Shown: positions 1-63,010 of the stretch, piece after piece
How positions within the stretch are numbered: the first letter of the stretch is position 1
How the letters are laid out: each line of letters starts with the position of its first letter
Virus record (IMG/VR): IMGVR_UViG_3300028887_000002
Coordinates: 276,278-339,287 of that record
Reading direction: 5' to 3' (one strand)
From: a virus
Lineage: Duplodnaviria; Heunggongvirae; Uroviricota; Caudoviricetes
Length of the DNA: 63,010 nucleotides
Made by a program: the position numbers and the translations under genes
Notes under the pieces: generated by a model
What the model was told of the DNA's origin: nothing
The model's database searches: none
The model's input: the letters and a program-made list of their open reading frames with translations, nothing else

Positions 1-1
1 A

Positions 2-100
2 TACACTTATAATACACCATTATTCACTCCCAGACTTAAGTCATCGGAAAAAATAATAACAGAATTGAAAAAATTGGGTATGACTACGGTTATAGAATAA
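2..100 (+). CDS. C-terminal 32 aa of a probable Cas-lambda (Cas12L-like, type V) effector, 5'-truncated by the window
   Basis: Frame 2 reads YTYNTPLFTPRLKSSEKIITELKKLGMTTVIE*, 68 nt upstream of the array. It resembles the Cas-lambda C-terminus as I recall it (YNxP..aromatic..LK..LKKxG). Confidence 0.65.
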   Translation, partial: YTYNTPLFTPRLKSSEKIITELKKLGMTTVIE

Positions 101-168
101 CCATTACACATTTTTTTCATAACAAACGTTCTTTAACATATTGGAAAATAAGAAAATACGATATTCAT

Positions 169-733
169 ATTGTTGTAGACCTTGTGTTTTAGGGGTCTAA
201 CAACGAAAGGGTAATCTTGTCCGCGATTGTCCGTATTGTTGTAGACCTTGTGTTTTAGGGGTCTAACAACGTTACTGAACCATTCCTTAATACACTTTCA
301 ATTGTTGTAGACCTTGTGTTTTAGGGGTCTAACAACGGTACAATTTCAGTTTGTGGGTCAGGACTTATTGTTGTAGACCTTGTGTTTTAGGGGTCTAACA
401 ACGACATATCTGTAAAGGTTCCGCCTACACTTATTGTTGTAGACCTTGTGTTTTAGGGGTCTAACAACGTATCTTCTACCCTTGAACTATCAAAAGTGAT
501 TGTTGTAGACCTTGTGTTTTAGGGGTCTAACAACCACAGATAGGAAGCATTGCAATCTCAACCGCATTGTTGTAGACCTTGTGTTTTAGGGGTCTAACAA
601 CGATGGTCTTTGTCCTATCATACACCCGAAAATTGTTGTAGACCTTGTGTTTTAGGGGTCTAACAACTTCAGCACTATGGAAGGGTCAAAGTCGTTCATT
701 GTTGTAGGCCTTGTGTTTTAGAGGTCTAACAAC
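169..733 (+). CRISPR. CRISPR array, 9 x 36-bp repeat ATTGTTGTAGACCTTGTGTTTTAGGGGTCTAACAAC, 8 spacers of 30-31 bp
   Basis: Repeats start at 169, 235, 301, 367, 433, 499, 566, 632 and 698. The last has 2 substitutions (degenerate trailer, so leader 101-168 and + orientation). ATTGTTGTA...AACAAC with an internal TAGACC/GGTCTA stem is Cas-lambda-like. Confidence 0.98.
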
Positions 734-841
734 GATAAAAATCCGTCCCACACAAAATTAATGTAATATCTTAGTTTTGTTACATCAACACTATATAATT
801 AAAAAAATAAAAAAATATTTTGTGGATTCAAAAAATCATTA

Positions 842-849
842 TATATTTG
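842..849 (+). promoter_or_regulatory. Bacteroidota sigma-A -7 box TATATTTG
   Basis: Matches TAnnTTTG, ~50 nt upstream of ORF 900. Confidence 0.65.
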
Positions 850-899
850 CGTCCGAAAATTAACACTTATGTCAAACAAATTTAAAATGTAAAAGAACT

Positions 900-2078
900 A
901 TGCAAACAGAAACACAGAATTTCACAGGCGAGTTGAGAGCAATCAACACAACAATGGGTTCAAGCAAGAGCTACAAGACAATCTGCCGTTGCGCACTTGA
1001 CATCCTCAAGGGATATATCGTTACGCACGACATTAGGGACAACTTCTCAGAGGTGGCAAAGCCGTCAGTCATCAAGGGGATGGGCAGATACATGCGTACA
1101 CTCCCGAAGAAGAACGGCAAGCACTATAGTCAGAACACCATTGACGTGTACTGCAAGTACCTTGAGTCGCTGTTCAATCTATACAAGACTACTGCAAACG
1201 GATTGAGAAAGAAGACCAAGTCAGCCTCGCCGCAGGTCAACTTCACACATACGGTTGAGACAATCACACCAGAAACGGCAAAGAAGTACCTCGCCACGAT
1301 GGTGGTCAACAGGAAGAGAAGCCTCAACCATACCAACTTCCTGGCAAGACAGATGCAGGAGGGCAAGTGGAAACTGAACGGCGAGAGCATCAAGTTCAAC
1401 ACCGACGGTCAGTTGTGCGACGGACAGCACCGCCTTGAGGCATGCATATTGGCAAACACCCCGTTCCAGACACTGGTGCTCAGGAACTGCAACCCAGACG
1501 ACTTCACGACCTACGACACAGGCAAGGTCAGAAGCGCCAGCGATGTGATTTCAATCAAGTTCTCGGACGCCAAGAACATAAACGTCATGAGTTCCATTGT
1601 CGGAAAATATCTGAAAATCAAGAACGGCGGCAACAGTTACAGTTCCATCAACGGGTCAAACACCAAGTTCAACATCACCAACGAGAAGGTGCTTGACGAG
1701 ATAACCTCAAGGAAGGAATACTGGGACGGAATAACAAGGTTGCAGGGCAAACTCAATTCACGCACAATCAAGGTTCCGAGTCTTAACGTTGTGATGGCTG
1801 AGATTGCATACCTTGAGGGCAACGGATATGACAGCGAGAAGATGCGCGAGTTCCTGCTCAGGACTACCGACAGCCGTGACACCGAAAATACCACGGTCAA
1901 CACCTTGAGGGACTACATCTACAAGGAGGCTATGAAGAAGACCAACAGGAAACAGGCCAACAGCGACGATGCCGTCAACTGCGCGGTGCTCTATGCTATG
2001 AAGTCCTACCTGAACGGACGTACCGTGAAGACCTTGCAGTTCGACAAGTACATTGAGACGACGCTAAAGACATTCTAG
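900..2078 (+). CDS. ParB/Srx-like (DGQHR motif) phage protein
   Basis: ITPETA..L...NR.....A.QM..G.W..NGE.I.F...G.L.DGQHRL.A motif; visibly more GC-rich than flanks. Confidence 0.75.
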   Translation: MQTETQNFTGELRAINTTMGSSKSYKTICRCALDILKGYIVTHDIRDNFSEVAKPSVIKGMGRYMRTLPKKNGKHYSQNTIDVYCKYLESLFNLYKTTANGLRKKTKSASPQVNFTHTVETITPETAKKYLATMVVNRKRSLNHTNFLARQMQEGKWKLNGESIKFNTDGQLCDGQHRLEACILANTPFQTLVLRNCNPDDFTTYDTGKVRSASDVISIKFSDAKNINVMSSIVGKYLKIKNGGNSYSSINGSNTKFNITNEKVLDEITSRKEYWDGITRLQGKLNSRTIKVPSLNVVMAEIAYLEGNGYDSEKMREFLLRTTDSRDTENTTVNTLRDYIYKEAMKKTNRKQANSDDAVNCAVLYAMKSYLNGRTVKTLQFDKYIETTLKTF

Positions 2079-2104
2079 ACCAACACTCATAAAATTAGCA
2101 GCCG

Positions 2105-2138
2105 ACCGCACATCTGAAATATGGTGTGCGGTTCTTTT
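2105..2138 (+). terminator. Intrinsic terminator
   Basis: ACCGCACA/TGTGCGGT stem followed by TCTTTT. Confidence 0.75.
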
Positions 2139-2163
2139 GGAAAAAGAAATAATCGATTAGTTT

Positions 2164-2616
2164 ATGAATGAACAAATTTTGAAGCAAAAGATATTGCAAT
2201 TGGTAGGTGACCTAAATAGTGATTCCAAGGCCGAATCATCAAAAGTAGAAAAGGAAATTATAAGGATTTGTGAACCAATCATAAAGGAACACTGGTATAT
2301 TGCCGACAAATATAAAGTCCTTTCAAAGATGGGATGGGATGACATCTATATGCCCAAAAGAGGTGAAATTGTTGGTGTTTCATACGGAATAGCCGACCAC
2401 ATTAATTTCGTATATCATGATGTCTGTATGTCCGAACTATTCGAGTGTACAGTGAAAATGCCAATCCATTGGCTGGACAACGACTCGTTGGAAAGATATG
2501 AGAAAGTGTGTAAGGGCAAAAGAATTTCTGCACTTGAAGGAATGGTGGAATATCACAAAAATGAACTTGAATGGATTGAAAAGGAGTTGAAGGAATTAAC
2601 AGAAAATGGCGACTGA
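2164..2616 (+). CDS. Hypothetical phage protein
   Basis: 150-aa ORF, co-oriented, overlaps next gene. Confidence 0.8.
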   Translation: MNEQILKQKILQLVGDLNSDSKAESSKVEKEIIRICEPIIKEHWYIADKYKVLSKMGWDDIYMPKRGEIVGVSYGIADHINFVYHDVCMSELFECTVKMPIHWLDNDSLERYEKVCKGKRISALEGMVEYHKNELEWIEKELKELTENGD

Positions 2617-3007
2617 TATGGAAGAATCGAAACAAAAATTCACAGTGGTGGAAGACAAGACCCTCGGCGAGGGTGCCTGGGACAAACGCTATATTGTGGT
2701 AGACACCGAAACAGGTGAGGTACTTGACAATGCACAGGGCTATGGATACAAGTCCATCCAAAATGCATACAAGGCATATGGTTATAAGTCGAAGCACAAG
2801 AATCCGAAGCAACATTCAAAAATGATGAAGAAGAAAGTGCTTGCATTTATTAAGAATAATAACAAGGTGTTTGACGAACTAAGTGATATAGCGTTTTATG
2901 CCGCGAAGGATGGGGAAGAATTAACCGAGACACAGATAAAGGACTTCCTCAAGGAGCACAACGTTGAACTTCCGTTCACATACAAGGAGTTAAGAAGATA
3001 CTGGTAG
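2606..3007 (+). CDS. Hypothetical phage protein
   Basis: 133-aa ORF in operon. Confidence 0.8.
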   Translation: MATDMEESKQKFTVVEDKTLGEGAWDKRYIVVDTETGEVLDNAQGYGYKSIQNAYKAYGYKSKHKNPKQHSKMMKKKVLAFIKNNNKVFDELSDIAFYAAKDGEELTETQIKDFLKEHNVELPFTYKELRRYW

Positions 3008-3038
3008 AAAAAAAAAATAAACTTAACAATTATATAAT

Positions 3039-3632
3039 ATGGATACAAAAAATAACAATTTAAAGATAGTCAAGTACCTAAAGGCAGTTCATCACTTTCT
3101 ATGTGATGCAAACAAACTGTTCAACCAGAATGCTGCGTTCTATATGGCGATAGAGGAATGCATTGAAGCCCTATTTCAAAACACCATATATTTCACAATA
3201 TGTTCTGAATACTATGACTTCAATTGTAGGGAACACGATGTTAACTTGAAATATATTCAAGGTCGGTGTGAAGGCATACTTAATTTTTCACGGCATTACC
3301 GTAAAATGTCTGACAACCAGTGTGTATATTTTGTTTTTCACAATTTAGAAAATATGCTCAATGAGGTTATAAACCTAATCAATGACGTACTACCAACCGA
3401 AAAACCAAAAAGTGTAGGTTTAGTTGTAGGCTGTGACAAGAAGACCAACGACATACTCGAACCAGCAGATGTACTTGAGTTTCTTACCCAAAAAGTGCCA
3501 CTTGCGCCGATTGTAGATGACTTGAAAAACGTAGAACTGCCACGAGAAACACTTACATCACGCATAGCAAGGCTTTGGATTGAACAACTGGCGGATGCAA
3601 CAGACCTCAAGTGCATAAAGCAAGAATTCTAA
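3039..3632 (+). CDS. Hypothetical phage protein
   Basis: 197-aa ORF. Confidence 0.8.
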   Translation: MDTKNNNLKIVKYLKAVHHFLCDANKLFNQNAAFYMAIEECIEALFQNTIYFTICSEYYDFNCREHDVNLKYIQGRCEGILNFSRHYRKMSDNQCVYFVFHNLENMLNEVINLINDVLPTEKPKSVGLVVGCDKKTNDILEPADVLEFLTQKVPLAPIVDDLKNVELPRETLTSRIARLWIEQLADATDLKCIKQEF

Positions 3633-3723
3633 TTATAACCAATGGGTGGAAGAAATAACAAAAAATGTTTGGTAATATTAAAAAGAAGATTTATTATTGC
3701 AGATAATAAAAATTATTAAAAAT

Positions 3724-4536
3724 ATGAAACCAAAGAAAGAAAACAACAAGGCAAAGGAAAATACAACAATAACGCCGAGCCAGTACTTTGACTACCTCAA
3801 GGGTGCAAAGAAAACAATTACAACCGAAGCATTGAAGGAATCATATGATGTGTTCCTTGCGCTTGCTGAAAAGTATAACAAACTTGGACAGAAGGAATCG
3901 CTTAAGAAACTCACCTTCCTCGCCGACACGCTTATCAAGGAGGAGAAACTGATTGAACTGGGCATCACAACCTACATCTACAAGGATGTGATTGAGGACT
4001 ATATAGAGAATGTCGCAGACAAGACGGTCAAGATTATCGAACTATCACGATATATGCGTGAGATTCCAGATGAACTGGTTGAAACCATTGAAAAGTCAAG
4101 GGAACTGTTTGATGAACTTTATGTCATCTTCACCGACTACACAGGCAAGGAGGAACGAAAGGTTGAAAAGGAAAAGAGAGACAAAGACCCGATACTTTTC
4201 GGAGTTTTCAAGAATAACACGAGTGTGGCTGACAGGTTCTATTTCCTCGGTGATTGGGTGGATGAATATTGCGACCTTACGCTTGACAAGATGGTTGAAC
4301 AGTACAAGGCAAAGAAGGAAGTATCCCCGACACACACGGTTGAATTACCCCAAAACAGTGAGGAACTGGTTGCAATACTGAAAACATATCAAATTGATGA
4401 CAAGGACGAAACAAGAATAATTATGTCAAATAATGAAGGCACCGAGAGTTTTGAACTACCAACCTTTAAAGTATCCAATAAAACAAAGGTAATTAAAGGT
4501 TTCTTCAACAAGATACGTAGCATATTCAAGAAATAA
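3724..4536 (+). CDS. Conserved-looking hypothetical phage protein (DPILFG...YFLGDWVDEYCDLTLD)
   Basis: ATG at 3724 preferred to the upstream TTG; 270 aa. Confidence 0.8.
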   Translation: MKPKKENNKAKENTTITPSQYFDYLKGAKKTITTEALKESYDVFLALAEKYNKLGQKESLKKLTFLADTLIKEEKLIELGITTYIYKDVIEDYIENVADKTVKIIELSRYMREIPDELVETIEKSRELFDELYVIFTDYTGKEERKVEKEKRDKDPILFGVFKNNTSVADRFYFLGDWVDEYCDLTLDKMVEQYKAKKEVSPTHTVELPQNSEELVAILKTYQIDDKDETRIIMSNNEGTESFELPTFKVSNKTKVIKGFFNKIRSIFKK

Positions 4537-4994
4537 TGATTTCAGACAAGATAGACCTTACGGAATACGGGGATTTTGGAAATGGGAATCCTTTCGGTGC
4601 AGTTGATGGTTTTGACACATCAGATATCCAGCGTTATGCAGAATCCGTGAATATGTCTCTCACGGAGTATAGACAGATTGAAGGATGGAAGAAAATCTTT
4701 GGAAAGAGTTGGCATGATAATGAAAAATATATAATATTTGATGATGTCTACACCCAAAGGCTTCAAGATGAATACGGGCATATCTGCCAATGCTGCGGTT
4801 CTGAAATAAGAAGACCTTGGGCATCTCACTACGGATTGTGTGAGAAATGCAATTCGGAAATTGAAAACAGTGAATATGAAAACTTCAACAACTCACGAAT
4901 GACTAAGGTGGGTGCGTCCAGTAAGTCTATTCCGTGGCGAAGGACGAGGTTAATCCCTGACTTAGCCCGTAGCGGATTGTTTGATTTGAAATAA
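4536..4994 (+). CDS. Hypothetical protein with CxxC...CxxC zinc ribbon
   Basis: CQCCG...CEKC; stop/start overlap with previous gene. Confidence 0.75.
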   Translation: MISDKIDLTEYGDFGNGNPFGAVDGFDTSDIQRYAESVNMSLTEYRQIEGWKKIFGKSWHDNEKYIIFDDVYTQRLQDEYGHICQCCGSEIRRPWASHYGLCEKCNSEIENSEYENFNNSRMTKVGASSKSIPWRRTRLIPDLARSGLFDLK

Positions 4995-5165
4995 AATGTA
5001 AGTAATTAACTTAAAAAATATATCATGAAAAAAGAAAAAAAGGAGAAATAACTGATTATGTATAATAATTATTCATAAAAAATTTTTAAAAATATTGTAA
5101 TTTTTTTTGAAAAAGAAAATGAAAAAAACTTGTAATTTTTGAAAAGTTACACTATTTATTAATAA

Positions 5166-5274
5166 GACGAATGAAGCAGCAAGACATTCGGAAAGATATT
5201 AAACATAAAACCAACGGAGGTAGTCCCTATCGGCTCTTGCTGCCCTTTGTCGAATGGATTTTACCTCCTTTTTT
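5166..5274 (+). ncRNA. Structured leader RNA upstream of large tnpB
   Basis: Complementary pairs 5176-5184/5235-5243 (9 bp), 5185-5190 with 5168-5173 or 5251-5256 (6 bp), 5216-5222/5262-5268 (7 bp) followed by T6. Confidence 0.5.
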
Positions 5275-5281
5275 ATGTAGC

Positions 5282-6925
5282 ATGGAGATAGCAAGCAAAT
5301 ACACAAAGGTCTTCGTAAGCGATGACTTGACCCGCCAGAAGTATGACGAGTTGGTCGGATTTGCCGTTATGCTGCGCGGCCACAAGAACATTGTCTCCGA
5401 ATATGTAAATTCTAATCTTGAACACTACCTTGAATATTCAAAACTTGAATTTTTGAAGGAAATGCGTGCAAGGTACAAGGACGCTGTTCCGAGTTCGTTT
5501 GACGTTCAGTTATATACCCAAGTGTTTAACTGTTATCAGAACAAGTTTGAAGCAATCCGCAAGCATCTTGAATTTGAAATAGTGAGGTTCAATGGATTTG
5601 AATTTTACAAGCGTGACACCAAGAAGAACAAGAGTGGCAACTTGAAGAAGGTCGTGACAGAGAAAAGCAAAACCCCTCTGTCAATCTGCTTGACCTACCT
5701 TGCAAGATATGGAAACGATAACACTCTTGGCTATATCAGCAAACAATTAGAATTGTGTGACGATAAGAAACGCAAGTTCTACGAGAATATCATTCGTTGC
5801 TGTGACAAGTTCGGGTTTGACAGACTTATGGAACTCGCTTTACGGAAACGAAACAGAATCATTAAGCGTTATTCCGAGCATCCGATTGTGTTCAAGTCAT
5901 TGTCATTTGGTGGTAGATGTAGGAAGACGAGAATCATTGACTACAATAAATGCTTCGGTTCGGTAATCAACTCCTTTGTCAGTCTGTCTGGAATCGGCAG
6001 GAAGTCGTTTGACATCCCCGTGAAGTTTAACAAGGATTGGCACGGAAGTATGAAGGACTATGTGAAGAAAACTAATGACTACGAATATGTCCTTACATTC
6101 AATGAAAAGTACCGTCAAGTGAGCATCAACTTGTGCAAGGACGGAGAGAGATACATACCAGAGGCAGGTGACAACATAGTCGGGATTGACGTGAACTGCA
6201 AGCATAACCTGTTCAGTCTGTCAAACAAAACAACATACGATTACAACAGAAAGTTAGTCAATGACTTCTGCAAACTTTCGTTGGAGGTTGATGAACTGAA
6301 GAAAGACAAGAACTATACCATCGGCAAGCGCAAGCAATGGAAACTTGACACGTTGAAGATGAAGATGGTTAAATCCGAACAGCAACTCATTTCAAGAATG
6401 TGCAAGTCGTTGATGTTTGATGGTGTAAACCACATTGTTATGGAAGACCTTGACAACGGATTCGGAAAATGCTACGTCAAGGACAAGGACAACGAGGACA
6501 TAAACTATAACAGAAAGGTCAAGTTTCTTGGATTAAGTTCATTGAAGGATGAGGTTGAACACATTGCAAGGAAGTACGGTATCACATTGTCAACCGTGCA
6601 GGCGAGTTACACAAGCAAGATGTGTCCGATTTGCGGTTGCATTGCAGACGAAAACAGACCAAACCAAGAGACCTTTGAGTGTGTTGAGTGCGGACATACT
6701 GACAATGCCGACCACAACGCATCCAAGAACATAAAGAACAGAGTGACCGTAACCGTGTTACGTGATTCGCTCTTAAAACAACTTGGCAACGGTGCTTACG
6801 AACCGAGAAAACTGAAAAGGGAGAAGGTGAAGGAAGTGCTGTTGTCGTTCCGAAGGAGTTTGATGGTAACATCAAAAAGTGAATGTAGTGAAATTATTAA
6901 CTTGAATACTTTTGACTATGTTTAG
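5282..6925 (+). CDS. tnpB: Large TnpB-like RNA-guided nuclease (547 aa from ATG 5282)
   Basis: RuvC-I VGIDVN, RuvC-II IVMEDL, CPICG..CVECG zinc finger, RuvC-III NADHNASKNI; all catalytic D/E/D present. Confidence 0.9.
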   Translation: MEIASKYTKVFVSDDLTRQKYDELVGFAVMLRGHKNIVSEYVNSNLEHYLEYSKLEFLKEMRARYKDAVPSSFDVQLYTQVFNCYQNKFEAIRKHLEFEIVRFNGFEFYKRDTKKNKSGNLKKVVTEKSKTPLSICLTYLARYGNDNTLGYISKQLELCDDKKRKFYENIIRCCDKFGFDRLMELALRKRNRIIKRYSEHPIVFKSLSFGGRCRKTRIIDYNKCFGSVINSFVSLSGIGRKSFDIPVKFNKDWHGSMKDYVKKTNDYEYVLTFNEKYRQVSINLCKDGERYIPEAGDNIVGIDVNCKHNLFSLSNKTTYDYNRKLVNDFCKLSLEVDELKKDKNYTIGKRKQWKLDTLKMKMVKSEQQLISRMCKSLMFDGVNHIVMEDLDNGFGKCYVKDKDNEDINYNRKVKFLGLSSLKDEVEHIARKYGITLSTVQASYTSKMCPICGCIADENRPNQETFECVECGHTDNADHNASKNIKNRVTVTVLRDSLLKQLGNGAYEPRKLKREKVKEVLLSFRRSLMVTSKSECSEIINLNTFDYV

Positions 6926-6939
6926 TTCTTCGGAAGAAC
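6848..6939 (+). ncRNA. Putative omega-RNA scaffold overlapping the tnpB 3' end
   Basis: TTCCGAAG (6848-6855)/CTTCGGAA (6928-6935) closing stem; internal TTTGATG-GTAA-CATCAAA GNRA hairpin. Confidence 0.5.
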
Positions 6940-7646
6940 ATCCATTCCCCAATAGCCCTACAAGATATAACCGAACAAAGTTTGAGACGCTTGCGGACAA
7001 GGATATGCTGACGGAAGGGTTGATAAGAACCTATCCGATGGAGTGGGTCGAAAAATATCTATCAAACCGTATAACATCCGACTTTGTCAATGGAGGTGTT
7101 GATTATGACAAGATGCAATTCTGGTTCATCCTGAAACAAGGTTCAAAGTCAATAGAACCATTGAAGAAGAAGATGGAAACATTCGGCTACTTCTGTTCAG
7201 TTGAAGATAATGTCAGCGAAGGCGTATATCTCCAGTTTGAACCGAAGTTTGATATCTATCGCAAGGGAAGTGAGTTCAGTTCAAGGAACAACGGCATCGT
7301 GTTCTATCACGTAGCACCTATAAGGTTCAAGAAAAAGATTCTGAATGTCGGATTGGTTCCGAAGGCAAAGAATAAGTACTTGAAATATCCCGACAGGATA
7401 TACCTGATGCTGTCTTCAGAGGGAAAGGACAATGCCTACGATATGGCGGATATGTTGTATACACAGGATGAAAACACCTTGAACCAGGGCAAGTATTCAT
7501 TGTTCGGAGTGACTGTTGATGGGTTGGATGAAGTTAAATTCTATCCCGACAGGAATACACCCCATGTGCTTTCATATTTCACATACGAAAACATTCCAAG
7601 CAAAAACATAACATTCATTGAAGATTTTGATGCTTATAAATTTTAA
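6912..7646 (+). CDS. Putative ADP-ribosyltransferase/Tpt1-KptA-like fold protein; true start uncertain
   Basis: FYHVAP....KKILNVGLVP...DRIYL resembles the YH-x-T...I...GL-x-P motif of ART/KptA-like proteins. Confidence 0.5.
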   Translation: MTMFSSSEEHPFPNSPTRYNRTKFETLADKDMLTEGLIRTYPMEWVEKYLSNRITSDFVNGGVDYDKMQFWFILKQGSKSIEPLKKKMETFGYFCSVEDNVSEGVYLQFEPKFDIYRKGSEFSSRNNGIVFYHVAPIRFKKKILNVGLVPKAKNKYLKYPDRIYLMLSSEGKDNAYDMADMLYTQDENTLNQGKYSLFGVTVDGLDEVKFYPDRNTPHVLSYFTYENIPSKNITFIEDFDAYKF

Positions 7647-7652
7647 GATATT

Positions 7653-8156
7653 ATGGCCAAACAAGATAAAAGAAAGACAAAGGAAGAACTTGACAAGAAA
7701 CTGGAAGAGTTGAGAAGTTGTTTCGGAGCACTTACAGTCAAGCCGACTCTCGGAGACCTTATGGCGTTCTTCAAGGAGAGTTTCAACAGGGACATCGTGA
7801 AGGTTGGAGACAGGCTGATATTCGATTTCACACAGTTGTTCTTTATGGCTGGCAACAAATGTGAACTATATAAACGTTTCAAAGGAGAACCAATCCAGTC
7901 AATAACAGTGACATATATCAGGTGTTCAGTCATTTTTTACACCTACGACAGCGAGAAGGATGGCAAGGAGGAATATATGGACTACAACAGCAACTGGAAC
8001 AAATATCTGTTCCTTACAATCGTTAGACAATCCGAACTATTCAAGAACAAGATGTTCCTTAAGGAGAAGGACTTTGATGAGTGGTACTTGCAGACGAACT
8101 TCCTTGAAATCAATGATGAACATTGCAAATATATAAGGGACTTGAACTATGAGTGA
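7653..8156 (+). CDS. Hypothetical protein
   Basis: 167-aa ORF. Confidence 0.8.
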   Translation: MAKQDKRKTKEELDKKLEELRSCFGALTVKPTLGDLMAFFKESFNRDIVKVGDRLIFDFTQLFFMAGNKCELYKRFKGEPIQSITVTYIRCSVIFYTYDSEKDGKEEYMDYNSNWNKYLFLTIVRQSELFKNKMFLKEKDFDEWYLQTNFLEINDEHCKYIRDLNYE

Positions 8157-8255
8157 TTTTATGCGTATTTTTAGGAAACGAAAAAAATAAAGAAAAAACT
8201 TGCATAGTTCAAAAATAGTGTTTACCTTTGTCCCATCAAACTAAAAAGAAAGGAA

Positions 8256-8675
8256 TTGATTATGATTACTGAAGACAGAGTGACATTTGAAATTGCAAAA
8301 CTCTTAGAAGAAAAGGGCTTCAAAGGTGAATTCAAAGGCTATTATGATTGTAATGGCTTTTATTTTGATACGCCCAATATAGTTCTAAAGGAATCTGGTT
8401 ACGCTTATTATCCCATACCATCCTTGTCGGTCGTATTGAAATGGCTCAGGGAAGTGCATAATATCTATATAGCAGTTAATATTACTTATAGTGAAGAACC
8501 TAAATTATTTCCTCCAGAGTATTATGTGTATATAAACAATACATTAACAGGAGAATCTCTTATAAAAGAGGTATGTTCACTTGTACAAGATAAGACATTA
8601 ACTCCAAAAGGATTTAAGCGCAGTGAAACTGCTTGTGAAGCAGCAATTAAATATGCACTTGAAAATTTAATTTAA
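8256..8675 (+). CDS. Bacteroidota-phage paralog family A (EDxVxFEIAKLL.EKGF...LKWLRE.H)
   Basis: Motifs shared with 9129, 10374 and 12037. Confidence 0.8.
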   Translation: MIMITEDRVTFEIAKLLEEKGFKGEFKGYYDCNGFYFDTPNIVLKESGYAYYPIPSLSVVLKWLREVHNIYIAVNITYSEEPKLFPPEYYVYINNTLTGESLIKEVCSLVQDKTLTPKGFKRSETACEAAIKYALENLI

Positions 8676-8683
8676 TAACCGCT

Positions 8684-9124
8684 ATGACTAAGACAAAGAA
8701 TAAAAATAGTAGAAAACACCGTAGAAGTGGTAAAAACCTTTTTTGGCTTGTTAGAAGTATAAGGACAAATGAATTAATACTTTATTCAAGGAAGCCGTAT
8801 CTTATGCAATTGCCCAAAGGAAATTTTTATTGGTTCAGTGTTTATTCCGAATGTTACCCAAGTATTAAGGTGGCGGAAAGAATGGAAATTGACAACAAAA
8901 CTCCGATTATGGTGAGATTGGAAATATGTAATCATGAGCCTGACATGTACATTCAGCGATATAAAGATTGTCTTTTCATCAATAGTCATACTCAGACATA
9001 CTACATTGGCTGCAAAGAAAAAGTGACCGAAGTCCCGCATGTTTTCAGGATTTCCAATAAACTTTTCCCCGATGTCACAGAAAAAAGCGGAATTGTTGGG
9101 ATTAAAATAATATCTTTAAAATAA
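8684..9124 (+). CDS. Hypothetical protein
   Basis: 146-aa ORF. Confidence 0.75.
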   Translation: MTKTKNKNSRKHRRSGKNLFWLVRSIRTNELILYSRKPYLMQLPKGNFYWFSVYSECYPSIKVAERMEIDNKTPIMVRLEICNHEPDMYIQRYKDCLFINSHTQTYYIGCKEKVTEVPHVFRISNKLFPDVTEKSGIVGIKIISLK

Positions 9125-9128
9125 CATA

Positions 9129-9530
9129 ATGAATATGATTACAGAAGATTACGTAAATAAAGAAATAGCCTTATTACTTCGTGAGAAGGGATTTGATGAA
9201 CCTACTTTATATCATTATAATGGAGATAATAAAGAACCTAATCATACGATTGACTATGATTTGATAAAAAATTCAGAGGCAAAAGAGTTTTGTTCTGCTC
9301 CAACTCTCCAAATGGTATTGAAGTGGCTCCGAGAAGTGCATAAAATTGAGATTTGGGTTCACTATGATATAGACAAAATCACTTGGTGGGGAGAATGTAA
9401 TCCAATGTATGAAGAAGATGAAGAAAACTCTAACACGTTTCAAAGTCTTCTTAACTTTGATTATCCCAGCAAAACCTACGAAGAAGCCTGTGAAGCGGCA
9501 ATTAAACATTGTCTTGAACATTTAATTTAA
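9129..9530 (+). CDS. Paralog family A protein
   Basis: ITEDYV...APTLQMVLKWLREVH...CEAAIK..LE.LI. Confidence 0.8.
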   Translation: MNMITEDYVNKEIALLLREKGFDEPTLYHYNGDNKEPNHTIDYDLIKNSEAKEFCSAPTLQMVLKWLREVHKIEIWVHYDIDKITWWGECNPMYEEDEENSNTFQSLLNFDYPSKTYEEACEAAIKHCLEHLI

Positions 9531-9582
9531 TTATGCCACCAACAAAGTATTTATTGGCTCATTACGCAGAAAACAAAAATAA

Positions 9583-9798
9583 TTGAATACGATGAAGCAT
9601 CTTAAAGTAACCACTACAGCATCGGCACAAGTTACGCTCGATGGTCTCGATATTGACAAAGTAATTAAACAGGCAGCTGACCTTGCACACGAGGTTCTTG
9701 AGGAATTGTCGATATACCGACAGGAACATGATTTGGATCCTCTTACGTTTTCATGTGAAGGAAGTTGCTGTGAATTTTTAGATTTAATTGATGATTGA
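9583..9798 (+). CDS. Small acidic hypothetical protein
   Basis: 71-aa ORF. Confidence 0.6.
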   Translation: MNTMKHLKVTTTASAQVTLDGLDIDKVIKQAADLAHEVLEELSIYRQEHDLDPLTFSCEGSCCEFLDLIDD

Positions 9799-9874
9799 TT
9801 ATAACAAGACAAGAAGAAATAGTACAAGCAGTAATTAAAAATATTCTTGAAAATTTAATTTAACTATAAAATAT

Positions 9875-10159
9875 ATGGACTGTAAGTTTTTTCATTGTGA
9901 CCAAAGAGAAGGTGAATGGTGTGAGAAATACTCCGTTCTAAGATGCCATAATAGAGGTAGTTGTGAGTATGAAGATGAAGGTAAACGAAAGGACACTATA
10001 TTAATAACAGAAGACAAGAAAATTGAAGATATTTGTGACTATATCTTCAAATATGAACATTATAATACATTCTATCAATATGCTGTCGCTTGCGCAAAGG
10101 CAGTTGCTGATTGGAAGAATAGAGAAATAGCACAATTAAAAAGTAGAATAAATGACTAA
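9875..10159 (+). CDS. Hypothetical Cys-rich protein
   Basis: 94-aa ORF. Confidence 0.7.
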   Translation: MDCKFFHCDQREGEWCEKYSVLRCHNRGSCEYEDEGKRKDTILITEDKKIEDICDYIFKYEHYNTFYQYAVACAKAVADWKNREIAQLKSRIND

Positions 10160-10334
10160 GATAGAAGACATAAAGCCAGGCCAAAAGGTTTTATATAAAG
10201 GAATTGAATGTGTAGTCATGAGAATAGACTTACCTAATCAATCATTTCCTTTTATACCTTCTAAACATACTATAACCTTATATTATGACCCTGGAATTAC
10301 AACTTCTTCAATAGAAGATATTTTTCTAATATAA
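10152..10334 (+). CDS. Small hypothetical protein
   Basis: 60-aa ORF overlapping previous stop. Confidence 0.65.
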   Translation: MTKIEDIKPGQKVLYKGIECVVMRIDLPNQSFPFIPSKHTITLYYDPGITTSSIEDIFLI

Positions 10335-10373
10335 AATTATAAATATGATTAAGATAGCAATGGAGGAATAAAT

Positions 10374-10805
10374 ATGATTACAGAAGATTACGTTAGCTAC
10401 GATATAGCAAAACTCTTGAGAGATAAAGGTTTTGATGAACAAACTGTAAGATGCTATAATTTAAGGAAAGAATTATGCATATGTCAGTGCAGAGGCAATG
10501 AAACTATTAACTCTACACCAAATTATCTTATTGCTGCACCAACATTCCAAATGGCACTGAAGTGGCTGAGAGAAGTGCATAAGATATTCATAAATGTTTC
10601 CAATGAAGTATCGTTAACTGATGACATAACATACCAATTCTTTGTATGTACAAAAGAAAAGTCAATACTTCACAGAGGTGAAGATATAAAGACATTTGAA
10701 GATGCATGTAACGAAGCGATGAAGTTTGCGCTTGAAAATTTAATAGTACGGGCAAGAAGTCCCCTTCCTTCAGGTGGGGGTAGTTCATTAAAGACGAATT
10801 TATAG
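10374..10805 (+). CDS. Paralog family A protein carrying an in-frame 45-bp IS relic near its C-terminus
   Basis: Family motifs; tail VRARSPLPSGGGSSL derives from the insert. Confidence 0.8.
   Translation: MITEDYVSYDIAKLLRDKGFDEQTVRCYNLRKELCICQCRGNETINSTPNYLIAAPTFQMALKWLREVHKIFINVSNEVSLTDDITYQFFVCTKEKSILHRGEDIKTFEDACNEAMKFALENLIVRARSPLPSGGGSSLKTNL
10744..10788 (+). mobile_element. 45-bp IS200/IS605-derived single-hairpin element (PATE-like), copy 1
   Basis: TAGTACGGGCAAGAAGTCCCCTTCCTTCAGGTGGGGGTAGTTCAT after TTTAA. Confidence 0.75.
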
Positions 10806-10841
10806 AATCATTTAAACAAGCAATGATGGAGGAATAGAATT

Positions 10842-11210
10842 ATGATTGGATATACAACAATAGAACAAAGCAAGAAACTCGTTGAACTCGGCATTGATGC
10901 TGATAGTGCGGATATGTCATATATATTAACAACAAACAAATATGATGAGCATATATGGCAACCAATGTTAGACCAACCTTCGATACGATTTGGTGAAATA
11001 CCGTGCTGGTCAACGGAAGCACTATTGAAGTTGTTGCCAAGGGAAATTAATGATTATTCGTTGAAGGATATACAACCTACCATAACTGGAAAATATAAGA
11101 TATCCTATTCGTATCGGGGGATGTATGATGAGTTCACAATTGTTCGTGATACCCTGTGCGAATGTACATACGAAACAATTTTAAAACTTAAAGAATTGAA
11201 ACTGATATGA
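10842..11210 (+). CDS. Hypothetical protein, distantly related to family A
   Basis: TTIEQSKKLVELGID...PCWS...LL.LLP. Confidence 0.8.
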   Translation: MIGYTTIEQSKKLVELGIDADSADMSYILTTNKYDEHIWQPMLDQPSIRFGEIPCWSTEALLKLLPREINDYSLKDIQPTITGKYKISYSYRGMYDEFTIVRDTLCECTYETILKLKELKLI

Positions 11211-11626
11211 AAGCGACAGATTTAATGATTGGTGATTGGGTGTTTAACACGCATCATAATAAAAATATACAAATAACACCATACGACTTTTTCACACATG
11301 GACATTATGAAGATGGTACGCAATACATTACGGAATCACACAAAATAGTATCAGGCAATGATTTTGTACCAATACCACTAACGACAGAAATATTGGAGAA
11401 GAATGAATTCAAAGAAGATTTTGAAACAAACGGAATTTATTGGAGACCTGATTGTAGAAAATTTTGTATTGTTAAAGAATTAGATACTTGGTATTTTGCT
11501 TTTAGAGTTCTTGGTGAGAGAGTTGATAAAAGTTCTGGATATATTTGTATTTCAGAATGCAATTATGTCCATAAACTACAACACATAATGAGACTATGTG
11601 AAATTAATAAGGAGATTATATTATGA
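11207..11626 (+). CDS. Hypothetical Bacteroidota-phage protein (DLMIGDWV...PIPLT.EILEKN)
   Basis: ATGA overlap; common phage family motif. Confidence 0.8.
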   Translation: MKATDLMIGDWVFNTHHNKNIQITPYDFFTHGHYEDGTQYITESHKIVSGNDFVPIPLTTEILEKNEFKEDFETNGIYWRPDCRKFCIVKELDTWYFAFRVLGERVDKSSGYICISECNYVHKLQHIMRLCEINKEIIL

Positions 11627-12030
11627 CGAGAAAAAGAAACAAAAATAAATTGAATATGGAATACGATAAATACATGGACAAGGAATGCATTGCCTTGTGT
11701 GACAAGTTGAACTCCCTTTCAAACGTCAGGACAACCGAGAGTTGCTGTGGACACTGCAAATCGCCATATATGATATTCTTCCAATGCAACGATTTTGTCA
11801 GATTGGGGAGACTATATAGGTGCGTGAACAGAAACTACTCGGACGGCAAGTGGCGCATTGAATGCTGTTGCAGTGATATAATACCATCTTATGGTTTCTT
11901 ATTAACAACCCACGAGCCATTCGCTTCCGTTGAAGAAATGACGGAAAGCGTGGAAGCACTAATTGAAAATATTGACTACTGGGAAGACACAAGATTTGAT
12001 GAACATTTTAATTGTAAAAGTTTAATTTGA
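11623..12030 (+). CDS. Hypothetical protein (T.ESCCGH motif)
   Basis: 135-aa ORF, ATGA overlap. Confidence 0.8.
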   Translation: MTRKRNKNKLNMEYDKYMDKECIALCDKLNSLSNVRTTESCCGHCKSPYMIFFQCNDFVRLGRLYRCVNRNYSDGKWRIECCCSDIIPSYGFLLTTHEPFASVEEMTESVEALIENIDYWEDTRFDEHFNCKSLI

Positions 12031-12036
12031 AAATAT

Positions 12037-12426
12037 ATGGATTTTGTGACTTTTGAAATAGCAACGCTTTTACGGGAGAAAGACTATCCGCAAGCCAGTC
12101 GGGAAACCAATTATATTGGACGAAAATATAGTCCTGACGGAGAATTAACTTCTGCGCCGTATGCCAATGGATATGCTTGCCCGACACTTAGCGAAACATT
12201 GAGATGGTTGAGAGAAACCCATAATATTGACATCACTATTACAGTTGGTCTTGTGACGATAGACGGAACCAAAGTGAAAAAATATTTTTGGACACCAGTG
12301 TTATTCAGGGCAGGACTTTTGACATATCCTATGAACTTTCCAGATGGTTCTGGCGAAGAAATGGCTAACACCTTTGAGGAAGCATGTGAAAATTCCATAA
12401 TGTATTGTTTAATCAAATTGTTATAG
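12037..12426 (+). CDS. Paralog family A protein
   Basis: FVTFEIATLLREK...PTL.E.LRWLRE.H. Confidence 0.8.
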   Translation: MDFVTFEIATLLREKDYPQASRETNYIGRKYSPDGELTSAPYANGYACPTLSETLRWLRETHNIDITITVGLVTIDGTKVKKYFWTPVLFRAGLLTYPMNFPDGSGEEMANTFEEACENSIMYCLIKLL

Positions 12427-12608
12427 CAATATGCAACCAACATCAATTAGAGAACTATTAACCGACTGGGTGAAACTGTGTGAGAAATCTTGGGTTGAAA
12501 AGAAACGCGAAGATTTTCGCATAGTTAACAACCACACCAACAATCTTGAAACTGAATTAGGTGATATTAATGATTATAAGATATTAACCAAATTAATGTA
12601 AAAAAAAT

Positions 12609-14390
12609 ATGCAAAAGATAACAAAGAAAACGGAACTGGCGACAACATTGAGGCTTATTGCCAAATATTGTGAGAATTCGGGGTGCGAAATACTTTCATG
12701 GTACAATTCGGGTTATGAATTGGCTAATGAAATAAACCAATGCACCACAACAAATTACATTAACCAATTACCTTCACCAAAAATCACAAACAATAAAATT
12801 AATTACTTAAAAGAACATAAGTCTGAAATAAAACGAATTATCAAGATTGCATCAGAATGGATGAATCTTGATAATTTTGAAACTATAATCCTATCAATTC
12901 TCTATAGCACGAAAACAACATATTCTACTGATGAATATATAACTTTTTTTAACATCACCAGGTTGGATGCTATTGATATGTACAACATTAATAACAACTT
13001 AGTATATAAAGGGTATTTTTATGTGAGTTCAATCAATACTTGGGGGTTGCTACCAAAAATAAGAAACTTAATAAATGGAAATTCAAAAGAAATAACGCCA
13101 GTGCCATTTTCAAGAAGCCGTATGATAGCAATACTTGGGCAATTAGTTAATAATTACGAAAGGGATGAGAAATCAACGCGCGATGCCATTTATCAAAATG
13201 AAAATTTATTACCAAATGATGAGTTTATAAAGTTTCTTAAAGATAAGTTAACTACATATGAACGGTTACTTATATATTCTTTGTTATACAATACAGAAAC
13301 TAGAGATGAATATAAGTGGAACTTGTCTTTGGCATTAAAATGTGTCTATAGTGATAGTTCACCAATAGAAATTAGCTCACGAATAGGAAGATATATTGAT
13401 GGTTCCGAAGGTGTAGTTAGGCAAGGTTTTGTTGAAATAATCCCCAACGAAGACAATGAATTTGAACCAATGATATGCATAACTGACAAATGTGCTGAAT
13501 TATATTTTGGGGATTTATATGATGGGTACAAGAAAAGATTAGAAAAGGTTAATGCTTACCTCAATAAGTCAACTATCACTATCAAGAGCGACACCATCAA
13601 GGAAAAGGTGCTCTACTACAATGATGAGAACAAATCCGATATTGACTTCCTATATAAGTCGATGGACGACAACAACCTTACCCAACTGAAACAACGGCTT
13701 GAGAAGCATAATCTACCCAATGGCATATGTGCTATACTATATGGTGCACCAGGAACTGGAAAGACTGAAACTGTAATGCAGATTGCAAGGGAATGCAAGC
13801 GAGACATATATCACGTTGATATAGCCGAAAGCAAGTCAATGTGGTTCGGCGAGAGCGAGAAGAAGATAAAGAAGATTTTCACAACCTACCAGTCGCTCTG
13901 CCAGAAGGCAAGGAATTTAGGTAATAACCTCCCGATACTTCTGTTCAACGAAGCTGATTCGATATTCAGCAAACGAAAGGATGTCATGGTCGGAAGTGTT
14001 GTACAGACCGAAAACACTATGCAGAACATCCTGCTGGAGGAAATGGAGAAACTTGACGGCATCCTCATAGCAACTACAAACCTTATTGACAACTTAGACC
14101 CAGCCTTCGAGAGACGCTTCCTCTTCAAGGTTAAACTTGACAAGCCGTCTGTTGAAAACAAAATGAAGATATGGGCTAACAAGGTTGAAGGACTTGAAGA
14201 ACCCCAATACCGCAAACTTGCCGAACAGTTTGACTTCTCTGGCGGTGAGATTGAGAATGTTGCGAGAAAGATAATAATGCAGGATGTCCTCTACGGAAAA
14301 CTCCCAGAGTTCGACAGGATACTGGAATTCTGCAAGGCTGAAAAACTATCATCAGCAAAGAACGCAGTTATAGGGTTTAAAAATAATTAG
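12609..14390 (+). CDS. AAA+ ATPase
   Basis: Walker A GAPGTGKT, Walker B variant LLFNEAD, sensor/SRH ATTN..LDPAFERRF. Confidence 0.9.
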   Translation: MQKITKKTELATTLRLIAKYCENSGCEILSWYNSGYELANEINQCTTTNYINQLPSPKITNNKINYLKEHKSEIKRIIKIASEWMNLDNFETIILSILYSTKTTYSTDEYITFFNITRLDAIDMYNINNNLVYKGYFYVSSINTWGLLPKIRNLINGNSKEITPVPFSRSRMIAILGQLVNNYERDEKSTRDAIYQNENLLPNDEFIKFLKDKLTTYERLLIYSLLYNTETRDEYKWNLSLALKCVYSDSSPIEISSRIGRYIDGSEGVVRQGFVEIIPNEDNEFEPMICITDKCAELYFGDLYDGYKKRLEKVNAYLNKSTITIKSDTIKEKVLYYNDENKSDIDFLYKSMDDNNLTQLKQRLEKHNLPNGICAILYGAPGTGKTETVMQIARECKRDIYHVDIAESKSMWFGESEKKIKKIFTTYQSLCQKARNLGNNLPILLFNEADSIFSKRKDVMVGSVVQTENTMQNILLEEMEKLDGILIATTNLIDNLDPAFERRFLFKVKLDKPSVENKMKIWANKVEGLEEPQYRKLAEQFDFSGGEIENVARKIIMQDVLYGKLPEFDRILEFCKAEKLSSAKNAVIGFKNN

Positions 14391-14409
14391 AAGACGAACT
14401 TCTAGCAAC

Positions 14410-14442
14410 AAAAAAAGCGCCCCAACAAAGGACGCTTTTTTT
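14410..14442. terminator. Bidirectional intrinsic terminator between convergent genes
   Basis: A7-GCG...CGC-T7. Confidence 0.75.
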
Positions 14443-14458
14443 ATGTGTAGGCGAGAAG

Positions 14459-15487
14459 TTATTCGGCCGTTGACAGGTCAATTCCGAGATATGGTACCAA
14501 TGCTTTATATTGGTTGAGCAATTCCTCATTCACCCATCTCTTTCTGTCCTTTGTGTTTCCTCTTTCGATAGTGTAAGACATCCATAAGGTCTTGTTACGA
14601 TGCAACGTGTGTGCTGACGGGTAGTCGGCGTTTAACTGTGCAAGAGCCTTCTTATATGCAAGTTCATCTTCCTCCAAGTCTTCAACCTTGTCCTCAACCT
14701 TCTTACCGAAACTATCTTTCAAAACCTTGAAGAGTTGATTGTTCATCACCTCAACATCACCTGTGGCCTTATCAACCAAGAAGTACAATTTCTTTACCAG
14801 TACTGGCGGTCTCTGACGGAATACGACATCCCCTTCTTCACTCTTGAAAATATCGCGTTCATCTTCTTCACCACGTTGATTAAATTTGCTTGTATCGGCA
14901 ACATGCGCGTTCTTTATCGGCATTATGCCAGCACCTCCATAGACATAACGTTTTTCACCAGCATTCTTGCCAGTCTTATAGAGACTGAACTTTCCTCGCC
15001 AAGTATCTTCTGCACCCTCAGCACCGAAACCATGTTCCTTGCGAAGTCTCTTCAACGCATCAGACTTTGTGGCTTCCAGTTCTGCGACACCCTGTGCGTT
15101 AAGCCAGTTCAATTGGAACACGCTATAGGAAACAATTGCGATGTCTGAATTGAAGTTGAACTTCATTGTCTTGGTCTTGCCATTCTGAAGGTAATCTTCC
15201 ATATCCCCACGGACATTTCCCAAATATTTCCTTTGCAACGGATATTCGTCACTATCGGTATAAGAGTTCACAAACTTTGCATAGTTGTCAGCATTGACAT
15301 AGCGCAAGCCTGTTGATATTTCCTCCGAGTTGATATATCCCATCGTGACAAAACGACCTCTCGGAATGGTTCCAAGATAGTCAATTAGGTTGTCACCCGT
15401 AATGTTCCTGTTCTGAAGTGCCTCTTCCAGTACACTTTTTACAATATCACTTATCTGCGATTCATCAAAATTATTTATCATGTTCAA
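14459..15487 (-). CDS. Hypothetical protein, possibly virion-associated
   Basis: 342 aa; N-terminal FDESQISDIVKSVLEE motif; CTATTTAT upstream. Confidence 0.8.
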   Translation of the reverse strand: MNMINNFDESQISDIVKSVLEEALQNRNITGDNLIDYLGTIPRGRFVTMGYINSEEISTGLRYVNADNYAKFVNSYTDSDEYPLQRKYLGNVRGDMEDYLQNGKTKTMKFNFNSDIAIVSYSVFQLNWLNAQGVAELEATKSDALKRLRKEHGFGAEGAEDTWRGKFSLYKTGKNAGEKRYVYGGAGIMPIKNAHVADTSKFNQRGEEDERDIFKSEEGDVVFRQRPPVLVKKLYFLVDKATGDVEVMNNQLFKVLKDSFGKKVEDKVEDLEEDELAYKKALAQLNADYPSAHTLHRNKTLWMSYTIERGNTKDRKRWVNEELLNQYKALVPYLGIDLSTAE

Positions 15488-15516
15488 ATCAATTTATATT
15501 ATTAATAAATAGTCGG

Positions 15517-15876
15517 TTATTTTTCCTTTTTCAGACTTTCCAAATATTCTGCAACAGTTTCAATGCCAAACTCTTTCCGTTCCTCGTCGGTCAGTTCACG
15601 TTCCTCGCCACAATGAATGCAACGCATCCTGCTCATGCACTTGGGACTGCAACTTGTTAGTTTCCAGACGTGGTCTTCGCACTGGCATTCGCACTTCTCA
15701 ACCTCAAAGTCGAATATGACGCTCGGTGTGATATTCAACACCTTTTCACAATGAGGACATTCATATTGGAACATCTTTTCGTTAACACAATCCTCGATTG
15801 AAACATATTCGAGTTCATCCCAACTCAAATCCAACTCTTTCCCACAATAGGGACATTTGTAATCGTCGTACAACAT
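15517..15876 (-). CDS. Multi-zinc-ribbon hypothetical protein
   Basis: CPYC, CPHC, CxC, CxxC, CIHC. Confidence 0.8.
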   Translation of the reverse strand: MLYDDYKCPYCGKELDLSWDELEYVSIEDCVNEKMFQYECPHCEKVLNITPSVIFDFEVEKCECQCEDHVWKLTSCSPKCMSRMRCIHCGEERELTDEERKEFGIETVAEYLESLKKEK

Positions 15877-15889
15877 AATCCTATATCAT

Positions 15890-16594
15890 TTATAAATTCT
15901 CGTATTCGTCTTTTCTTTTCTTCAGTTCGTCATACTTCTCGTCAATCAACTTTATTATGACCGCAGGGTTGCTCTGGAATTTAACCCCCGCCAGCCAGTT
16001 CCTCAAATCTTCATCCTTTTGGTAGGCGACAACCTCACATGCTTCAACAACTTCTTCAAATGTACAACGTGTTGTTCCTTCAAGTGTAAACTCCGTTGCA
16101 ACACTAATTGCAAGGTCGGCATTAGAGCCTTCATTCTCGTCAATATAAGCATATCTTGTCCCAAGAACTGCATTGTGCGGTTCGTGTGGAAATGGTACAG
16201 ATTCTTCAACAATAGGTTCAACAACTTCGCTAATCCAATTCTCAGAAGTTAAAGGTGAACCTATTGGCCAGCCCATCCGCAGATGTTTCTTCTTCCACCT
16301 GACAACTCTGCGCCACGTTTCATCAACAGCGTCAATCCAGGATGCGTTCATATCCATATTCTCCTTTCTGAAGAACCAGTTTTCATCATCCTCACCAATT
16401 GATGTAATTTGAAATCTGTTATATTCTTTTGTTTCTTCATCATAACAATTGTATATAACAAATCCCATTATTTCACCAAGTTCGTAATGTCTCCATAGAT
16501 TTTTGTTAACGTTGTCAATCACGGTGAGGGACATAGGGCATGGATTATTCTGCCAGTATTTGCTTAAATCCTTTTCAATATCATTCTTTATCAT
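15890..16594 (-). CDS. Hypothetical protein
   Basis: 234-aa ORF. Confidence 0.8.
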   Translation of the reverse strand: MIKNDIEKDLSKYWQNNPCPMSLTVIDNVNKNLWRHYELGEIMGFVIYNCYDEETKEYNRFQITSIGEDDENWFFRKENMDMNASWIDAVDETWRRVVRWKKKHLRMGWPIGSPLTSENWISEVVEPIVEESVPFPHEPHNAVLGTRYAYIDENEGSNADLAISVATEFTLEGTTRCTFEEVVEACEVVAYQKDEDLRNWLAGVKFQSNPAVIIKLIDEKYDELKKRKDEYENL

Positions 16595-16677
16595 AGTTAT
16601 AATTTTTAGTTTTCAAGTTCACCAATCTTAAACGACTGCTTGCCATTATGTGGAAGATATGAACGATAGTTCTTCAT

Positions 16678-18236
16678 AAAAATACTGACGCGGAAACCCA
16701 CGTGTTTCAACAGTGGGGGGGGGGAAGCGTCTCTCAATTTATTAAGTTAATAATATTGTTAATTCTCTCTGTCATTGACGTCTGTCTTGTTTGACCTCGC
16801 AAATATACAACGTCTTTTTGAATTGACAAAATATTTTTTAAAAAATTTTAATAAATATTGAGAAATTTTTCAAATTCCCTTATATTTATATATAGTAAAA
16901 AATTACAGAACTATGTACCTGACGACGACCGTATTGCAGACCCCAAAGAACCACGAGGTTGACCTCGCGGTGCTAAAGGCTCTGTGCTACCAGTCGGCAA
17001 GACTGTACAATGCAAGCCTGTACAACATCCGCCAGCACTACTTCGCCACGACCCGCTACCTGTCGTACAACGACAACTGGCGCATGACGAAGGACAATCT
17101 GAACTATAGACTGCTGATATCCGACTCGGCACAGCAGATAATGCGTATGGCCGACAGGGACATGCAGTCGTTCTTCAAACTCCTCTACCTCAAGTCGCAG
17201 GGGAAGTACTCCGCAAGGGTTAATCTCCCCCGCTACAAGAAGGGTGATGACTGTTCGACCTACGTCGTGTGCGGACGTTCAGCCCGCATCCAGAAAGACG
17301 GCACTGTTAACATAGGCGTGACAAAGGAGTTCCGCGAGAAGTACGGCTACGACAGCAGGTACATCAAGTTCACAATCCCCCGCAACCTCCGTGACGTGAA
17401 GGAGTTCAAGGAGGTTCGCATCAACCCCCAGTACAATGCGACCCAGTTCTGCGTCCAGTTCATCTACGAGTCCGCACAGGCGCCACAGCAGGCATCTGGT
17501 GACGGCTGGATGTCGATTGACCTCGGACTGGACAACCTAATGGCTTGTACGGCCTTTTCTAATGGCGGCTCCCGACAGTTCCTAATTGACGGGAGGAGAC
17601 TAAAACACATTAACCGCTATTACAACAAGGAAATCGCACACCTCAAGGCTGCCCGACCCGACAAGTTCGACCTGTCCAAAAGGATGATAAGGCTTATGAA
17701 CGGACGGAAAAACAGGATTTCGCAGTACTTCGACCGCACGGTGAAGTACGTTGTGGGCGAATGCCTCGCCCTCGGCGTGACCCGTGTTGTCGTGGGGCAT
17801 AACGAGGGGTGGAAGCAGGAGGTCAACCTCAAGGACTTCAACAACCAGAACTTCACGTTTATCCCGCACTACCTGCTGTTGAGGAAACTGCGCTCGAAGT
17901 GCGAGTTCCACGGCATCAAGTTCCTTACGGTCGAGGAGAGTTACACCTCGAAGGCCAGTTGCCTGGATATGGACGACATACCAACTTATACACCGAACGA
18001 CCATGTGAAGTACAAGTTCTCTGGCCGTAGGAAGTATAGGGGACTGTATAAATCAAAGGAGGGCCTGTTGATTAACGCCGACATCAACGGGGCGGTCAAT
18101 ATCCTGCGGAAGTATTTTGTTAATGGCAAGCTGGACTGGATATTCCAGGACAGTGTGAGAGCGCTCGTCAACGCGCCGTGTCCGAGGGTTCATCCCTTCG
18201 GCTCAAGCCCACGCACTTCAGTCGTGGGTGGTTGAC
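16678..18236 (+). mobile_element. Non-autonomous IS200/IS605-family element (tnpB only, IS1341-like)
   Basis: Left-end hairpin GACGC-GGAAA-CCCACG...GTGGG...GGAA-GCGTC; right end AAGCCCACGCACTTCAGTCGTGGGTGGTTGAC; left ~160 bp repeated at 61683-61842. Confidence 0.85.
16913..18235 (+). CDS. tnpB: TnpB RNA-guided endonuclease
   Basis: N-terminal HTH (RLYNASLY), SIDLGLDN, EESYTSK, NADINGAVNI; RuvC-II appears as VVVGHN (no canonical E at that position); GC-rich. Confidence 0.9.
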   Translation: MYLTTTVLQTPKNHEVDLAVLKALCYQSARLYNASLYNIRQHYFATTRYLSYNDNWRMTKDNLNYRLLISDSAQQIMRMADRDMQSFFKLLYLKSQGKYSARVNLPRYKKGDDCSTYVVCGRSARIQKDGTVNIGVTKEFREKYGYDSRYIKFTIPRNLRDVKEFKEVRINPQYNATQFCVQFIYESAQAPQQASGDGWMSIDLGLDNLMACTAFSNGGSRQFLIDGRRLKHINRYYNKEIAHLKAARPDKFDLSKRMIRLMNGRKNRISQYFDRTVKYVVGECLALGVTRVVVGHNEGWKQEVNLKDFNNQNFTFIPHYLLLRKLRSKCEFHGIKFLTVEESYTSKASCLDMDDIPTYTPNDHVKYKFSGRRKYRGLYKSKEGLLINADINGAVNILRKYFVNGKLDWIFQDSVRALVNAPCPRVHPFGSSPRTSVVGG

Positions 18237-18373
18237 CCAGGGATTAGCACATTGTCATAGTACTGATTTCTCGTTACAATGTGATTCACATCAAAACTCT
18301 TGCTTACTGCGTTAGTATACGCAACATCCTCAAGTAATTGGTTGAAATCAACCTTTAATGTAATCTGTCCCAT
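18218..18373 (-). CDS. Small ORF MGQITLKVDF...NVLIPG whose 3' end abuts the IS right end
   Basis: 51 codons directly downstream of cassette promoter 18432-18446; last 5 codons are IS-derived. Confidence 0.5.
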   Translation of the reverse strand: MGQITLKVDFNQLLEDVAYTNAVSKSFDVNHIVTRNQYYDNVLIPGSTTHD

Positions 18374-18414
18374 TTTTTACTTCCTTTCTTTTTTTAGTTA
18401 AAAATTCTTTTACC

Positions 18415-18456
18415 CATTTATAAGCCCCATTAAGTTGATACGTTCAGAATGGGGTG
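18415..18456 (-). promoter_or_regulatory. Divergent copy of the phage promoter/stem-loop cassette
   Basis: Core AAGTTGATACGTTCA at 18432-18446 inside a CCCCATT/AATGGGG stem. Confidence 0.65.
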
Positions 18457-18464
18457 ATGTCTTT

Positions 18465-18852
18465 AAAAAACAGGCCTGTGGAACCTGTGTTTATGGTCTT
18501 ATCGCCATATCGGAGACCTTGCGCAAGAAGCCAGTCAACTCTCTACGTCGGGAATGCGTTTTCTACTAAAAGTACGCGGCACTGGCTGTCCCCAACTTAA
18601 GCGTCTTCCTTTTGTTATAATATTTCACATAGCGATTTTTCATCTTTACAGGGCTTAGCACCTTATGTGACCATATCATTCACCCACTGCGTTATCCTTG
18701 CACATTATTGTTTAGTGTCCCAGTCTTTTGAGGTGAAACAAACTCGCAACTGGGTAGGAAAGGGTTTCCGCTGATTTCGGAAGATTAAACACGAGGTTGT
18801 TCAGCCCCGTGCACCACAGAAAAATATCAAAGAACATGTGTGTCATTCATTG
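18465..18852 (-). ncRNA. Stand-alone group-I-intron-like structured RNA, copy 1
   Basis: -7 box at 18859-18866; GTTCTTTGA leader; P3-like TCTTCC/GGAAGA; P4-like AAATCAGCGGAA/ACGCAG; loop TAAACAATAAT shared with copy 2; ACAGG/CCTGT-T6 terminator. Confidence 0.65.
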
Positions 18853-18909
18853 ACAATGCAAAGATATGTATTATTTTTGAAACTACAAAGAAAAAAATTA
18901 TTTTTTTTT

Positions 18910-19332
18910 TCAAACGTGAATTCCATGTATGCCATCCGTCACCCCTTCCAGATAGTATAGTGTCTCGGTTGTGAGGAGAAAGTGGTATAGGTGTGCTTGC
19001 AACCATCTGATACAGTTGCCGTCCGTAATATCAAAATCTGTCAAATCATATATCTTCCATATCTTGTCAAGATTGGAGAACAAATCCTTCGAGCGTAGGT
19101 ATGCGTCATCTTCCGTGAAACCATCCTTTAAAGTGAGTAGAGGGAGAATATCTTCATTGAACAACCTATCGTGTGCGTCTTTCCGTCTAATCTCCAATTG
19201 ATATGGCGTATGATTGTCAGCAGCATCAACCTTATATGTCACTATCGCTTGCAATATTTCAAGGTACTCCAAAATATCATCAGCCAATTTATGGTTGATT
19301 GTTAAATCACTCTTTCTAATTAATCCGTGCAT
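18910..19332 (-). CDS. Hypothetical protein
   Basis: 140-aa ORF. Confidence 0.75.
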   Translation of the reverse strand: MHGLIRKSDLTINHKLADDILEYLEILQAIVTYKVDAADNHTPYQLEIRRKDAHDRLFNEDILPLLTLKDGFTEDDAYLRSKDLFSNLDKIWKIYDLTDFDITDGNCIRWLQAHLYHFLLTTETLYYLEGVTDGIHGIHV

Positions 19333-19343
19333 AACAAATAGTC

Positions 19344-19550
19344 CTATCTTTCAAATGTCAACTTGAGAGCATATATCACTATTATCACAACTAACGAGAC
19401 AGGCCATAGCAACTTTGAAACCACTGATAACCAGTACCGTGGCTTAATATACTTGTTGAAAACTTCCAGTTCTTCAAATAGGCAAGACACTATAAATAGT
19501 GTGAGAAAATACCCAATAAAGCACACTAATATGTTTAAAAAAATATCCAC
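19344..19550 (-). CDS. Small membrane protein
   Basis: Two hydrophobic segments. Confidence 0.65.
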   Translation of the reverse strand: MDIFLNILVCFIGYFLTLFIVSCLFEELEVFNKYIKPRYWLSVVSKLLWPVSLVVIIVIYALKLTFER

Positions 19551-19562
19551 AACTTTTTAATT

Positions 19563-20168
19563 TTAATTATACTTTCCTAAAAATCCATTCGCCAGCATAA
19601 GCATAGCATTATCAAAAATGAGTTCGTGTTCAACTGGAACTATATTAACTTTATCATCATCAACTAGTGTTTCCTGCGAGTACCATATGGTTTTTCCACC
19701 TTTGTTAACAATTTCCTCTACCTTGCGGACATCTTCGTCATTCCGTCGGTCAAACTCCATTGAAATGTTTTCATTTGGTTGCCAATAAAGGATATTTGGT
19801 TCTATATGCAGTTTGCACAATATCTGTAGATAGAAATCATCCCAAAACGTTGACACTGGCATTGGGACTGGTGCTATATAGTCTTGTTTTATATAACCAG
19901 TACTCCAATGCAGATTAGTCGTTTTATTATCATATTCGCCCCAGAGGTTATGCCACTTGTTGCTGATGAAACGCACACCGTATTCACAGTTGAGTATTGG
20001 TGTGAACCCATATTTCTTTATCTCCCTACAGAAATCATCACGGAGTTTCTTTTCAAACTTCCTGTTCTCGCTCTGCTGGTTAATTAGCCTAAGTTCCTCC
20101 TTAACCTTCAGTTGTTCGGACGAAAGGTTCGGTTTGCTGCCATATATGAAAGGGACTGGGATGAACAT
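19563..20168 (-). CDS. Hypothetical protein
   Basis: 201-aa ORF. Confidence 0.75.
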   Translation of the reverse strand: MFIPVPFIYGSKPNLSSEQLKVKEELRLINQQSENRKFEKKLRDDFCREIKKYGFTPILNCEYGVRFISNKWHNLWGEYDNKTTNLHWSTGYIKQDYIAPVPMPVSTFWDDFYLQILCKLHIEPNILYWQPNENISMEFDRRNDEDVRKVEEIVNKGGKTIWYSQETLVDDDKVNIVPVEHELIFDNAMLMLANGFLGKYN

Positions 20169-20285
20169 AATGTTATTATTTTATTTCATAATTTCAATTT
20201 CTTCCAATTTTTTCAAGTATCTGAAAATCTTATAGCATAGTTCGTCTTGGTTTTCAAAAGGAAAGGATTCCAAGTATGTGATTAG

Positions 20286-20594
20286 CTAATCCATCAATGT
20301 TTCATTTCGTTGGCTATAATAACCTTTCTCATTCAGCCAATCAATGATTTCGTCATATTGACGGACTTTTTCATAGTCAGGGGCTATTACTTCCCAGTTT
20401 GTTGAAAAATATTCTCTAACTGTCAGTTGGAGTTTGTCAATATTCTCTGGCAATAGTTCTTCATGACTTATAATTCTGTCGCCTATTTTCAAGCCATATA
20501 ACTCATTTTTCTCATTTGTCACAAAATTGATTGCATTACTAAATGCCAAACTATCATATTCGTTCACCTTAACGGTTTTGTAAAATTTAGTCAT
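20286..20594 (-). CDS. Hypothetical protein
   Basis: Start MTKFYK preferred over the track start at 20636. Confidence 0.7.
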   Translation of the reverse strand: MTKFYKTVKVNEYDSLAFSNAINFVTNEKNELYGLKIGDRIISHEELLPENIDKLQLTVREYFSTNWEVIAPDYEKVRQYDEIIDWLNEKGYYSQRNETLMD

Positions 20595-20607
20595 AGTTCT
20601 ATTATTT

Positions 20608-21222
20608 TTAAAAGTTTTCTTCAACACGTTCAACAATCACTTCTATTTTGTCAGGGGACGAATCATCATTATAATAGACACTGCTGAATAAGCAATGGGC
20701 AATAACTTCACGCTCTTTTTCCCTACAGTGAATAGTTATAAACATATCATCGTGTGATGTCAGGTTGAGGATTTTTTCTGCAATAATAGAAAATGTTGTT
20801 TCATCACATTTAAACATGCCATCCATAGAAAATTCTTTCACACCAAAATCATTTATTCTTCTTTCGGTGTTATATCTAAATTCTGTAGCGGAATATTCAC
20901 CGAAGTTAGTTATAACTTCAATTTCGTATTTATCCGCAGTGAATACTCGTTTAATAATTTCTTTAGTTTCCATATCCTTTTCAATCTTTTTAAAAATTAC
21001 ATATTTACCATCTTTTCTTGCTTGCGCCTTACATGCTCCCGCAAGTTGTCTCGAAAACGCATTGTGTTTGCATTGGTTAAGTTTGTCTAGTGTGTCTCTG
21101 TGCATAAAACAACCTTCACACTTATCAGTCGCCTCAACTACCTCGAAGGTTCCTACCGATGTGGCGAATTTTGTACCGATTTTACGACACTTTCTTTTTT
21201 TATTGGCAATCCAGTTCATCAT
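20608..21222 (-). CDS. Hypothetical two-part protein
   Basis: 204-aa ORF. Confidence 0.7.
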   Translation of the reverse strand: MMNWIANKKRKCRKIGTKFATSVGTFEVVEATDKCEGCFMHRDTLDKLNQCKHNAFSRQLAGACKAQARKDGKYVIFKKIEKDMETKEIIKRVFTADKYEIEVITNFGEYSATEFRYNTERRINDFGVKEFSMDGMFKCDETTFSIIAEKILNLTSHDDMFITIHCREKEREVIAHCLFSSVYYNDDSSPDKIEVIVERVEENF

Positions 21223-21236
21223 ATATTCTCCTATTC

Positions 21237-21498
21237 CATATAGTTATCATAAACATATATTTCCATCTTAATGAACTACCCCCACCTAAAAGGAAGGGGA
21301 CTTCTTGCCCGTACTATTAAAATCAACAATAAGAGACGGTTGTTCCATCAAGAAAGAACAATGAATACTATCTATTGTTTCTTCTTCGGGGCGGGGATAC
21401 TCGTAATAGTCCTGCAAAGCCTTCAAGTCTTCCAACGAATTGATTTCAATTTCCCTCTTGAATTTATCGTTACTTGCTTTTAATAGTTTGAATTTCAT
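21237..21498 (-). pseudogene. Small gene interrupted by the 46-bp element
   Basis: Removing 21271-21316 restores ...LIVDFNKMEIYVYDNYME*. Confidence 0.6.
21271..21316 (-). mobile_element. 46-bp IS-derived single-hairpin element, copy 2
   Basis: Reverse complement of copy 1 with one extra base, again after TTTAA; truncates ORF 21286-21498. Confidence 0.75.
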
Positions 21499-21613
21499 AG
21501 TTTTTTATTTTTTATTTCTTCAATTTTCTTCTCAATCCAGTCACAGAACTTGTCTTGTAGATAGTTGAAGCCTTCAGAAAATACCCAAAACGCCAGGACA
21601 ATCCCGATTAATC

Positions 21614-21745
21614 CTATAAGTGTTGATGCATCGTATCTAATTTTTCTGGGTTATCTTCACAGTAATCCTCATGATAAATATAGATTCCATACAGCAACCT
21701 GCAACACAGTTCTTGTAGCAATATCTTCTTCTGTTCGTCTGTCAT
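21614..21745 (-). pseudogene. 43-aa remnant of the EEKQLLLKxLCARLPYG family (see 55853, 56465)
   Basis: MTDEQKKILLQELCCRLLYG then early stop. Confidence 0.45.
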
Positions 21746-21776
21746 TGTTTTGAAAATATTATATTATTCTTTGTTT

Positions 21777-22400
21777 TCACCACGAAAATTCGGCACAGCA
21801 TTCCCCGTCAGTGAAGTTGTCAATGATATTCCGCTGGAATTCTTCCTTGGCATCCTCGCCGTCACAGTATTCCTCCTTATACCTCTCAAGTTCTTCCTTA
21901 GTCCATACAAAATACCCAATCTTGCCAGCATTATAATCCTCGTAGAACTTTTTGTTCAAACCTTTCCGTTGGTAGCCAACCTCATCCTCCCATATAACAT
22001 CAACATCATATGTTGGTACACTGTGCAGGTCTATCACAACCATATGCGCGTTTCTGTAGGCTTCGTAGGCATCAGTGTCATATATGTTTTTTCCTTCTTC
22101 ATCTTGACCAATTACATAGTCCAGCATATCAGCCTTCTTGTATTCCTTCGGCCATACATTCATACTATACTCCTCCTCGCCGTAGGTAGTACCACGCCAT
22201 TCGTAGTCATTGATGTCAATGCCAGTCTCTTCCTTGTATTTCTTCCAGTCAAAATAATGAAGGGTCATCTTGCTCTTCAACTTCTTAGCCCATTCTGGTA
22301 CTTCAACAACTTCTTCTCCCTTTTCGTTGGTCAACTGGATGAAGTCGTAATCATTAACATTAGCCTTGTAAAGCCTTTCAACATAAATGCTGAGTCCCAT
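21777..22400 (-). CDS. Acidic hypothetical protein
   Basis: Start MGLSIYV, downstream of -7 box 22428-22435. Confidence 0.8.
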   Translation of the reverse strand: MGLSIYVERLYKANVNDYDFIQLTNEKGEEVVEVPEWAKKLKSKMTLHYFDWKKYKEETGIDINDYEWRGTTYGEEEYSMNVWPKEYKKADMLDYVIGQDEEGKNIYDTDAYEAYRNAHMVVIDLHSVPTYDVDVIWEDEVGYQRKGLNKKFYEDYNAGKIGYFVWTKEELERYKEEYCDGEDAKEEFQRNIIDNFTDGECCAEFSW

Positions 22401-22541
22401 TGTTTTATATATTAAAAATTTCAACGGCAAAGATATGCAATCTTTTTGACACCGCCAAACTTTTTTGAAAAAAAAAAAATACAATATTCCAGTCATACCA
22501 ACTATTTATAAAATAAAATAAGAATAAAAATATCTGTTACA

Positions 22542-23027
22542 ATGAAGAAAACTATAGTACTTAACGAATCAGACCTTCACAGGATTATAAGCGAATCTGT
22601 CAAGAGAATATTGAACGAAGGATTTTTTAACAGGGGAAATTCAAACCAGCAAAACGGACAGCAACAAAGACAACAGCCTAATTTACCAAAGGGCGTTTAT
22701 GATTCAATTGATGGCGCAACATTTGGCTACGCTTCAAGTGAAACTGTTCCAATCTATACACTTAGCACAAACATCGGTAACTTATATGTTGGCGGTAATG
22801 CAACAAGAAACATTAAAACCATAATGCAAGAACTACAACAGAATGGCATTAATGTATTTAACTGCGATAATACTCGCGTTAAGAACCCACACTATAACGG
22901 TTATAACGATAATTATGACAACAGTGCGGCATATCAGAATAACGGTTCGTACAGACAGACTAATCGCACGACACAAGGCGGACATATAAGACCATATAGT
23001 GACGAACTGGCTGCTTGGGACTTTTAA
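22542..23027 (+). CDS. Jumbo-phage protein with N-terminal LNESDLHRIISESVKRILNE motif, probably head-packaged
   Basis: Isolated + strand gene with CTATTTAT upstream; Q/N-rich. Confidence 0.8.
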   Translation: MKKTIVLNESDLHRIISESVKRILNEGFFNRGNSNQQNGQQQRQQPNLPKGVYDSIDGATFGYASSETVPIYTLSTNIGNLYVGGNATRNIKTIMQELQQNGINVFNCDNTRVKNPHYNGYNDNYDNSAAYQNNGSYRQTNRTTQGGHIRPYSDELAAWDF

Positions 23028-23073
23028 TAAAACGGGCAAGAGGTCCCCTTCCTTCAGGTGGGGGGTAGTTCAT
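23028..23073 (+). mobile_element. 46-bp IS-derived single-hairpin element, copy 3
   Basis: TAAAACGGGCAAGAGGTCCCCTTCCTTCAGGTGGGGGGTAGTTCAT immediately after TTTTAA (stop codon). Confidence 0.75.
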
Positions 23074-23105
23074 TCAGACATTTATACACATTATACAAAA
23101 ATACC

Positions 23106-23138
23106 AAAAGCGTCCTCAACAACGAAGACGCTTTTTTT
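23106..23138. terminator. Bidirectional terminator
   Basis: AAAAGCGTC...GACGC-T7 between convergent genes. Confidence 0.75.
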
Positions 23139-23159
23139 ATTATATACTCTACTACTGTT

Positions 23160-23360
23160 TTAGCCTTTCTCCACTACGGCGAACCTGTATAGGCCATCTT
23201 CAAAGGCTATATATGACTTGCCTTCGTAGGTGAATTCATACGCAGTTATATTAGTTCCTTCAACCTTTTTGCCACTTTTGCAAGGTTCACTCTCTATCGA
23301 ATTGCAACTTCCTAACAGTGCGCCCATTGCGACTAATGCTATTATTATAAATCTTTTCAT
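23160..23360 (-). CDS. Small lipoprotein
   Basis: K/R + hydrophobic stretch + LLGSC lipobox. Confidence 0.7.
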   Translation of the reverse strand: MKRFIIIALVAMGALLGSCNSIESEPCKSGKKVEGTNITAYEFTYEGKSYIAFEDGLYRFAVVEKG

Positions 23361-23383
23361 AAAAATTCTGAAATTAATTGTTA

Positions 23384-23773
23384 TTAAATATACCTAACCT
23401 TTCCGTCGGAACCCACCGTGCGGTACTTGTATGAAACTCTTTTCTTATCGCGCTTCGGGAACTTGAAGGGGACAAGTGTCTTAATGAACTTTTCAACGCA
23501 CTTTTCTGCGTAATCCCTACTGCTTTCAAGCATGGGAGAGATCCTTATAAGTTCAGTCTTTACCCATATAGTATGCCTATCCTCATCATACGACAACGGA
23601 GCAAAGTACCTCCAAATCCCCAACTTCCCAAGGATACCACCTTTCACTTGGGGATAATACCAAACGTCATCGTCGATTCTTTCCTCCCTTATCCTGAACT
23701 CCATATTGGAATGAAGCCAATCAAATAACTTGCCTATCATATTATTTCTCGTTTTAATAATATTTTCTTTCAT
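23384..23773 (-). CDS. Hypothetical protein
   Basis: ~120-129-aa ORF. Confidence 0.7.
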   Translation of the reverse strand: MKENIIKTRNNMIGKLFDWLHSNMEFRIREERIDDDVWYYPQVKGGILGKLGIWRYFAPLSYDEDRHTIWVKTELIRISPMLESSRDYAEKCVEKFIKTLVPFKFPKRDKKRVSYKYRTVGSDGKVRYI

Positions 23774-24515
23774 TATAATGCCTCACAACCACAGCGTTAT
23801 CCAACTTATCAATCTCCACACCAGTCTTCCAGGGGCAGATGGAACGAATATCATTCATAGGGACACCAGCCTCACAAAGTATCTCGTATAACGGGAGATT
23901 CGGGCTGTAGTCACAGTAGAGGTCTATCTTCCATTCTTTTCCATCATCAAATTTCCATATGCATCCGTTGTGATAGAACTTCTCAAATCCCTTGCGGGCG
24001 TTCTCAATAACTTCAAGACTTATATCTTTCTGTGCGTCAGATTTAAGCATACTGCCCAGCAACATCATCATATCCGAATATCCGCTCCTGTCACCGTTGT
24101 CCTGGTTCCTATTACCAAATATCATCTCGCACCATTTGTCAGCAGCAAGACTACACGCTTTCTCATATGTCCGCCTATTACCTTTCAATGAATGGAATTC
24201 AAACTTCACTCTTTCCACCCAAAAATGAAATCTGTCCACTGTGTAGTTATAGTACTTGTCAGTATAGTCATAATAGTTGTCTTCCACAAGTCCGTTCTTC
24301 AGCCTTTCTTCCCATTCGCTGTATGCTAAATATGGAAAAACCTTATGCAAGGCTTCATACAGGACATCACTTACCTCCTGATAATAGTTCACCCCACCAT
24401 TGAATATGAACTTCACTGCTTCGCTAATATCACTTTTCTTAACTTCTTCACTTTCTGGAAACTCATTCATGAGAAGTTCCACTACCTTGTTAATTGTTTC
24501 AATATTAATTTCCAT
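23754..24515 (-). CDS. Hypothetical protein
   Basis: 253-aa ORF. Confidence 0.8.
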   Translation of the reverse strand: MEINIETINKVVELLMNEFPESEEVKKSDISEAVKFIFNGGVNYYQEVSDVLYEALHKVFPYLAYSEWEERLKNGLVEDNYYDYTDKYYNYTVDRFHFWVERVKFEFHSLKGNRRTYEKACSLAADKWCEMIFGNRNQDNGDRSGYSDMMMLLGSMLKSDAQKDISLEVIENARKGFEKFYHNGCIWKFDDGKEWKIDLYCDYSPNLPLYEILCEAGVPMNDIRSICPWKTGVEIDKLDNAVVVRHYNERKYY

Positions 24516-24527
24516 AATTCAAATATC

Positions 24528-24920
24528 TTAATTTTTCATCACAAATAAACTATAAATCATATCGAACAGATAGCCAATAATTTTCCATTCGTCTTCATCG
24601 TCGCGGTCTATCTTGTTCTTTTCCGTTTTTATTCGCTCGTCTTTCTCGGCATCACTTTCCTGTTGTTCCCAGTTCAAGCCAACCCAAATATCACTATTTT
24701 CATCACCTGAATATTCTATGCTGACAACTAAGTTTTTAAAGTTAACACCTTTTTTCGTAAGATAATTATATTTTTCAGTTCTTCTCAGTAAAATGTCATT
24801 AATCTGCTCTTCAGACAAATATATAATCGCATTATGTATGTCCCTATCCATACTGTGAAGATAGTCAAAATGTTCAATCCAACGATTAGAATCATCAATA
24901 TGTCTTCCTTTATATTCCAT
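24528..24920 (-). CDS. Paralog family B (MEYKG.HI.D...ESD.EKD.RI..EK)
   Basis: Motifs shared with 29600 and 30052. Confidence 0.75.
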   Translation of the reverse strand: MEYKGRHIDDSNRWIEHFDYLHSMDRDIHNAIIYLSEEQINDILLRRTEKYNYLTKKGVNFKNLVVSIEYSGDENSDIWVGLNWEQQESDAEKDERIKTEKNKIDRDDEDEWKIIGYLFDMIYSLFVMKN

Positions 24921-24991
24921 ATTCTTTGAATTTTAAAATCGATGCAAAGTTAAAACAATATTTTGGTATGGTCAAACTTTTTTTAACAAAA

Positions 24992-25528
24992 TTATTCGTA
25001 GTATGCAAGTGCCTCATAATTATAATGTACGAAAGGTAAATCAGAGAAACTTGCTATCTCTTGAAGATTCATTACCCAAGCGGAGTATGGAACTTGCCTA
25101 CGGAGCAAAGCGTTTATTGAAACAGCAAACTTTATGTTTTCAGATGTAATATCTTCTTTTGTTGCATTGAAATTCAAGTTAATGGCTTCGTTCACATTCG
25201 ATATAAACATTGATGTAAAGAAACCATGCAAGCCATACTTGTCGGCAAAATTCCCAGCGTAGCACCAAATGCCAATGACATTTCTATTTCTTAATAAATC
25301 AACATCCTTGCTGCTGATTACATATCCGTCCATCCGAACATTGTACAATCCGTTCTCATCACCATGCCCGAACAATACAAGGTCATTAGTCGAACTACGG
25401 AGCAAACGCCTAACAGCACTCTTGGATGGATTTATGAGAATATTGTTGCCTTCTTCAAAGCCATGTGTAAGACACTCAAAATCCTTTGTGTCTTCCTGTG
25501 CGTTTATAATTATAAAGTCTATCATCAT
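24992..25528 (-). CDS. Hypothetical protein, possible caspase/CHAT-like His-Cys fold
   Basis: LVLFGHG...VIGIWCYA. Confidence 0.7.
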   Translation of the reverse strand: MMIDFIIINAQEDTKDFECLTHGFEEGNNILINPSKSAVRRLLRSSTNDLVLFGHGDENGLYNVRMDGYVISSKDVDLLRNRNVIGIWCYAGNFADKYGLHGFFTSMFISNVNEAINLNFNATKEDITSENIKFAVSINALLRRQVPYSAWVMNLQEIASFSDLPFVHYNYEALAYYE

Positions 25529-25571
25529 AGTTTATATGTTATATCAACATTTATTTTCAGAGTGTGAAGTT

Positions 25572-26540
25572 TTATTTTTCCGAAAAAATCATCCTCATTT
25601 GTTCAAGACACTTTTCAGTATATTCCTCATTGATTGAAATTATGTTGTAGTCCTTTTTGCTTAAACCCAACACAATCGGCGAATGGCTCACCGCAATTAT
25701 CTGCGTATTGTATTTATTGTGCAGGTACGGCAAGACATCGTTGAAATATACTAATTCCGAAAGCACATCTAACGATTTGTCGGCTTCATCCAAGAGCAGT
25801 GTTACAGGGCATTCCTTCTTGAAGTTGGGAAATTTTGAAAAATATTCAGTTTGTTTCTTATCAGCCAACTTCCATAAATCGTTGGCAACCTGGTTAAGTT
25901 TTATATGTTCCGCCAATGTGCGCTTGTCCGATACAACCCTTACCAGTTTCCTCTGCATATATACACACATCTGCCCAGCAGACAATTTCCCCTTAATCAA
26001 ATGAAATTCCATTTCTTCGCTAACATTGGCTATCATACCGCCCGTCAAGTTACCGAATACCCCGCACGACTTATCTTTCAGATATTCAAAATTGTGATAA
26101 TATATGGGGTTGCCGTCCCATTCGATATCCGCCGAATTCAACATCACCCTTTTGACATAGGCTTCAACATCAAATTTATCCCCCCAATCATGATAGCGCA
26201 AAGGTTCAATATATATCGGAAAGCCATCACCTTCAATACCAGCATACCCAGCCAACGCCCTTATAATCGTTGTCTTTCCCGAACCATTATAACCGAATAT
26301 TATATTAATCCCATCTGTGAACTCAATCTTCTTGCCAATCAAGTTGTATGAACACGGAAGTTTATATTCCCCCTTGTGCTTCTTGTATATCTTCAACTCA
26401 GCCTCATATTTCGACATGTCATCCTCATACCTTGTACGGGAGTAACCGTAAGTATAGTCCCGTTTGTTCGGCTTGGTCGGCTTTTCGTATCTTTCACTAA
26501 GATAACCACTTTCACCAGTAAATGTCAACGATTTAATCAT
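25572..26540 (-). CDS. ABC-type ATPase (soluble)
   Basis: GYNGSGKT, LSAGQ signature, LLLDE, VSHSP H-loop. Confidence 0.85.
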   Translation of the reverse strand: MIKSLTFTGESGYLSERYEKPTKPNKRDYTYGYSRTRYEDDMSKYEAELKIYKKHKGEYKLPCSYNLIGKKIEFTDGINIIFGYNGSGKTTIIRALAGYAGIEGDGFPIYIEPLRYHDWGDKFDVEAYVKRVMLNSADIEWDGNPIYYHNFEYLKDKSCGVFGNLTGGMIANVSEEMEFHLIKGKLSAGQMCVYMQRKLVRVVSDKRTLAEHIKLNQVANDLWKLADKKQTEYFSKFPNFKKECPVTLLLDEADKSLDVLSELVYFNDVLPYLHNKYNTQIIAVSHSPIVLGLSKKDYNIISINEEYTEKCLEQMRMIFSEK

Positions 26541-26552
26541 AAAAAATACCCT

Positions 26553-27302
26553 TTAAAAATTAAACTTGTACATATATTCCTCCATGAGAAAAACTTCGTG
26601 AGCCTTGCAGTCCCCGACAATCAATTCGGCATACTTCTCAACATCATCATAGGTATCAAGCACCACATACCCATTGGCTTCAACCTGTCGCCTTGTCAAC
26701 GGAAATACTTCCCACGATTTCATATTAGGCTGGCAGTTTTTGATTTCACTGATACTTTCAGCAATCTCAACAACGCTCCTCTTGTCATCCCCAGCATTGA
26801 ATGCCATAGGAGAAAACGCCTTGTTGAGAAGATACATCAGCATATAGAAATTGTAGTCGTCATATACCCCAATGGTAAACTCGGTCTGATTATCGTCTTT
26901 CGGATTGTAGGCGCCATACGCCCATTCCTCCTTGAACCCCTCAAGATAATGACTATGAATCTTGTTATTATCCTCACAATTCCCGTCATACACACCATAC
27001 CTCTCCAGTATGTCGGTAGGCAGATAGCCAACGGGCAACGGCCTCGGCGCCTTCACGCTCAATACCCACCCATAGAAATTCTCCCTCGCCACGATAACTA
27101 TGCCGTTATCCATAACAAAGCCATACACTGGAAGTTTGATTGACTTTGATGTATGTTCGGAAACCTTAAACGGTATCACACCCAATAGCCCACGACATAC
27201 AATGTCCCTTATGAAGTTGTTCTGTCGCCACGCGGCATCCTTGTAAATCATGTTGTCACTGATTTCCCATACTCTGTTGAAATCCAATAAGTTCTGATTC
27301 AT
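26553..27302 (-). CDS. Hypothetical protein
   Basis: 249-aa ORF. Confidence 0.8.
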   Translation of the reverse strand: MNQNLLDFNRVWEISDNMIYKDAAWRQNNFIRDIVCRGLLGVIPFKVSEHTSKSIKLPVYGFVMDNGIVIVARENFYGWVLSVKAPRPLPVGYLPTDILERYGVYDGNCEDNNKIHSHYLEGFKEEWAYGAYNPKDDNQTEFTIGVYDDYNFYMLMYLLNKAFSPMAFNAGDDKRSVVEIAESISEIKNCQPNMKSWEVFPLTRRQVEANGYVVLDTYDDVEKYAELIVGDCKAHEVFLMEEYMYKFNF

Positions 27303-27355
27303 AAAACTTTCATATTTAAAATTTCTTACATACGTTAATTAATCACGTCACAAAG

Positions 27356-27586
27356 TTAAATCATGTTTTTGATATAACCAAATCTTTTTAAGATTTTTTT
27401 TTCTTCGGGAACCAATGAATGCACATTACACTTATAACCACAATCTAAACACTCAACAGGATTCATATCTTTGTACTTTTCAGGGTGACGTGAGTCAAAT
27501 ATATATGCTGCTAAACCCTGTGCAACATTTTTGCTGCCGCATTTAGGACAGCACTCGTGTTGTCTATAATAATCTTCTCTTGTCAT
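27356..27586 (-). CDS. Zinc-ribbon protein
   Basis: CPKCGS...CLDCGY. Confidence 0.75.
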   Translation of the reverse strand: MTREDYYRQHECCPKCGSKNVAQGLAAYIFDSRHPEKYKDMNPVECLDCGYKCNVHSLVPEEKKILKRFGYIKNMI

Positions 27587-27629
27587 AATTAACCAATATA
27601 ATCTGTAATTTTTCCATAGCCTTATAATG

Positions 27630-27959
27630 TTACTTCTTCTCCGTTGATATGCACTTCGGTTCTGGGGCTGGATTGAGTTCCCCCCAACGCCTTAATATTA
27701 CTTCCTCTTCCTCCGTTGATATGCACTTCGGCTCTGGGGTTGGATTAATTTCCCTCCAGCACCTCCGTATAGCATCTTCCGCGTCCGCCTTTATCGGATA
27801 GCCGTAATCGTTGCCCAAACACGGTGTATCGTAAATTATGTTGCGCCATACTCCGAGCAAGCCCCACAGCCCGCACTTCGCCATAGGCACATACCACACC
27901 TTGCCGTCATCGTATGTCTTGGTGACTATCTTGAACCTTATTCCTTTCTGTAAATCCAT
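27630..27959 (-). CDS. Hypothetical protein with duplicated C-terminal module
   Basis: RCWREINPTPEPKCISTE / RRWGELNPAPEPKCISTE; ~50-bp DNA repeat at ~27640 and ~27712. Confidence 0.7.
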   Translation of the reverse strand: MDLQKGIRFKIVTKTYDDGKVWYVPMAKCGLWGLLGVWRNIIYDTPCLGNDYGYPIKADAEDAIRRCWREINPTPEPKCISTEEEEVILRRWGELNPAPEPKCISTEKK

Positions 27960-28375
27960 ATCCCGAAGTTTCTAAATTTCATTATGTCGTATATCTCGTT
28001 GAAAAGTTCACCGATTACACCATCGTCAAAGCAAGAGTTGGCAAAGGCGTTGGAAAGCCACACCACGCTGTCGGGGCAGAACTTGCTGTGATACTCCACA
28101 TTTTCTGGCATACAGTAGTCTGGCTCGACCTTCGCCACATAGTCGGCAAGCAACGGCAACGCCTTATTGAACAAGTTGCGGCCAATCTTCACATTGTCTA
28201 TCGAACTGTCCTCCGAATATGTACTTATGTAGTCGTACTCCTGTCTGGCTATTTTGAGAAGGTCGTAGAACGGCTTGAATGTAGCCTCGAACTTCTCCGC
28301 CTTCTCCAGCGTATCGAACTCTATGCTCTCGTCAATGTCCGAGCGGTAAAATGTCTTCTTTATTTCCTCTATCAT
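27938..28375 (-). CDS. Hypothetical protein
   Basis: 145-aa ORF. Confidence 0.75.
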   Translation of the reverse strand: MIEEIKKTFYRSDIDESIEFDTLEKAEKFEATFKPFYDLLKIARQEYDYISTYSEDSSIDNVKIGRNLFNKALPLLADYVAKVEPDYCMPENVEYHSKFCPDSVVWLSNAFANSCFDDGVIGELFNEIYDIMKFRNFGIWIYRKE

Positions 28376-28379
28376 AACT

Positions 28380-28661
28380 TTAAAGTATATAAGTATTTAC
28401 ATCTTTGTTTACCATGCTCTTATACAAGTGCTCACCATATGTCTTGAAGTATATGTAGTCATTCATTTCCCTCTTATATCGGGTAAATGAAGTCTTACCA
28501 CTATCAATTAAGTCATATAAATGCAGTATTCGGCTATGACTAACATTATATGCTGAACCACTCCACCTAACGTCTATATCTTCAAGCGTTTCCATACATT
28601 TATTATATAGTCGCGCCCATTCCCAGTAATCTCTTTCATGTTTTTCTTTTTGCTTTGACAT
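28380..28661 (-). CDS. Hypothetical protein
   Basis: 93-aa ORF. Confidence 0.7.
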   Translation of the reverse strand: MSKQKEKHERDYWEWARLYNKCMETLEDIDVRWSGSAYNVSHSRILHLYDLIDSGKTSFTRYKREMNDYIYFKTYGEHLYKSMVNKDVNTYIL

Positions 28662-28663
28662 AA

Positions 28664-29035
28664 TTATAAAATATTTTCGTTATTAATATAATCACTTACC
28701 ATGATAATGGCCTTTTTAAAATTAGATTGTATTTTTGCATGTTCTGCCTTAATTTCTTCAAAATCTTCTTTCAGATTCTTTAAAAACTCATCTAAATCTG
28801 CAATCGCCCATCCAGAATCAATCGCTTCACTATCCATTTCTCGGTAATCGAGGCTTATATAATCATACTTCTCATAATCGTCATCTTTAAGATTCATCTT
28901 GCCATTAAAACAAAAATAGAAGTCATAACCATGATTATCCTGTATGTCAGTGATAACCCTATATGTAATCTCATAAGTGTCTAGGTCAAAACTGTATATC
29001 TTGTCGCCTACCTTTAAATCATTAAATGTCTTCAT
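28664..29035 (-). CDS. Hypothetical protein (DLKVGDKIY)
   Basis: 123 aa, downstream of -7 box 29062-29069. Confidence 0.75.
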   Translation of the reverse strand: MKTFNDLKVGDKIYSFDLDTYEITYRVITDIQDNHGYDFYFCFNGKMNLKDDDYEKYDYISLDYREMDSEAIDSGWAIADLDEFLKNLKEDFEEIKAEHAKIQSNFKKAIIMVSDYINNENIL

Positions 29036-29110
29036 ATCTTTCTTAATTTATTGAAACCGCACAAAGGTAAAACATATTTTTGATATGGCCAAGGAATTTT
29101 GAAAATTTTA

Positions 29111-29596
29111 TTAGCATTCATAATACATTAGAAAATATTTCTTCTCATTATATGTCGGGAATAACAGATACCCACTATAAGAATCTACACCATCAGTTCT
29201 TTGCCAACACGCATAATTGACATCATGTTCCCATTGCACTTTATATGAATTATTGCCATCTTCAAATGTAAGTTGAATATGCCCATTATCGTCAAGTTCT
29301 TTCTTAGGCTCAACATATCCAATAAAAACATTTACGTCATTCATCGCAACAGATTCTATAATATGTTCATTACTGCCACAGCATGATTCCGACAAATATT
29401 TCATAAATTCAGAATAAAATTTTATTTCCGTTTGCAAACGCTCAACAAAAATAGCATCAATGTCGTTGTCCATATATGCATTAGAAACCACATACTCTAA
29501 ATCCGTTGTCGTAAAATTCTCAATCACTCCGTTATCACCAACAACACGGTTTTCAAGTTCTCTCTGAACCGTATTCTTTAATTTTTCGATGTCCAT
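29111..29596 (-). CDS. Hypothetical protein
   Basis: 161-aa ORF. Confidence 0.75.
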   Translation of the reverse strand: MDIEKLKNTVQRELENRVVGDNGVIENFTTTDLEYVVSNAYMDNDIDAIFVERLQTEIKFYSEFMKYLSESCCGSNEHIIESVAMNDVNVFIGYVEPKKELDDNGHIQLTFEDGNNSYKVQWEHDVNYACWQRTDGVDSYSGYLLFPTYNEKKYFLMYYEC

Positions 29597-29599
29597 TTC

Positions 29600-30037
29600 T
29601 TATAAATTATATTTTTCTTTAATCCGTTGATATTCTCTCATATCTGCTTCCTTCTGCTCTTCCAGCGCTTTTTCTTCTTTAACCTTCTTATCGTTTTCAA
29701 CACCATCCCAGTATTCTTTCTCCCGTTCGATTCGTGCATCACGCTCTTCATCAGTTTCCAAACGAGAATAGCAAGGAATAAATGTTAACTCGTAACAACC
29801 TGCTATGCGGTTATATTCTTGTTTTATTTTGAAATAAGTGTCAGCATCAACATCTTCGGGATTCACATACGTTTTTTTAACCTTTTTCAACTCCCCTACA
29901 AGCCTAACCACTTCAATCTCGTTAAGAAACCCACTTCCAACGCCTTCATGCACATAATATTTAAACGGTTCATCAACTTTCAGCGAAAACGTTATTCTCT
30001 TTTTCTTGTCAGTAATATGATGCCCTTTATATTCCAT
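29600..30037 (-). CDS. Paralog family B protein
   Basis: MEYKGHHITD...ETDEERDARIEREK. Confidence 0.75.
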   Translation of the reverse strand: MEYKGHHITDKKKRITFSLKVDEPFKYYVHEGVGSGFLNEIEVVRLVGELKKVKKTYVNPEDVDADTYFKIKQEYNRIAGCYELTFIPCYSRLETDEERDARIEREKEYWDGVENDKKVKEEKALEEQKEADMREYQRIKEKYNL

Positions 30038-30051
30038 ACCAATTTCGTTTT

Positions 30052-30552
30052 TTACTTTGACAATATTTTATTCTTTTCACACCACTTATCATATGATATC
30101 GTCTTCACGCCATATTGTTTAAGAACATTCATCTGGTACCAATATGCGGCATAATTTTTATCACCCAAAATACGGGCAACTTGCTTTTTGTGATTTTCCT
30201 CTAACTTGTCGTACACTTCAACCCAATGGTCACATTGCTTCTTCCATTCGCTAATCCTAGCCTCACTTTCCAACGATGTTTCTTCACGCTCTATGACTTG
30301 CGTAAAGTTAACCACGTAATCGCTACACATCCCATCCTCATTATACACTGGCTCCTCTACCGATACTGATATATGGTAGCCCTTGACCTTGAAACCATCA
30401 TTCTCCATCTTCACAAGACGATTATCACACTTTTCCAAATATTTCCTAAACGTTTCCGCCGTCACGTCACAATCTTCAACACGTATGTATGTCTCCACAC
30501 CACACTCGGTGACGCTCATCTTGTCCGCTATTTCATAACCTTTATAATTCAT
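30052..30552 (-). CDS. Paralog family B protein
   Basis: MNYKGYEIAD...ETSLESEARISEWK. Confidence 0.75.
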   Translation of the reverse strand: MNYKGYEIADKMSVTECGVETYIRVEDCDVTAETFRKYLEKCDNRLVKMENDGFKVKGYHISVSVEEPVYNEDGMCSDYVVNFTQVIEREETSLESEARISEWKKQCDHWVEVYDKLEENHKKQVARILGDKNYAAYWYQMNVLKQYGVKTISYDKWCEKNKILSK

Positions 30553-30646
30553 TGTTATTCCTTTCTTTTAAATTAAACATCCGCAAAGTTAAACTTTATT
30601 ATCCAAACTACAAAGAAAAATCCTTTATTTCTTTGCCTCGTCAAGC

Positions 30647-31234
30647 CTACAGCATAAATCCGAACAACTCGGCAAGGTGAACATCATCTTCAATCTCCCT
30701 GAACCTCTCAATGCTATATGGTGTATCGTCAAGCCCGAACAGAAGTTTCCCGCCGTAGTGTGTTTCGCCGTACACACATATTGCTTCCTTCTGCGCTGGG
30801 GTAAGCGGTGTCGGCTTCTTCCCGTCCAAGCAGAAATACCCCTCGTGCATCACGCGGTTGCCACAGGTCTTCACATACCCAAGAACACCAAGCAGATAGA
30901 AATCCTTGCCCCGCTCGTAGTCGTCTGGCATCCTTATGCCACAGTGCTCCATAATCGCATCGGCAAGTTGGATATGCAGGAAGTTCGCGGTCGTGCCGTT
31001 AAGCCCGTAGAATGTCCCGTCGGGAGCAATGAACCCAGCATCATACTTCTCCTTTATGTCGCACGGCTTGAAGTTGCCGACCGCCTCGTCTATCGCCCTT
31101 TGGCTTTCAAGGTATGTGTCAAGCGCAGCATCGTCCGTGCAATTCTGAGCCGAGATATTTTTCGTATTCAACCTGATAAGTTCTGTGTTTTCCGTATCCA
31201 TATTTTTTTCTCCCATTTTTAATTCTGTTACCAA
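30647..31234 (-). CDS. Hypothetical protein (GFIAPDGTFY...HIQLAD)
   Basis: ORF; start may be 31204. Confidence 0.75.
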   Translation of the reverse strand: MVTELKMGEKNMDTENTELIRLNTKNISAQNCTDDAALDTYLESQRAIDEAVGNFKPCDIKEKYDAGFIAPDGTFYGLNGTTANFLHIQLADAIMEHCGIRMPDDYERGKDFYLLGVLGYVKTCGNRVMHEGYFCLDGKKPTPLTPAQKEAICVYGETHYGGKLLFGLDDTPYSIERFREIEDDVHLAELFGFML

Positions 31235-31285
31235 TCAATTCAACCGCAAAGGTATATACTATTTTGAAACCACCAAAGAAAATTC

Positions 31286-31774
31286 TTATTTATTTTCCTC
31301 CAGCAGTTCCTCGTTGGTAAGCATCCTTCCCTTCCCCCTAACCACGCTTGCAATAGAACTGTTCGTCATAAGTGCGACCTTCATGTGTTTCTCTAAAAGC
31401 AACCTGATTTCTTCCTCTATCCCGTCCATTGTCTTCTTCCCTTCAGCATATATGCCTTCAAGCAACTCAGCAGTACCGCCGTCAACCTCATATATCCCAC
31501 GCCCATTGCTGTTATCTTCACCCGATAGTTGAGGTAGTTCAAAGTTATTCCCGTAAATGAACGTATCGTTTTTACTATGGGTAAAACTAACCTCCTTGCT
31601 TAATGAAATATTATTGATGTTATACACCTTAGCAAAATAATTCATAAACAATTCTGAATAAACAACCTTGGGCAACTTGTCAATAATGCCAGCCCCAGTG
31701 GTCTCATGCGCCTCGCCGTCACTGGCCTCATAATACTCGCCAGTTGACAATAGGACATACTTCTTATCTTCCAT
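31286..31774 (-). CDS. Hypothetical protein
   Basis: 162-aa ORF. Confidence 0.75.
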   Translation of the reverse strand: MEDKKYVLLSTGEYYEASDGEAHETTGAGIIDKLPKVVYSELFMNYFAKVYNINNISLSKEVSFTHSKNDTFIYGNNFELPQLSGEDNSNGRGIYEVDGGTAELLEGIYAEGKKTMDGIEEEIRLLLEKHMKVALMTNSSIASVVRGKGRMLTNEELLEENK

Positions 31775-31779
31775 AACTA

Positions 31780-32157
31780 CTACTCCACCTTGACAACCTT
31801 GTACCCGAAACCCCGCAGAAGTTTTATGGCGTCAGAAATCTCCTTACCCATGTCAACCTTCTCCACAATCGCATTGTACCTTGTAAGGGACATCTTGTTC
31901 GGTCTGCATTCATAATTTGCAATTACATTATTAACTTCATATCCTGCCATCTTATCTGTCCAGTTTTCAGTCTCTGGACGGCTATCCAAAAAACCATTCA
32001 GATGTTTTATCGCTTCCTCTTTCGTAGCAAAGTCATACGAGTTCTTGACTGTAATTCTTTCTTCCATTCCCGAATATACATCCCACTGATTGCCTTGGCC
32101 ATTGTTGATAACCTCCGTCTTTAAAAGCCTTACCCGATAATAAACCTCATTCTTCAT
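31780..32157 (-). CDS. Hypothetical protein
   Basis: 125-aa ORF. Confidence 0.75.
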   Translation of the reverse strand: MKNEVYYRVRLLKTEVINNGQGNQWDVYSGMEERITVKNSYDFATKEEAIKHLNGFLDSRPETENWTDKMAGYEVNNVIANYECRPNKMSLTRYNAIVEKVDMGKEISDAIKLLRGFGYKVVKVE

Positions 32158-32193
32158 AGCACTTTCATATTTAAAAATTCTTACATACGTTAA

Positions 32194-32640
32194 TTAAAAC
32201 ACCTTGTCAGTCATCTCATACCACATGCCAACCTTCGCCCCGTCAAGCAGATGCTCGAACTCATCCTCAAATATCTTCAATACTGCATCCTTCGCCTTCC
32301 AACCTTCCCTTACGGAGTTGATATACATCTCCCCTACAGCATCATACGGCAGGTCACTGTAATTATGCTCTTCCGCATACTTCATCGTACTGTCAAGCAC
32401 AGCCTTAACACTGTCATCACTGAATACGTATTTGTAGATGATTGTATGACCGCAACTTTCATACGAACTGTAAAGAACATATACCCCGTAGCCGTTCTCA
32501 ATGCTAAATTCCCTCACCCACAGCTCAGACTTGTAAGAACGTCCATCCACCTTGGACTGCAAATCACTCACACTGCCGAACACATTCTCCAATACCTCTT
32601 CAAACTTCAGTTTTTCTTGCATAACTTTATCTCCTTTCAT
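32194..32640 (-). CDS. Hypothetical protein
   Basis: 148 aa, downstream of cassette promoter 32677. Confidence 0.75.
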   Translation of the reverse strand: MKGDKVMQEKLKFEEVLENVFGSVSDLQSKVDGRSYKSELWVREFSIENGYGVYVLYSSYESCGHTIIYKYVFSDDSVKAVLDSTMKYAEEHNYSDLPYDAVGEMYINSVREGWKAKDAVLKIFEDEFEHLLDGAKVGMWYEMTDKVF

Positions 32641-32659
32641 CTTTAAATTCTTACATGCG

Positions 32660-32706
32660 TTATTATAACACTCCCGAAGCTGAAACGTTCATTTTCGGCG
32701 TGTGAA
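32660..32706 (-). promoter_or_regulatory. Phage promoter/stem-loop cassette
   Basis: Core AAGCTGAAACGTTCA 32677-32691 with CCGAA/TTCGG arms. Confidence 0.75.
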
Positions 32707-32724
32707 GTTTTATTTTTCCGAATG

Positions 32725-33060
32725 TCAGCAACTTCCATAGCGGTAACTCGACACACATTCGGAAAGTTGGTCTTTCACCGCCTCCCAGTCGGCTTCGGTC
32801 ATCTCCTCATCGGCATAGGAGGAAATATCGAACTGCCTGTCGGTGCGTTTGCCATCCTTGTCCCAGATGTGATAGTCGTCATACTCACAGTCCCCGACAA
32901 TGAAGCCGAGAGCGTCGAGTTTTTTCACATCTTCAAGCGACATAGCATTCACATCAACATCCCAGATGCGCATAATGTCGTGCTCGCAAGCCACAAGGTG
33001 CTCCTCTGGATTCTTTATAAACTTAAGCAGGTACAGCAATGCTTCTATCAACTGTTTCAT
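32725..33060 (-). CDS. Acidic hypothetical protein
   Basis: 111-aa ORF. Confidence 0.75.
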   Translation of the reverse strand: MKQLIEALLYLLKFIKNPEEHLVACEHDIMRIWDVDVNAMSLEDVKKLDALGFIVGDCEYDDYHIWDKDGKRTDRQFDISSYADEEMTEADWEAVKDQLSECVSSYRYGSC

Positions 33061-33085
33061 ATTTTTAATATTTATTTTATATAAA

Positions 33086-33712
33086 TTATTTTTTATTTTC
33101 GCCTAATAAGTTTTGTAACTGTCTTTTATGTTCTTCCGCTTGTGGAACGCCAGAGAAATTATAATAGTTGAACAATATTATTAGTTCCCTATCTGATATT
33201 TCACTAAGCCTTTTATCATTTATAAAGGAATAATATACGTTTGCAGTTAAAAAATTGATTCTTGTTTTTAAAAATCTAATTGCTGACGCATCGAAATCCT
33301 TATAATATATCGTTTTTCCATTACAATTTATTGGAAACTCATTGTGTAAAAATTTGTACAATGTAAGTATGCGCTGCTTACCATCTATAACTTTGATAAT
33401 CGCCTTATCATTATCGCGCTGAGCATTGTCCCTAAACTCCACTACAACAAACGGAAGTATCGGTTTCTCCAAAAGTAAATCCGTTATAAAATTATTTTGC
33501 TGGTACCACTCCCATACATAAGGGCGTTGTAGATTAATGCCATATGTCGGAAGGAACACATCAAAATCATATGTCTTGTAATCGTTTTCAATTGTTTCTG
33601 ACGATATTGCATCAAACAAAAAAGGGTCAAAACATAACCCAGTATTCACTATAATGTCTTTCGGTAATGAATTTAATTCGTTAAGTTCTTCTATACTTTC
33701 CCTTGTAAACAT
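33086..33712 (-). CDS. DUF262 (ParB-like/GmrSD N-terminal) domain protein
   Basis: LQRPYVWE...FI..LL...P...VIDGKQR..TL..F. Confidence 0.8.
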   Translation of the reverse strand: MFTRESIEELNELNSLPKDIIVNTGLCFDPFLFDAISSETIENDYKTYDFDVFLPTYGINLQRPYVWEWYQQNNFITDLLLEKPILPFVVVEFRDNAQRDNDKAIIKVIDGKQRILTLYKFLHNEFPINCNGKTIYYKDFDASAIRFLKTRINFLTANVYYSFINDKRLSEISDRELIILFNYYNFSGVPQAEEHKRQLQNLLGENKK

Positions 33713-34075
33713 ATACTAATTCTTTTAAAGTTTCACAGCGCAAATATAAACCATGTTTTTGAGACCACCAAACTTTTTATCGTTTATTTTATATACGGTA
33801 GGGTGGCAGTTGATACCCCTTGCACACCACTACAATATAACCCCTCCGAAGTTGGTACGTTCATTTTTACACCCTCGTTTTAGGTTGATTTTCTTGTCAT
33901 TACCAACTTGTTGTAAACCAATGTGTTGGAAACACAAAATTTACAACGGACATATAATGAGAGAGTTACGAGGGGACGGACGGACGTCCGCAAGGGTTGC
34001 CATTGGAACAGTAAACGGTTGATTCTGAGGGACGTGGGCAACCCGCAGGGTGGACGGTCTGTTTAAAAAGTCGGT

Positions 34076-34108
34076 GGGGGTTTGTGGGACGTTGTGGGGG
34101 AAGGTGGG
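34076..34108 (+). other. Canonical G-quadruplex motif in a non-coding G-rich region
   Basis: GGGGG-TTTGT-GGG-ACGTTGT-GGGGG-AAGGT-GGG. Confidence 0.55.
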
Positions 34109-34349
34109 CGGATAGGACTGTGGGGCGTCCCCTCCCACCCCCAAACGCCTAAAATTTTTTTCGTCCTGTTTCATTTTATTTTTTATCCAATATTATATTG
34201 CCCGAATATCTTTTTTGCTTCATATTAATTAATAAATCAACTACCGTCCCCAAGGGCGTGTGTCTGGGGGGTGGATAAGTAAAAGGGGACGGGCTAATTT
34301 CATCAACCGAAGCCCATCCCCTCAAAAGAATATGGAAGTTAAAGAAAAG

Positions 34350-35234
34350 TTAAAGTATAAAAACAGAAGGGTCAACCCCATAGGGATTTTTCTTCTGATG
34401 TGTATTTTGTATAAGTAATTTGCAGATTGTGGAAATTTCGTTAATGACTGGGTGAGCCTCCGTTGATATTCGTCTGAAGAAGAGGTTATACCAATCTGTT
34501 TCAAAACCGCACATTACGATTTCAGCCTTAACGCCCAGTGGTAGGACGTCCCTTGCGTCCTGTGGGTGTAATCCGTCAGCCAGCATATTGAGGTAATCTT
34601 TTTCGTCCCGTTCGTATGCTTTGATTTTTTTATCGGCAGACGCGCCCGTTGGTCTTATGAAAGTTAGTTCGCCGTTGAACTTACCAGCGGAGTAGTTGCA
34701 GAGGCGGGTTGACTCCATGAGTGAAGATATGGCTGTGTGCGTCTTGAACTCATCGCATATTCCACGGGAAGCGGTTATGAAGAGCATGTGTCTTTTTGGG
34801 TGGTGTGGCGTTGGTTCAGTCCAGTATATGTTCATGTCGTCGATGAGGTTGTCCTTGTAGCCAGTACGGATAGCAGTTTCGGCGTCCTTAGAGAAACCTT
34901 CCATAATGACGCGGAAGTTTGTCGTGACGTATAGGTGCTGGCCGTCGGTGGTGCACATTGAAAATTTGTTGTTGTTGAAGAACGCCGTCAGCCTTGCGGT
35001 CAGTTCCCTGTGCTGGTCGGTGAAGTTGAATGGGATTGTGAGGTAGACTGTGCCGAACTCAAGTGGTCTTGAGTGTCCTTTCGGGAGGAGAATATTTTCA
35101 ACGAATTCCTTTGGGGATAGTTTTGACTTTTCAGTCTGGTAGCAGACCCAGGCGGCCTTCTGTATAGCCTTGTACATACCTTCAAGTCCTGGTTCCTGCT
35201 GGTAGTAGGTTACGGAGTTATTTACTAGTTTCAT
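34350..35234 (-). CDS. thyX: ThyX-like flavin-dependent thymidylate synthase with aberrant signature
   Basis: H.RPLEFGTVYL, R....E...H......ESTR.CNYS, PQDARDVLPL; start MKLVNNSV at 35234. Confidence 0.75.
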   Translation of the reverse strand: MKLVNNSVTYYQQEPGLEGMYKAIQKAAWVCYQTEKSKLSPKEFVENILLPKGHSRPLEFGTVYLTIPFNFTDQHRELTARLTAFFNNNKFSMCTTDGQHLYVTTNFRVIMEGFSKDAETAIRTGYKDNLIDDMNIYWTEPTPHHPKRHMLFITASRGICDEFKTHTAISSLMESTRLCNYSAGKFNGELTFIRPTGASADKKIKAYERDEKDYLNMLADGLHPQDARDVLPLGVKAEIVMCGFETDWYNLFFRRISTEAHPVINEISTICKLLIQNTHQKKNPYGVDPSVFIL

Positions 35235-35330
35235 ATTTGTGATAAATTTATTTGTTGAATAAATATAGTGAGATAGGATATTTGAACCAATAGATAATGC
35301 GGGGTTTGTCTGTGGGGGGTGGTAAAAAAA

Positions 35331-35348
35331 TGTACTCAAACGAGTACA
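35331..35348. repeat. 18-bp palindrome TGTACTCAAACGAGTACA, copy 1 of 9
   Basis: Exact copies at 35331, 35914, 38095, 39865, 42041, 43641, 45641, 48222 and 51745. Confidence 0.95.
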
Positions 35349-35503
35349 GGGGGTGGGGGTATATGTTTTATAGGGTTTTGCCTGTCGGGGGTGTAGGATA
35401 AAAAAAAATGACCGCCCCGAAAAAGAAAGGAGTAGTAAGTAAACGGGGTGGTCGGTGTTACTTTAATTAAAAATAAGATATTTATGGATAAAATTGTAGA
35501 TGC

Positions 35504-35767
35504 TTAGAGCAGTGCCACGGCAGACCAGAGGGCTGATGCAATAATTATCAGTATTATGAAACATCCCATATTGTTTATTCTGAGTGACGTTGGTTTTGAT
35601 GCGCGGGTATATACGTGCTTTATACCAAAGGCAATGAAAACAATCCAGAATATCAGTATTGCCGTTGTTGATATTGCGCCCGACAGGGCAAGCCAGTAAA
35701 TCCACATAGTCTTAAATCCTTTCGTTGTTATTAGACGATGCAAATATATATGTAATATTTCAAACAA
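35504..35767 (-). CDS. Small membrane protein (start uncertain)
   Basis: Two hydrophobic segments; downstream of -7 box 35741-35748, so probably starts at MWIYW. Confidence 0.45.
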   Translation of the reverse strand: MFEILHIYLHRLITTKGFKTMWIYWLALSGAISTTAILIFWIVFIAFGIKHVYTRASKPTSLRINNMGCFIILIIIASALWSAVALL

Positions 35768-36045
35768 CCAAACATTTTTTTATTTTTTTTTGTTATGGAC
35801 GTAAATTTTATGGGTATCAAAATAAGTAATGGGATTGTTGCTGGCGGCGATGAGGTGTATGGGGATATACTTTATATCATTTGATATGGGGATTTGAAAC
35901 TACACTATAAAAATGTACTCAAACGAGTACAGGGGGGGTGGGGGTATCGCTGGGGAACGAAAAATGCAGTTCATATAAAGTGAAGGAAAAATTCCCATAG
36001 GGATTTTTGAAAAAGTGTGTATTTCGTATAAAAACGAGTAGATAC

Positions 36046-36084
36046 AAAAAAAACCTCCGACGGATTGGGGGTCGCTGTCGGAGG
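36046..36084 (-). terminator. Intrinsic terminator
   Basis: CCTCCGAC/GTCGGAGG stem with A8 on the + strand. Confidence 0.7.
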
Positions 36085-36137
36085 AAAAGACATAAGTAAT
36101 TAAATGAAACTAAAAAATGTGAAAAATGAGTGCGTTG

Positions 36138-36362
36138 TTAGTTGGTGTCCCTGTCCCTGCGGTGCTGTCTATACTGACGTAGGGCGAGGATGAATATTAC
36201 TGACAGGAGTATGTCGAACACTATTGTCACAGCGTAGAGCGTCCTAATACCCACCTGGGGGTTGCATTCAGGTCTGAACACCTGCCAGTTGATAAATGCT
36301 ATTGCAAGGAGGGGGATTATGAGTCCCGTAATCTCCATTATGCTTTCAAGTCTGTTTTCCAT
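36138..36362 (-). CDS. Small membrane protein
   Basis: Two TM-like segments, basic tail. Confidence 0.65.
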   Translation of the reverse strand: MENRLESIMEITGLIIPLLAIAFINWQVFRPECNPQVGIRTLYAVTIVFDILLSVIFILALRQYRQHRRDRDTN

Positions 36363-36363
36363 A

Positions 36364-36858
36364 TTAGTCGTTGCTGTCTATTGTTATTCCGTTCTGCTGA
36401 AGTTCCTCAGGGGTTGCGAGGCGATAATGGCCGTCGATGATAATCGTCGGGTGGATGTCTTCGGTATCATTGCACATTGGTGCGTTGCTGGTTTGGAAAG
36501 TGTAGTATAATAGCACCCCGCGTAGCACAATGTCCTTTATCTGGAATATCGTTCCGTTATCATCCTTCCTGACAATCCAGTCGCCCTTCTTGAACTTGAC
36601 TAAGGGTTGCGGGACTGGTGCCACGCGGTCGGAACAGATAACTAGGTCATCTACGAACTTGTTGAGACTATTTTCCTCCCCGCGTAGTGTGTACAACTTA
36701 TGTGCATATATACCTAGTAGGCATAACAGGCAGAATATGTTGACGCACAGGATTACCATGGCTGGTGCTGAGACTGGGATTAGCATTAGTGTTATGTTGA
36801 AATTGATGTTCCCTATAATCATCAGGAGCATTATTATTAAGTCTGTCTTGTTGTTCAT
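36364..36858 (-). CDS. Membrane protein with KFKKGDWIV...YRLAT.EE module
   Basis: Module shared with 47104, 54671 and 57138. Confidence 0.7.
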   Translation of the reverse strand: MNNKTDLIIMLLMIIGNINFNITLMLIPVSAPAMVILCVNIFCLLCLLGIYAHKLYTLRGEENSLNKFVDDLVICSDRVAPVPQPLVKFKKGDWIVRKDDNGTIFQIKDIVLRGVLLYYTFQTSNAPMCNDTEDIHPTIIIDGHYRLATPEELQQNGITIDSND

Positions 36859-37043
36859 AGTACGATAATTCCTTTCTTATTTTTCAGATGTTGCAAATAT
36901 ATGTTTTATTTCTGAGACTGGCAAGAAAAAAGTTTAATAATTTATGAGTGGAAGTTTTGCGGCGCTATCAGAGGAGAATTCTTGATTCGCAATAATAGTT
37001 TTATTCACTTTGGCGATATCTTTCTCCTTTCAATTTATTTGAA

Positions 37044-37466
37044 TTATTGATTTGGTTCGCCAAACCCGCACGACAACATTTTCTTGCAGGCGTTGTCGTA
37101 TGCAGCCATGAATTCCTCCTTTGTGATTTCTTGCAGCATATCAGATTCGATGTACGAATAGTCCTGTGTGTGGTCGAGATGGACTTCGTTGTTGTGGGAA
37201 TCAAACCTGAAACAGATTCTATCACATACAAAATCGGCGCTATCATTGATATCTCTGACAAGGACATATTCTGTCCATATTTTAGAATCTTCTACAATCT
37301 TGAAGTACTTTCCGACGAATCTGTCGTGCAAGTCATTCCGTAAGAATTCATGGTATTCTTCCTTGGCTTCGTTGATTTGCCTGCCGATTCTGTCGAGTTC
37401 AGACTTCCGACCGTAATACATTTCTTCAAGTTCGGCGATTTTCGCCTTAAATTCGTTGCAGTCCAT
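37044..37466 (-). CDS. Hypothetical coiled-coil protein
   Basis: 140-aa ORF. Confidence 0.75.
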   Translation of the reverse strand: MDCNEFKAKIAELEEMYYGRKSELDRIGRQINEAKEEYHEFLRNDLHDRFVGKYFKIVEDSKIWTEYVLVRDINDSADFVCDRICFRFDSHNNEVHLDHTQDYSYIESDMLQEITKEEFMAAYDNACKKMLSCGFGEPNQ

Positions 37467-37486
37467 TTCTTTTCAATTTATTTGAA

Positions 37487-37684
37487 TTAATAATTTGGTT
37501 GTTTCATTCTTGTGTTCGCGATGAAGGACTTGTTGGAACCGTTCAGGGTTATTTCCCCGCATGGAACCCAGTCGCCGTTGGAATATACCTTCACCTTTGT
37601 GCCCTTACAGTTCTTCTGCTTCATCTGCTTCTTTGCTTCCGATAGGGAGAAGTATTCTTCCCCGTCAACATAATAGATTGTCAT
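37487..37684 (-). CDS. Small basic protein
   Basis: 65-aa ORF. Confidence 0.7.
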   Translation of the reverse strand: MTIYYVDGEEYFSLSEAKKQMKQKNCKGTKVKVYSNGDWVPCGEITLNGSNKSFIANTRMKQPNY

Positions 37685-37688
37685 GGTT

Positions 37689-38072
37689 CTATTCCTCCCA
37701 AGTTATTTTAACTGTTGTAATGTATTCTTTACCATCTTTACCGAGTTCTACTGCTTTTTCAAATGTGTCATGGATTAGACTACTAGTATATCTCATGTTT
37801 TTTTTGCCATATATATTTAGATATCCTTCATGCTTTTCGGTAGCCATCATAAGGTCTTCTCCATATTCACATATACCAAACCTGCCTTCGCCGAACTTGC
37901 CTTCATTAGTATAGTGGTAATGTTTTTCCACTCCATTGTATTCTACAAGAGCTACAATCGGAAACATGTTATTTGGGTTTTTCCTGTCGAAACATATAAT
38001 TCTCGCGTTTCTTCCGTCCCTTGTGCATACTGGGGTTCCTTGTTTTGCCAGTTCTAAGTCAAATGGTTTCAT
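37689..38072 (-). CDS. Bacteroidota-phage protein (MKPFDLE.AK.G.PV.TRDGR.ARIICFD)
   Basis: Recognisable recurrent phage motif. Confidence 0.8.
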   Translation of the reverse strand: MKPFDLELAKQGTPVCTRDGRNARIICFDRKNPNNMFPIVALVEYNGVEKHYHYTNEGKFGEGRFGICEYGEDLMMATEKHEGYLNIYGKKNMRYTSSLIHDTFEKAVELGKDGKEYITTVKITWEE

Positions 38073-38121
38073 AATCTTTCCTTTCTTTTAAAAATGTACT
38101 CAAACGAGTACATATGGTTTA

Positions 38122-38418
38122 TTATTCAATGGTTATCTCTCCGTTGCAGTATCTCACGAACCCCATCCGCTTTCCGTTGCTACCGTTCTCGTAGTAGAAC
38201 CTGTATGATAAAGACGGATGGTCTTCGAGCCATATGGGTTCCACGATTTTGCTTTCATTGGCGCTGATATATGGCGCATTATCCATGTATTTGAGAGTCA
38301 CGCCGTTCAATGTGACCTTCTGTGTTATAAGCGTGTCATCTATGTGGGTGGATACTAACACGCACTTTCCAGTCTTCTCAATGGCGTCCTTCAGTTCATT
38401 TAACTTTTCTTTTGTCAT
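38122..38418 (-). CDS. Hypothetical protein
   Basis: 98 aa; stop 10 nt from an 18-bp palindrome. Confidence 0.7.
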   Translation of the reverse strand: MTKEKLNELKDAIEKTGKCVLVSTHIDDTLITQKVTLNGVTLKYMDNAPYISANESKIVEPIWLEDHPSLSYRFYYENGSNGKRMGFVRYCNGEITIE

Positions 38419-38496
38419 ATGTCTTTTTTTAGTTTGTTAATGATGCAGCAAAATTAATAAGGATATTTCAATCCTGCAAGAAAAAAATAATTTATT

Positions 38497-38892
38497 TTAT
38501 TTTCGGCTGTTTCCGAAGAATTCCTCCCACCTCTCAATCGCCTGTGGGGATGCTGACCAGTTGTCCTGTCTGGAGAACCTTATGGAGTTTCCGTCCGTTG
38601 GTGACGGGGCAATCATTGTCCATCCCGCAGCCTCAAGGGTATGTATCGCTTCATCCTTCGTGTTGAAGGTTGTGTCGGAGTGGCATACGTTCAGCCAGTA
38701 CCACTTGTTTAGGTAGGATTCGTTGGGGATGATTTTCCATCCTTCATTGGTCTTCCGTACCTCGCAGGTATATGTTCGTGGCGATTGTTGCGATGCCCTT
38801 GCATGAAGCGAGGGTAGTATGTAGCCGTCCGCAAGGGTTACTAATGCGGCAAATAATAATGCCGTTAGGAATAATGCTTTTCTTACACTCAT
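38497..38892 (-). CDS. Secreted/membrane-anchored hypothetical protein
   Basis: Signal-peptide-like N-terminus. Confidence 0.7.
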   Translation of the reverse strand: MSVRKALFLTALLFAALVTLADGYILPSLHARASQQSPRTYTCEVRKTNEGWKIIPNESYLNKWYWLNVCHSDTTFNTKDEAIHTLEAAGWTMIAPSPTDGNSIRFSRQDNWSASPQAIERWEEFFGNSRK

Positions 38893-38896
38893 AGTT

Positions 38897-39166
38897 TTAT
38901 AAGTTCATTATGTTGATAATCTGTGATATTTCAGCCGTTGTGGGGGTTTCGCCCTTTACTTGGGCGTTATAAGCCTTGAGGAACTGTCCGTACTGCTCGT
39001 AGGTGTACTTGTGTTCGTTTAGGCATTCGTTAAGCCTTTCAAATGCGGTGAAACCAATAACACCATCGTTGGGGGATGTTGATAGTATCTTGTCGGTCTC
39101 AGCCTTAATTGAGACCATTGTGTCGTAGTCCTTTCGTGTGAATCTATTTTTCTTTTCCTTTGCCAT
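38897..39166 (-). CDS. Hypothetical protein
   Basis: 89-aa ORF. Confidence 0.7.
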   Translation of the reverse strand: MAKEKKNRFTRKDYDTMVSIKAETDKILSTSPNDGVIGFTAFERLNECLNEHKYTYEQYGQFLKAYNAQVKGETPTTAEISQIINIMNL

Positions 39167-39170
39167 ATTA

Positions 39171-39470
39171 TTATTTTAGTATAATGTTTTCCATCTCCTT
39201 GCTGAATATGGGCATATACTCTTTAAGGAATATGCCGTATATGTCCTCGTTCTCCCTTTCGCACACCTCAAAGCATTCGTCAAGCAGACGCTCGTATAAC
39301 ATTGCTTCATCACTTGTAAGGTTCATTTCCTTCAGTTGTCCCTCCGTCAAGACGGCAAGGGAATCGTCTGGGTGGATGATGATATGCCGTTCAAACAGCA
39401 CATAGTGAAAGAATTCCTTTACCTCATCGGTGGTTGTGATATGCGAATCGTTTGTGTATGTGTAGTTCAT
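39171..39470 (-). CDS. Hypothetical protein (I.T.DEVKEFF.Y...ER...HPDD)
   Basis: 99-aa ORF. Confidence 0.75.
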   Translation of the reverse strand: MNYTYTNDSHITTTDEVKEFFHYVLFERHIIIHPDDSLAVLTEGQLKEMNLTSDEAMLYERLLDECFEVCERENEDIYGIFLKEYMPIFSKEMENIILK

Positions 39471-39487
39471 AGTTAGTCCTCCTCGTT

Positions 39488-39748
39488 TTAATCATTATAG
39501 AATTCCAACTTAATTGTCGTGTGTACACCTTTATAATATAGGCAATTATCAACCACGCCAATTCGTGGGAAGTCTTTGTAGACAACAGTCCCTCTGTTGT
39601 TGCCCCGCAAATCGTATTCAACATCCACTATAGGATGCCAAACTTTGAAGTCGTCATTAATCCGAAGGATTGCCCTATCTATTTCAGCATAGTCTTTGCA
39701 TTCGCTCAGTTCCTTTGCATACATATGTGCTTTTTCTGTCTTGTTCAT
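39488..39748 (-). CDS. Hypothetical protein, cassette-driven
   Basis: 86 aa, follows promoter core 39809-39823. Confidence 0.7.
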   Translation of the reverse strand: MNKTEKAHMYAKELSECKDYAEIDRAILRINDDFKVWHPIVDVEYDLRGNNRGTVVYKDFPRIGVVDNCLYYKGVHTTIKLEFYND

Positions 39749-39888
39749 AATATTTCCCTTTCTTTTTTAAAACGTTTGACATTCACATAGGCATATATAA
39801 CACCCCAGAAACTGATACGTTCAAAATTGAAACGTCAGTTTCTTGGGGAGGTGCAGTTTTTTTTTGTACTCAAACGAGTACAAGGGGG

Positions 39889-40707
39889 CTATTCTTCGTA
39901 GAAATCGTAGAGACCGATGACCTTTCCTTCGGAGTTGATTACCTTGTCGTATATGAAGGCATAGGCGTTTCCGCTTTCAAGTTCGTAGCCTTTCAACGGG
40001 TGGTCGAAGTCAAGTTCGCCATTGTCCTTTTCGGTGTAGAAGTCTTCGTGCATATCGTAGTTCCAAATCTCACCGCTACAAGTCTTGGTATAGTCTCCGT
40101 CATAGTAGTTGTAGTACTGGCTGCAACCAGACTGGTGGAGTTCACAGAATTCGTATTCGTCTTCGGAATCATAGAATATGTTGTTTTCACAATCAATCAC
40201 GATGTCTTCAGGAGCAATGTTTTTGAGGTCGGGAAGCCACAAACCTTCCTTAACGGCACGGTTAATGACATTGAGGTCACGATTGTTGAAGTTCCCCTCA
40301 ATGAACTGCTCGAACTGTTCCCTTGCAAGGTCGTAGTCATAGTAGTCCTCGCAGGCTGGGTCGTCAATAAGAAGGACTGAGTTGCGTATCTCTGGCTTTG
40401 TGTTCGGCTCGTACATTTCAAGCCTATAGTAGCCACTCATTGCTTGATTCATACGGAAGGCAATGTGGTCTCTCTTGTAGTCTTCAAATTCAAGGTTGTA
40501 GTCGGCGATGTTCTCGTAGGTGTCAATAGTCTCCCCATTCTCATCGTCAATATGACATATCACCCTATAAGGCTTTCCATCGTGTTCGTGTACGAATTTT
40601 GATGCGTATTCGCAAGCATCGTTGATGTTTTCAAAGTCCTTTGATGTATAGACCTTGCTTTCATTGTCTGTCCAAACTTTGTACTTCATAATAATTTCTC
40701 CTTTCAA
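39889..40707 (-). CDS. Acidic hypothetical protein
   Basis: ORF; start probably 40689. Confidence 0.8.
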   Translation of the reverse strand: MKGEIIMKYKVWTDNESKVYTSKDFENINDACEYASKFVHEHDGKPYRVICHIDDENGETIDTYENIADYNLEFEDYKRDHIAFRMNQAMSGYYRLEMYEPNTKPEIRNSVLLIDDPACEDYYDYDLAREQFEQFIEGNFNNRDLNVINRAVKEGLWLPDLKNIAPEDIVIDCENNIFYDSEDEYEFCELHQSGCSQYYNYYDGDYTKTCSGEIWNYDMHEDFYTEKDNGELDFDHPLKGYELESGNAYAFIYDKVINSEGKVIGLYDFYEE

Positions 40708-40716
40708 ATAATAGTT

Positions 40717-41010
40717 TTATTCGCTTTTTGCGTATGTGAAAATCTTTAGAATTTCATTCTTGTTAATTCTCTTGAGCAATCCTACGATAGTGTATGTCTT
40801 TGGCACTACCGAATGCGGTTGCGACCAAACAAGAAAGTCCTTGCCGTCCAATCGTTCCTTTGCAAGGTGATAGCCGTACTGCCAATCGTGAAGGGGTTGT
40901 AGGACGGTGTATCTATCTTTGAGTTCGGTATTGCGCCATTGAATTATTTCTTCAACGCTCTTGTTGGCTTGTGCCTCAAACAATCTTATCGTTTCTTCCT
41001 TTGTTCTCAT
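40717..41010 (-). CDS. Hypothetical protein
   Basis: 97-aa ORF. Confidence 0.75.
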   Translation of the reverse strand: MRTKEETIRLFEAQANKSVEEIIQWRNTELKDRYTVLQPLHDWQYGYHLAKERLDGKDFLVWSQPHSVVPKTYTIVGLLKRINKNEILKIFTYAKSE

Positions 41011-41076
41011 AGAAAATTCAGTTTTAATGTTCTACACCACACTATATAAGTCCCATGAAGCTGGAACGTTCAAAAT

Positions 41077-41502
41077 CTAAAGTGTTTCGTAAAAGTCTTC
41101 AAAGGCGGTTATCACAAAATCCTCTCCGTTGTCTGGCTCGGTCAACGTCAAGAGTTCATCAATACCATCGCAATAGAAGAAAATCTCGCCGTCTTCGTCT
41201 TCTTTTATATCAGTTGAGAGTTTGATTGGAACGTCAGACGGCTCTCCGCAGTCTTTCCAAACTATTTCAACACAAGCATAAAGGATTGGTTGTTTGTTGC
41301 CGACAAGTTCGTCATACCTATCCCTCATCTGCTTCTTGATGAGGTTTTGCTTTGCATCGTTTGAGGTTGCCATTTCAACTGCTTTCATTGCCACTTCATA
41401 CACACGATAGTTCATTTGTGCGTATTGTACTGGGTCGGAAACGTTTGCACATTCCTTGATTGCGTCCAATACTATCTGCTGTCTCTGTTCTTCACTCATC
41501 AT
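41077..41502 (-). CDS. Hypothetical protein with module M2 (IKL.TD...EDGEIFFYCDGIDEL..LT.P.N.EDF)
   Basis: C-terminal module shared with 50408. Confidence 0.8.
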   Translation of the reverse strand: MMSEEQRQQIVLDAIKECANVSDPVQYAQMNYRVYEVAMKAVEMATSNDAKQNLIKKQMRDRYDELVGNKQPILYACVEIVWKDCGEPSDVPIKLSTDIKEDEDGEIFFYCDGIDELLTLTEPDNGEDFVITAFEDFYETL

Positions 41503-41586
41503 AATAATACCCTTTCTATTTTAAGTTTAACATTTTCAATTACATAATATTATATAAGTTCCCCGAAGCTGATACGTTCAAAGTTG

Positions 41587-41970
41587 TTAAAACCGATAAT
41601 ATGATTTTTTGTATTCGGTTGTTGGGGTATAACCCTCTCGCTTGTAGTTTTTGAATTCACTAACGATATATGTGAAATCAACACAACCTTTGGGGTAACG
41701 GTATTCTTCGACAAAAATGTAATAGCCGTTTTCGTTTAGGACATCAAAGGCTGTCCGCATTTCTTCTTCGCTTGGGTATGTTCCCTTTTTATAGTTTGTA
41801 AATTCCTTTTTTTCTAAATTAACACAATCAAAATTTGCGTAAACTTTTGAGGAAATAAAATGTCCGCCTTTCAAAAAAGCATCAACAACTGCTTGCACAA
41901 CTTCCTTGCGTATTGGCGTTTCCAATAACTTTTCCTCGTTCGGGTTTCTCTTTATTACAATTCCTTCCAT
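41587..41970 (-). CDS. Hypothetical protein
   Basis: 127-aa ORF. Confidence 0.75.
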   Translation of the reverse strand: MEGIVIKRNPNEEKLLETPIRKEVVQAVVDAFLKGGHFISSKVYANFDCVNLEKKEFTNYKKGTYPSEEEMRTAFDVLNENGYYIFVEEYRYPKGCVDFTYIVSEFKNYKREGYTPTTEYKKSYYRF

Positions 41971-42065
41971 AATATAAATATTTTTAAGTTACACCAATCT
42001 ATATAACCTCCCCGAAGCTGATACGTTCAGTTTCGGAGGTTGTACTCAAACGAGTACAAAACTTT

Positions 42066-42686
42066 TTATTCCTCAATTCCGAGCCTCTTCTTCAGCACCC
42101 TCACTAATGCAATATCAACATCACCAGAGTGCCAATTATGCGGGTCAGCAGTTTCCTTCACATCTTCAGCAACCTCATCGCATATACAATATGCGATTGC
42201 TTGGGCATCCGAATACTCCATGATGTTGGAAAGCCTCTTGATAATCATGTCATCAATACCATCAATGCAGTCATCGGTCAGTTCAATGGTAAAGTCTTGT
42301 GTCCTTCCGTCATCAAAGTCCAATTGTATTGAAACATACAAGTTGTCCACATTCCTTATGAAACCCCAACCGCTTCCTTCAAACAATATGTAGTTGTCCT
42401 CGTGGAGGCGTTCCTTGAGATAGTGGTCAGTAAAATGTTCACTACCCATATTGATGATGGCGAGTGTGTCATCGCATTTTATGAACTTGGTCTTGTTCGG
42501 CTCAAGGTAGCGTGTAATAAGCATTCCTCCGTTGGGGATGTTTACATTCATCATCACATCCTCAATGATGCCTTCTTCATACTTGTATTTCTCTCCCCAA
42601 GTCTGGGAAAACCATTTGGCGTCTACAGCAAATGAAGGGTCTGTAATTGCACAACCCTTTTCAAATCTAAATCTCTTTTCTTCCAT
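42066..42686 (-). CDS. Hypothetical protein
   Basis: 206-aa ORF. Confidence 0.8.
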   Translation of the reverse strand: MEEKRFRFEKGCAITDPSFAVDAKWFSQTWGEKYKYEEGIIEDVMMNVNIPNGGMLITRYLEPNKTKFIKCDDTLAIINMGSEHFTDHYLKERLHEDNYILFEGSGWGFIRNVDNLYVSIQLDFDDGRTQDFTIELTDDCIDGIDDMIIKRLSNIMEYSDAQAIAYCICDEVAEDVKETADPHNWHSGDVDIALVRVLKKRLGIEE

Positions 42687-42729
42687 AATAATTCCCTTTC
42701 TATTTTAAATCATTTAACATTAGTGCCTA

Positions 42730-43023
42730 TTAGTCTTCGGTTGGCACATAGACCATTTTCTCTCCGTTGTAGGGAGAAAACATTTCGTCCGTGCATTCAC
42801 AGAACTCTGTTTCAACAGCAAATAGTCCATAACCCTCTTGATAATATATTTCAAGTTCAATCTCCGATTCAGTCACATATCTCTCTGCTTCTTCGGGGGT
42901 CATTCCTTGCTCAACCAATTCATTGACCTTGTGGTTAAAAGCGATTGGGTATTTATCCTTTGAAAGTTTTACATTGCAAAGGTGTTCATAATTGTCCGAA
43001 TTGTTAATTACAGTCTTTACCAT
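42730..43023 (-). CDS. Paralog family C (PIAF..KV.ELVE.GM..E.AE...ELEIYYQ.G.GLFAVET)
   Basis: Highly similar to 48621. Confidence 0.8.
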   Translation of the reverse strand: MVKTVINNSDNYEHLCNVKLSKDKYPIAFNHKVNELVEQGMTPEEAERYVTESEIELEIYYQEGYGLFAVETEFCECTDEMFSPYNGEKMVYVPTED

Positions 43024-43113
43024 TTTTTATCTCCTATTTTTAAATGTTTAACATTCAATTTACATAAATCTATATAACCCCCATGAAGCTGAAACGTTCA
43101 TTTTCGGGGAGGT

Positions 43114-43554
43114 CTAATATACAAAATCTTTTGTTTTTATATATATTCTCTCACCGCGTTCATTAAAATCAGCCTCATATACATTTCCGTCCCAATCAGC
43201 ACTTATCGGGTAAAACCCTTGTTTCATCTCATCGTCAAATGAATTGATATAACATTGTTCACTTCCCCAACAATGAATATTTAACCCTTTGGCTGTTTCA
43301 ATGTTATCGGCTGTAGTTGGAAATCTCCCATCTTTTAAATTCAACTCAACACCCACATTAATAAATGCCGCCCGTCTTCCACCGATTTTATTCATTTTTT
43401 CGTTGAAAGTACCACCGAGATAGACATCAACACCACCCCAACCCTTCACTGTTCGTATGCAGTTGTCTAACATATCATACAATGTTCCAAAGGTCAGTTT
43501 TATTTCAAACCTATAAGGGTATCTACCTATTGTTATTGTCTTTTCCATAACCAT
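43114..43554 (-). CDS. Hypothetical protein
   Basis: 146-aa ORF. Confidence 0.75.
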   Translation of the reverse strand: MVMEKTITIGRYPYRFEIKLTFGTLYDMLDNCIRTVKGWGGVDVYLGGTFNEKMNKIGGRRAAFINVGVELNLKDGRFPTTADNIETAKGLNIHCWGSEQCYINSFDDEMKQGFYPISADWDGNVYEADFNERGERIYIKTKDFVY

Positions 43555-43661
43555 TTCATTTAAGTTTCACATAAATTTATATAAGTCCCACGAAGCTGAA
43601 ACGTTCATTTTGGGAAGGTGTTGTTTCATATAAATCTATATGTACTCAAACGAGTACACAT

Positions 43662-43696
43662 AAAAAAATGCCCACCGCCAAAAAGCAATGGGCATT
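43662..43696 (-). terminator. Intrinsic terminator after DUF932 gene
   Basis: AATGCCCA/TGGGCATT stem with A7 on +. Confidence 0.7.
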
Positions 43697-43731
43697 CGTA
43701 ACATTAAACAACTTAAATTATTATGGTAGAA

Positions 43732-44847
43732 TTAGCAAGCAAGTAGGTAGTCGTAACCCTTTTGAACTTTCCTTGCGACATCACCATCAAGGATTGAGTT
43801 GTACTTGTCTTCTGCGGTAGTCCACTTCTTGTTGTTGCCGTAGAAAGTCGTGAGTCCGTTCAGCAGCCACAACTTTGTGCCACGATGTTCGTGCTGACCG
43901 ATGCCGTTCTCAATGGCATTCATAAGGTCGGTGATTTGGTTGCGCTTGCGTGTGGAGATTTCCTCAACACCATATGGGTTGCCGTTGTTCTGTTCAATGA
44001 GTTTCAATTCGGCTGGTGTGCAGAAGATTTGTGTGACGAACTTCATTGCATCGCTCTCGCTGATAGTCTGCGACCTCAACTTTGTCATATCCTCAATGAA
44101 CTGAGTCTTGTATCTCTTGTGCATCTCAAGGACTGCAACTGCTCGTTGCACATTCTCTTGGCGTTCCCAATCCAATCGGTCACCGACATTCTTTGTGTGC
44201 TTGAAGACGAGTTTGTTCTTTGCGCCCCTTAATGCCATGTTGAGAGTGTTCTGGCAAATGACACGAATTGGTGTGAACAAGCATTCAACCGCACCGCTAC
44301 CATCGTGGGTATTTGTAAAGAGAAGGTAGTCCGAAATACCATCGTTGTCTCCCTCAATGCGTATGTTTTCGGGGAGTTTTGCAGTTATATACATTCTTGC
44401 ACCTCCCTTTAGGATGCCCGCAGTCTCAATGATTGGTCTTTGTTCGCCACCGATTGAGCCGCTTGTCATAAGGTCGATGAACTCAAAGGCTTTGGTGTTT
44501 TGTACGACACCATAGTCAGCACCGACAACTCCCAATGTCTTGTTTGAGTCCATGCGGACGGTTGCCTTGTGCGAATCTATAAGGTTATCTGCTGACACCT
44601 CAAGGTCAAATGCCTCGTTGTTTCTTATCTTGGTTGCGATTTCGTCACTTACACGGAGAAGGCTCTGCTTCTCAACATTGTAGTTAGCACCAACGGCTTC
44701 TACTGCCTCGTTGATTGTTACGGGAGTGCTGAACGATTTGCAACCTTGAATACCTTGCCAAGCAACTGGCTGTGCAGCCGATACCTTGATGGTTGCTTCG
44801 TTGTTGTTAATAACCTCTGCTGTGTTCAAATTAATAATTCTTGCCAT
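43732..44847 (-). CDS. DUF932 / LGT_TIGR03299 phage-plasmid protein
   Basis: VR.D....LGVVG.DY..VQN..AF.F; YLLF.N.HDGSG....FTPIRVICQNTLN.AL. Confidence 0.85.
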   Translation of the reverse strand: MARIINLNTAEVINNNEATIKVSAAQPVAWQGIQGCKSFSTPVTINEAVEAVGANYNVEKQSLLRVSDEIATKIRNNEAFDLEVSADNLIDSHKATVRMDSNKTLGVVGADYGVVQNTKAFEFIDLMTSGSIGGEQRPIIETAGILKGGARMYITAKLPENIRIEGDNDGISDYLLFTNTHDGSGAVECLFTPIRVICQNTLNMALRGAKNKLVFKHTKNVGDRLDWERQENVQRAVAVLEMHKRYKTQFIEDMTKLRSQTISESDAMKFVTQIFCTPAELKLIEQNNGNPYGVEEISTRKRNQITDLMNAIENGIGQHEHRGTKLWLLNGLTTFYGNNKKWTTAEDKYNSILDGDVARKVQKGYDYLLAC

Positions 44848-44943
44848 AATAAAATAAATTTAAGTTTAACATTTATTCAATTTTCATATTAGTTTATAAG
44901 TCCCCCGAAGCTGATACGTTCATTTTCGGGGAGGTGTTTCATA

Positions 44944-45117
44944 TTATCCTATTTCCTCTGCTTCATAATCAGCATCAAGATATTCATCGTTGGGATTTTC
45001 ACCCCATTCATCGTCATCATATTCTTGTGCGATTTCTATTGCTTCGTCCTCGTTTTCTGCTTCTACCTCAATATATAAGGTGCGTGGCGGATACATCTTT
45101 GTTACTTGATACAACAT
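44944..45117 (-). CDS. Small acidic protein (EVEAENEDEAIEIA, DpnD/PcfM-like motif)
   Basis: 57-aa ORF below the track cutoff, between two cassettes. Confidence 0.7.
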   Translation of the reverse strand: MLYQVTKMYPPRTLYIEVEAENEDEAIEIAQEYDDDEWGENPNDEYLDADYEAEEIG

Positions 45118-45198
45118 TTTCTTGTCCCTTTCTTTTTTAAGTTTAACATAAATCTATATAAGTTCCCCGAAGCTGGAACGTTCATTTTCGGGAGGGAC

Positions 45199-45549
45199 TT
45201 ATTCATCGTCCCTCTCATCTTCGTCTTCGTCCTCTTCTTCATCTTCACCATCCTCACACCACCACCATTCCATAATCTCGTCATCAGTGCTTTCAATGAT
45301 TATTGACCACCATTGGTCGCTGATTTCTTCGTGGTTGAAATCATCAGCAAAATCTATCATATCAGCCAAGCGAGAACCATCGTTCAAACAATATACCTTG
45401 TGGATTGGTACATTTTTATCTATCAATGTCTTGATAGGATTGCTCTCATACGACAATTCCAAAGGTGCAATACCAAATACATCACTATCATCTCTTGCGT
45501 TCACATCGTAGAACACCAAATACTTCTTTGTGTTTTTCTTTTCGTCCAT
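45199..45549 (-). CDS. Very acidic hypothetical protein
   Basis: 116 aa, D/E tail. Confidence 0.75.
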   Translation of the reverse strand: MDEKKNTKKYLVFYDVNARDDSDVFGIAPLELSYESNPIKTLIDKNVPIHKVYCLNDGSRLADMIDFADDFNHEEISDQWWSIIIESTDDEIMEWWWCEDGEDEEEDEDEDERDDE

Positions 45550-45713
45550 AATAATATCTCCTATTTTTAATTGTTTAATCTTTTCAATTTACATAAATCT
45601 ATATAACCCTCCCGAAGCTGAAACGTTCACTTTCGGGAGGTGTACTCAAACGAGTACAATATAAGGGGAAACGAACCCTTTAACAAGTCCGTCCCCTTTG
45701 GCTGTTGGTAAGG

Positions 45714-46361
45714 TTAAGCATAATCGCCCTCAATTATATCCTTTTCGATTTCCTTGTAGGTGCGACCATCGTATTGCAGTGCGGTGTAGATTTCCATTGC
45801 CACTCCGTAAAGTTCGGCGGCGCAAACTCTATCAACTTCATACTCATAGCAATCCTCTGTGCAGAGTTCAACATTGCCGTTTTTGTCAAGGTGTACATCA
45901 ATTACATCGGAGAATGCATTTGAAGCATATTCGGGGTGATTGCCACCATCGTAGGTGACTGCAACGCAAATGTCAAGCACTTCAAAGTTGATTGTGCCGT
46001 TTTCCTCACAAAGTTTCTTGAGGTAGTCAAGGCTTTCGTCCCACAACTTTCTACCCAAGTCCATGAAACGGTTTCCAGTTTCCACAAAGGCTGGCTTTCG
46101 CTTGATGTCAGCCTTGTATAACAATTTTCGGTATTCCTTCTTGTTAAGACCGCAGAATGATTTGAGGTGTGTGCAAGTTGTATTACTCAACACATTTTCA
46201 ACTGCCAGAGGAATGAGGTCGCCATTTGCGGTGCGCTCAATTATTGGCGTGTTGTAACTATACAACACCTCGCTACCATTTTCCTTGCGTTCAACAAGTG
46301 CTTTGCCATAGAACGACTTGCGACCATTGGTCGGCATTAATTCTCTTACATTGTTTTTCAT
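45714..46361 (-). CDS. Two-module protein with C-terminal module M1 (VTYDGG.HPE..SNAF..V.DVHLD..GNVEL)
   Basis: M1 shared with the N-terminus of 50408. Confidence 0.8.
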   Translation of the reverse strand: MKNNVRELMPTNGRKSFYGKALVERKENGSEVLYSYNTPIIERTANGDLIPLAVENVLSNTTCTHLKSFCGLNKKEYRKLLYKADIKRKPAFVETGNRFMDLGRKLWDESLDYLKKLCEENGTINFEVLDICVAVTYDGGNHPEYASNAFSDVIDVHLDKNGNVELCTEDCYEYEVDRVCAAELYGVAMEIYTALQYDGRTYKEIEKDIIEGDYA

Positions 46362-46471
46362 GTCTATTCCCTTTCTATTTTTAATTGTTTAATCTTTTCA
46401 ATTTACATAAATCTATATAACCCTCCCGAAGCTGAAACGTTCACTTTTGAGGAATAGGTTGTTTTATAATT

Positions 46472-46846
46472 TTATATTTCAAAATTATATTGGCTTTCGT
46501 ATGGTGCAAGCGTCATATGGATATATGCCTTTTGCGCACCCCATTCATTGAGGAATCTTTCAAGCCTATGTAAATAATATTCTTTGTTGTATGAATGATT
46601 CCAAGTTTGTGTTTCATCGTCATAAATATCATCATGACTGTCCCAACCATGCGAACCAGTACGATATAACACTTTGCCGTCTTTCAGTTCAATGTAGCAA
46701 GTGTAATATACGTGATGCGGTGCATCGCACTTAATGGTTTTTGTGTAACTGCGTTCAATCGCATGGGGGTAGGTCGCTTTGATGTATTCAACCACCTTGT
46801 GAAAGTTTGATTTCAATAGTTCCTCATACTTGCTAATGTTTTCCAT
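46472..46846 (-). CDS. Hypothetical protein
   Basis: 124-aa ORF. Confidence 0.75.
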   Translation of the reverse strand: MENISKYEELLKSNFHKVVEYIKATYPHAIERSYTKTIKCDAPHHVYYTCYIELKDGKVLYRTGSHGWDSHDDIYDDETQTWNHSYNKEYYLHRLERFLNEWGAQKAYIHMTLAPYESQYNFEI

Positions 46847-46947
46847 AATATTACCCTTTCTATTTTTTAAGTTATTTAATTATTTCGTTTCACATAAATC
46901 TATATAAGTTGATGAAAGCTGGAACGTTCAAAATCCATAGGTTGCTT

Positions 46948-46987
46948 AAAAAAAATCCCGACAAAATAAAATAATTTCATCGGGATT
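46948..46987 (-). terminator. Intrinsic terminator
   Basis: AATCCCGA/TCGGGATT stem with A8 on +. Confidence 0.65.
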
Positions 46988-47103
46988 GATAACAAAAAAA
47001 CAACTTAAATTATTATGGATAAAGTATTTACATTTTAAAAACCCCCAAAGGACATTAGGTAGTCCGATGGGGGAAAAAGTAATATAAATGAACGATTAGA
47101 GAA

Positions 47104-48129
47104 TTACCAAGTCTTGTATTTGCCGTTGTAGTTGCTTGTCGTACCTATCAGATGTGCAGTCTCGCTATTGTAGGGGATGCATTGTTCCCAATATACACCA
47201 CCACAAGTGACATATTGATAGCCATTATTATCTGTCGGTATATGGCTGAAAAAGTCGGCAATCCAAGTGCAACTTTCATCGTCCCTTACAAGTACCTTGT
47301 CAAAGGGCATGAGGTCGGTTTTTGCAAAGGTGTATTCCTTTTCCTTTGTGGAAATATCCTTGTCATTGTCAATGCTCTCAATGGTTGCAGCACCGAGACT
47401 TTCAAAAGTGTATACACCATTTTCAATTTCAATTATCTTCTCATATTCGCCATTTCTTGATAAAGGACCTATAGTATCTCCCACATTGTACTTGTGGCGT
47501 GCTTGATAGTATTGCTTTATTTCTTCATCGGTTGCAAGACGGAAATCGCCATTAATGTCAAGATATTCTATATCATCCTCCTTGTCATCGCTGGTAATGT
47601 ATTTACCATCTCTTATGTCGGTTATTTGGAATAGGATTAGTTTGTCAGAATTTAACCCATAACGCTTAATACTATCAATTGATATGAGATAGTCTCCGAC
47701 ATTGTATTTGGGGTACTCCACTTTTACCTCATTTATTATCTTGAGTTCCCAATCTTCTGCAAGGTGATATTCCTCGCTATAGTCAAGGTCATCAATCTTT
47801 TCATACTCGCCATCGCTACACTCGTATTCACCATCATCGGTTATACCTACTATGGCAAAGTTAACTTCTATGTTGTCGTTGGAGATAAGAACATCGCCAA
47901 CCTTGTATTTGGGTTGCGGTGTGGTAGGGTTGTCTTCTTCAACATCGCCGTCAAGAATTACTTCTTCTTCAGCATAGTCTGCCGTTGCTTCACCAAAGTC
48001 CCAATTAATGCAGTCAACATTTTCATATAGTTTGTTTTGTGCAATGTCAAGTGCTTCAAAGCTATTTTCAGCATCAACGAACATTATGCCGTTGTGTATC
48101 ATCGTACACGTCACAATAAACCTTTTCAT
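47104..48129 (-). CDS. Modular protein: EVEAE-like N-terminus, three KY(K/N)VGD repeats, PFDKVLVRD C-terminal module
   Basis: 341 aa with visible internal repeats. Confidence 0.8.
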   Translation of the reverse strand: MKRFIVTCTMIHNGIMFVDAENSFEALDIAQNKLYENVDCINWDFGEATADYAEEEVILDGDVEEDNPTTPQPKYKVGDVLISNDNIEVNFAIVGITDDGEYECSDGEYEKIDDLDYSEEYHLAEDWELKIINEVKVEYPKYNVGDYLISIDSIKRYGLNSDKLILFQITDIRDGKYITSDDKEDDIEYLDINGDFRLATDEEIKQYYQARHKYNVGDTIGPLSRNGEYEKIIEIENGVYTFESLGAATIESIDNDKDISTKEKEYTFAKTDLMPFDKVLVRDDESCTWIADFFSHIPTDNNGYQYVTCGGVYWEQCIPYNSETAHLIGTTSNYNGKYKTW

Positions 48130-48239
48130 CTCTATCCCTTTCTATTTTAATTAGTTTAACATTTTCAATTTACATCATATTATATAACCCTCCCGAAGCT
48201 GAAACGTTCATTTTCGGGAGGTGTACTCAAACGAGTACA

Positions 48240-48587
48240 TTAGAATTCGTCATCCAAATCGTCTCCGTAGTCAACATCGTAGTCAACAATCTCGTTGTAG
48301 CAGTCGTTGTTTTCGTGTACCTCAAATTCAATTGGGGTGTCAACGACAATCGTTGCAATATGATTTACGCCTACTCTCCGTTCAATAGTAGCCCATTCTT
48401 CGCTGTTGTCAGCAGAACGGATTTCATACTTGAAAAGACCTTCGGGGATATCGTTATCGGCAATGCGTTCATCAGTAAAGAACGCTTCAATCGTTGTTTC
48501 CTTGCAGTTTGCCTTGTAGGTGATTTCGCACTTGTGCAAATCGTGGTTGCAGACGAAATCGGGCATTTCAAAAAATAAGTTTCTCAT
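48240..48587 (-). CDS. LPD28-like (large polyvalent protein domain 28) protein
   Basis: AFFTDERI....IPEGLFKYEIR..D......TIE..V.VNH..TI. Confidence 0.6.
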   Translation of the reverse strand: MRNLFFEMPDFVCNHDLHKCEITYKANCKETTIEAFFTDERIADNDIPEGLFKYEIRSADNSEEWATIERRVGVNHIATIVVDTPIEFEVHENNDCYNEIVDYDVDYGDDLDDEF

Positions 48588-48620
48588 GGTATTTCCCTTT
48601 CTTTTTTTTTATTGTTATTA

Positions 48621-48899
48621 TTATTCAAGTCTTGCAACATCGCCATTGTAGGGAGACATAATTTCCTCGCAGTTCTCAACGATATCAGTTTCAACTGCAA
48701 AAAGTCCCCAACCTTGTTGATAGTAGATTTCAAGTTCAAATTCAGTCTTGGAAACAAACTTTTCTGCGTCCTCAACACTCATACCCTCTTCTACAAGTTC
48801 GTCAACCTTGTTTTGAAACGCAATCGGTGTCTTTTCCTTTGATAACTTGAAAGCACCGATGCTTTCATACTGGTTGTAATGATTTAATTTAAATTTCAT
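48621..48899 (-). CDS. Paralog family C protein
   Basis: Highly similar to 42730. Confidence 0.8.
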   Translation of the reverse strand: MKFKLNHYNQYESIGAFKLSKEKTPIAFQNKVDELVEEGMSVEDAEKFVSKTEFELEIYYQQGWGLFAVETDIVENCEEIMSPYNGDVARLE

Positions 48900-49002
48900 A
48901 GTTTTATTGTTTTATTGGTTATACTTCTTGTTTCGTTTCGCATAAATCTATATAAGTCCCCCGAAGCTGAAACGTTCATTTTCGGGGGACGTGATTTAAT
49001 GT

Positions 49003-49482
49003 TTATTCATCTTCTTTTTTTATTCTTCTGCAAGTTTCCTTTACTTCATCAAGGATTGGTGTTAGGTCGCTTGACACTTGTTGTGGTGTAAAGAAAACTT
49101 TGTCATCAACCCACAAGCAAATGCTCGGAGTCCATTCCTTTTCGTTAATATAAGCCTTATGGTATGATATGCCACCTATTTCATACGGCTTTCCGTCAGC
49201 AAGGACGATAACCCTATCGTAAAGGTCAAACTCGGTATCACCGATTTTTTCCAACATATTTGCAATCTCTTCCGCTTGTTTCTTTATTATGTCGGATAAA
49301 GCAGAATCAACAACAACCCCATTCATTTCGCATTCGGGGTCGCTACATTCCTCAAGATTGTCCACCAACTGCGAACCGCTGTCAGTTTGGTATGCAATCT
49401 CTATTGCTTCTGCCTCGTTTTTTGCGACAACATCAATATCACAATAGGTGTGATAAAATAATCTTACTGTGTACCTCTTCAT
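49003..49482 (-). CDS. Hypothetical protein with V.A.NE.EAIEIA N-terminal module
   Basis: 159-aa ORF. Confidence 0.75.
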   Translation of the reverse strand: MKRYTVRLFYHTYCDIDVVAKNEAEAIEIAYQTDSGSQLVDNLEECSDPECEMNGVVVDSALSDIIKKQAEEIANMLEKIGDTEFDLYDRVIVLADGKPYEIGGISYHKAYINEKEWTPSICLWVDDKVFFTPQQVSSDLTPILDEVKETCRRIKKEDE

Positions 49483-49558
49483 ACTAATTCTATTTTAATT
49501 GTTAAACATCTGTTTGCGTTTCACATAAATCTATCTAACCTTTCGGAAGCTGAAACGT

Positions 49559-49858
49559 TCAGTTTCCTATTGGGTTATGAAATGTGAAAACTAACTCGCT
49601 CGGACAACTACCATCATTCCTTACGAAATGTGCCGACCTCAACAAATCCTTGTGTTCTGCAACAAACTTGTCCAAGACCTTCTGCGGAAAGTGTCTCTTA
49701 TCGTTAGTTTTCAATTGGACTTCAATTGTCCTTGACCAAACGGTTATCGGACAACATTCCGTCACACTACCACTTGTCCAAGAGTTGTATTGGATATGTT
49801 TTCCGAATGCAACTTGAATGTCCCTGATAGTTTCGGTTATTCTTCTTTCTAATTCCAT
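49559..49858 (-). CDS. Hypothetical protein
   Basis: Start MELERR; TGA stop lies inside promoter core 49547-49561. Confidence 0.7.
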   Translation of the reverse strand: MELERRITETIRDIQVAFGKHIQYNSWTSGSVTECCPITVWSRTIEVQLKTNDKRHFPQKVLDKFVAEHKDLLRSAHFVRNDGSCPSELVFTFHNPIGN

Positions 49859-49999
49859 AAAATTGTTTTTAAGTTTCACATAAATCTATATAACCCCCAA
49901 AAAGCTGGAACGTTCATTTTCGGGAGGGGGAAAATAAAAAAAAATAGGGGCAACCGAATGAACGATTGCCCCATCATCAGTTAAACTATTAAAATATAG

Positions 50000-50398
50000 T
50001 TAAGGGAAATATGTTCTTACCATTTGGTTAAGCCGTTCCTTGTTGGTGTATCTTGAACCCTCAATGGTACTGGTCGGATTGGTTTCGTAGTAACCGCACC
50101 AATCAATAGTGTTTTTCAAGTCCTTAAAAACAGCCTTGAACATTATGCCGTTGGCTATTGAATGCCTTGCAGTTTTCAGCATAAGCATAAATAGGTCTGG
50201 CTTGGTCGTGCGCAATGAGAATGAAATTATATTGTCTTCATTTACCGCCAAATTATCTAACTTGACATATTTGGGAGTTAAGGTTGGCAATGCCTTTATT
50301 AAATTGTTTGCAGTCCCAACCTTGACAATTATTTTCATATTTAACCACTTTGCACCTCTTGGCACAAAGCCTTCAAGATTTATCTTTTTGCGTCCCAT
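50000..50398 (-). CDS. Basic hypothetical protein
   Basis: 132-aa ORF. Confidence 0.7.
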   Translation of the reverse strand: MGRKKINLEGFVPRGAKWLNMKIIVKVGTANNLIKALPTLTPKYVKLDNLAVNEDNIISFSLRTTKPDLFMLMLKTARHSIANGIMFKAVFKDLKNTIDWCGYYETNPTSTIEGSRYTNKERLNQMVRTYFP

Positions 50399-50407
50399 AA
50401 GCCAGCC

Positions 50408-51043
50408 TTAAAGTTTTTCACTAAAACTATCAAACCCGACTACCACAAAATCCTCCTTGTTGTAGGGATTCGTCAACTTCTTGAGTTCATCAATCCCATC
50501 GCAGTAGAAGGTGATTTCATCATCCTCGTCAGACACCACATCGGTATTCAACTTGATGGTGGCAAGGCTGAATTCGCTATCTTCCATATCATCGTCATTC
50601 CACCTAATGAATACATTGGCAAAAGTTGGCTCAAAGATATGCTTTGCCTTGTATTCGTCATATTCCTTCTGCAAGGTTTCACGCAACTTCTTGGGATAAT
50701 CAATGTGTTCCAAGTAACTATGGATGTGATAGGCAATGCTGTACAATTCACCGACATCACATATGCGGTAGGTTTCATAGTGTTCGTCTTCCTCAATTGC
50801 AAGTTCAACGTTACCTTCTTCGTCAAGGTGAACATCATACACTTGTGCAAAGGCATTGCTATTCCGTTCAGGATGTCCTCCGCCATCGTATGTGACAACA
50901 ACATAAAGGTCAGCATCTTCCAACGAGAACGTGCCGTTATTCTCCTCGCATACCTTCTTGAGATAAGCAATGGTTTCTCTCTTTAACGACTGCGAAATCA
51001 CTTCATATCCCTTTCCGATTTCCAAAAATCTCTCACTTTTCAT
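50408..51043 (-). CDS. Fusion of modules M1 and M2
   Basis: N-half like 45714 C-half; C-half like 41077 C-half. Confidence 0.8.
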   Translation of the reverse strand: MKSERFLEIGKGYEVISQSLKRETIAYLKKVCEENNGTFSLEDADLYVVVTYDGGGHPERNSNAFAQVYDVHLDEEGNVELAIEEDEHYETYRICDVGELYSIAYHIHSYLEHIDYPKKLRETLQKEYDEYKAKHIFEPTFANVFIRWNDDDMEDSEFSLATIKLNTDVVSDEDDEITFYCDGIDELKKLTNPYNKEDFVVVGFDSFSEKL

Positions 51044-51108
51044 AATCTTACTTTTTATTGGTTAAACGTTTCACATTATACTATATAACCCTCCCGAAGC
51101 TGAAACGT

Positions 51109-51648
51109 TCAAAATCCCCAAGTGCTTTTGCAAAAATTAATGTTCTTGGAATAGTGTGAATTCGTCCATAATATGTTGTGTACCTCTTCCTCACTTCTTT
51201 TGTCATCAAGGTTATAATTCCATTTATTATAATGCCTAATTCCATCTTCAGTCACCTCCTTGACTACCCAATGGTCGCACCCATCGTGGTGGTAGCCTTT
51301 AACGTGGAATTCGCCATAGCCGCCCTTGTTCACCTCATATATTTCAAAGTCCCAATAGTCATCGTGCGCCCAAGCCTTCCTTACACCATCATAGCCGTAA
51401 ACCAACTTACCGCCTTTAAACTTTCCATCCCATAGTCCGCACTCGCCAACGATAAGGTATGCCTTTCCGTCCTTGAAGAACGACTTCAATTCCTCTCTTA
51501 CGATATCCCAATCGCTATCGATTAGGTTGTCGATTTCACATTTTATTTCATCGTCAGTCGGGAATGCAATACCCTCTTCCCTTTTCAAGAGTTCAATTGC
51601 GTCATCCCTATAGGATTTCTTATCCCTTGTGCTAAAAATGTTTCTCAT
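51109..51648 (-). CDS. Hypothetical protein (GLWDG...H...HHDG)
   Basis: 179 aa; TGA stop lies inside promoter core 51097-51111. Confidence 0.8.
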   Translation of the reverse strand: MRNIFSTRDKKSYRDDAIELLKREEGIAFPTDDEIKCEIDNLIDSDWDIVREELKSFFKDGKAYLIVGECGLWDGKFKGGKLVYGYDGVRKAWAHDDYWDFEIYEVNKGGYGEFHVKGYHHDGCDHWVVKEVTEDGIRHYNKWNYNLDDKRSEEEVHNILWTNSHYSKNINFCKSTWGF

Positions 51649-51749
51649 ATGTCCTATATTTTATTGGTTTTTACATAAATCTATATAAGATATAAAAAGC
51701 TGAAACGTTCATTTTCGGGAGGTGTTGTTTCACATAAATCCATATGTAC

Positions 51750-51938
51750 TCAAACGAGTACATACTTGCGTTTTCCGTACTCTCCGCTTGCGTAGATGGT
51801 ACAATATGATATCTCCTTGAATTCGCCTCTCCTAATCATATCCTTGATTTCAAGGTCTCTTTCCATTGCACCATTAACTATTGTAGTATCCTTCATACCA
51901 TCTTTCCAAGTCCAATATAATGCGTATCTCATCGCCAT
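51750..51938 (-). CDS. Small hypothetical protein
   Basis: 62 aa; last codons and stop are encoded by the 18-bp palindrome. Confidence 0.65.
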   Translation of the reverse strand: MAMRYALYWTWKDGMKDTTIVNGAMERDLEIKDMIRRGEFKEISYCTIYASGEYGKRKYVLV

Positions 51939-51991
51939 ATAGTTTTTAAAAGCCGTCCGAGAAAATCCCCAGACGGCTTCGGTTGGTTAGG

Positions 51992-52516
51992 TTATCTTTC
52001 GTAGTAGGTGCGACTGCCTTGCCTTACGGAGATGATGTTCTCCATATTCACCATACGGAAATCAACTTGGTCGCTTCCGTGCAGTCCATAGGCGGCTTGT
52101 CTCTTATTTTCACTTTTCTTTACCAAGAAGGTTTTGATTTCCTCTACCTCGCTCGGTGTTGCGGCACGACCATCAAGCAGCCAAATAGTGCGCTCGGTTG
52201 TGTCCTTTTCAAGTGTAAAGGTAAGGTACATATCTCCACTTGATTTCTTTTCAATGAAGAATTTATTTACCCTATTTGCCCAGTTTGGTAATGGCGCTGG
52301 TTCGTATGTTTCTGCAATGCCTTGTCGATTGCCGTAGTTCGTCACACAATTGCCGTAGCGACATCCAAAGTAAGCATTGGTATACCAAGTGTGCTTCTGC
52401 ACTCTATTTAAAAATGGATTACCCGTCTTGTTCATTGATGGTGTTGTCAATGACTCAATTACTAAACCCTTACTTCCAATTGTGTAGGTGCTGAATAAAT
52501 TTTCCGATACTTTCAT
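51992..52516 (-). CDS. Hypothetical phage protein (MNKTGNPF..RV.K)
   Basis: 174 aa, first gene of the cassette array. Confidence 0.8.
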   Translation of the reverse strand: MKVSENLFSTYTIGSKGLVIESLTTPSMNKTGNPFLNRVQKHTWYTNAYFGCRYGNCVTNYGNRQGIAETYEPAPLPNWANRVNKFFIEKKSSGDMYLTFTLEKDTTERTIWLLDGRAATPSEVEEIKTFLVKKSENKRQAAYGLHGSDQVDFRMVNMENIISVRQGSRTYYER

Positions 52517-52721
52517 TTTACTAATATTTTAAATTGTTTTAACTTTCAAATTACATTATATTATATAACCTTGCAGAAGCTGAAACGTTCAAAATTGGTT
52601 GGTTGCATATAAATCTATTTGAAAAATATCCATCCCACAATAGAACGATTTTGACAATAGTTTTAGACGATATTATTTTTTGCTAATAGTTTTCCCACGC
52701 ACCGCATAAAAGTCCCAGAAT

Positions 52722-53100
52722 ACCCCCTCTAAACACCCCTACCGATACCCTCCCTACATACCCCTACCTCCGTAACCCCTTACTCACACCCCTCCCTTTT
52801 TTGTGGCTTTTTGGGGGCGACGGTTCCCCATGCGTCCCCTCAAAAAATTTTTCCAGAAAAATTTTTCCAAAAAATTTTGACCTCCCTCCCTCCAACCAGA
52901 CCCTCCTTCCCAACGGACGTCCCCCAACCACACCGTCCCAACCCGAACGTCCTGTAGCAGACGGACGGGCTATCAGCCACCAATGCCGTCCGTCAGACCG
53001 TACTCTTACCAAAACGTCGCCATCGGTTGCCCCATCACCCCACCCAGCGTGGCGACCTTCCCGTATGCGTGTGTTGTATTGCCCATCCATCCGTTGCTCC
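52722..53100 (-). other. C-rich (+)/G-rich (-) non-coding tract with G4 potential and A5T5 palindromes
   Basis: Eight C3-5 runs in 52723-52796; three AAAAATTTT(T) units in 52841-52882. Confidence 0.5.
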
Positions 53101-53203
53101 AAGTCCGTCCATGCCGTTCCTTACTTATACATCTTGCATATATGAAATAATATTGCCAATAAGTTCTCTTGTGTACTATTTATATGGAAAAAAATATAAT
53201 ATT

Positions 53204-54463
53204 ATGACTTCAAATTTACAATTATTTACCCCCTCTCCACAAGGTGATGTGACATTCGGTGAGTTTGTTTCAAGGGTTGCGATGTCCCATCCTGAGACTG
53301 GCAGGGCGTATATGGGGAAGGTATCGTTTTCGGAAGGTCTTCCAGGAGGATATAATGAGGGTACGATGACTGTTACAGTGTTGTCGGACGGGTTGGTTAA
53401 GTATACCTTCAATTCTATTGTCAGTCCTTATTCGCAGTACGAGTGCTACTCGGTGAATGGTGGTGAACCCACTGGGTGGAATGAAGATTCTGGCAACCCA
53501 ATTAATATGGACGAGTACAACTTCATCAAGGCTATGGTTATGCCTTCTGTCAACGGATATGGGAATATGCTGTATATTGAGAGTCCTATTGAGAGGGAGT
53601 TCTATTATAGGCTTGAAAGTTCTGACGGGTCATTTGACTACTGTGACGGTAATGTATATGAATATGGATGCGAGGGGATATATAGCGAACCGATACCTTT
53701 GGCTGGGGATACGAATGTTTATCTGAGTGTTGTTGATTCGGATGGTAGTACTGTTGCATTTAATGTTAACACCGACCCAAGATACGAGTATGCTCTTAAT
53801 ATGAGGTTCAGTAGCACTGAAGGCGATAATATGGGAGATGTGTTTGGAAGGTGGGTCGACCAATTCAATTATGATTTGGCTTCTAATGACGGTTGGCGGC
53901 CTGCTGAGAGTGGGAATTATAATTATGTTATGTATGCCCAACAGCCTACTGGTGGCACTTGGCCTAATAGTTTTACGATTGATGATGTGTGGGTCACTGG
54001 CGATGACTATGTCGGTATAGACTGGAGTCACTGTGAAGAAATCAATAAAACCTATAATTTTGATACCCCCAGTGGCACCCGACAGGTATGTTATCCGATA
54101 ATGTTGAATAGTGAATCAAACATAGGAAAGATGTTCAAGGCGTATGACTGGCTGTATGAGAACTGGGACAAGATACCATCGGATATTGTATGGCTTGACG
54201 GTAAGGAACCGATGTATGAAGGGAATGTAATAGGATTCAACAAGATTTGGTATATTGGGACGCCATATCTGTTCGGGATGCTGTGCTATATAATGTTGGG
54301 TATTACCAATAAGGCTGTAGATATGTGGAATAATACCGTATCAGTTCTTTATGGGCTACCCCAAAAGCCAACTATTACCGCCAATGACATGAACAACATA
54401 TATGTTTCCTTCACCTATATGGTTGAATGCTTGAAGGAGGGAAGGTACAAGGTTGTTGAATAG
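53204..54463 (+). CDS. Acidic Y/G/N/D-rich protein, probably structural/virion
   Basis: ATG at 53204 after CTATTTAT; the upstream 59 codons of the track ORF cross the non-coding C-rich tract. Confidence 0.75.
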   Translation: MTSNLQLFTPSPQGDVTFGEFVSRVAMSHPETGRAYMGKVSFSEGLPGGYNEGTMTVTVLSDGLVKYTFNSIVSPYSQYECYSVNGGEPTGWNEDSGNPINMDEYNFIKAMVMPSVNGYGNMLYIESPIEREFYYRLESSDGSFDYCDGNVYEYGCEGIYSEPIPLAGDTNVYLSVVDSDGSTVAFNVNTDPRYEYALNMRFSSTEGDNMGDVFGRWVDQFNYDLASNDGWRPAESGNYNYVMYAQQPTGGTWPNSFTIDDVWVTGDDYVGIDWSHCEEINKTYNFDTPSGTRQVCYPIMLNSESNIGKMFKAYDWLYENWDKIPSDIVWLDGKEPMYEGNVIGFNKIWYIGTPYLFGMLCYIMLGITNKAVDMWNNTVSVLYGLPQKPTITANDMNNIYVSFTYMVECLKEGRYKVVE

Positions 54464-54496
54464 GTGGATTATTTGATAATAATAGTCTAAAATAAT

Positions 54497-54530
54497 AAAA
54501 GCACCTCGAATAATTGGGGTGCTTTTTTTT
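54497..54530. terminator. Bidirectional terminator
   Basis: AAAAGCACC...GGTGC-T8. Confidence 0.75.
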
Positions 54531-54670
54531 GTTTTTGAATTAGTCAGTGTTATTTGGCTTGAACTGTTCCAAATAAGTATCCACCTGGTGTTCGGTGTCG
54601 CATTAGTTGTCGACTTGTTATTCCAGACGGACTGGCAGGATTATCTGTAGTGTTATTGCGAGTTTCATGG

Positions 54671-55825
54671 TTATTTCTCCAGTTGTTTTTGTTGTTTCAG
54701 AAGTTCTCCAAGGTTGTCAATATATTTTATTATATGGTCGGCGATGAGGTAGTCACGCATATTGAGTCTGGTATCAATGCCGTATTGGTTAAAGATAGTT
54801 TCGAGTTCCTTGGCGAGGTTTTCATGGTTGTATTGCCTTATGGGTTCTGGCGGTGTAATCTCTTCAACTACTGATGACTTTATCACGCGGTTGTCAGATG
54901 TGACTTCATAGCCGTTGTTTTTGATTGCCTCCTGGAGTTCGGTTCTTTCGTTAACGGTTGCGGGTCGGATTGTTTCTGGGGACAATTTGGTTTTTGATAG
55001 TGCAATTTCGTTAAAGACTTGCAGTCCCCACCCGTCCAATGCACAGGTGTAATCAGGACTGGTTGTATCTTCAAGCAAATGACCACTATATATGAATAGT
55101 GCCCTATATATATTACTTCCATGAACTTCACCATAGAGGATGTCACCTCTTTTTGCGTCCTCTATTGTCCATAGGTGATAGTTTTCTTCAGCGTACTTGA
55201 TTGGAAGGTTTTCGGTTTTATTCGCACAGTCCTTTATGGTAAGATAGTCGTTGAGGGTGGTGTCAATTTCAACAATTTTTCTTACGCTTCTCCCTGTATT
55301 CACAATCCAGTCGCCCACATTGAACTTTGGGTTGTTGGTTGGAATTTCTATCTTTTCAACCTGGTTTGTCTCCTCGTTCCACCTGTAGCCCTTTGCTTCC
55401 ATATCAGTTTGGAATTGTTTGATTTCATCTTCCGTGGCGAAGCGATAGTCCTCGATATCCAATGGTATTCTAAAGTTACCTTCATTAACTCCATAATATC
55501 CGTCAACATCATAACCGTCATATAGGAATGCTATGTCGTGGTGGCCGTCCATGTGTATTATGTCTCCCTTTTCAAACAGGACTGGTTGCCAGCAGTTCCA
55601 TAATTTCTTAATTGAGGATGGGAATAGCATACATTCGCCAGTTTCGTAGCCCCAGACCTGACCTTCTTCGTTGAATACTGCAAAGTTATTACCGCAGTCT
55701 AGGTATTTTGCGTATATTGAGCCGTTGTTGATGTTTATGCGGTCTAGTTCGACCTCCCCGTATAAAGGGGAATAGAGTTTGCGTCCCTTGGGGCAATCCT
55801 TTAAGATTTCGATTAAGTTTGTCAT
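54671..55825 (-). CDS. Modular Bacteroidota-phage protein (KFNVGDWIV, YHLWTI.DAK.GD, GY.WN modules)
   Basis: 384 aa; modules shared with 57138. Confidence 0.8.
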   Translation of the reverse strand: MTNLIEILKDCPKGRKLYSPLYGEVELDRININNGSIYAKYLDCGNNFAVFNEEGQVWGYETGECMLFPSSIKKLWNCWQPVLFEKGDIIHMDGHHDIAFLYDGYDVDGYYGVNEGNFRIPLDIEDYRFATEDEIKQFQTDMEAKGYRWNEETNQVEKIEIPTNNPKFNVGDWIVNTGRSVRKIVEIDTTLNDYLTIKDCANKTENLPIKYAEENYHLWTIEDAKRGDILYGEVHGSNIYRALFIYSGHLLEDTTSPDYTCALDGWGLQVFNEIALSKTKLSPETIRPATVNERTELQEAIKNNGYEVTSDNRVIKSSVVEEITPPEPIRQYNHENLAKELETIFNQYGIDTRLNMRDYLIADHIIKYIDNLGELLKQQKQLEK

Positions 55826-55852
55826 AAGTATTATTCCTCCAATAATTTTCGT

Positions 55853-56350
55853 TTAAAAGTTGTACATTCCATCGGGCGCTTTGATTGCTAAGCCCATTTT
55901 AATCAAGTTGCGATAGTCGAAATGATGTTCATTAAGCCAATCAATTCCTCGCCAATTTTCCAATGGTGAAGTTCTTGTCCTTTGAAAAATTACTGGTCGT
56001 TCTTCGGGGTGGCGTATTGATGAACAATAAAGATTTATGAAGCCCCTTCCTGGTGGGCAACGGTAGTCAACTATCTTGTAAGTATCGTCATTAGCAAAGT
56101 CATAGTTGGCATAGGAAATTAAATCTTCTTCAGTCATACTCTCCATTGGACGGAGGTATGGCTTGATGTCTTCTACCTTATAAACTTTACGGTAGTTGAT
56201 GTATCCATCCTTGTCTATGTCTTCCAGAATTTCAACAACGGGCATTTCTTGGTCCCACTCATAGTTCCAAGAATACCTGCAATATTTTACTCCATAAGGC
56301 AACCTTGCACAAAGGTCTTTGAGTAGTAGTTGTTTTTCTTCCATTGCCAT
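55853..56350 (-). CDS. Paralog family D (EEKQLLLK.LCA.LPYGVK...KPYLRPM.SMT.E...IDWLN.HHFDYR)
   Basis: Paralog of 56465. Confidence 0.8.
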   Translation of the reverse strand: MAMEEKQLLLKDLCARLPYGVKYCRYSWNYEWDQEMPVVEILEDIDKDGYINYRKVYKVEDIKPYLRPMESMTEEDLISYANYDFANDDTYKIVDYRCPPGRGFINLYCSSIRHPEERPVIFQRTRTSPLENWRGIDWLNEHHFDYRNLIKMGLAIKAPDGMYNF

Positions 56351-56464
56351 ACTTTTTAATTTTTTAGTTAAACAATTTATTTTTTTTAATTCGATGCAAA
56401 GGTAAATACTATTTTTGATATGGCCAAGGAATTTTTCAATTTTTTATTCCCTTGTTGCCATTAT

Positions 56465-56908
56465 TTAAAAATTGTACATTCCCTTTGGGGCTTCCAACGC
56501 CAAGCCCATCTCAATCAAGCCTCTATAATCAAAGTGATGGGCATTAAGCCAATCAATTGTCGTATAGGCATCTTGTAATTCAGAAAAACTTCCAAATTTG
56601 CTTTTTTGAATGCAAATCCGTTTATCACACATAAGAATTGCATTACAACAATTGTGCATCTTTCTCCATTCCTCGTCCGTCATACTTGACATTGGGCGGA
56701 GGTAAGGCTTGACATTTTCAAGTTCGTACTCAGCACCTTCAATGCAGATGTATGTCGCACCGTACTCATCGATGAAGACGCTATTGAGCACCCCATCATC
56801 CGTAATTTCCTGTCCGTTGCCGTCGGTGGTTTCCATCTTTCCTTTCACGCCATAAGGCAACATTGCGCAAAGGGTTTTCAGTAATAGTTGTTTTTCTTCG
56901 TTTGTCAT
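56465..56908 (-). CDS. Paralog family D protein
   Basis: Paralog of 55853, same GMYNF C-terminus. Confidence 0.8.
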   Translation of the reverse strand: MTNEEKQLLLKTLCAMLPYGVKGKMETTDGNGQEITDDGVLNSVFIDEYGATYICIEGAEYELENVKPYLRPMSSMTDEEWRKMHNCCNAILMCDKRICIQKSKFGSFSELQDAYTTIDWLNAHHFDYRGLIEMGLALEAPKGMYNF

Positions 56909-56911
56909 AAT

Positions 56912-57136
56912 TTATTCTCCTTTATATCTATAATATGCTAAAACTGTATCAATTAGATTATACCCACAGGAGTCTTCAAGAGGCTTGTCTTCTAAGATAG
57001 ATTCTCTAGCCTCTTTGTTTGTCCAGCTATTCTTACCAATTTTTGGCGCGCGCATAAAAATACCCTCTTCGCCATGCTTGGTAATTTCAGCATCTATCAT
57101 TTCCAGAGCAATCTGTTTTGCTTCTTCTCGTGTCAT
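56912..57136 (-). CDS. Small hypothetical protein
   Basis: 74-aa ORF. Confidence 0.7.
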   Translation of the reverse strand: MTREEAKQIALEMIDAEITKHGEEGIFMRAPKIGKNSWTNKEARESILEDKPLEDSCGYNLIDTVLAYYRYKGE

Positions 57137-57137
57137 A

Positions 57138-58832
57138 TTACATATTCTTAATTAGTTGTTTCTTTTTTGCATCCCATGTATAACCTGCTTCTTCCATTTT
57201 TTGAAACAAAAAGTCACGTTGTTCTTTGGTGGCGGGCTTCAAAGTTATTGTCCATGTTTTTGAATAATATGGTACCTCTTCTTGTAATACCAATTTTCCA
57301 TTCTTGAATGTATTACCATATCCCTCAATACCGTCTTTATTTAAGCCTTTGAAAATTACAATTTTTTGCCAATGAGATGCACCATTATCTTGTGTCCAGT
57401 CAAAAGCAAGCACATCACCATCCTTTGCATCTTGGATTGTCCATAAATGATAGTCGTTTTCTAAGTCATCGAAATAAAAAGCGTTAAAACTTTTACCATC
57501 AAGAATATAACTCTTGTTTGTCATTTCAACAATTTGTCTTATAACTTTTCTGCCATCTGACATATCATGTACAATCAAATCACCAACCTTGAACTTCGGT
57601 TCTGCTTTTGGTGCAAAGTCTTTCTGCTGGATATTAGCATTCTCATAATCAAAAGGCTTCTGTTCAATTTTCTTCAACTCTTTCTTTTCTGCATCCCATG
57701 TATAACCTGCTTCTTGCATTTTCTTGAATAACAAGTCACGCTGTTCTTTGGCTGCTGGAGTAAATCCTTCTACTTCCCATCTATCAGGTTTACTTGGACC
57801 AATCCCATAGAATTTATTAGAATCTGCAAAATACCAACTATAAATTATCGGTCTATTTTCAAAAGTTCCTAAATGGTCAACAATCAAAACTATCGTATCA
57901 TTTAAAACTATCGTTTCATTTGCAACCACATCACCTTCTTTGACATCATTTATAGTCCAAAGATGATAATATCTATCTACGAACTCACAGTTGGGTGCTG
58001 TGTATGAAATTGATGGTTTTATTATTTTGAATGTATAATAACCATTGGTTGAAACACCTTCAATTTGAGCAACAACAGAAGAATCATCGTTAGCAACATA
58101 GTCGCCTACTTTAAACTTTGGTTGGCACATATTAATAACTTCTTTATTGTCAAGACAACTATCAATAGCCTTATGATATTTTTCACATTCTTCAGTTGTT
58201 GATATGTTGAGACTTTCACCAATAGTTTTTTGGTTTTCAACCACATGGTATTTTTCGGAATATTGTTCTCCATTTTGAACTAAAGCATCCAATACCCTAA
58301 ACAAAGGAACTGTTGCTACTGGGTGGTTCCATTCATCCTTTCTTAAATCCCAATTAGCATAATCTATTATAAATTCTGCGATTGGTTTTAAGTTTTCATC
58401 AATATATTTCATTCTTGATGTAACCGCTTCCGAATCTTTAATTGGAGTTTCTGGAACAACATATTCTATTGGTTTCCGTTCATTTTGTTTTTCAAGTCCA
58501 TACTTTTGTGGATTTTCAAGTACGTCGTCTACACCATCTTGATATATCTCTTCTTTTTCCTTAATGTAAACATCTTCATATATCCACTTTTTGCCGTCAT
58601 GATTTTGTTTTTCGAGCCAAGAAACCCATTCCAAATACTGATATGAGTCAACTGGAGTTTTTTCTCTGTCAAGTTGTTTTAATGCCTCAATCAGTTCTTT
58701 CCTTATCCTTTCATCTTCACTTTCCACAAGTTCGGGGAAGATTGATTCCAAGATTAAACAATCAGGACTTTTTGTTTCATAAAAAGCCCTTGCCTTTTCA
58801 AGTGCATCTTTGTATTTTTCTTCGTAGTTCAT
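57138..58832 (-). CDS. Modular protein with duplicated KFKVGD...YHLWTI...KEQRD.LF.KM.EAGYTWDA unit
   Basis: 564 aa; DNA-level repeat ~57165-57230 vs ~57685-57750. Confidence 0.8.
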   Translation of the reverse strand: MNYEEKYKDALEKARAFYETKSPDCLILESIFPELVESEDERIRKELIEALKQLDREKTPVDSYQYLEWVSWLEKQNHDGKKWIYEDVYIKEKEEIYQDGVDDVLENPQKYGLEKQNERKPIEYVVPETPIKDSEAVTSRMKYIDENLKPIAEFIIDYANWDLRKDEWNHPVATVPLFRVLDALVQNGEQYSEKYHVVENQKTIGESLNISTTEECEKYHKAIDSCLDNKEVINMCQPKFKVGDYVANDDSSVVAQIEGVSTNGYYTFKIIKPSISYTAPNCEFVDRYYHLWTINDVKEGDVVANETIVLNDTIVLIVDHLGTFENRPIIYSWYFADSNKFYGIGPSKPDRWEVEGFTPAAKEQRDLLFKKMQEAGYTWDAEKKELKKIEQKPFDYENANIQQKDFAPKAEPKFKVGDLIVHDMSDGRKVIRQIVEMTNKSYILDGKSFNAFYFDDLENDYHLWTIQDAKDGDVLAFDWTQDNGASHWQKIVIFKGLNKDGIEGYGNTFKNGKLVLQEEVPYYSKTWTITLKPATKEQRDFLFQKMEEAGYTWDAKKKQLIKNM

Positions 58833-58835
58833 GGT

Positions 58836-59219
58836 TTATTCTCCTTTTATTCTGTCTTTGAGGGATTTGAGCCAATCAATCTCATTTTCATAAGCTAAAT
58901 GAGTTCCGCCATGTATTACATTAACAATAGTACTCAGATTCTTTTCATCTATCTCATTCCAAGATGGTTTCTGTTCACCTTGTTTCTCAAGCCAAGAAAT
59001 CATTTGCTCCCTACTAATACCAAGAAAATAATTCCAAGAATCAATTCCTTTGATAAGGTCAATTAATGATTTCCTTATTTTCTCATCTTCAGATTCTTTG
59101 AGTTCTGGAAATATAAATTCTGCTGCTTTTTTTGCTTCGCTAAAACATTCTGGGTGTTCACCTCTTGCCCATGATTTCATTCTTTCAAGAGCTTCTTTGT
59201 ATGCTTTTTCGTAATTCAT
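58836..59219 (-). CDS. Protein sharing the N-terminal module of 57138 (MNYE..YK.ALE...IFPEL.ESEDE.IRK.LI...WLEKQ)
   Basis: 127-aa ORF. Confidence 0.8.
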   Translation of the reverse strand: MNYEKAYKEALERMKSWARGEHPECFSEAKKAAEFIFPELKESEDEKIRKSLIDLIKGIDSWNYFLGISREQMISWLEKQGEQKPSWNEIDEKNLSTIVNVIHGGTHLAYENEIDWLKSLKDRIKGE

Positions 59220-59264
59220 AGTTTATTCCTCCTTCATTGCATCAATAAAAAATCCTAAATTTAC

Positions 59265-59500
59265 AAAAATAACCTGTGAAAGATGCCATCCCTTTAGGGT
59301 GGCATATGAAACAGGTGTAATATTTCTTCCTTTTATTAAATTCATCGGTGCAAAGATATAATGTTTGGTTGGAATCACCAAACATTTTTTTATTTTTTTT
59401 TTCATCCTTGTTTCTCGATGTAGTCCTTCAGTTTCTCCTCGCTTATGACGCCGACAGTCCCGCAGAAGTACCCGCGCGTCCACAGGTGGGGGTAGTTCAT
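59265..59500 (+). mobile_element. 236-bp internally deleted IS200/IS605 element
   Basis: After TTAC: left-end hairpin ACCTGT-GAAAG-ATGCCA..TGGCAT-ATGAA-ACAGGT; tnpA 3' remnant on - (VGVISEEKLKDYIEKQG*, ~59400-59456); right end ...CAGGTGGGGGTAGTTCAT. Confidence 0.7.
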
Positions 59501-59503
59501 TTT

Positions 59504-59794
59504 TTAGTTTTCTTCTTCACACCAGAACCAAGGACAATGATATGGTCTCAATGCTTGTTTGTACATTTCAAATGCTTCTGGCAAATTTTCTAGTTCATTA
59601 CCAAATGTCTTGTGCATTACCTTGACAAATTCCTGTTCAGAGGATTTTTCTGTCAAGTACCATATGTCAATGGTGACATTTGTTTCAAAACCATTATCAC
59701 AAGTAATATGAAAATGGTCGGCTTCCGAATAGCCAGTTCCACAACTCATGTTTGGAACGTCTCTCTTGATGTAATCAAAACTCTTAATTTTCAT
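59504..59794 (-). CDS. Hypothetical protein
   Basis: Start MKIKSF; the track's longer start overlaps the upstream gene. Confidence 0.7.
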   Translation of the reverse strand: MKIKSFDYIKRDVPNMSCGTGYSEADHFHITCDNGFETNVTIDIWYLTEKSSEQEFVKVMHKTFGNELENLPEAFEMYKQALRPYHCPWFWCEEEN

Positions 59795-59811
59795 AGTCGT
59801 AAGTTTTTCAA

Positions 59812-60393
59812 TTAGTTTGCTTCCAATATTTCTTCCAAAGTTCTCGGAGTATAGTCCATATAGGGTAACATGCAACCCACGTTGAAAGCGTTGAACACAT
59901 CTTCGGCAAGGATACCGTCCTTCTTTGCATATAATTCCTTTGTTCTACGCTTATGTGCTTCATACTCCCAGTAGTCTATGTTCATATGGACATGCCCGTA
60001 GAGATGAATCCATCCTCTAAATAAATTTCTATATGAAAAAATCGGAAAGTGGCTGAGAACGATTGACATATCCTTTCCTAAACTTAACTCCTTGTAGTCT
60101 GCTATTTCCACGAAGCACTTGCGGAACTCCAGGCTCTTGAGGAACTTGTGGTCGTGGTTGCCAACGATGAAGTGCTTGTGTCCGTTAAGCATCTCAAGTA
60201 TGTTGATTGTGGCGGTTGTATTTTTCCACGATATGTCACCGAGGATATATACGTCATCGTCAATGTTCACTGCCTCGTTCCAACGCCTTATGAGTTCGGT
60301 GTCGTGTTTGTCAATGTCAGTAAACGGCCTGTTGTCGAATAACAGGCAATTCTCGTGCCCAAAATGTAAATCCGATATAAAATAGTTTGCCAT
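59812..60393 (-). CDS. Calcineurin-like metallophosphoesterase
   Basis: SDLHFGH, LGD, GNHD, SHFP, HLYGHVH. Confidence 0.9.
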   Translation of the reverse strand: MANYFISDLHFGHENCLLFDNRPFTDIDKHDTELIRRWNEAVNIDDDVYILGDISWKNTTATINILEMLNGHKHFIVGNHDHKFLKSLEFRKCFVEIADYKELSLGKDMSIVLSHFPIFSYRNLFRGWIHLYGHVHMNIDYWEYEAHKRRTKELYAKKDGILAEDVFNAFNVGCMLPYMDYTPRTLEEILEAN

Positions 60394-60421
60394 ATTTAAT
60401 TTTTTATTTGTTTAACATAAT

Positions 60422-60930
60422 AAAAAAGGATGTGTGAATCCTTATAACCACTCTATGTTGCCATAGTCAAACAATGAGTGATGCTGAGACATATTTAATA
60501 CTGAATTATTTCATCAGGCACCATTTTTTAACGTCCCTATATTCTATTGTCTGTTGTGGTCTGTACTGTCTCATTACCATATTGAAATTCTTCGAAGTAA
60601 GTGCTGGCTACGTGTCATCTTTGGATTTGATATTTCCTCACCAGTGAGTCCACCATACACCAATTCCAACTTAGGTATCTCCCGTTCAGTCTCTACACGA
60701 TTATGAGACCCTCGGTGGTGCTCCACCGATATTCTTTCACGGCCTTAAGATGTCCTTAGTATCTCCAGACATCGTCTCATTTTCGCTCGGTATAGTCCTG
60801 GACATTATTGTTTAGTCCATAGCTTTACGTCCTATTACACTAAGGATTTCCACCGAATTTAGGAGATTCTACTATGGGATTTCTCGCCATAGCACACACA
60901 ATATTTTCAAAGAACGTTATGTCTTATTTG
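60422..60930 (-). ncRNA. Stand-alone group-I-intron-like structured RNA, copy 2
   Basis: -7 box 60937-60944; P3 ATCTCCT/GGGAGAT; P4 TCGGTG/TACCGA; P6a GAGAC/GTCTC; R-like GTAGAGACTGAACG; S-like ATGAGACAGTAC; GGAT/ATCC-T6 terminator. Confidence 0.7.
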
Positions 60931-60989
60931 ACGATGCAAAGATAAAAACTATTTTTGAAACTGCCAAATATTTTTTTTTATTTTTTTTT

Positions 60990-61685
60990 CTATATTCTAT
61001 AAAGAAAAGGTTTCTCCCTGTCAATAGTTCCGTCTTCCGACCTTATATACATTGACATATAACTGTCGGTGGCTGGTGTCCATTCCCCAACATCCTTGCT
61101 TCCGAGAATACCGTTGGCTCCAATTGTAAACTCATCAACTTCAAGGCCATGTTCATTGCAGAAGGCAATAACCTGGTTCACAAGTTTGTCGTGCAGTTCA
61201 GCGAACGCATTGTGCAAGTCCTTGTCGCGGTTGGTCTCAGTTTCAAATATGTTTTCCCAGTATTTGTCGGAACCGACATAGGTGTTTGTAATAGCATCCT
61301 CCGCAGAATATTCAAAGTTATATACACATTCACCTTGTCCGTACATATAGTCCATTCGCCAGTGGTTGTACTGGTATATCGGTTCACCATACTTTGTCTC
61401 TCCGACAACCTTTCCGTATCTTCCCATAAACTCAGCAATATAGTAATAAAGTGTCTGTGGCGGTATGATACCTTGTTTGTACCAATGGTTTTGATATTGT
61501 TTGGAATCATATTTGGTTATGATGGTGTTCATCCATTTATCTTGTTCATCAGGAGTCATATTTTTTATTCGCTCGAAGAACTTTTCCTTCACCTTGTTCT
61601 CGCGGTCTAACTTTTCAAAAAACTCTTTAGCCCTCTGCTGTCCTTCGGGACTGTTTATCAATTGTGTGAGTTTATCGTAATCCAT
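60990..61685 (-). CDS. Hypothetical protein
   Basis: Start MDYDKL at 61685, directly abutting the IS left end. Confidence 0.8.
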   Translation of the reverse strand: MDYDKLTQLINSPEGQQRAKEFFEKLDRENKVKEKFFERIKNMTPDEQDKWMNTIITKYDSKQYQNHWYKQGIIPPQTLYYYIAEFMGRYGKVVGETKYGEPIYQYNHWRMDYMYGQGECVYNFEYSAEDAITNTYVGSDKYWENIFETETNRDKDLHNAFAELHDKLVNQVIAFCNEHGLEVDEFTIGANGILGSKDVGEWTPATDSYMSMYIRSEDGTIDREKPFLYRI

Positions 61686-61920
61686 AAAAATACTGACGCG
61701 GAAACCCACGTGTTTCAACCGTGGGAGGAAGCGTCTCTCCATTTGTTAGGTTAATAATATTGTTAATTCTCTCTGTCATTGACGTCAGTCTTGTTTGACC
61801 TCGCAAAGATACAACGTCTTTTTGAATTGACAAAATATTTTTCAAAAAAAAAATAAAAAAAGTTGTAATTTTTGAAAATTACATTATATTTATAATTAGA
61901 AACTTTTAAAACGGACTAAT

Positions 61921-62325
61921 ATGAAGACGGTTGACAGATGGAGACGAAGCAGGACTGCGGTACATAAGATAGCGTACCATATCATATGGTGCCCGAAGTA
62001 CAGACGCAGTGTTCTCACGGACGGCATTGACACGAGGCTGAAGGAACTCCTGTCGGAAAAGTCGGCATCCCTCGGATGCGAGATTGTGACGATGGAGGTT
62101 ATGCCAGACCATGTGCATCTTTTCGTGAACGTGCCACCCACGATTGCGCCACAGTTTCTAATACAGCAACTGAAGGGGCATTCAGCACATATCCTGCGTT
62201 CGGAATTCCCACACCTCAAGACCAGGCTCCCCAATTTATGGACACGTTCGTATTTCATCGAGAGCGTTGGGGTTCTGTCCGAGGAATCCGTCAGAAGATA
62301 TATCGAAAACCAAAAGAACGTATGA
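61921..62325 (+). CDS. tnpA: IS200-type Y1 (HUH) transposase
   Basis: YHIIWCPKYRR, MPDHVHLF (HUH), LWTRSYF, YIENQ catalytic Tyr. Confidence 0.95.
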   Translation: MKTVDRWRRSRTAVHKIAYHIIWCPKYRRSVLTDGIDTRLKELLSEKSASLGCEIVTMEVMPDHVHLFVNVPPTIAPQFLIQQLKGHSAHILRSEFPHLKTRLPNLWTRSYFIESVGVLSEESVRRYIENQKNV

Positions 62326-63010
62326 TACGCAACTACACATATCGACTCTACTCCTCGAAGCACCACAAGGCCTTGTCGACTCTCATCACGACGGCAAACC
62401 ACACGTGGAACCATATCGTCGCCCTGTGTCACAGGTACTACCACCGATACGGAAAGTCCGTCTCGGAGGGACAACTGAAGCATCATATGGCAAAGATGGC
62501 AAAGAGGGACAGGTATATGTCGAAGTTGCACTCCCAGTCGCTCCAGGCAATATGCGAACGATACGAGGACGCCCTGAAACAAGCATTCAGGATAAAGGGA
62601 CGCGGCTTGCCCCACGACAGAAGGATGTTCGGCAAAGGCTCCGTCCTGTTCAAGGGCAATGGAGGGTATGTCCTTGAGGCCATCGGCAACAAGGGCGTAC
62701 TGCGCATAAACAAACTGGGGAAGAACTGGAAGTTCCGCTTCAAACTCACACGTCAGTGGGGTGAAGTAAGGAACGTCACGGTCAAGAGGGATGATGACGG
62801 CTATTACTACCTGACAGTATGTTGCAACGTCCCCGATGAACGTCTCGAAAGGGAAGGCTACGCCTCCATCGGGATGGACTTCGGGATGAAGACGTTCCTC
62901 ACGCTGTCGGACGGCACTGCCGTGCAGATTCCCGACTACCACAGGAAGGCGCTTGCCGAACTGAAGGCTGCCGACAGGTCGCTGTCGCACAAGCGCAACG
63001 CAAAGGTCTA
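62322..63010 (+). CDS. tnpB: TnpB, 3'-truncated (absent from ORF track)
   Basis: MIRNYTYRLY...WN...SQSLQ...IGMDFGMKTFLTLSDG (RuvC-I). Confidence 0.88.
   Translation, partial: MIRNYTYRLYSSKHHKALSTLITTANHTWNHIVALCHRYYHRYGKSVSEGQLKHHMAKMAKRDRYMSKLHSQSLQAICERYEDALKQAFRIKGRGLPHDRRMFGKGSVLFKGNGGYVLEAIGNKGVLRINKLGKNWKFRFKLTRQWGEVRNVTVKRDDDGYYYLTVCCNVPDERLEREGYASIGMDFGMKTFLTLSDGTAVQIPDYHRKALAELKAADRSLSHKRNAKV

What the first reader, a model, noticed from the sequence alone, without database searches (positions are those of the whole stretch)
18465..18852. Second, diverged paralog of the same ncRNA (copy 1) with compensatory stems
Seen: 42 kb away and with low overall identity, the same architecture recurs. 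It has an identical promoter type (18859-18866), GTTCTTTGA, P3-like TCTTCC (18779-18784)/GGAAGA (18604-18609), AAATCAGCGGAA, and TAAGTTGG opening P8. The 11-nt loop TAAACAATAAT (18704-18714 vs 60804-60814) is identical but closed by a different stem (CAC/GTG vs GGAC/GTCC). It ends in ACAGG/CCTGT-T6. Its P7 region is even less canonical, and AGCCAGT/ACTGGCT could form an extra pseudoknot. Inference: invariant loops with covarying stems indicate selection on an RNA structure and a shared protein or tertiary partner, i.e. a multi-copy ncRNA family rather than intron debris.
Basis: partly seen in the sequence, partly recalled or inferred. Interest (0 to 1): 0.82.

Follow-up and report, generated by a model that had tools for sequence, protein, structure and literature searches.

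The report
Exon-less, ribozyme-dead group I intron RNA
This gene-free stretch of a 339-kb rumen phage is a stand-alone RNA descended from the self-splicing introns that sit in the tRNA genes of related phages. It has lost its tRNA and its catalytic helix, yet it is still driven by a host promoter and a ribosomal-RNA-type antitermination signal.

Summary
A profile built only from relatives in other phages hits this genome at exactly two places: copy 2 (E 3e-78) and this copy (E 1e-8).

The family is not a new ncRNA class. It is an Azoarcus-like group I intron family that sits in the anticodon loops of tRNA genes (assigned by eye from the joined exons to Met, Leu, Lys and Arg) in large rumen phages, and Rfam misses it. 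Its fold is well supported: 95.9% of cells paired, 23 of 53 pairs with compensatory changes.

Copy 1 keeps P2, P3, P5/P5a with the invariant 11-nt loop, and P8 with a GAAA-tetraloop receptor (11/11 pairs). It has no P7, no P9, a weakened P4 and no tRNA halves, so it cannot splice.

GTTCTTTGA is the Bacteroidota rRNA-spacer boxA. In this genome it follows only three of 107 host-type promoters: the tRNA array and the two intron-derived RNAs.

RNA-library contigs from three studies cover only this unit.

Whether it is domesticated or a still-transcribed relic stays open; I favour a retained non-catalytic role (about 0.55).

The scan has noted related phage tRNA introns and free-standing group I ribozymes on other DNA.

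The parts
18859..18889 (-). Host (Bacteroidota) sigma-A-type promoter: TTTG (18889-18886), 19-nt spacer, TATCTTTG (18866-18859), with an A/T tract upstream. Inferred transcription start is near 18853-18850.
   Evidence: Sequence. It belongs to repeat family D6 of similar promoters in the window. It is one of 107 such sites in the genome.
18827..18835 (-). boxA-type antitermination element GTTCTTTGA, 23 nt after the -7 box.
   Evidence: The extended motif GTTCTTTGACATATTGG gave at least 120 hits in bacterial genomes, most of them titled Bacteroidota. 49 of the 81 matches examined lie 270-880 nt after the 16S 3' end. In a Pedobacter rrn contig it lies between the spacer tRNAs and the 23S. In this genome only 3 of 107 promoter-like sites carry it: c1, c2 and the tRNA array.
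18789..18812 (-). P2 hairpin: GCACGGGG / CCUCGUGU with an 8-nt loop.
   Evidence: Aligned with the family's P2. 5 of 6 aligned pairs are kept, and the copy has its own 7-8 bp stem.
18779..18785 (-). P3 5' strand AUCUUCC. It pairs with GGAAGA at 18609-18604.
   Evidence: 6 of 7 pairs are kept. There is a C-G to U-A compensatory change relative to copy 2 and most of the family.
18765..18778 (-). J3/4 plus the P4 5' strand and J4/5 (GAAAUCAGCGGAAA), cognate of the family's AAAUUCGGUGGAAA. P4 is weakened.
   Evidence: Lies inside the HMM match at 18786-18692. Only 3 of 6 P4 pairs are left.
18695..18764 (-). P5 (18764-18761 / 18698-18695). It encloses a variable hairpin (CCCAGU 18754-18749 / ACUGGG 24-19) and the P5a hairpin CAC-UAAACAAUAAU-GUG (18717-18701; loop 18714-18704).
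   Evidence: P5 keeps 3 of 4 pairs and P5a 3 of 4. The loop matches the family consensus UAAnCAAUAAU. Strain variants keep or restore pairs here: 18716 A>G, 18718 A>G, 18764 C>U.
18626..18669 (-). Hairpin in the P6 position. Its stem (CACAUA/UAUGUG) closes an invariant block of about 32-35 nt that starts AAGGUGCUAAGCCC.
   Evidence: The same block occurs in L041, L045 and L053, closed by different stems (AGAUA/UAUCU, GAUACAA/UUGUAUC). About 9 other RNA-library contigs share it. It was not found in 401 genomes drawn from the order of a Bacteroidales genome.
18604..18609 (-). P3 3' strand GGAAGA. The family's R element and P7 5' strand, which should lie just upstream, are missing.
   Evidence: Alignment A3. 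P7 has 0 of 5 pairs.
18505..18601 (-). P8 domain. Receptor half CUUAAG (18601-18596). Helix UUGGGGAC (18595-18588) / GUCUCCGA (18517-18510). Receptor half UAUGG (18509-18505). Nested P8a AGCCAGU (18587-18581) / ACUGGCU (18535-18529). 3'-side bulge CUUGCGCAAG (18527-18518).
   Evidence: 11 of 11 pairs are kept, with several compensatory changes. In other strains 18600 U>C gives the canonical CCUAAG. The bulge stays palindromic where the family has CUUGCAAG.
18465..18488 (-). Intrinsic terminator: 7-bp hairpin plus U6. It follows J8/7 directly, where the family has P7 3' and the P9 domain.
   Evidence: Terminator scan. P9 columns are empty for c1.
18432..18446 (-). Phage-type promoter motif TGAACGTATCAACTT for the next gene (ATG at 18373). 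It marks the lower boundary of the RNA unit and is not part of the RNA.
   Evidence: 21 copies in the window, all on the minus strand, against 0.21 expected.
60422..60944 (-). Copy 2, the paralogue. -7 box at 60944-60937, boxA at 60915-60907, near-complete group I core at 60907-60447, weak hairpin plus U6 at 60442-60422.
   Evidence: HMM E 3.3e-78. Rfam Intron_gpI 19.8 bits, E 0.01, full-length alignment, below the gathering score of 50. All helices are intact except G.A at the guanosine-site pair of P7. No tRNA halves.

Best explanation
Window 18465-18853 (minus strand) encodes a stand-alone RNA of about 370-385 nt. It descends from an Azoarcus-like (IC3-type) group I intron family that sits in the anticodon loops of tRNA genes in large rumen phages.

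Shown:
- It is homologous to those introns.
- It has no tRNA halves.
- It has lost P7 (the guanosine-binding helix) and the whole P9 domain, and P4 is weakened, so it cannot self-splice.
- It keeps P2, P3, P5/P5a with the invariant loop, and P8 with its 11-nt tetraloop receptor and a palindromic bulge.
- It starts at a host-type promoter, followed 23 nt later by the same boxA motif that lies in Bacteroidota 16S-23S spacers.
- It ends in an intrinsic terminator.
- Contigs from three RNA-library studies cover this unit and not its flanks.

Inferred:
- Host RNA polymerase transcribes it early.
- boxA recruits the Nus antitermination complex, so the untranslated transcript escapes Rho. That would make it a stable-RNA gene of the same kind as the phage's tRNA array.
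- The RNA is kept for a non-splicing role that uses the retained modules: the invariant P5a loop, the 35-nt block and the self-complementary P8 bulge. The most likely roles are a scaffold or a decoy for a protein or tRNA-related partner, possibly as a homodimer.
For: Homology:
- A profile of 10 family introns from other phages (7 called as intron-split tRNAs by aragorn, the rest judged by eye) hits the genome only at c2 and c1.
- Alignment A3 places c1's P2, P3, P4, P5, P5a and P8 against the family.

Family is group I and tRNA-borne:
- aragorn finds intron-split tRNAs at L054, L055, L056, L057, L058, L060 and L064, and in G410 and G411.
- The structure with the P3/P7 pseudoknot has 95.9% of cells paired, against 33-44% when the partners are slid. 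23 of 53 pairs have changes on both sides, and 0 of 500 shuffles reach that.
- c2 aligns full-length to Rfam RF00028.

State of c1:
- P7 0/5, P9 absent, P4 3/6, P8 plus receptor 11/11, P3 6/7.
- No tRNA found.

boxA:
-. The 9-mer follows 3 of 107 promoters, and all three head non-coding units.

Expression:
- RNA-library contigs at 18517-18824, 18574-18840 and 18498-18786, from three studies, with none in the flanks.

Constraint:
- The four strain variants that fall in helices all keep or restore pairing.
- The P8 bulge changed only in c1 and c2, and stayed palindromic in both.
- Promoter, boxA and terminator are all intact, in a genome I estimate at about 93% coding with only 15 gaps of 250 nt or more.
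Against: - No function is shown.
- In the one other strain seen, c1 differs by 2.8% and its flanks by about 2.9%, so there is no rate evidence for selection.
- Single-sequence folding is no better than shuffles (z -0.55).
- No orthologue of c1 was found in the viral or metagenome collections, so c1-specific covariation cannot be measured.
- Exon-less copies do not clearly form one clade (weak support). Recurrent decay of a selfish intron behind boxA therefore fits the layout too.
- Contigs from RNA libraries cannot prove transcription, transcript ends or strand.
- A structured relic made from a strong promoter would also accumulate.
Confidence: 0.55

Rival explanations
1. Transcribed relic. 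A selfish, ORF-less group I intron (or an intron-bearing tRNA gene) lay behind a promoter and boxA. The tRNA was lost and the intron is decaying: P7, P9 and P4 are gone or eroded. The RNA still accumulates because the promoter is strong and the remaining fold is stable, but it does nothing for the phage.
For: - The catalytic parts of c1 are lost, and c2 has a point change at the guanosine-site pair.
- c1 sits on a very long branch.
- Divergence between strains equals that of the flanks.
- In related phages the family behaves as a multi-copy mobile intron in tRNA arrays.
- Exon-less copies are scattered among tRNA-borne ones in the tree.
Against: - The promoter, the 9/9 boxA and the terminator are intact in both copies, while 400-500 nt of useless DNA persists in a tightly packed genome.
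- Both tRNA halves are gone from c2, yet all of its core helices are intact.
- The retained helices of c1 carry compensatory changes, and strain variants preserve pairing.
- The palindromic bulge changed but stayed palindromic in exactly these two copies.
- The same promoter or boxA plus exon-less RNA layout recurs in L059/L063.
Confidence: 0.3
2. Cis-acting leader. The RNA is mainly the 5' untranslated region of the downstream gene or genes. The boxA-modified polymerase reads through the hairpin-U6, and the folded intron remnant controls or stabilises that mRNA.
For: - For c2, the weak hairpin-U6 ends about 27 nt before the ATG of the phosphoesterase gene, with no promoter in between.
- Earlier scan notes describe exon-less group I ribozymes in the leaders of soil jumbo-phage genes (untested here).
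Against: - c1 has a good terminator: 7 bp, 3 G-C pairs, U6.
- The next gene has its own phage-type promoter at 18446-18432.
- RNA-library contigs stop inside the unit.
Confidence: 0.1
3. A new ncRNA family unrelated to introns, with a chance resemblance to group I helices.
For: - No Rfam family reaches its gathering score.
- c1 lacks P7.
Against: - A profile of tRNA-embedded introns finds c1 at E 1e-8.
- c2 is colinear with those introns over about 470 nt.
- The group I core, including the P3/P7 pseudoknot, covaries.
Confidence: 0.03

Closest known systems
Group I introns in bacterial tRNA anticodon loops (subgroup IC3: Azoarcus tRNA-Ile, cyanobacterial and plastid tRNA-Leu(UAA) and tRNA-fMet). 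The named examples and their sequences are from my own memory.
   Same: - By my reading of the joined exons, the phage family sits at 34/35 (Leu-UAA, Lys, Arg) or 36/37 (Met) of tRNA genes. aragorn confirms Leu(taa) with the intron in the anticodon loop (L055, L064, and L057, which I read as Lys) and Met(cat) for L060; its other calls differ from my reading.
- It has the P3-P4-P5-P6-P7-P3'-P8-P7' order.
- It has the P element AAAUUCGGUGGAAA and the R element GUGUAGAGACUGAAC.
- P7 carries a bulged A next to a G-C pair.
- P8 carries an 11-nt GAAA receptor, and the P9 hairpin ends in a GNRA loop.
- c1 shares P2, P3, P5 and P8.
   Different: - c1 has no exons, no P7, no P9 and a weak P4.
- It has its own promoter, boxA and terminator.
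- It carries an extra invariant 35-nt block in the P6 position.
- Even the tRNA-borne phage members stay below Rfam's group I gathering score.
Copy 2 of the same genome (window 60422-60944)
   Same: - Same promoter type.
- boxA at 21-23 nt after the -7 box.
- Same order of P2, P3, P4, P5a loop, P3' and P8 receptor.
- Identical 15-mer ACUAAACAAUAAUGU.
- No tRNA halves.
   Different: - c2 keeps every core helix and the P9 domain; only the guanosine-site pair is broken (G.A).
- About 49% identity over the aligned columns.
- c2 abuts a downstream gene.
rRNA-operon boxA (NusB/NusE-dependent antitermination). The protein mechanism is from established knowledge of E. coli rrn operons.
   Same: - The 9-mer and its extension are identical to the motif in Bacteroidota 16S-23S spacers.
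- It is promoter-proximal on untranslated transcripts.
   Different: It is used here by a phage for its tRNA array and for intron-derived RNAs. Binding of Nus factors was not tested.
GIR1 lariat-capping ribozyme (a group I derivative with a new job)
   Same: An RNA of group I ancestry that no longer splices.
   Different: GIR1 keeps a reshaped catalytic core and lives inside a twin-ribozyme intron. c1 has lost the core helix P7. No Rfam hit.
ROOL and GOLLD large phage-associated RNAs
   Same: Large structured RNAs of phages and prophages, often next to tRNAs. ROOL was first seen in rumen samples (from memory).
   Different: No match to either Rfam model. The architecture is different, and here the ancestry is known (group I).
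Free-standing group I ribozymes of soil jumbo phages noted earlier in this scan (e1-5321936, e1-5321945, e1-5381529; AI notes, unchecked)
   Same: A group I RNA of tRNA-intron descent that interrupts no gene, in a jumbo phage.
   Different: Those are described as complete, apparently working ribozymes in gene leaders. c1 is catalytically dead and has its own terminator.

Membership tests
Group I intron (functional, self-splicing) | Conserved core with the P3/P7 pseudoknot (P3-P4-P5-P6-P7-P3'-P8-P7') | tested here: not met
   The family meets it. c1 has P3 at 6/7 and P8 at 11/11, but P7 at 0/5 and P4 at 3/6.
Group I intron (functional, self-splicing) | Guanosine-binding G-C pair in P7 next to a bulged A | tested here: not met
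   Present in 12 of 13 family rows. c2 has G.A. In c1 both P7 strands are missing.
Group I intron (functional, self-splicing) | Interrupts a gene, and removal restores it | tested here: not met
   aragorn with the intron option finds split tRNAs around 7 relatives, but none around c1 or c2. The promoter lies directly upstream and the terminator directly downstream.
Group I intron (functional, self-splicing) | P1 with a U.G pair at the 5' splice site, and a terminal G at the 3' end | tested here: inconclusive
   By eye, in the tRNA-borne members exon CAU pairs with GUG and exon CUU pairs with GAG just before P2. c1 has GUG and an upstream ACAU, but no defined exon. The 3' end of the family (GUGGUAG) is absent from c1.
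Group I intron (functional, self-splicing) | Rfam RF00028 at or above its gathering score of 50 bits | tested here: not met
   c1 gives no hit even at E<=10. c2 scores 19.8 bits. The tRNA-borne relatives also fail.
Homologue (descendant) of the phage tRNA group I intron family | Significant profile match and colinear core elements | tested here: met
   nhmmer E 1.1e-8 over P3 to P5a, and the genome has only two hits. P2, P3, P5, P5a and P8 are colinear in A3.
rrn-type boxA antitermination signal | Sequence identical to the host-phylum rrn spacer motif, placed promoter-proximal on an untranslated transcript | tested here: met
rrn-type boxA antitermination signal | Binds NusB/NusE and suppresses Rho-dependent termination | not testable with these tools
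   This needs biochemistry or genetics.
ROOL, GOLLD, tmRNA, RNase P, 6S and other catalogued RNAs | Match to the Rfam covariance model | tested here: not met
   No family at gathering score in the window. At E<=10 there are only chance hits: RNase_MRP 11.9 bits and a lncRNA.
TnpB omega RNA of the neighbouring IS (16913-18235, + strand) | Same strand as tnpB, overlapping its 3' end up to the IS right end | tested here: not met
   c1 is on the other strand and starts 230 nt beyond the tnpB stop. In another strain the IS is absent while c1 is present.

The most novel reading that the evidence does not exclude
Jumbo phages of rumen Bacteroidota have turned tRNA group I introns into stand-alone, catalytically dead RNA genes, expressed through the host's rRNA antitermination system. 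The two paralogues in this genome each changed the family's otherwise invariant self-complementary P8 bulge (CUUGCAAG) into a different palindrome (CUUGCGCAAG and CUUCGAAG). That is what would be expected if each RNA works as a homodimer, or binds a dimeric partner, and the two had to stop cross-pairing. The retained invariant loop and the 35-nt block would then be binding sites for a phage or host factor.
Probability: 0.3. Interest if true: 0.8.

Novelty: new variant of a known kind. Interest (0 to 1): 0.55.

Why it matters
Group I introns are textbook selfish ribozymes, and examples that have been put to another use are very rare. Here a phage carries two intron descendants with no gene to splice. 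One of them has no catalytic helix at all, yet both are wired like stable-RNA genes: host promoter, rRNA-type boxA, terminator.

If they are functional, this would show how a ribozyme scaffold is recycled into a non-catalytic RNA.

Two by-products stand whatever the function turns out to be:
- Large Bacteroidota phages place the host rrn boxA at the head of their tRNA/tmRNA arrays.
- A widespread tRNA-intron family in these phages escapes the standard Rfam model.

Tried and rejected
- Protein-coding under another genetic code: stops of all three kinds occur in every frame.
- Catalogued RNA family: none found.
- Single-sequence folding: c1 z -0.55, plus strand z 0.38; uninformative.
- Pairwise MAFFT of the two copies alone: unreliable outside the anchors.
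- Pattern of the loop plus TAAGTTGG in viral contigs: 15 chance hits only.
- Synteny through flanking proteins: the upstream 140-aa gene has relatives in 4 loci, but no RNA follows it there. The 250-aa gene next to c2 has none.
- BLAST of c1 and c2 against relatives G001-G004: only short chance hits, one of them at a gene junction.
- c1-specific 16-mer in viral contigs: 33 chance hits and no orthologue.
- 35-nt block in 401 genomes drawn from the order of a Bacteroidales genome: not found in those searched.
- Literature: no paper in the held library on group I introns in jumbo-phage tRNAs or on exon-less forms. A search for the boxA string found only primers.
- c2 in RNA runs: shares of 0.11-0.24 that I could not lay, so they are not used as evidence.
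- Monophyly of the exon-less copies: the tree has weak support and does not decide it.
- Pairing of the P5a loop with the UUGUUU ahead of the P9 hairpin: the columns hardly vary, so it cannot be tested.
- L045 and L053 as members of the intron family: the profile does not find them. They share only the 35-nt block.

Full report
**What the window is**

The window is the last 63 kb of a 339,287-bp phage record with direct terminal repeats. The record carries Bacteroidota-type promoters and a CRISPR-like repeat array at window 160-740; earlier scan notes identify the latter as Cas-lambda. Runs that hold this DNA are bovine and sheep gut metagenomes.

**Checking the observation**

- TTTG at 18889-18886 and TATCTTTG at 18866-18859, 19 nt apart, which is the Bacteroidota -33/-7 geometry.
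- GTTCTTTGA at 18835-18827.
- TCTTCC at 18784-18779, with GGAAGA at 18609-18604.
- AAATCAGCGGAA at 18777-18766.
- TAAGTTGG at 18599-18592.
- The loop TAAACAATAAT at 18714-18704.
- A 7-bp hairpin with T6 at 18488-18465, which the terminator scan also finds.

All six frames are closed by stops of all three kinds, so recoding does not rescue an ORF. The 15-mer around the loop occurs only at c1 and c2 in the whole genome. Outside the promoter, the only colinear shared words of 7 nt or more are GTTCTTTGA, the 15-mer and TAAGTTGG. Taken alone, the two copies therefore give thin evidence.

**Finding relatives**

Synteny and the first patterns led nowhere.

The turn came from sequencing runs.
- Contigs from RNA libraries of three separate studies lie wholly inside c1: 18517-18824, 18574-18840 and 18498-18786, at 95-98% identity. 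These runs show essentially nothing from the flanks.
- A DNA run carries the same unit without the neighbouring TnpB element.
- About nine other contigs share only a 35-nt block at 18629-18665.

Scanning with that block found L041 and L045 in viral contigs and L051/L053 in metagenome contigs.
- In L045 the RNA lies inside a tRNA/tmRNA array; in the L041-type locus (read on L050) it lies upstream of the tmRNA and tRNA genes.

A second pattern, the P4 strands shared by c2 and L041, found 12 more members in phage contigs of up to 335 kb.

**What the family is**

In most of those loci the RNA splits a tRNA gene in its anticodon loop.
- aragorn with its intron option calls intron-bearing tRNAs at L054, L055 (Leu-taa, 495-nt intron at position 35), L056, L057, L058, L060 (Met-cat) and L064 (Leu-taa).
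- It also calls three more in a 334-kb phage, G410, where all copies lie in a tRNA array.
- By my reading of the joined exons the tRNAs are Met, Leu, Lys and Arg. aragorn's own anticodon calls match this only for L055 and L064 (Leu-taa) and L060 (Met-cat).

c2 aligns full-length to Rfam's group I model, but at 19.8 bits against a gathering score of 50. The tRNA-borne members also stay below threshold.

On a 14-sequence alignment I wrote out P2, P3, P4, P5, P5a, P6, P7, P8 with its receptor, and the P9 hairpin.
- 95.9% of cells pair, against 33-44% when the partners are slid.
- 23 of 53 pairs change on both sides.
- 0 of 500 shuffles reach this.

P7 reads G-A(bulge)-GACUG / CAGUC-C. From memory, this mirrors the Tetrahymena C262-G312 / A263 / G264-C311 guanosine site. 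The P and R elements resemble the Azoarcus IC3 intron, also from memory.

The '11-nt loop' is the family's P5a loop, UAAnCAAUAAU.

**Where c1 and c2 stand**

A profile made from ten family introns, none from this genome, hits the 339-kb genome at only two places: c2 (E 3.3e-78) and c1 (E 1.1e-8, covering P3 to P5a). Neither has tRNA halves.

c2 keeps every helix. Its one defect is a G.A mismatch at the guanosine-site pair.

c1 scores as follows:

| Helix | Pairs kept in c1 |
|---|---|
| P2 | 5/6 |
| P3 | 6/7 |
| P4 | 3/6 |
| P5 | 3/4 |
| P5a | 3/4 |
| P6 | 2/5 aligned pairs; the block hairpin stands in its place |
| P7 | 0/5 |
| P8 plus receptor | 11/11 |
| P9 | absent |

The terminator follows J8/7 directly. 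c1 is therefore a group I descendant that cannot splice.

c1 sits on a very long branch near L041 and L065. The exon-less copies (c1, c2, L041, L059) are not clearly one clade, but support in the tree is weak.

**GTTCTTTGA is boxA**

In the phage loci the 9-mer recurs right after TAnnTTTG promoters and between tRNAs. It stands ahead of tRNAs, ahead of tmRNA and ahead of the exon-less RNAs.
- Its extended form, GTTCTTTGACATATTGG, gave at least 120 hits in bacterial genomes, most of them titled Bacteroidota.
- 49 of the 81 matches examined lie 270-880 nt after the 16S 3' end.
- In a Pedobacter rrn contig it sits between the spacer tRNAs and the 23S. That is the spacer boxA position.
- In this phage, 107 sites fit the host promoter pattern. 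Only three have the 9-mer within 70 nt downstream: c2, c1 and the tRNA array. The other three copies of the 9-mer in the genome lie inside long ORFs.

The phage thus treats c1 and c2 like its stable-RNA operon.

**Function**

This part is inferred.

For a retained role:
- The promoter, boxA and terminator are intact in a genome with very little non-coding DNA.
- c1's retained helices carry compensatory changes.
- All four strain variants that fall in helices keep or restore pairing. One of them turns CUUAAG into the canonical CCUAAG receptor.
- The 3'-side bulge of P8 is CUUGCAAG in at least 14 distinct members. It differs only in c2 (CUUCGAAG) and c1 (CUUGCGCAAG), and both remain perfect palindromes.
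- Another phage (L059/L063) has the same layout of promoter, boxA and exon-less RNA.

Against a retained role:
- Divergence between strains equals that of the flanks.
- No c1 orthologues were found for a covariation test.
- A mobile intron decaying behind boxA would look similar.

For c2, the weak terminator ends about 27 nt before the phosphoesterase start codon with no promoter between them, so c2 may double as a leader. c1 is insulated from its neighbour by a good terminator and a phage-type promoter at 18446-18432.

**Novelty**

The kind is known (group I intron). The variant is unusual: exon-less, P7-less, expressed under boxA as its own gene.

Earlier notes of this scan already describe the phage tRNA intron family that Rfam misses, and free-standing group I ribozymes in other jumbo phages. 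I found the tRNA intron family independently here, on other loci. I did not test the soil-phage cases. I found no paper on either in the held library.

Noticed in passing
G000 genome 87775-87816 (outside the window); L219 (G410) about 60-120 on its reverse strand; L045 4560, 7603, 10064; L059 4960, 5980: Large Bacteroidota phages place the host rrn-type boxA (GTTCTTTGACATATTG) a few nucleotides after host-type promoters at the head of their tRNA/tmRNA arrays, and again between tRNAs. This suggests that they borrow rRNA antitermination for their stable RNAs.
   Followed up: partly
window 18518-18527 and 60591-60598 (minus strand): The bulge on the 3' side of P8 is CTTGCAAG in at least 14 distinct family members. 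It is changed only in the two copies of this genome, to two different perfect palindromes. This could be a dimerisation or dimeric-protein site that has become orthogonal between the paralogues, or it could come from template-switch mutation.
   Followed up: partly
window 18632-18663; L045 1968-2000; L053 3024-3056; L050 957-990: An invariant 32-35-nt module starting AAGGUGCUAAGCCC sits in different positions (P5 or P6) of different RNAs, closed by covarying stems. Two of these RNAs (L045, L053) are not detectably related to the intron core. It behaves like a movable binding module of unknown partner.
   Followed up: partly
L053 about 2790-3160: An RNA with its own promoter carries the 35-nt block and ends in a tRNA-like T-arm and acceptor (GGTTCGAACC...TGCATCCA). 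aragorn does not call it a tRNA.
   Followed up: no
window 60393-60442: The phosphoesterase gene (phrog_547) starts about 27 nt after copy 2's weak hairpin-U6 and has no promoter of its own. Copy 2 may therefore also serve as its leader.
   Followed up: partly
window 18236-18254: In another strain (DNA run X2) the sequence leaves the window's sequence at 18254 and at 18236. That strain therefore appears to lack the TnpB element whose ORF is 16913-18235, so the minus-strand gene starting at 18373 would be intact there. This points to an insertion polymorphism.
   Followed up: no
G000 genome 87450-87760 (minus strand), leader of the tRNA array: Three tandem units of about 70-90 nt, of the form GGAAxCC...ACAGCAAAAC...CTTCTGTTTTT, lie between boxA and the first tRNA. 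One matches the loose end seen at the IS boundary in run X2.
   Followed up: no
window 18735-18746 against 18704-18714; family columns just before the P9 hairpin: The P5a loop AAACAA is complementary to a conserved UUGUUU just upstream of the P9 hairpin in the family. c1 has lost P9 but carries UUGUUU in the apical loop of its P5 extension. This is a possible tertiary pairing, and it cannot be tested because the columns hardly vary.
   Followed up: no
L045 1674-1804: aragorn calls a tRNA with anticodon TTA (it would read the stop codon UAA) and a 39-nt insert next to the exon-less RNA. This may be a suppressor tRNA.
   Followed up: no

Follow-up and report, generated by a model that had tools for sequence, protein, structure and literature searches.

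A family-wide palindromic site at accessory-gene borders in huge gut and rumen phages, a putative docking site for a DNA-binding protein

What is read at a palindrome that stands unchanged nine times among the genes of a huge phage? The window, that is, the whole stretch of 63,010 nucleotides analysed here (276278-339287 in a virus record of 339,287 bp), contains nine exact copies of TGTACTCAAACGAGTACA on its plus strand, at 35331, 35914, 38095, 39865, 42041, 43641, 45641, 48222 and 51745, just as the initial annotation had listed them. The genes here lie on the minus strand, on which the element reads TGTACTC-GTTT-GAGTACA. That the window holds no other site is true even when up to three mismatches are allowed; shuffled windows give a mean of 0.04 matches, and none of 100 shuffles reaches nine. 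A count over the whole record, which had been proposed as a check, returns these nine palindromes only, and at up to four mismatches just two extra matches appear, both unrelated. The copies are spaced by about 2 kb (CV 0.38, P=0.006 versus random placement), and their flanks are unrelated to each other. When transcribed, the element forms a hairpin with a 7-bp stem (3 G-C pairs) and a 4-nt loop that folds at -7.7 kcal/mol, far weaker than the canonical intrinsic terminators of this phage at 43662-43695 (minus strand, GC stem and T7) and 36046-36084 (minus strand, GC stem and T8).

The surroundings of the copies are all given here for the minus strand, and the copies are numbered from the highest coordinate downwards. 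Copy 1 (51745..51762) reaches into ORF 51750-51938, whose stop and last four codons it overlaps; the predicted Y V L V stop ending was borne out. Next come a 22-nt promoter-box-like spacer and, after that, a promoter/stem-loop module. Copy 2 (48222..48239) begins 0 nt past the TAA of ORF 48240-48587, which encodes an LPD28 domain, and abuts such a module at 48164-48221. Copy 3 (45641..45658) lies 55 nt past ORF 45714-46361, behind a hairpin at 45663-45698, and abuts the module 45583-45640. Copy 4 (43641..43658) is found downstream of a DUF932 gene, 3 nt past the T-tract of the terminator 43662-43695 immediately upstream of it, and is followed by a box (43619-43640) and a module (43561-43618). 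Copy 5 (42041..42058), 7 nt past ORF 42066-42686, abuts the module 41983-42040, and copy 6 (39865..39882), 6 nt past ORF 39889-40707, has A8, a further hairpin and the module 39777-39834 after it.

The last three copies have no such module. Copy 7 (38095..38112) is operon-internal: it lies 9 nt past ORF 38122-38418, is followed by T5, and precedes the ATG of ORF 37689-38072 by 22 nt with no promoter between. Copy 8 (35914..35931) sits in a C-rich non-coding stretch, also followed by T5, 114 nt downstream of the terminator 36046-36084, which ends the five-gene unit upstream, and itself upstream of a host-type promoter at 35741-35772. Copy 9 (35331..35348), followed by T7, is likewise in C-rich non-coding sequence, upstream of the ThyX gene (34350-35234). 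The distance from the upstream stop to the palindrome is 0-9 nt at five sites, and 55 and 73 nt at two others that each have another hairpin or terminator in between; the range initially given (0-30, up to about 70 nt) proved too narrow, since the distances at 35331 and 35914 are about 155 and 205 nt. The palindromes mark transcription-unit boundaries, and where -7 promoter boxes follow, these lie about 40-67 nt downstream.

Is the element then a terminator? The observation that it lacks a U-tract applies to six copies, whose next bases are CCTCCC, TATAG or A8, and fails for those at 38095, 35914 and 35331; in other lineages there is no consistent T-run after the palindrome. With a U-tract after just three of nine copies, and with copies inside operons, the early judgement that this is not a plain intrinsic terminator stands. 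Transcription has to read through several sites, namely copy 7 in the window and, in relatives, L052:1947, L033 and L011:4008, and in L011 a tRNA-Trp gene begins 1 nt past the palindrome. The operon-internal copies and the adjoining tRNA show that the palindrome is not an unconditional terminator, and any block that it imposes must be conditional.

The promoter/stem-loop modules form a second repeat, with 15 copies on the minus strand spanning 32645..52602, each with a covarying stem around the core GAACGTWTCAGCTT followed by a TTATATAGATTTATGT box. Six of these 15 modules follow a palindrome. Accordingly, the statement that the palindromes lie upstream of cassette promoters is correct for six of the nine and not for those at 38095, 35914 and 35331, which have no module. 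The palindrome itself carries no promoter, and since it also occurs without the module it is an added component rather than a PeSL, the repeat of T4-type phages that consists of a promoter and a stem-loop. The modules do have what characterizes PeSLs, being promoter and stem-loop repeats in a hyperplastic region with an indel junction inside. As in T4-type phages, repeated intergenic modules accompany a hyperplastic region of small ORFans in which genes are gained and lost (PMC2839356, PMC4122927), and in its behaviour the second repeat of the window matches a PeSL exactly, down to a crossover within it (L011 versus L013). PeSL stem-loops vary in sequence and are structure-based terminators (PMC2839356, PMC4122927), whereas the 18-mer is a separate, sequence-invariant unit that is found both beside a promoter module and on its own, and that is kept across phages without common nucleotide similarity.

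How well is it kept? At orthologous sites in the window and its relatives L011, L025/L045/L049 and L052 the palindrome is 396/396 identical, while its flanks are 65-89% identical; the 15-nt flanks at these sites show 69% and 65% identity. DNA identity to the close relatives is 66-97% overall, mostly 70-90%. Judged from these comparisons, the whole 18-bp site is under strong purifying selection as a specific recognition sequence. Five other records, of more distant huge phages (G001-G005), contain 5-10 sites each, and a reversed-pattern control gives none. The resulting family consensus is (T/G)GTACTC-N4-GAGTAC(A/C), a palindrome of 16-18 bp. About 100 copies, taken from phages whose GC content covers 24-42%, have its arms GTACTC and GAGTAC unchanged, and no compensatory stem variants were seen among them. 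In G001 the outer pair has changed from T..A to G..C on both sides, which keeps the symmetry.

The 4-bp centre follows other rules. At least 11 tetranucleotides are found (GTTT, GATT, ATTT, AATT, AAAT, AACC and others), generally A/T-rich and often the perfectly symmetric AATT. Relative to gene direction the sense strand is A-rich in G002-G005 and T-rich in the clade of the window, and a single co-directional array of G001 contains both orientations. The clade of the window shows no more variation in the centre than in the arms; copies inside one genome usually have one common centre, and neighbouring copies in G001 match in pairs. The initial annotation had taken the invariant centre and orientation as signs of a directional site and had named free loop variation and random orientation in relatives as the observation that would speak against it. 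Exactly this variation is seen at the family level, and so the directional reading falls.

The family is one of huge (200-380 kb) gut and rumen phages, in which the sites cluster within one 16-40 kb region of small ORFans; it has DUF932 and further ORFans in common with the region in the window, and is hyperplastic and probably early. Among prokaryote genomes amounting to 596 Gb, 20 single matches were found versus about 17 expected by chance, which rules out a host repeat. The sharing of one site by phages of very different GC suggests that its reader is encoded by the phages. By this pattern of sequence, the 18-mer is the local form of a family-wide recognition site, GTACTC-N4-GAGTAC, at the borders of accessory-gene units. 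It is most likely a putative docking site for a DNA-binding protein, and neither a directional recombination site nor a terminator.

Which protein might dock there, and to what effect? We tentatively favour, at somewhat less than an even chance, a duplex-DNA operator, at which a bound dimeric phage protein would block or insulate transcription conditionally, much as at a stoperator. A dimeric repressor operator had been among the four options first put forward, and the selection on a specific recognition sequence points the same way. That the site is read as DNA, what kind of protein reads it and that it blocks transcription are inferred. The family pattern is typical of operators: fixed arms, a variable A/T-rich centre, a symmetric switch of the outer pair and either orientation. 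A dimeric, phage-encoded protein would read the duplex with one 6-7 bp half-site per subunit, the half-site centres lying one helical turn apart. Counting against an operator is the invariance of the centre in the window clade, which is not predicted for a spacer that is not contacted, unless gene conversion homogenises the copies.

The closest counterpart is found in cluster A mycobacteriophages, whose repressors halt elongation at stoperators, intergenic sites that number more than 20 (PMC9283540). Similarities to the L5 gp71-type system are the many copies of one short specific site, their position in short intergenic spaces at gene ends and near promoters, and an elongation stop only with the protein present, which for the palindrome is our proposal (PMC9283540). 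Stoperators, in contrast, are asymmetric and 13 bp long, have a monomer as reader and work in one orientation only, and their phages are temperate (PMC9283540). Our site shares with them the many intergenic copies of one specific sequence at transcription-unit boundaries and lacks the asymmetry tied to transcription: it is palindromic, the orientation of its centre differs between lineages, and no integrase was found in the phages, so a lysogeny-type repressor is not expected. Dispersed palindromic operators are also known from KorB, a ParB-family protein, at the OB sites of RK2, and from C1 of P1, both with about 10-20 intergenic copies at varying distances from promoters. These have known readers, for which no counterpart was found here. 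Pfam searches of about 50 window ORFs (about 40 in the palindrome region) gave no DNA-binding domain, and HTH_3 proteins were found in none of six genomes.

The main rival, unlikely yet to be taken seriously, places the reading in RNA: a specific protein or nuclease, from phage or host, would bind the hairpin at the ends of cassette mRNAs and would define or protect 3' ends or process polycistronic early transcripts, including the release of the downstream tRNA. Sites lie 0-13 nt past the upstream stop codon in many lineages, a placement like that of 3'-UTR RNA elements which also speaks against the operator. The operon-internal copies and the one next to tRNA-Trp would fit processing better than termination, and in L029, L030 and L048 a canonical terminator hairpin has the site in its loop, while at L011:4008 and in L025 the site tops an extended stem. 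On the sense strand, single-arm variants that retain a G.U or U.G wobble outnumber the others by about 11 to 3, the events not being independent; this is what an RNA hairpin would give, and it counts against the operator, but a coding-strand C-to-T mutation bias could yield the same excess. Set against this, several copies directly follow the T-tract of a strong canonical terminator (43641, L011:11206, L011:2431, L025 and L049), where little RNA is expected, and copies between convergent genes (L042, G002, G004, G005) are perfect palindromes. The stem is also too short for RNase III.

Hairpins read by proteins offer a further comparison. Lambda boxB and the histone mRNA stem-loop have a 6-7 bp stem and a 4-5 nt loop, with specificity carried by the loop and the closing pair. 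The palindrome resembles them in geometry and in its position shortly past a stop codon, but in the family its loop varies freely in sequence and orientation while every base of the stem is fixed, with no compensatory change in about 100 copies. This is the reverse of a loop-read hairpin and speaks against a boxB-like element; the GUUU-loop hairpin of the initial annotation is not supported.

A second rival, which we consider improbable, holds that the site has no regulatory reader and persists and spreads because gene modules are shuffled at it, either through microhomology or by an unknown enzyme that targets it. Older mosaic boundaries do coincide with the edges of the palindrome. Copy 3 (45641) has orthologues in L011, L025 and L052, in which the downstream sequence switches exactly at the 3' edge, so that homology ends there in four lineages; at 38095 it ends at the 5' edge, with three different upstream genes. 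The tRNA gene of L011 joined 1 nt from the edge would fit as well, and one centre per genome, or pairwise-matching neighbours as in G001, is what copy-and-paste or gene conversion would give. In the sole recent event observed, however, L011 and L013 differ by a 795-bp cassette indel whose junction falls in the promoter-module core GAACGTTCCAGCTTC, 12-28 nt off the palindrome and not inside the 18-mer. Microhomology alone also leaves unexplained why the arms are unchanged in phages without nucleotide similarity that lie 18 GC points apart.

The enzymes of recombination give little help to this second rival. Tyrosine and serine recombinases (PF00589, PF00239) had no match in six genomes while control genomes were matched, and neither integrase nor resolvase was found in the six. 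Sites of tyrosine recombinases have a 6-8 bp overlap, for which a 4-bp, often symmetric centre is too short. A recombinase core site or integron attC was rejected on these grounds, and with the recent junction lying outside the 18-mer the crossover site first suggested is not supported. A Y1_Tnp transposase is encoded at 61960-62313 of the window and in none of G001-G005, and the IS elements carry no palindrome-like sequence; REP/RAYT elements and IS200/IS605 end hairpins were rejected because Y1 does not accompany the sites in the other five records and the flanks are unrelated.

Even less probable is that the palindrome or its hairpin directs initiation just downstream, as an N4-like hairpin promoter or as an activator site serving the phage sigma factor. 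At least five sites lie 19-36 nt upstream of a start codon without another promoter, and at one site a tRNA gene follows after 1 nt; the palindrome often stands directly before the same TATAGATTTAT box that comes after the stem of the promoter module, and a phage sigma-70-family gene is present. Copies between convergent genes, however, have nothing to transcribe, one copy runs into a stop codon and others are enclosed in the loops of terminators, symmetric sites with an AATT centre would start transcription both ways, and the distance to the -7 promoter boxes is not fixed (39-67 nt). A multisubunit RNA polymerase gene was not found; a search for T7-like polymerase (PF00940) had no match here or in any control genome and so does not show absence. 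Finally, it is very improbable that a ParB-family protein binds the cluster as a parS-like centromere or DNA anchor: about 5-10 palindromic sites within 5-10% of the genome would suit bacterial parS, and G001 has a ParB_N protein (PF02195) inside its site cluster, but G001 alone has one, ParB_N not being found in this genome or in the complete G005, the sites keep strictly to gene boundaries, which parS does not require, the searches run found neither integrase nor plasmid-type maintenance genes, and only one of two supposed ParB-superfamily proteins, the DUF262/GmrSD_N protein at 33086-33712, belongs to a ParB-like superfamily, the ORF at 900-2078 having no Pfam match.

If the site is indeed a duplex operator, the bound protein would block or insulate transcription across the boundary and might tune the adjacent promoter. 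RNA polymerase would read through the palindrome when the protein is absent, which could explain sites inside operons and one 1 nt before a tRNA gene. For these phages this would amount to conditional, stoperator-type control of accessory-gene cassettes and, as a by-product, the exact repeats may act, like the PeSL-like promoter modules, as joints for the exchange of gene modules.

A pattern search of the window finds all nine exact copies of the palindrome TGTACTCAAACGAGTACA where the initial annotation had placed them, each on the plus strand. The surrounding genes run on the minus strand, on which the motif reads TGTACTC-GTTT-GAGTACA. Allowing up to three mismatches adds no further match in the window (mean number of matches in dinucleotide-preserving shuffles, 0.04). 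A genome-wide count, as had been proposed, returns the same nine copies only for the whole 339,287-bp record, of which the window is the last 63 kb; the 127-bp repeat at the record's termini resembles an assembly overlap. Both here and in the close relative L011 the copies are spaced by about 2 kb, more regularly than expected by chance (CV 0.38, P ≤ 0.006). An apparent avoidance of the half-sites TACTC and GAGTA, at about 0.4 of expectation under an iid model, is gone under a maximal-order Markov model (ratios 0.9–1.2).

The sites lie in 20 kb of sequence with about 45 small ORFs on the minus strand, nearly all without a Pfam family; the assigned ones are DUF932, LPD28, ThyX and a DUF262/GmrSD_N protein. 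A second repeat, with 15 copies on the minus strand between 32645 and 52602, combines a stem of about 9 bp, the core GAACGTWTCAGCTT and the box TTATATAGATTTATGT; a leader and then a start codon come after it. Its stem shows compensatory changes between copies while the core is conserved, and it is a promoter/stem-loop module of the PeSL kind described in T4-type phages (PMC2839356; PMC4122927). Canonical Bacteroidota promoters (TTTG, about 19 nt, TAnnTTTG) and terminators with a GC stem and a T-tract are present in the region too. The genome holds one sigma-70-family gene and no detectable multisubunit RNA polymerase; a search for a T7-like RNA polymerase matched neither this genome nor any control genome, so that the absence of such an enzyme is not shown. 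In two metatranscriptome runs, the reads placed on this region were confined to low-complexity sequence and to fragments from relatives. The CRISPR repeat that belongs to the phage's Cas-lambda array bears no relation to the palindrome. The mostly non-coding segment 33750–36130 has a strong strand asymmetry, with poly-C tracts on the minus strand and a GC skew of +0.23, and is about 87% conserved in relatives; two of the palindromes lie in it, along with one strong terminator and a pair of canonical Bacteroidota promoters. It could encode a non-coding RNA or be a regulatory hub upstream of thyX.

How do the palindromes sit among these elements? The initial annotation saw them shortly after a stop codon and just upstream of a cassette promoter, a picture that applies in part. 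At two copies the preceding ORF is some 155 and 205 nt away, and the promoter module comes next at six copies and not at the rest. Palindrome and module abut directly at three sites, and at two the promoter box recurs between them as a 22-nt copy. The reported lack of a U-tract holds except at 38095, 35914 and 35331, where T5–T7 follows. The palindrome at 43641 lies 3 nt past the T-tract of a strong terminator, and that at 38095 is operon-internal, with the next ATG 22 nt away.

Six ENA contigs (L011–L016) were reached through homologues of the DUF932 protein, and a scan of metagenome contigs for the exact 18-mer added Ga0265298_10002415 (loci L025, L045 and L049), L026 and L052. Where these relatives align, their DNA is mostly 70–90% identical to that of the window, and each relative carries the exact 18-mer in 8–10 places, always in gene orientation. 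In seven orthologous site sets the pairwise identity of the palindrome is 396/396, whereas the adjoining 15-nt flanks reach 69% on the upstream side and 65% on the downstream side; conservation is thus complete inside the element and drops sharply at its edges. One three-mismatch copy in L015 (10663–10680), a strain that otherwise matches L011 at 99.8% identity, has its T-to-G changes straight behind a poly-C run, and is therefore probably an error of sequencing or assembly and not decay. In IMG/VR the exact 18-mer gives two single matches, which is chance level, and the promoter-module core none; related-locus searches that started from the 341-aa protein and from ThyX gave no match. Relatives that lack the palindrome (L017–L021) have no analogous repeated palindrome.

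Several metagenome contigs with a single match are genuine relatives: scattered ORFans recur among them and in the window region, and they carry extra copies with the centres GATT, ATTT and AATT. A degenerate scan of IMG/VR combined with a search of five huge-phage records over their full length (G001–G005, 211–380 kb) extends the family to the form GTACTC-N4-GAGTAC, with 5–10 sites per record and none for the reversed-pattern control. These sites are confined in each record to one region of 27–39 kb, which has DUF932 and other ORFans in common with the window region. Across the family, whose phages span 24–42% GC, the arms are unchanged, and no compensatory arm variants occur in the 247 kb searched. 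The centre takes at least 11 forms (GTTT, GATT, ATTT, AATT, AAAT, GAAT, AATC, AACT, AACC, TACC and GACT). On the sense strand it is T-rich in the window clade and in the contigs L042, L044 and L051, and A-rich in G002–G005; G001 has both centre orientations inside one co-directional gene array. Many sites carry the perfectly symmetric AATT, and the outer pair of G001 has switched symmetrically from T..A to G..C.

The initial annotation had taken invariant loop and orientation as the mark of a directional site, and had itself named free loop variation and random orientation among relatives as evidence to the contrary. With variable centres, the symmetric AATT and mixed orientation relative to genes, this is what the distant relatives display. 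The constancy of the centre in the window clade may stem from a reading particular to that clade or from gene conversion between its copies. Taken together, the fixed arms, the variable, A/T-rich and often symmetric centre, the symmetric change of the outer pair and the indifference to orientation favour, at the level of sequence, an operator in duplex DNA read by a dimer. The putative dimer would contact invariant arms of 6–7 bp whose centres are one helical turn apart.

What such a protein might do is suggested by the positions of the sites across the family. Most lie 0–13 nt past a stop codon, canonical terminators adjoin them on either side, and a −7 promoter box commonly follows 39–67 nt downstream; at two G001 sites this distance is exactly 49 nt. 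In four lineages (L051, L036, L029 and L190) a conserved TTAAC-N4-TTTAAC / TTAAAAG-N-TGTTAAAGG element is seen between the palindrome and a canonical TTTG...TAnnTTTG promoter. At several independent sites the gap to the downstream gene or tRNA is too small to hold a promoter of its own, so transcription must cross the palindrome. The placement at boundaries and the read-through required at some sites fit a conditional block or insulator of transcription, a role that the putative bound protein would play at unit boundaries. The sites would then class with dispersed phage operators, or as a component of PeSL-type cassettes. The closest precedent is found in the stoperators of cluster A mycobacteriophages (PMC9283540), which are asymmetric, orientation-dependent and found in temperate phages, whereas the palindrome described here is indifferent to orientation.

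A serious rival to the operator is an RNA hairpin that acts as punctuation in the transcript. Such a hairpin would account for the nearby stop codons, the adjacency to a tRNA gene and the nesting of palindromes in terminator loops, and the sense strand shows a weak excess of wobble-preserving arm variants. However, RNA hairpins read by proteins conserve the loop and let the stem covary, and the family does the reverse, with a variable loop on an invariant stem.

The palindrome could also be purely a recombination joint, and its edges do coincide with older mosaic boundaries: from the 3′ edge of the site at 45641 four lineages continue with four different sequences, and three different upstream genes end at the 5′ edge of 38095 in three lineages. 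In L011 a tRNA-Trp(CCA) gene (5884–5974) starts 1 nt past a palindrome where the orthologous site of L025 has the promoter module, and thus looks like an inserted module dependent on read-through. While a joint explains these mosaic edges, it leaves the deep conservation unexplained. The single recent indel that is visible also departs from the suggested crossover within the 18-mer. L011 and L013, about 99% identical, differ by a 795-bp unit consisting of a 214-aa gene and a palindrome; the L013 junction lies inside the promoter-module core, in GAACGTTCCAGCTTC common to the left and right copies and 12–28 nt from the palindrome, so this event used the PeSL-like module and not the 18-mer. No tyrosine or serine recombinase was found in this genome and five related records. 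The window does contain an intact Y1 transposase TnpA of the IS200/IS605 kind (61960–62313, plus strand, E 6e-42), a broken second copy (59408–59530, minus strand) and, among several tnpB genes of the genome, those at 16913–18235 and 5171–6925; the five related huge-phage records have no Y1 transposase. In L042 a palindrome at a convergent junction is 23 nt from the end of a TnpB (OrfB_IS605) gene (8911–10148), whose product is the sole protein common to that contig and the window genome. As IS copies in the window genome lack such a palindrome, we read this adjacency as an insertion beside an existing site. That one protein both gates transcription across the accessory units and catalyses or targets their exchange at GTACTC-N4-GAGTAC, as a dedicated, unrecognised phage system shared by this family of huge phages, we consider a long shot; such a cassette platform would be integron-like, yet with a non-integrase enzyme.

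A promoter function of the palindrome itself is at odds with its presence at convergent-gene junctions that have no downstream gene to serve (L042, G002, G004 and G005). The parS reading offered initially lacks a ParB partner: ParB_N is not found in this genome.

Which protein, then, reads the site? Pfam recognises no DNA-binding domain in about 50 ORFs, HTH_3 proteins are lacking in six genomes, and Atlas look-ups with the 174-aa and 179-aa proteins gave no usable match. The family of the 179-aa protein (160–195 aa, GLWNGR and HHDGTN motifs with invariant GLWxG and HHDG, no Pfam match) accompanies the site in seven phage lineages that otherwise share little, against a site-less control of two contigs only. 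Members lie at 51109–51648 (minus strand) in the window, 3427–3978 in L011, 5024–5533 in L190, 10016–10603 in L191, 831–1349 in L033 and 2988–3473 in L042. The family was rejected as the reader for its lack of resemblance to a DNA binder. A host repeat was likewise discarded as the origin of the 18-mer: 596 Gb of prokaryote genomes contain 20 single matches where about 17 are expected by chance, none of them in Bacteroidales. From these chance-level matches and the sharing of the site by phages of 24–42% GC we infer a phage-encoded reader.

A literature search for the motif returned nothing relevant. New here are the family-wide pattern of variation, which favours reading at the level of DNA, the refutation of a directional site, the indel test of L011 against L013, and the negative recombinase and ParB searches. 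Huge phages devote large genome regions to small genes that change quickly, many of which probably serve in counter-defence or host takeover, and the control and reshuffling of these regions is poorly understood. One site kept unchanged in phages of 24–42% GC, and always at the edges of these gene units, implies a conserved reader protein, so far undescribed. The palindrome offers a precise bait for catching it, as an 18-bp duplex or as an RNA hairpin, and a sequence marker by which new huge-phage genomes can be searched for their accessory-gene region. If the reader acts as a conditional transcription block, the stoperator principle, so far a matter of temperate mycobacteriophages, would reach lytic giant phages of Bacteroidota.

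Follow-up and report, generated by a model that had tools for sequence, protein, structure and literature searches.

The analysed window, by which the whole stretch of 63,010 nucleotides is meant, is part of the complete 339-kb genome of a rumen phage. A capsid gene of the gp23 type was detected in this genome (E 8e-60); the phage is thus a gp23-type huge phage, and its host would be a member of the Bacteroidota. At positions 39776..52602 of the window, on the - strand, lies a row of 22 small ORFs arranged in 18 units, each of which is headed by one repeated promoter-like signal (18 modules in 12.8 kb). Family matches were not obtained for 19 of the 22 ORFs, the exceptions being DUF932, DUF8033 and LPD28. 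The setting is a hyperplastic ORFan region with flanks syntenic with those of the close relative L015. The DUF932 gene (43732..44847, - strand) is the best-conserved cassette and was used as the anchor in the search for relatives.

The repeated module is about 60 nt long and its parts follow in the order 5' arm, TGAACGTWTCAGC, 3' arm, GTTATATAG, N5-6, TGTRAA, leader, SD and ATG. The first-pass annotation had placed TGAACG and TATATA 18 nt apart, and this geometry was confirmed. Conservation extends past TATATA through GTTATATAG, N5-6 and TGTRAA. It often also covers a GTTWAAC leader and a ribosome site of the form AAAGGA/AGGAG; GAACGT, GGTTATATA and TGT are the invariant parts. The upstream box, GAACGTWTYAGC (also given as GAACGTTTCAGC), is quasi-palindromic (TGAA-CGT-TTCA), and this symmetry would also suit an operator or an RNA element in place of a -35 element. 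The element is repeated and intergenic, has a promoter-like -35/-10 geometry and is followed by a ribosome site and a start codon, all the copies facing an ORF. In all 18 array copies and in the other strong genomic copies, this ORF begins about 50-150 nt downstream of the first base of the core. The identical runs common to the modules span 15-73 bases.

With the core TGAACGTTTCAGC at no more than 2 mismatches, the 18 array copies counted earlier were recovered, all on the - strand and spanning 39811 to 52591. When up to 3 mismatches were allowed, 41 matches were obtained in the entire window compared with 18.9 ± 4.3 in shuffled sequence, and 0 shuffles reached 41. The whole genome holds about 24 module copies; 4 further ones lie beyond the window (genome positions 12351-, 252677+, 264283+ and 273990+). 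The two outliers reported inside the window, with cores at 18434-18446 and 32679-32691, proved real, and one more was found at 33851-33863. The corresponding modules, all on the - strand, are P18446 (18399..18457), P32691 (32644..32702) and P33863 (33816..33874), the last standing in tandem with a host-type promoter ahead of a GmrSD_N-like gene.

All modules of the array are likewise on the - strand. The first, P52591 (52544..52602), is stemless and is preceded by 250 nt of non-coding DNA. P51711 (51664..51722) has retained the 5' arm and lost the 3' arm, and a palindrome and a half-promoter lie upstream of it. The core TGA serves as the stop of the upstream ORF in the stemless P51111 (51064..51122; ORF 51109-51648) and in P49561 (49514..49572; ORF 49559-49879), as the first reading of the sequence had noticed. 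P49916 (49869..49927) has a partial stem and a canonical terminator upstream (49972-49947). Perfect stems were found in P48978 (48931..48989; 10 bp, GTCCCCCGAA/TTCGGGGGAC, -23 kcal/mol) and, with the same 9-bp CCTCCCGAA/TTCGGGAGG pair, in P48210 (48163..48221; a palindrome immediately upstream) and P45629 (45582..45640; -22 kcal/mol). P46930 (46883..46941) is stemless with 2 canonical terminators upstream, and P46443 (46396..46454) has a 73-nt run identical to P45629. The stems of P45184 (45137..45195), P44922 (44875..44933), P43100 (43053..43111) and P42029 (41982..42040) were calculated at -13.7, -15.3, -13.9 and -15 kcal/mol, respectively; that of P45184 begins directly after the upstream stop codon, P44922 heads the DUF932 gene, the stem of P43100 is interrupted, and P42029 is orthologous to P14605 of L015. 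P43607 (43560..43618) has a weak stem, with a canonical terminator, a palindrome and a half-promoter upstream. P41580 (41533..41591), where 6 nt separate the upstream stop codon from the core, and P41072 (41025..41083), the ortholog of P15872 of L015, are both stemless. In the last module, P39823 (39776..39834), a degenerate second core is situated closely upstream.

The inverted repeats quoted at first reading are present at 45629, 48210 and 48978 and, as CCCCATT/AATGGGG, at 18446. The three array stems gave folding energies of -20 to -23 kcal/mol (z -4 to -5), and the stem at 18446 only -9 kcal/mol (z -0.5). The reported loss of stems is real: a strong stem (-13 kcal/mol or lower) was retained in only about 10 of 23 copies. 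More than half of the copies are stemless and still hold the core, TTATATA and TGT at constant spacing, and in 2 copies coding sequence stands in place of the 5' arm. The statement that the stem sequence varies while pairing is kept held for a few examples, but in formal pair counts the covariation equalled that of the shuffled controls. Column by column, the paired cells amounted to 72.8% in the 24 TGAACG-type copies (72.7% when shuffled) and to 76.0% in the 27 CGAACG-type copies (76.7% when shuffled; 0 double changes). The arm-swap test resulted in P values of 0.006, 0.06 and 0.12 with all copies, the array and L015, respectively. Compensatory evolution of the stem was dropped, as both column-wise tests were null despite the P of 0.006. 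At the consensus level the inverted repeat is real, since register 0 outscores every slid register.

The stem surrounds the upstream box, the spacer forming its 3' arm, and encloses a 15-nt loop, whose centre precedes the inferred start by about 35 nt. The terminator-like role proposed for it is doubtful, because the T-run is absent and separate canonical terminators (hairpin plus T-run) lie upstream of 4 modules. Stems tend to persist where such an upstream terminator is missing.

Three promoter-like classes were distinguished in the genome. Class 1 is the host Bacteroidota type, TTTG-N18-22-TAnnTTTG, with 41 matches no more than 200 nt upstream of ORFs; its -7 box was found ahead of the primase/SbcC-like/sigma operon. 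The array motif constitutes class 2, and class 3, aCTATTTAT, precedes the late tail sheath and head protease genes. SD-like sites accompany 52%, 26% and 0% of classes 2, 1 and 3, respectively; the class-2 leaders resemble those of class 1 more than those of the late genes. The array promoter does not match the consensus of the host housekeeping sigma, and the claimed difference from the host TAnnTTTG box was upheld against the 41 host-type promoters of the phage's own genome. A scan for E. coli-type promoters revealed no enrichment (46 compared with 39.6 expected). The genes of P52591, P46930, P49916 and P43607 would be otherwise promoterless, since 250 nt of non-coding DNA precede the first, and canonical terminators the other three.

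In 596 Gb of prokaryote genomes (185,579 species) the class-2 motif gave 21 single hits compared with about 35 estimated by chance. The narrow exact motif had 0 matches in IMG/VR, and a wider pattern had 9 single matches there, which is the chance level. The motif is absent from the distant relative G001, where the syntenic region uses host-type promoters. The array itself had no match among 50,697 phage records by megablast, a search with a 116-aa cassette protein found no related locus, and a literature search for the motif returned only unrelated sequences. A spacer hairpin as a clade-wide promoter design was rejected, as it occurs in just 7% of the host-type promoters of G001 and in 0 of those of G000.

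The phage-specific nature of the promoter, as proposed in the first-pass annotation, is supported indirectly by the difference from the host-type promoters and by the chance-level occurrence in prokaryotes, but no cognate sigma factor or polymerase in the phage genome could be assigned to it. The sole sigma70-family gene, which lies at genome positions 193361-194041 and encodes 226 aa, has an ortholog (47% identical) in G001; the candidacy of the phage sigma as the class-2 reader is weakened, as the genome of that ortholog lacks the class-2 motif and has the late motif. Rpb1 domain 2, MotA and an ECF-type region 4 were not found in the phage genome. A T7-type RNA polymerase had no match in the phage either, a result which says little because the family matched no control genome.

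The proposal of a gene-shuffling platform is supported by five close-relative assemblies: the order and content of the genes vary among them, contrary to the fixed order which the first-pass annotation had named as a refutation, and the crossovers map inside the module. L015 carries 19 modules on a collinear backbone, and compared with the array its genes D and H-I are translocated as two units. The comparison also revealed at least 6 plus at least 10 lineage-specific ORFs, with many unit-sized gains and losses. The DUF932 protein is 100% identical in L039, L040 and L041. L039 and L040 show single-cassette differences from L015, and L041 equals L015 throughout its 3.3 kb. A third gene order was detected in DNA contigs of an independent sequencing run.

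The switch points were resolved most closely in L039. The upstream side of its P3123 matches the upstream flank of L015 P8216 save for 1 mismatch over the 94 nt that lead up to the arm, the downstream side is 100% identical to that of L015 P8834, and the switch lies within the core. The same switch between two L015 sources was observed with P764 and P2286. In total, 8 of 9 junction intervals touch a module, compared with 2.0 by chance (P = 2e-5). Some crossover zones lie in the leader, and the zones coincide with the longest shared identity. Some block ends fall at gene starts or within genes, outside the modules, which indicates that other recombination routes act as well. Gene K (45714-46361) is bounded by the 73-nt run of P46443 and P45629 and thus lies between perfect direct repeats; it is the gene that is absent from L039. 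AATTA-CGAACGTTTTAGC was found in 16 of 19 modules of L015 and in 0 of 18 in the array, and the promoters of the two are only 60-66% identical where the proteins are 92-93% identical. Such sequence patterns suggest that the modules are undergoing concerted evolution within a genome.

The array is probably best explained by a promoter-leader module that is portable and belongs to a phage-specific class of pre-late transcription, its units being shuffled by general recombination. The module would head one- or two-gene units in the hyperplastic region and provide each with a start signal, i.e. the GAACGTWTYAGC box, the -10-like TTATATA 18 nt after TGAACG and TGTRAA at the expected start; many units would also bring a leader with a ribosome site. 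The repeats and where they stand, the three promoter-like classes and the crossovers are seen in the sequence; the promoter activity, its timing, the reader and the function of the stem we infer. With its own start signal, a unit would keep its expression wherever it lands. The general recombination of the phage may cross over between the 15-73-base identical runs, which would delete, insert, move or duplicate single units and homogenise the modules within one genome. The phage encodes an SbcC-like nuclease subunit and so has part of a general recombination machinery of its own. The inverted repeat that flanks the upstream box is presumably an ancestral part of the module; a retained stem would probably act as a 3' hairpin on the upstream message and would be needed neither for the promoter nor for recombination.

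The modules might instead be ordinary early promoters for the host housekeeping sigma A, with an odd sequence as a variant of strong promoters. The syntenic region of distant relatives does have host-type promoters, and TTTC plus TAGATTTA of the module loosely resembles TTTG plus TAnnTTTG. However, the invariant GAACGT, GGTTATATA and TGT differ from the host elements, and the TAGATTTA stretch is variable, copies with TAATATGA, TAGTATAA and TAGTGTGG being present. Since well-formed host-type promoters precede ORFs at 41 places in the same genome and the motif is above chance in no host genome, this explanation was considered unlikely. An equally low probability was assigned to the hairpin and core being an RNA element of a long polycistronic transcript, involved in processing, stability or regulator binding, with no promoter. 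The quasi-palindromic core, the folding of the best copies and the retention of stems where an upstream terminator is missing agree with such a role, and the complete hairpin is possible only in read-through RNA. It is opposed by the stemless majority with its fixed spacing, the missing covariation, the 5' arms swapped for coding sequence, and by copies which follow canonical terminators and open the array.

Sites for a dedicated structure-specific recombinase, comparable with integron attC, would make the shuffling site-specific rather than homologous. A conserved core within an inverted repeat and crossovers in or adjacent to the core are compatible with this, and the authors of the PeSL study raised the same option (PMC2839356). 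In the complete genome, however, neither a tyrosine (PF00589) nor a serine (PF00239) recombinase was matched, so that the dedicated enzyme of integrons has no counterpart with the array. The position of crossover zones at the longest shared identity, some in the leader, the decayed stems of most copies and the SbcC-like subunit also speak against it, and this mechanism appears very improbable. Class 2 may also be read by a lineage-specific factor or polymerase, different from both the host sigma A and the sole sigma70-family protein of the phage, which prefers GAACGTWTYAGC extruded in the loop of the flanking inverted repeat, the extrusion being a recombination hot spot as well. This is a speculative option with little likelihood; if true, one structure-dependent element would underlie both the mobility of cassettes and the way in which this promoter took over the hyperplastic region.

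The closest known system is that of the promoter-early stem-loop (PeSL) cassettes of the T4-like phages RB49/phi1, PST/T4 and nt-1/KVP40 (Arbiol et al. 2010, PMC2839356; Comeau et al. 2014, PMC4122927). Common to both are the repeated intergenic stem-loop with promoter, ribosome site and start codon, the location in a hyperplastic ORFan region of a phage whose capsid is of the gp23 type, the single-ORF indels, replacements and displacements that distinguish close relatives and have their crossovers inside the repeated element, and degraded 'half' elements nearby. In contrast to PeSL, the promoter here departs from the host consensus, which would be TTTG/TAnnTTTG, the stem is wrapped around the upstream box instead of preceding the promoter and has no T-run, and the module density is higher. 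Terminator activity and mini-circles of PeSL were demonstrated experimentally (PMC2839356; PMC4122927). The array is accordingly classed as PeSL-like, its peculiarities being the nested hairpin and the non-host promoter.

The promoter-middle stem-loop (PmSL) of Vibrio phage nt-1 contains the T4 Mot box (TGCTT), which is read by MotA/AsiA (PMC4122927). It shares with the array the cassette logic on a phage-specific, non-early class and the upstream box at a fixed distance before the -10, but a MotA homolog was not found in the present genome and the box sequences are unrelated. The array motif agrees with PmSL in a looser sense, as a promoter class specific to the phage. The hairpins of the N4 virion RNA polymerase have 5-7-bp stems and 3-nt loops, with the centre about 11 nt before the start. 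In both cases conserved promoter bases are displayed in a short hairpin; the suggested analogy is nevertheless weak, because the hairpin centre of the array lies much further upstream of the inferred start. The larger loop and the stemless majority also differ, and no N4-type or other phage RNA polymerase was detected in this phage.

The T4-like phages in which modular shuffling of the PeSL type was defined infect Proteobacteria. Here it is met in an uncultured phage whose hosts would be rumen Bacteroidota, and in natural strains the crossovers are resolved to the promoter core. The repeated linker need not be a host-type promoter. The three classes provide a working, sequence-derived promoter map for this huge-phage lineage. 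The putative class-2 genes, which include Cas-lambda, ClpX and DUF932/LPD28-type entry proteins, are flagged as a candidate set that would be co-regulated and rapidly exchanged.

The 339,287-bp virus record, the final 63 kb of which (276278-339287) form the window, is complete, with direct terminal repeats and 39% G+C. The major capsid protein of the phage is of the T4 gp23 type (E 8e-60), Bacteroidota-type promoters are numerous in the genome, and bovine gut and rumen runs were the main carriers of its sequence.

With at most 2 mismatches, the core TGAACGTTTCAGC was found in 18 copies between 39811 and 52591, all on the - strand, confirming the repeated element that the first-pass annotation had placed before the array genes; three additional copies are located outside this stretch, at 18446, 32691 and 33863. 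Allowing up to 3 mismatches raised the count in the window to 41, compared with 18.9 ± 4.3 in shuffles. About 24 copies in the whole genome have a TTATATA-like box 7-11 nt 3' of the core. The module itself was present as annotated, but its conserved unit extends further, through TGTRAA, in the order ccTCCCGAAAA, TGAACGTWTCAGC, TTCGGGAGG, GTTATATAG, N5-6, TGTRAA, often followed by a GTTWAAC leader and an AAAGGA/AGGAG site ahead of ATG. The two reported overlaps between the TGA stop of an upstream gene and the TGA of the core were both exact. Outside the array, this module (class 2) precedes a Cas-lambda gene just 5' of the window (genome 273990, + strand), with a perfect 10-bp stem CCTCTCCGAA/TTCGGAGAGG, and a ClpX gene lacking the zinc domain (genome 252677, + strand), where it carries the CGAACGTTTTAGC allele typical of L015, a 26-kb rumen contig of a close relative. 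Several modules have, just ahead of their 5' arm, a half-promoter in which a TATAGATTTATATGAAAC-like -10/start region is present but the core is missing (window 43634-43618, 51741-51725 and 52620-52605; about 2935, 7345, 8805 and 12475 in L015). These half-promoters resemble the degraded "1/2 PeSLs" (promoter-early stem-loops) described near indels of T4-like phages.

The DUF932 protein of L015 is 92% identical to that of the phage, and its array of 19 modules has the same flanking genes. In the two arrays 13 genes are collinear (protein identity 39-94%), gene D (50000-50398) and block H-I (48587-47104) occupy other places in L015, and at least 6 and at least 10 ORFs are specific to the phage and to L015, respectively. 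Paralogs within the array are K, C and S; P and G; Q and Q'. Several nucleotide homology blocks begin within 13 nt of a core and finish in the leader of the next module. AATTA-CGAACGTTTTAGC was found in 16 of 19 L015 modules and in 0 of 18 in the phage array; one copy of this allele precedes ClpX in the phage genome. The N and P proteins are 92-93% identical between the two, their promoters only 60-66%; these promoters are closer to paralogs in their own genome (67-83%). The pattern of module alleles is presumably one of concerted evolution within genomes.

The DUF932 proteins of three near-identical strains, L039, L040 and L041, are 100% identical to that of L015. L041 equals L015 throughout its 3.3 kb, and single cassettes distinguish L039 and L040 from it. 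At module P3123 of L039, the upstream flank is that of L015 P8216, with 1 mismatch over the 94 nt that precede the arm; downstream, identity to L015 P8834 is 100%. The switch point lies inside the core, where a 170-aa gene was lost or gained. P764 and P2286 follow the same pattern. Modules were touched by 8 of the 9 junction intervals, with 2.0 expected by chance (P = 2e-5); together with the differing gene order and content among relatives, this supports the suggested gene-shuffling platform. The independent run X3 showed another order, with the genes at 46361, 50398, 45549 and 52516 in succession. The joints of run X2 mostly finish in modules, a count possibly inflated by short repeat alignments. 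Gene K, the cassette absent from L039, is flanked by P46443 and P45629, which have a run of 73 identical bases in common. In the Logan assembly of the probable source run, contigs break in or beside class-2 modules (41942-41971, 45525-45915, 46404-46418, 51082-51110). Parts of the gene K region are covered in this run by variant contigs at low depth (about 4x vs about 90x) and about 12% divergence, pointing to another strain in the sample.

No tyrosine or serine recombinase was found in the complete genome; an SbcC-like nuclease subunit is encoded. Homologous recombination between modules would be the simplest exchange mechanism, and recombination of this kind between elements has been proposed for PeSLs (PMC2839356, PMC4122927). 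The array works like PeSL and PmSL (promoter-middle stem-loop) cassettes and shares their comparative-genomic features. It differs in that the class-2 promoter is without the host consensus, and the hairpin encloses the upstream box whereas theirs precedes the promoter. The array is a well-resolved PeSL-like case of variant architecture and no new kind of system.

The best copies reach folding energies of -20 to -23 kcal/mol (z -4 to -5) for the arms together with an inner TGAA/TTCA helix; of the 23 copies in the phage only about 10, and of the 19 in L015 only 6, have a stem of at least -13 kcal/mol strength. Register 0 outscored every slid register, which makes the inverted repeat real as a consensus feature. 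Column-wise covariation was absent both from 24 TGAACG-type copies (72.8% paired cells vs 72.7% in shuffles) and from 27 CGAACG-type copies (76.0% vs 76.7%, with 0 double changes). Two promoter alleles hold the stem in different registers (CCTCCCGAA/TTCGGGAGG vs AACCTCACCG/CGGTGGGGTT), a difference of one or two compensated events and not a statistical signal. Examples of a stem varying with pairing kept, as in the earlier view, are few, and covariation stayed at shuffle level. The class-2 stem has no T-run, and canonical hairpin-plus-T-run terminators stand separately 5' of P49916, P46930, P45629 and P43607. Because strong stems occur mostly at modules without such a preceding terminator (P48978, P45184, P44922, P43100, P42029), the stem may be an optional 3' hairpin of the upstream message, as judged from these few cases.

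Class 2 is one of three promoter-like classes. Class 1, TTTG-N18-22-TAnnTTTG(C), was matched 41 times in the 200 nt preceding ORFs, and stands in tandem with a class-2 module before a GmrSD_N-like gene outside the array. Class 3, aCTATTTAT(a/t)a, lies 15-45 nt ahead of large-gene starts and precedes about 24 genes (for example at window 5171 and in the upstream regions of 14459-15487), including a large TnpB-like gene; as the tail sheath and head-protease protein genes are also among them, class 3 is probably late. SD-like sites occur in 52%, 26% and 0% of class-2, class-1 and class-3 leaders, respectively, by which class 2 would belong with the pre-late genes. By this distribution, translation initiation in this Bacteroidota phage appears to be signalled in a class-dependent way.

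A search of 596 Gb of species genomes with a degenerate class-2 pattern gave 21 single hits, not above the chance estimate of about 35; IMG/VR gave 9 single hits. Class 2 is evidently not a host promoter class, in agreement with the annotated unlikeness to the host type, and reading by host sigma A alone is improbable. A phage-encoded factor acting with the host core RNAP is the favoured reader, with moderate confidence; the remaining probability falls to something else. The sole phage sigma70-family gene (genome 193361-194041; L009:1369-2049) has a 226-aa product in which regions 1.2, 2 and 4 are present, its nearest models being RpoH, RpoS and RpoD. The primase gene, the SbcC-like gene and a hairpin-plus-T-run terminator stand directly 5' of it, and a class-1 -7 box precedes this operon. 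The upstream region of the sigma gene contains GTTATAT, like the class-2 -10 box, but the core is absent. A 47% identical ortholog is present in G001, a 351-kb relative with homologs (E <= 1e-5) for only 135 of 424 phage ORFs. Because G001 has classes 1 and 3 and lacks class 2, a role of this sigma at the late class would be no less likely; if the reader is phage-encoded, the odds that it is the known sigma are about even. Searches of the phage for an Rpb1 domain, MotA and ECF region 4 found none; a T7-type RNAP search gave no match, and the same family matched no control genome either.

The 16-nt element GTACTCGTTTGAGTAC has nine invariant copies in the window (0.01 expected), all transcription-oriented on the - strand (35332, 35915, 38096, 39866, 42042, 43642, 45642, 48223, 51746), and is found in L015 too. 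Six of the nine lie 0-43 nt 5' of a class-2 module, past a stop codon or terminator; at 43664-43635 the element lengthens into a hairpin of 13 pairs, with TTTATAT after it. The element could serve as a 3' hairpin in RNA or as a site for a protein. A leader element, (A)TGTTTAAC or GTTAAAC, recurs 20-35 nt 5' of start codons (e.g. window 48160-48150; genome 262190), in 38% of class-2 and 11% of class-1 leaders and in no late leaders, and is enriched in G001 as well. In the hyperplastic region of G001 (L010 and L034-L035; e.g. genome 324377 and 325802), the -33/-7 spacer of a few host-type promoters contains a hairpin of 9-10 bp (TTTGGTAGCG...CGCTACCTTTG); 7% of the 118 G001 promoters have one, compared with 1% in shuffles.
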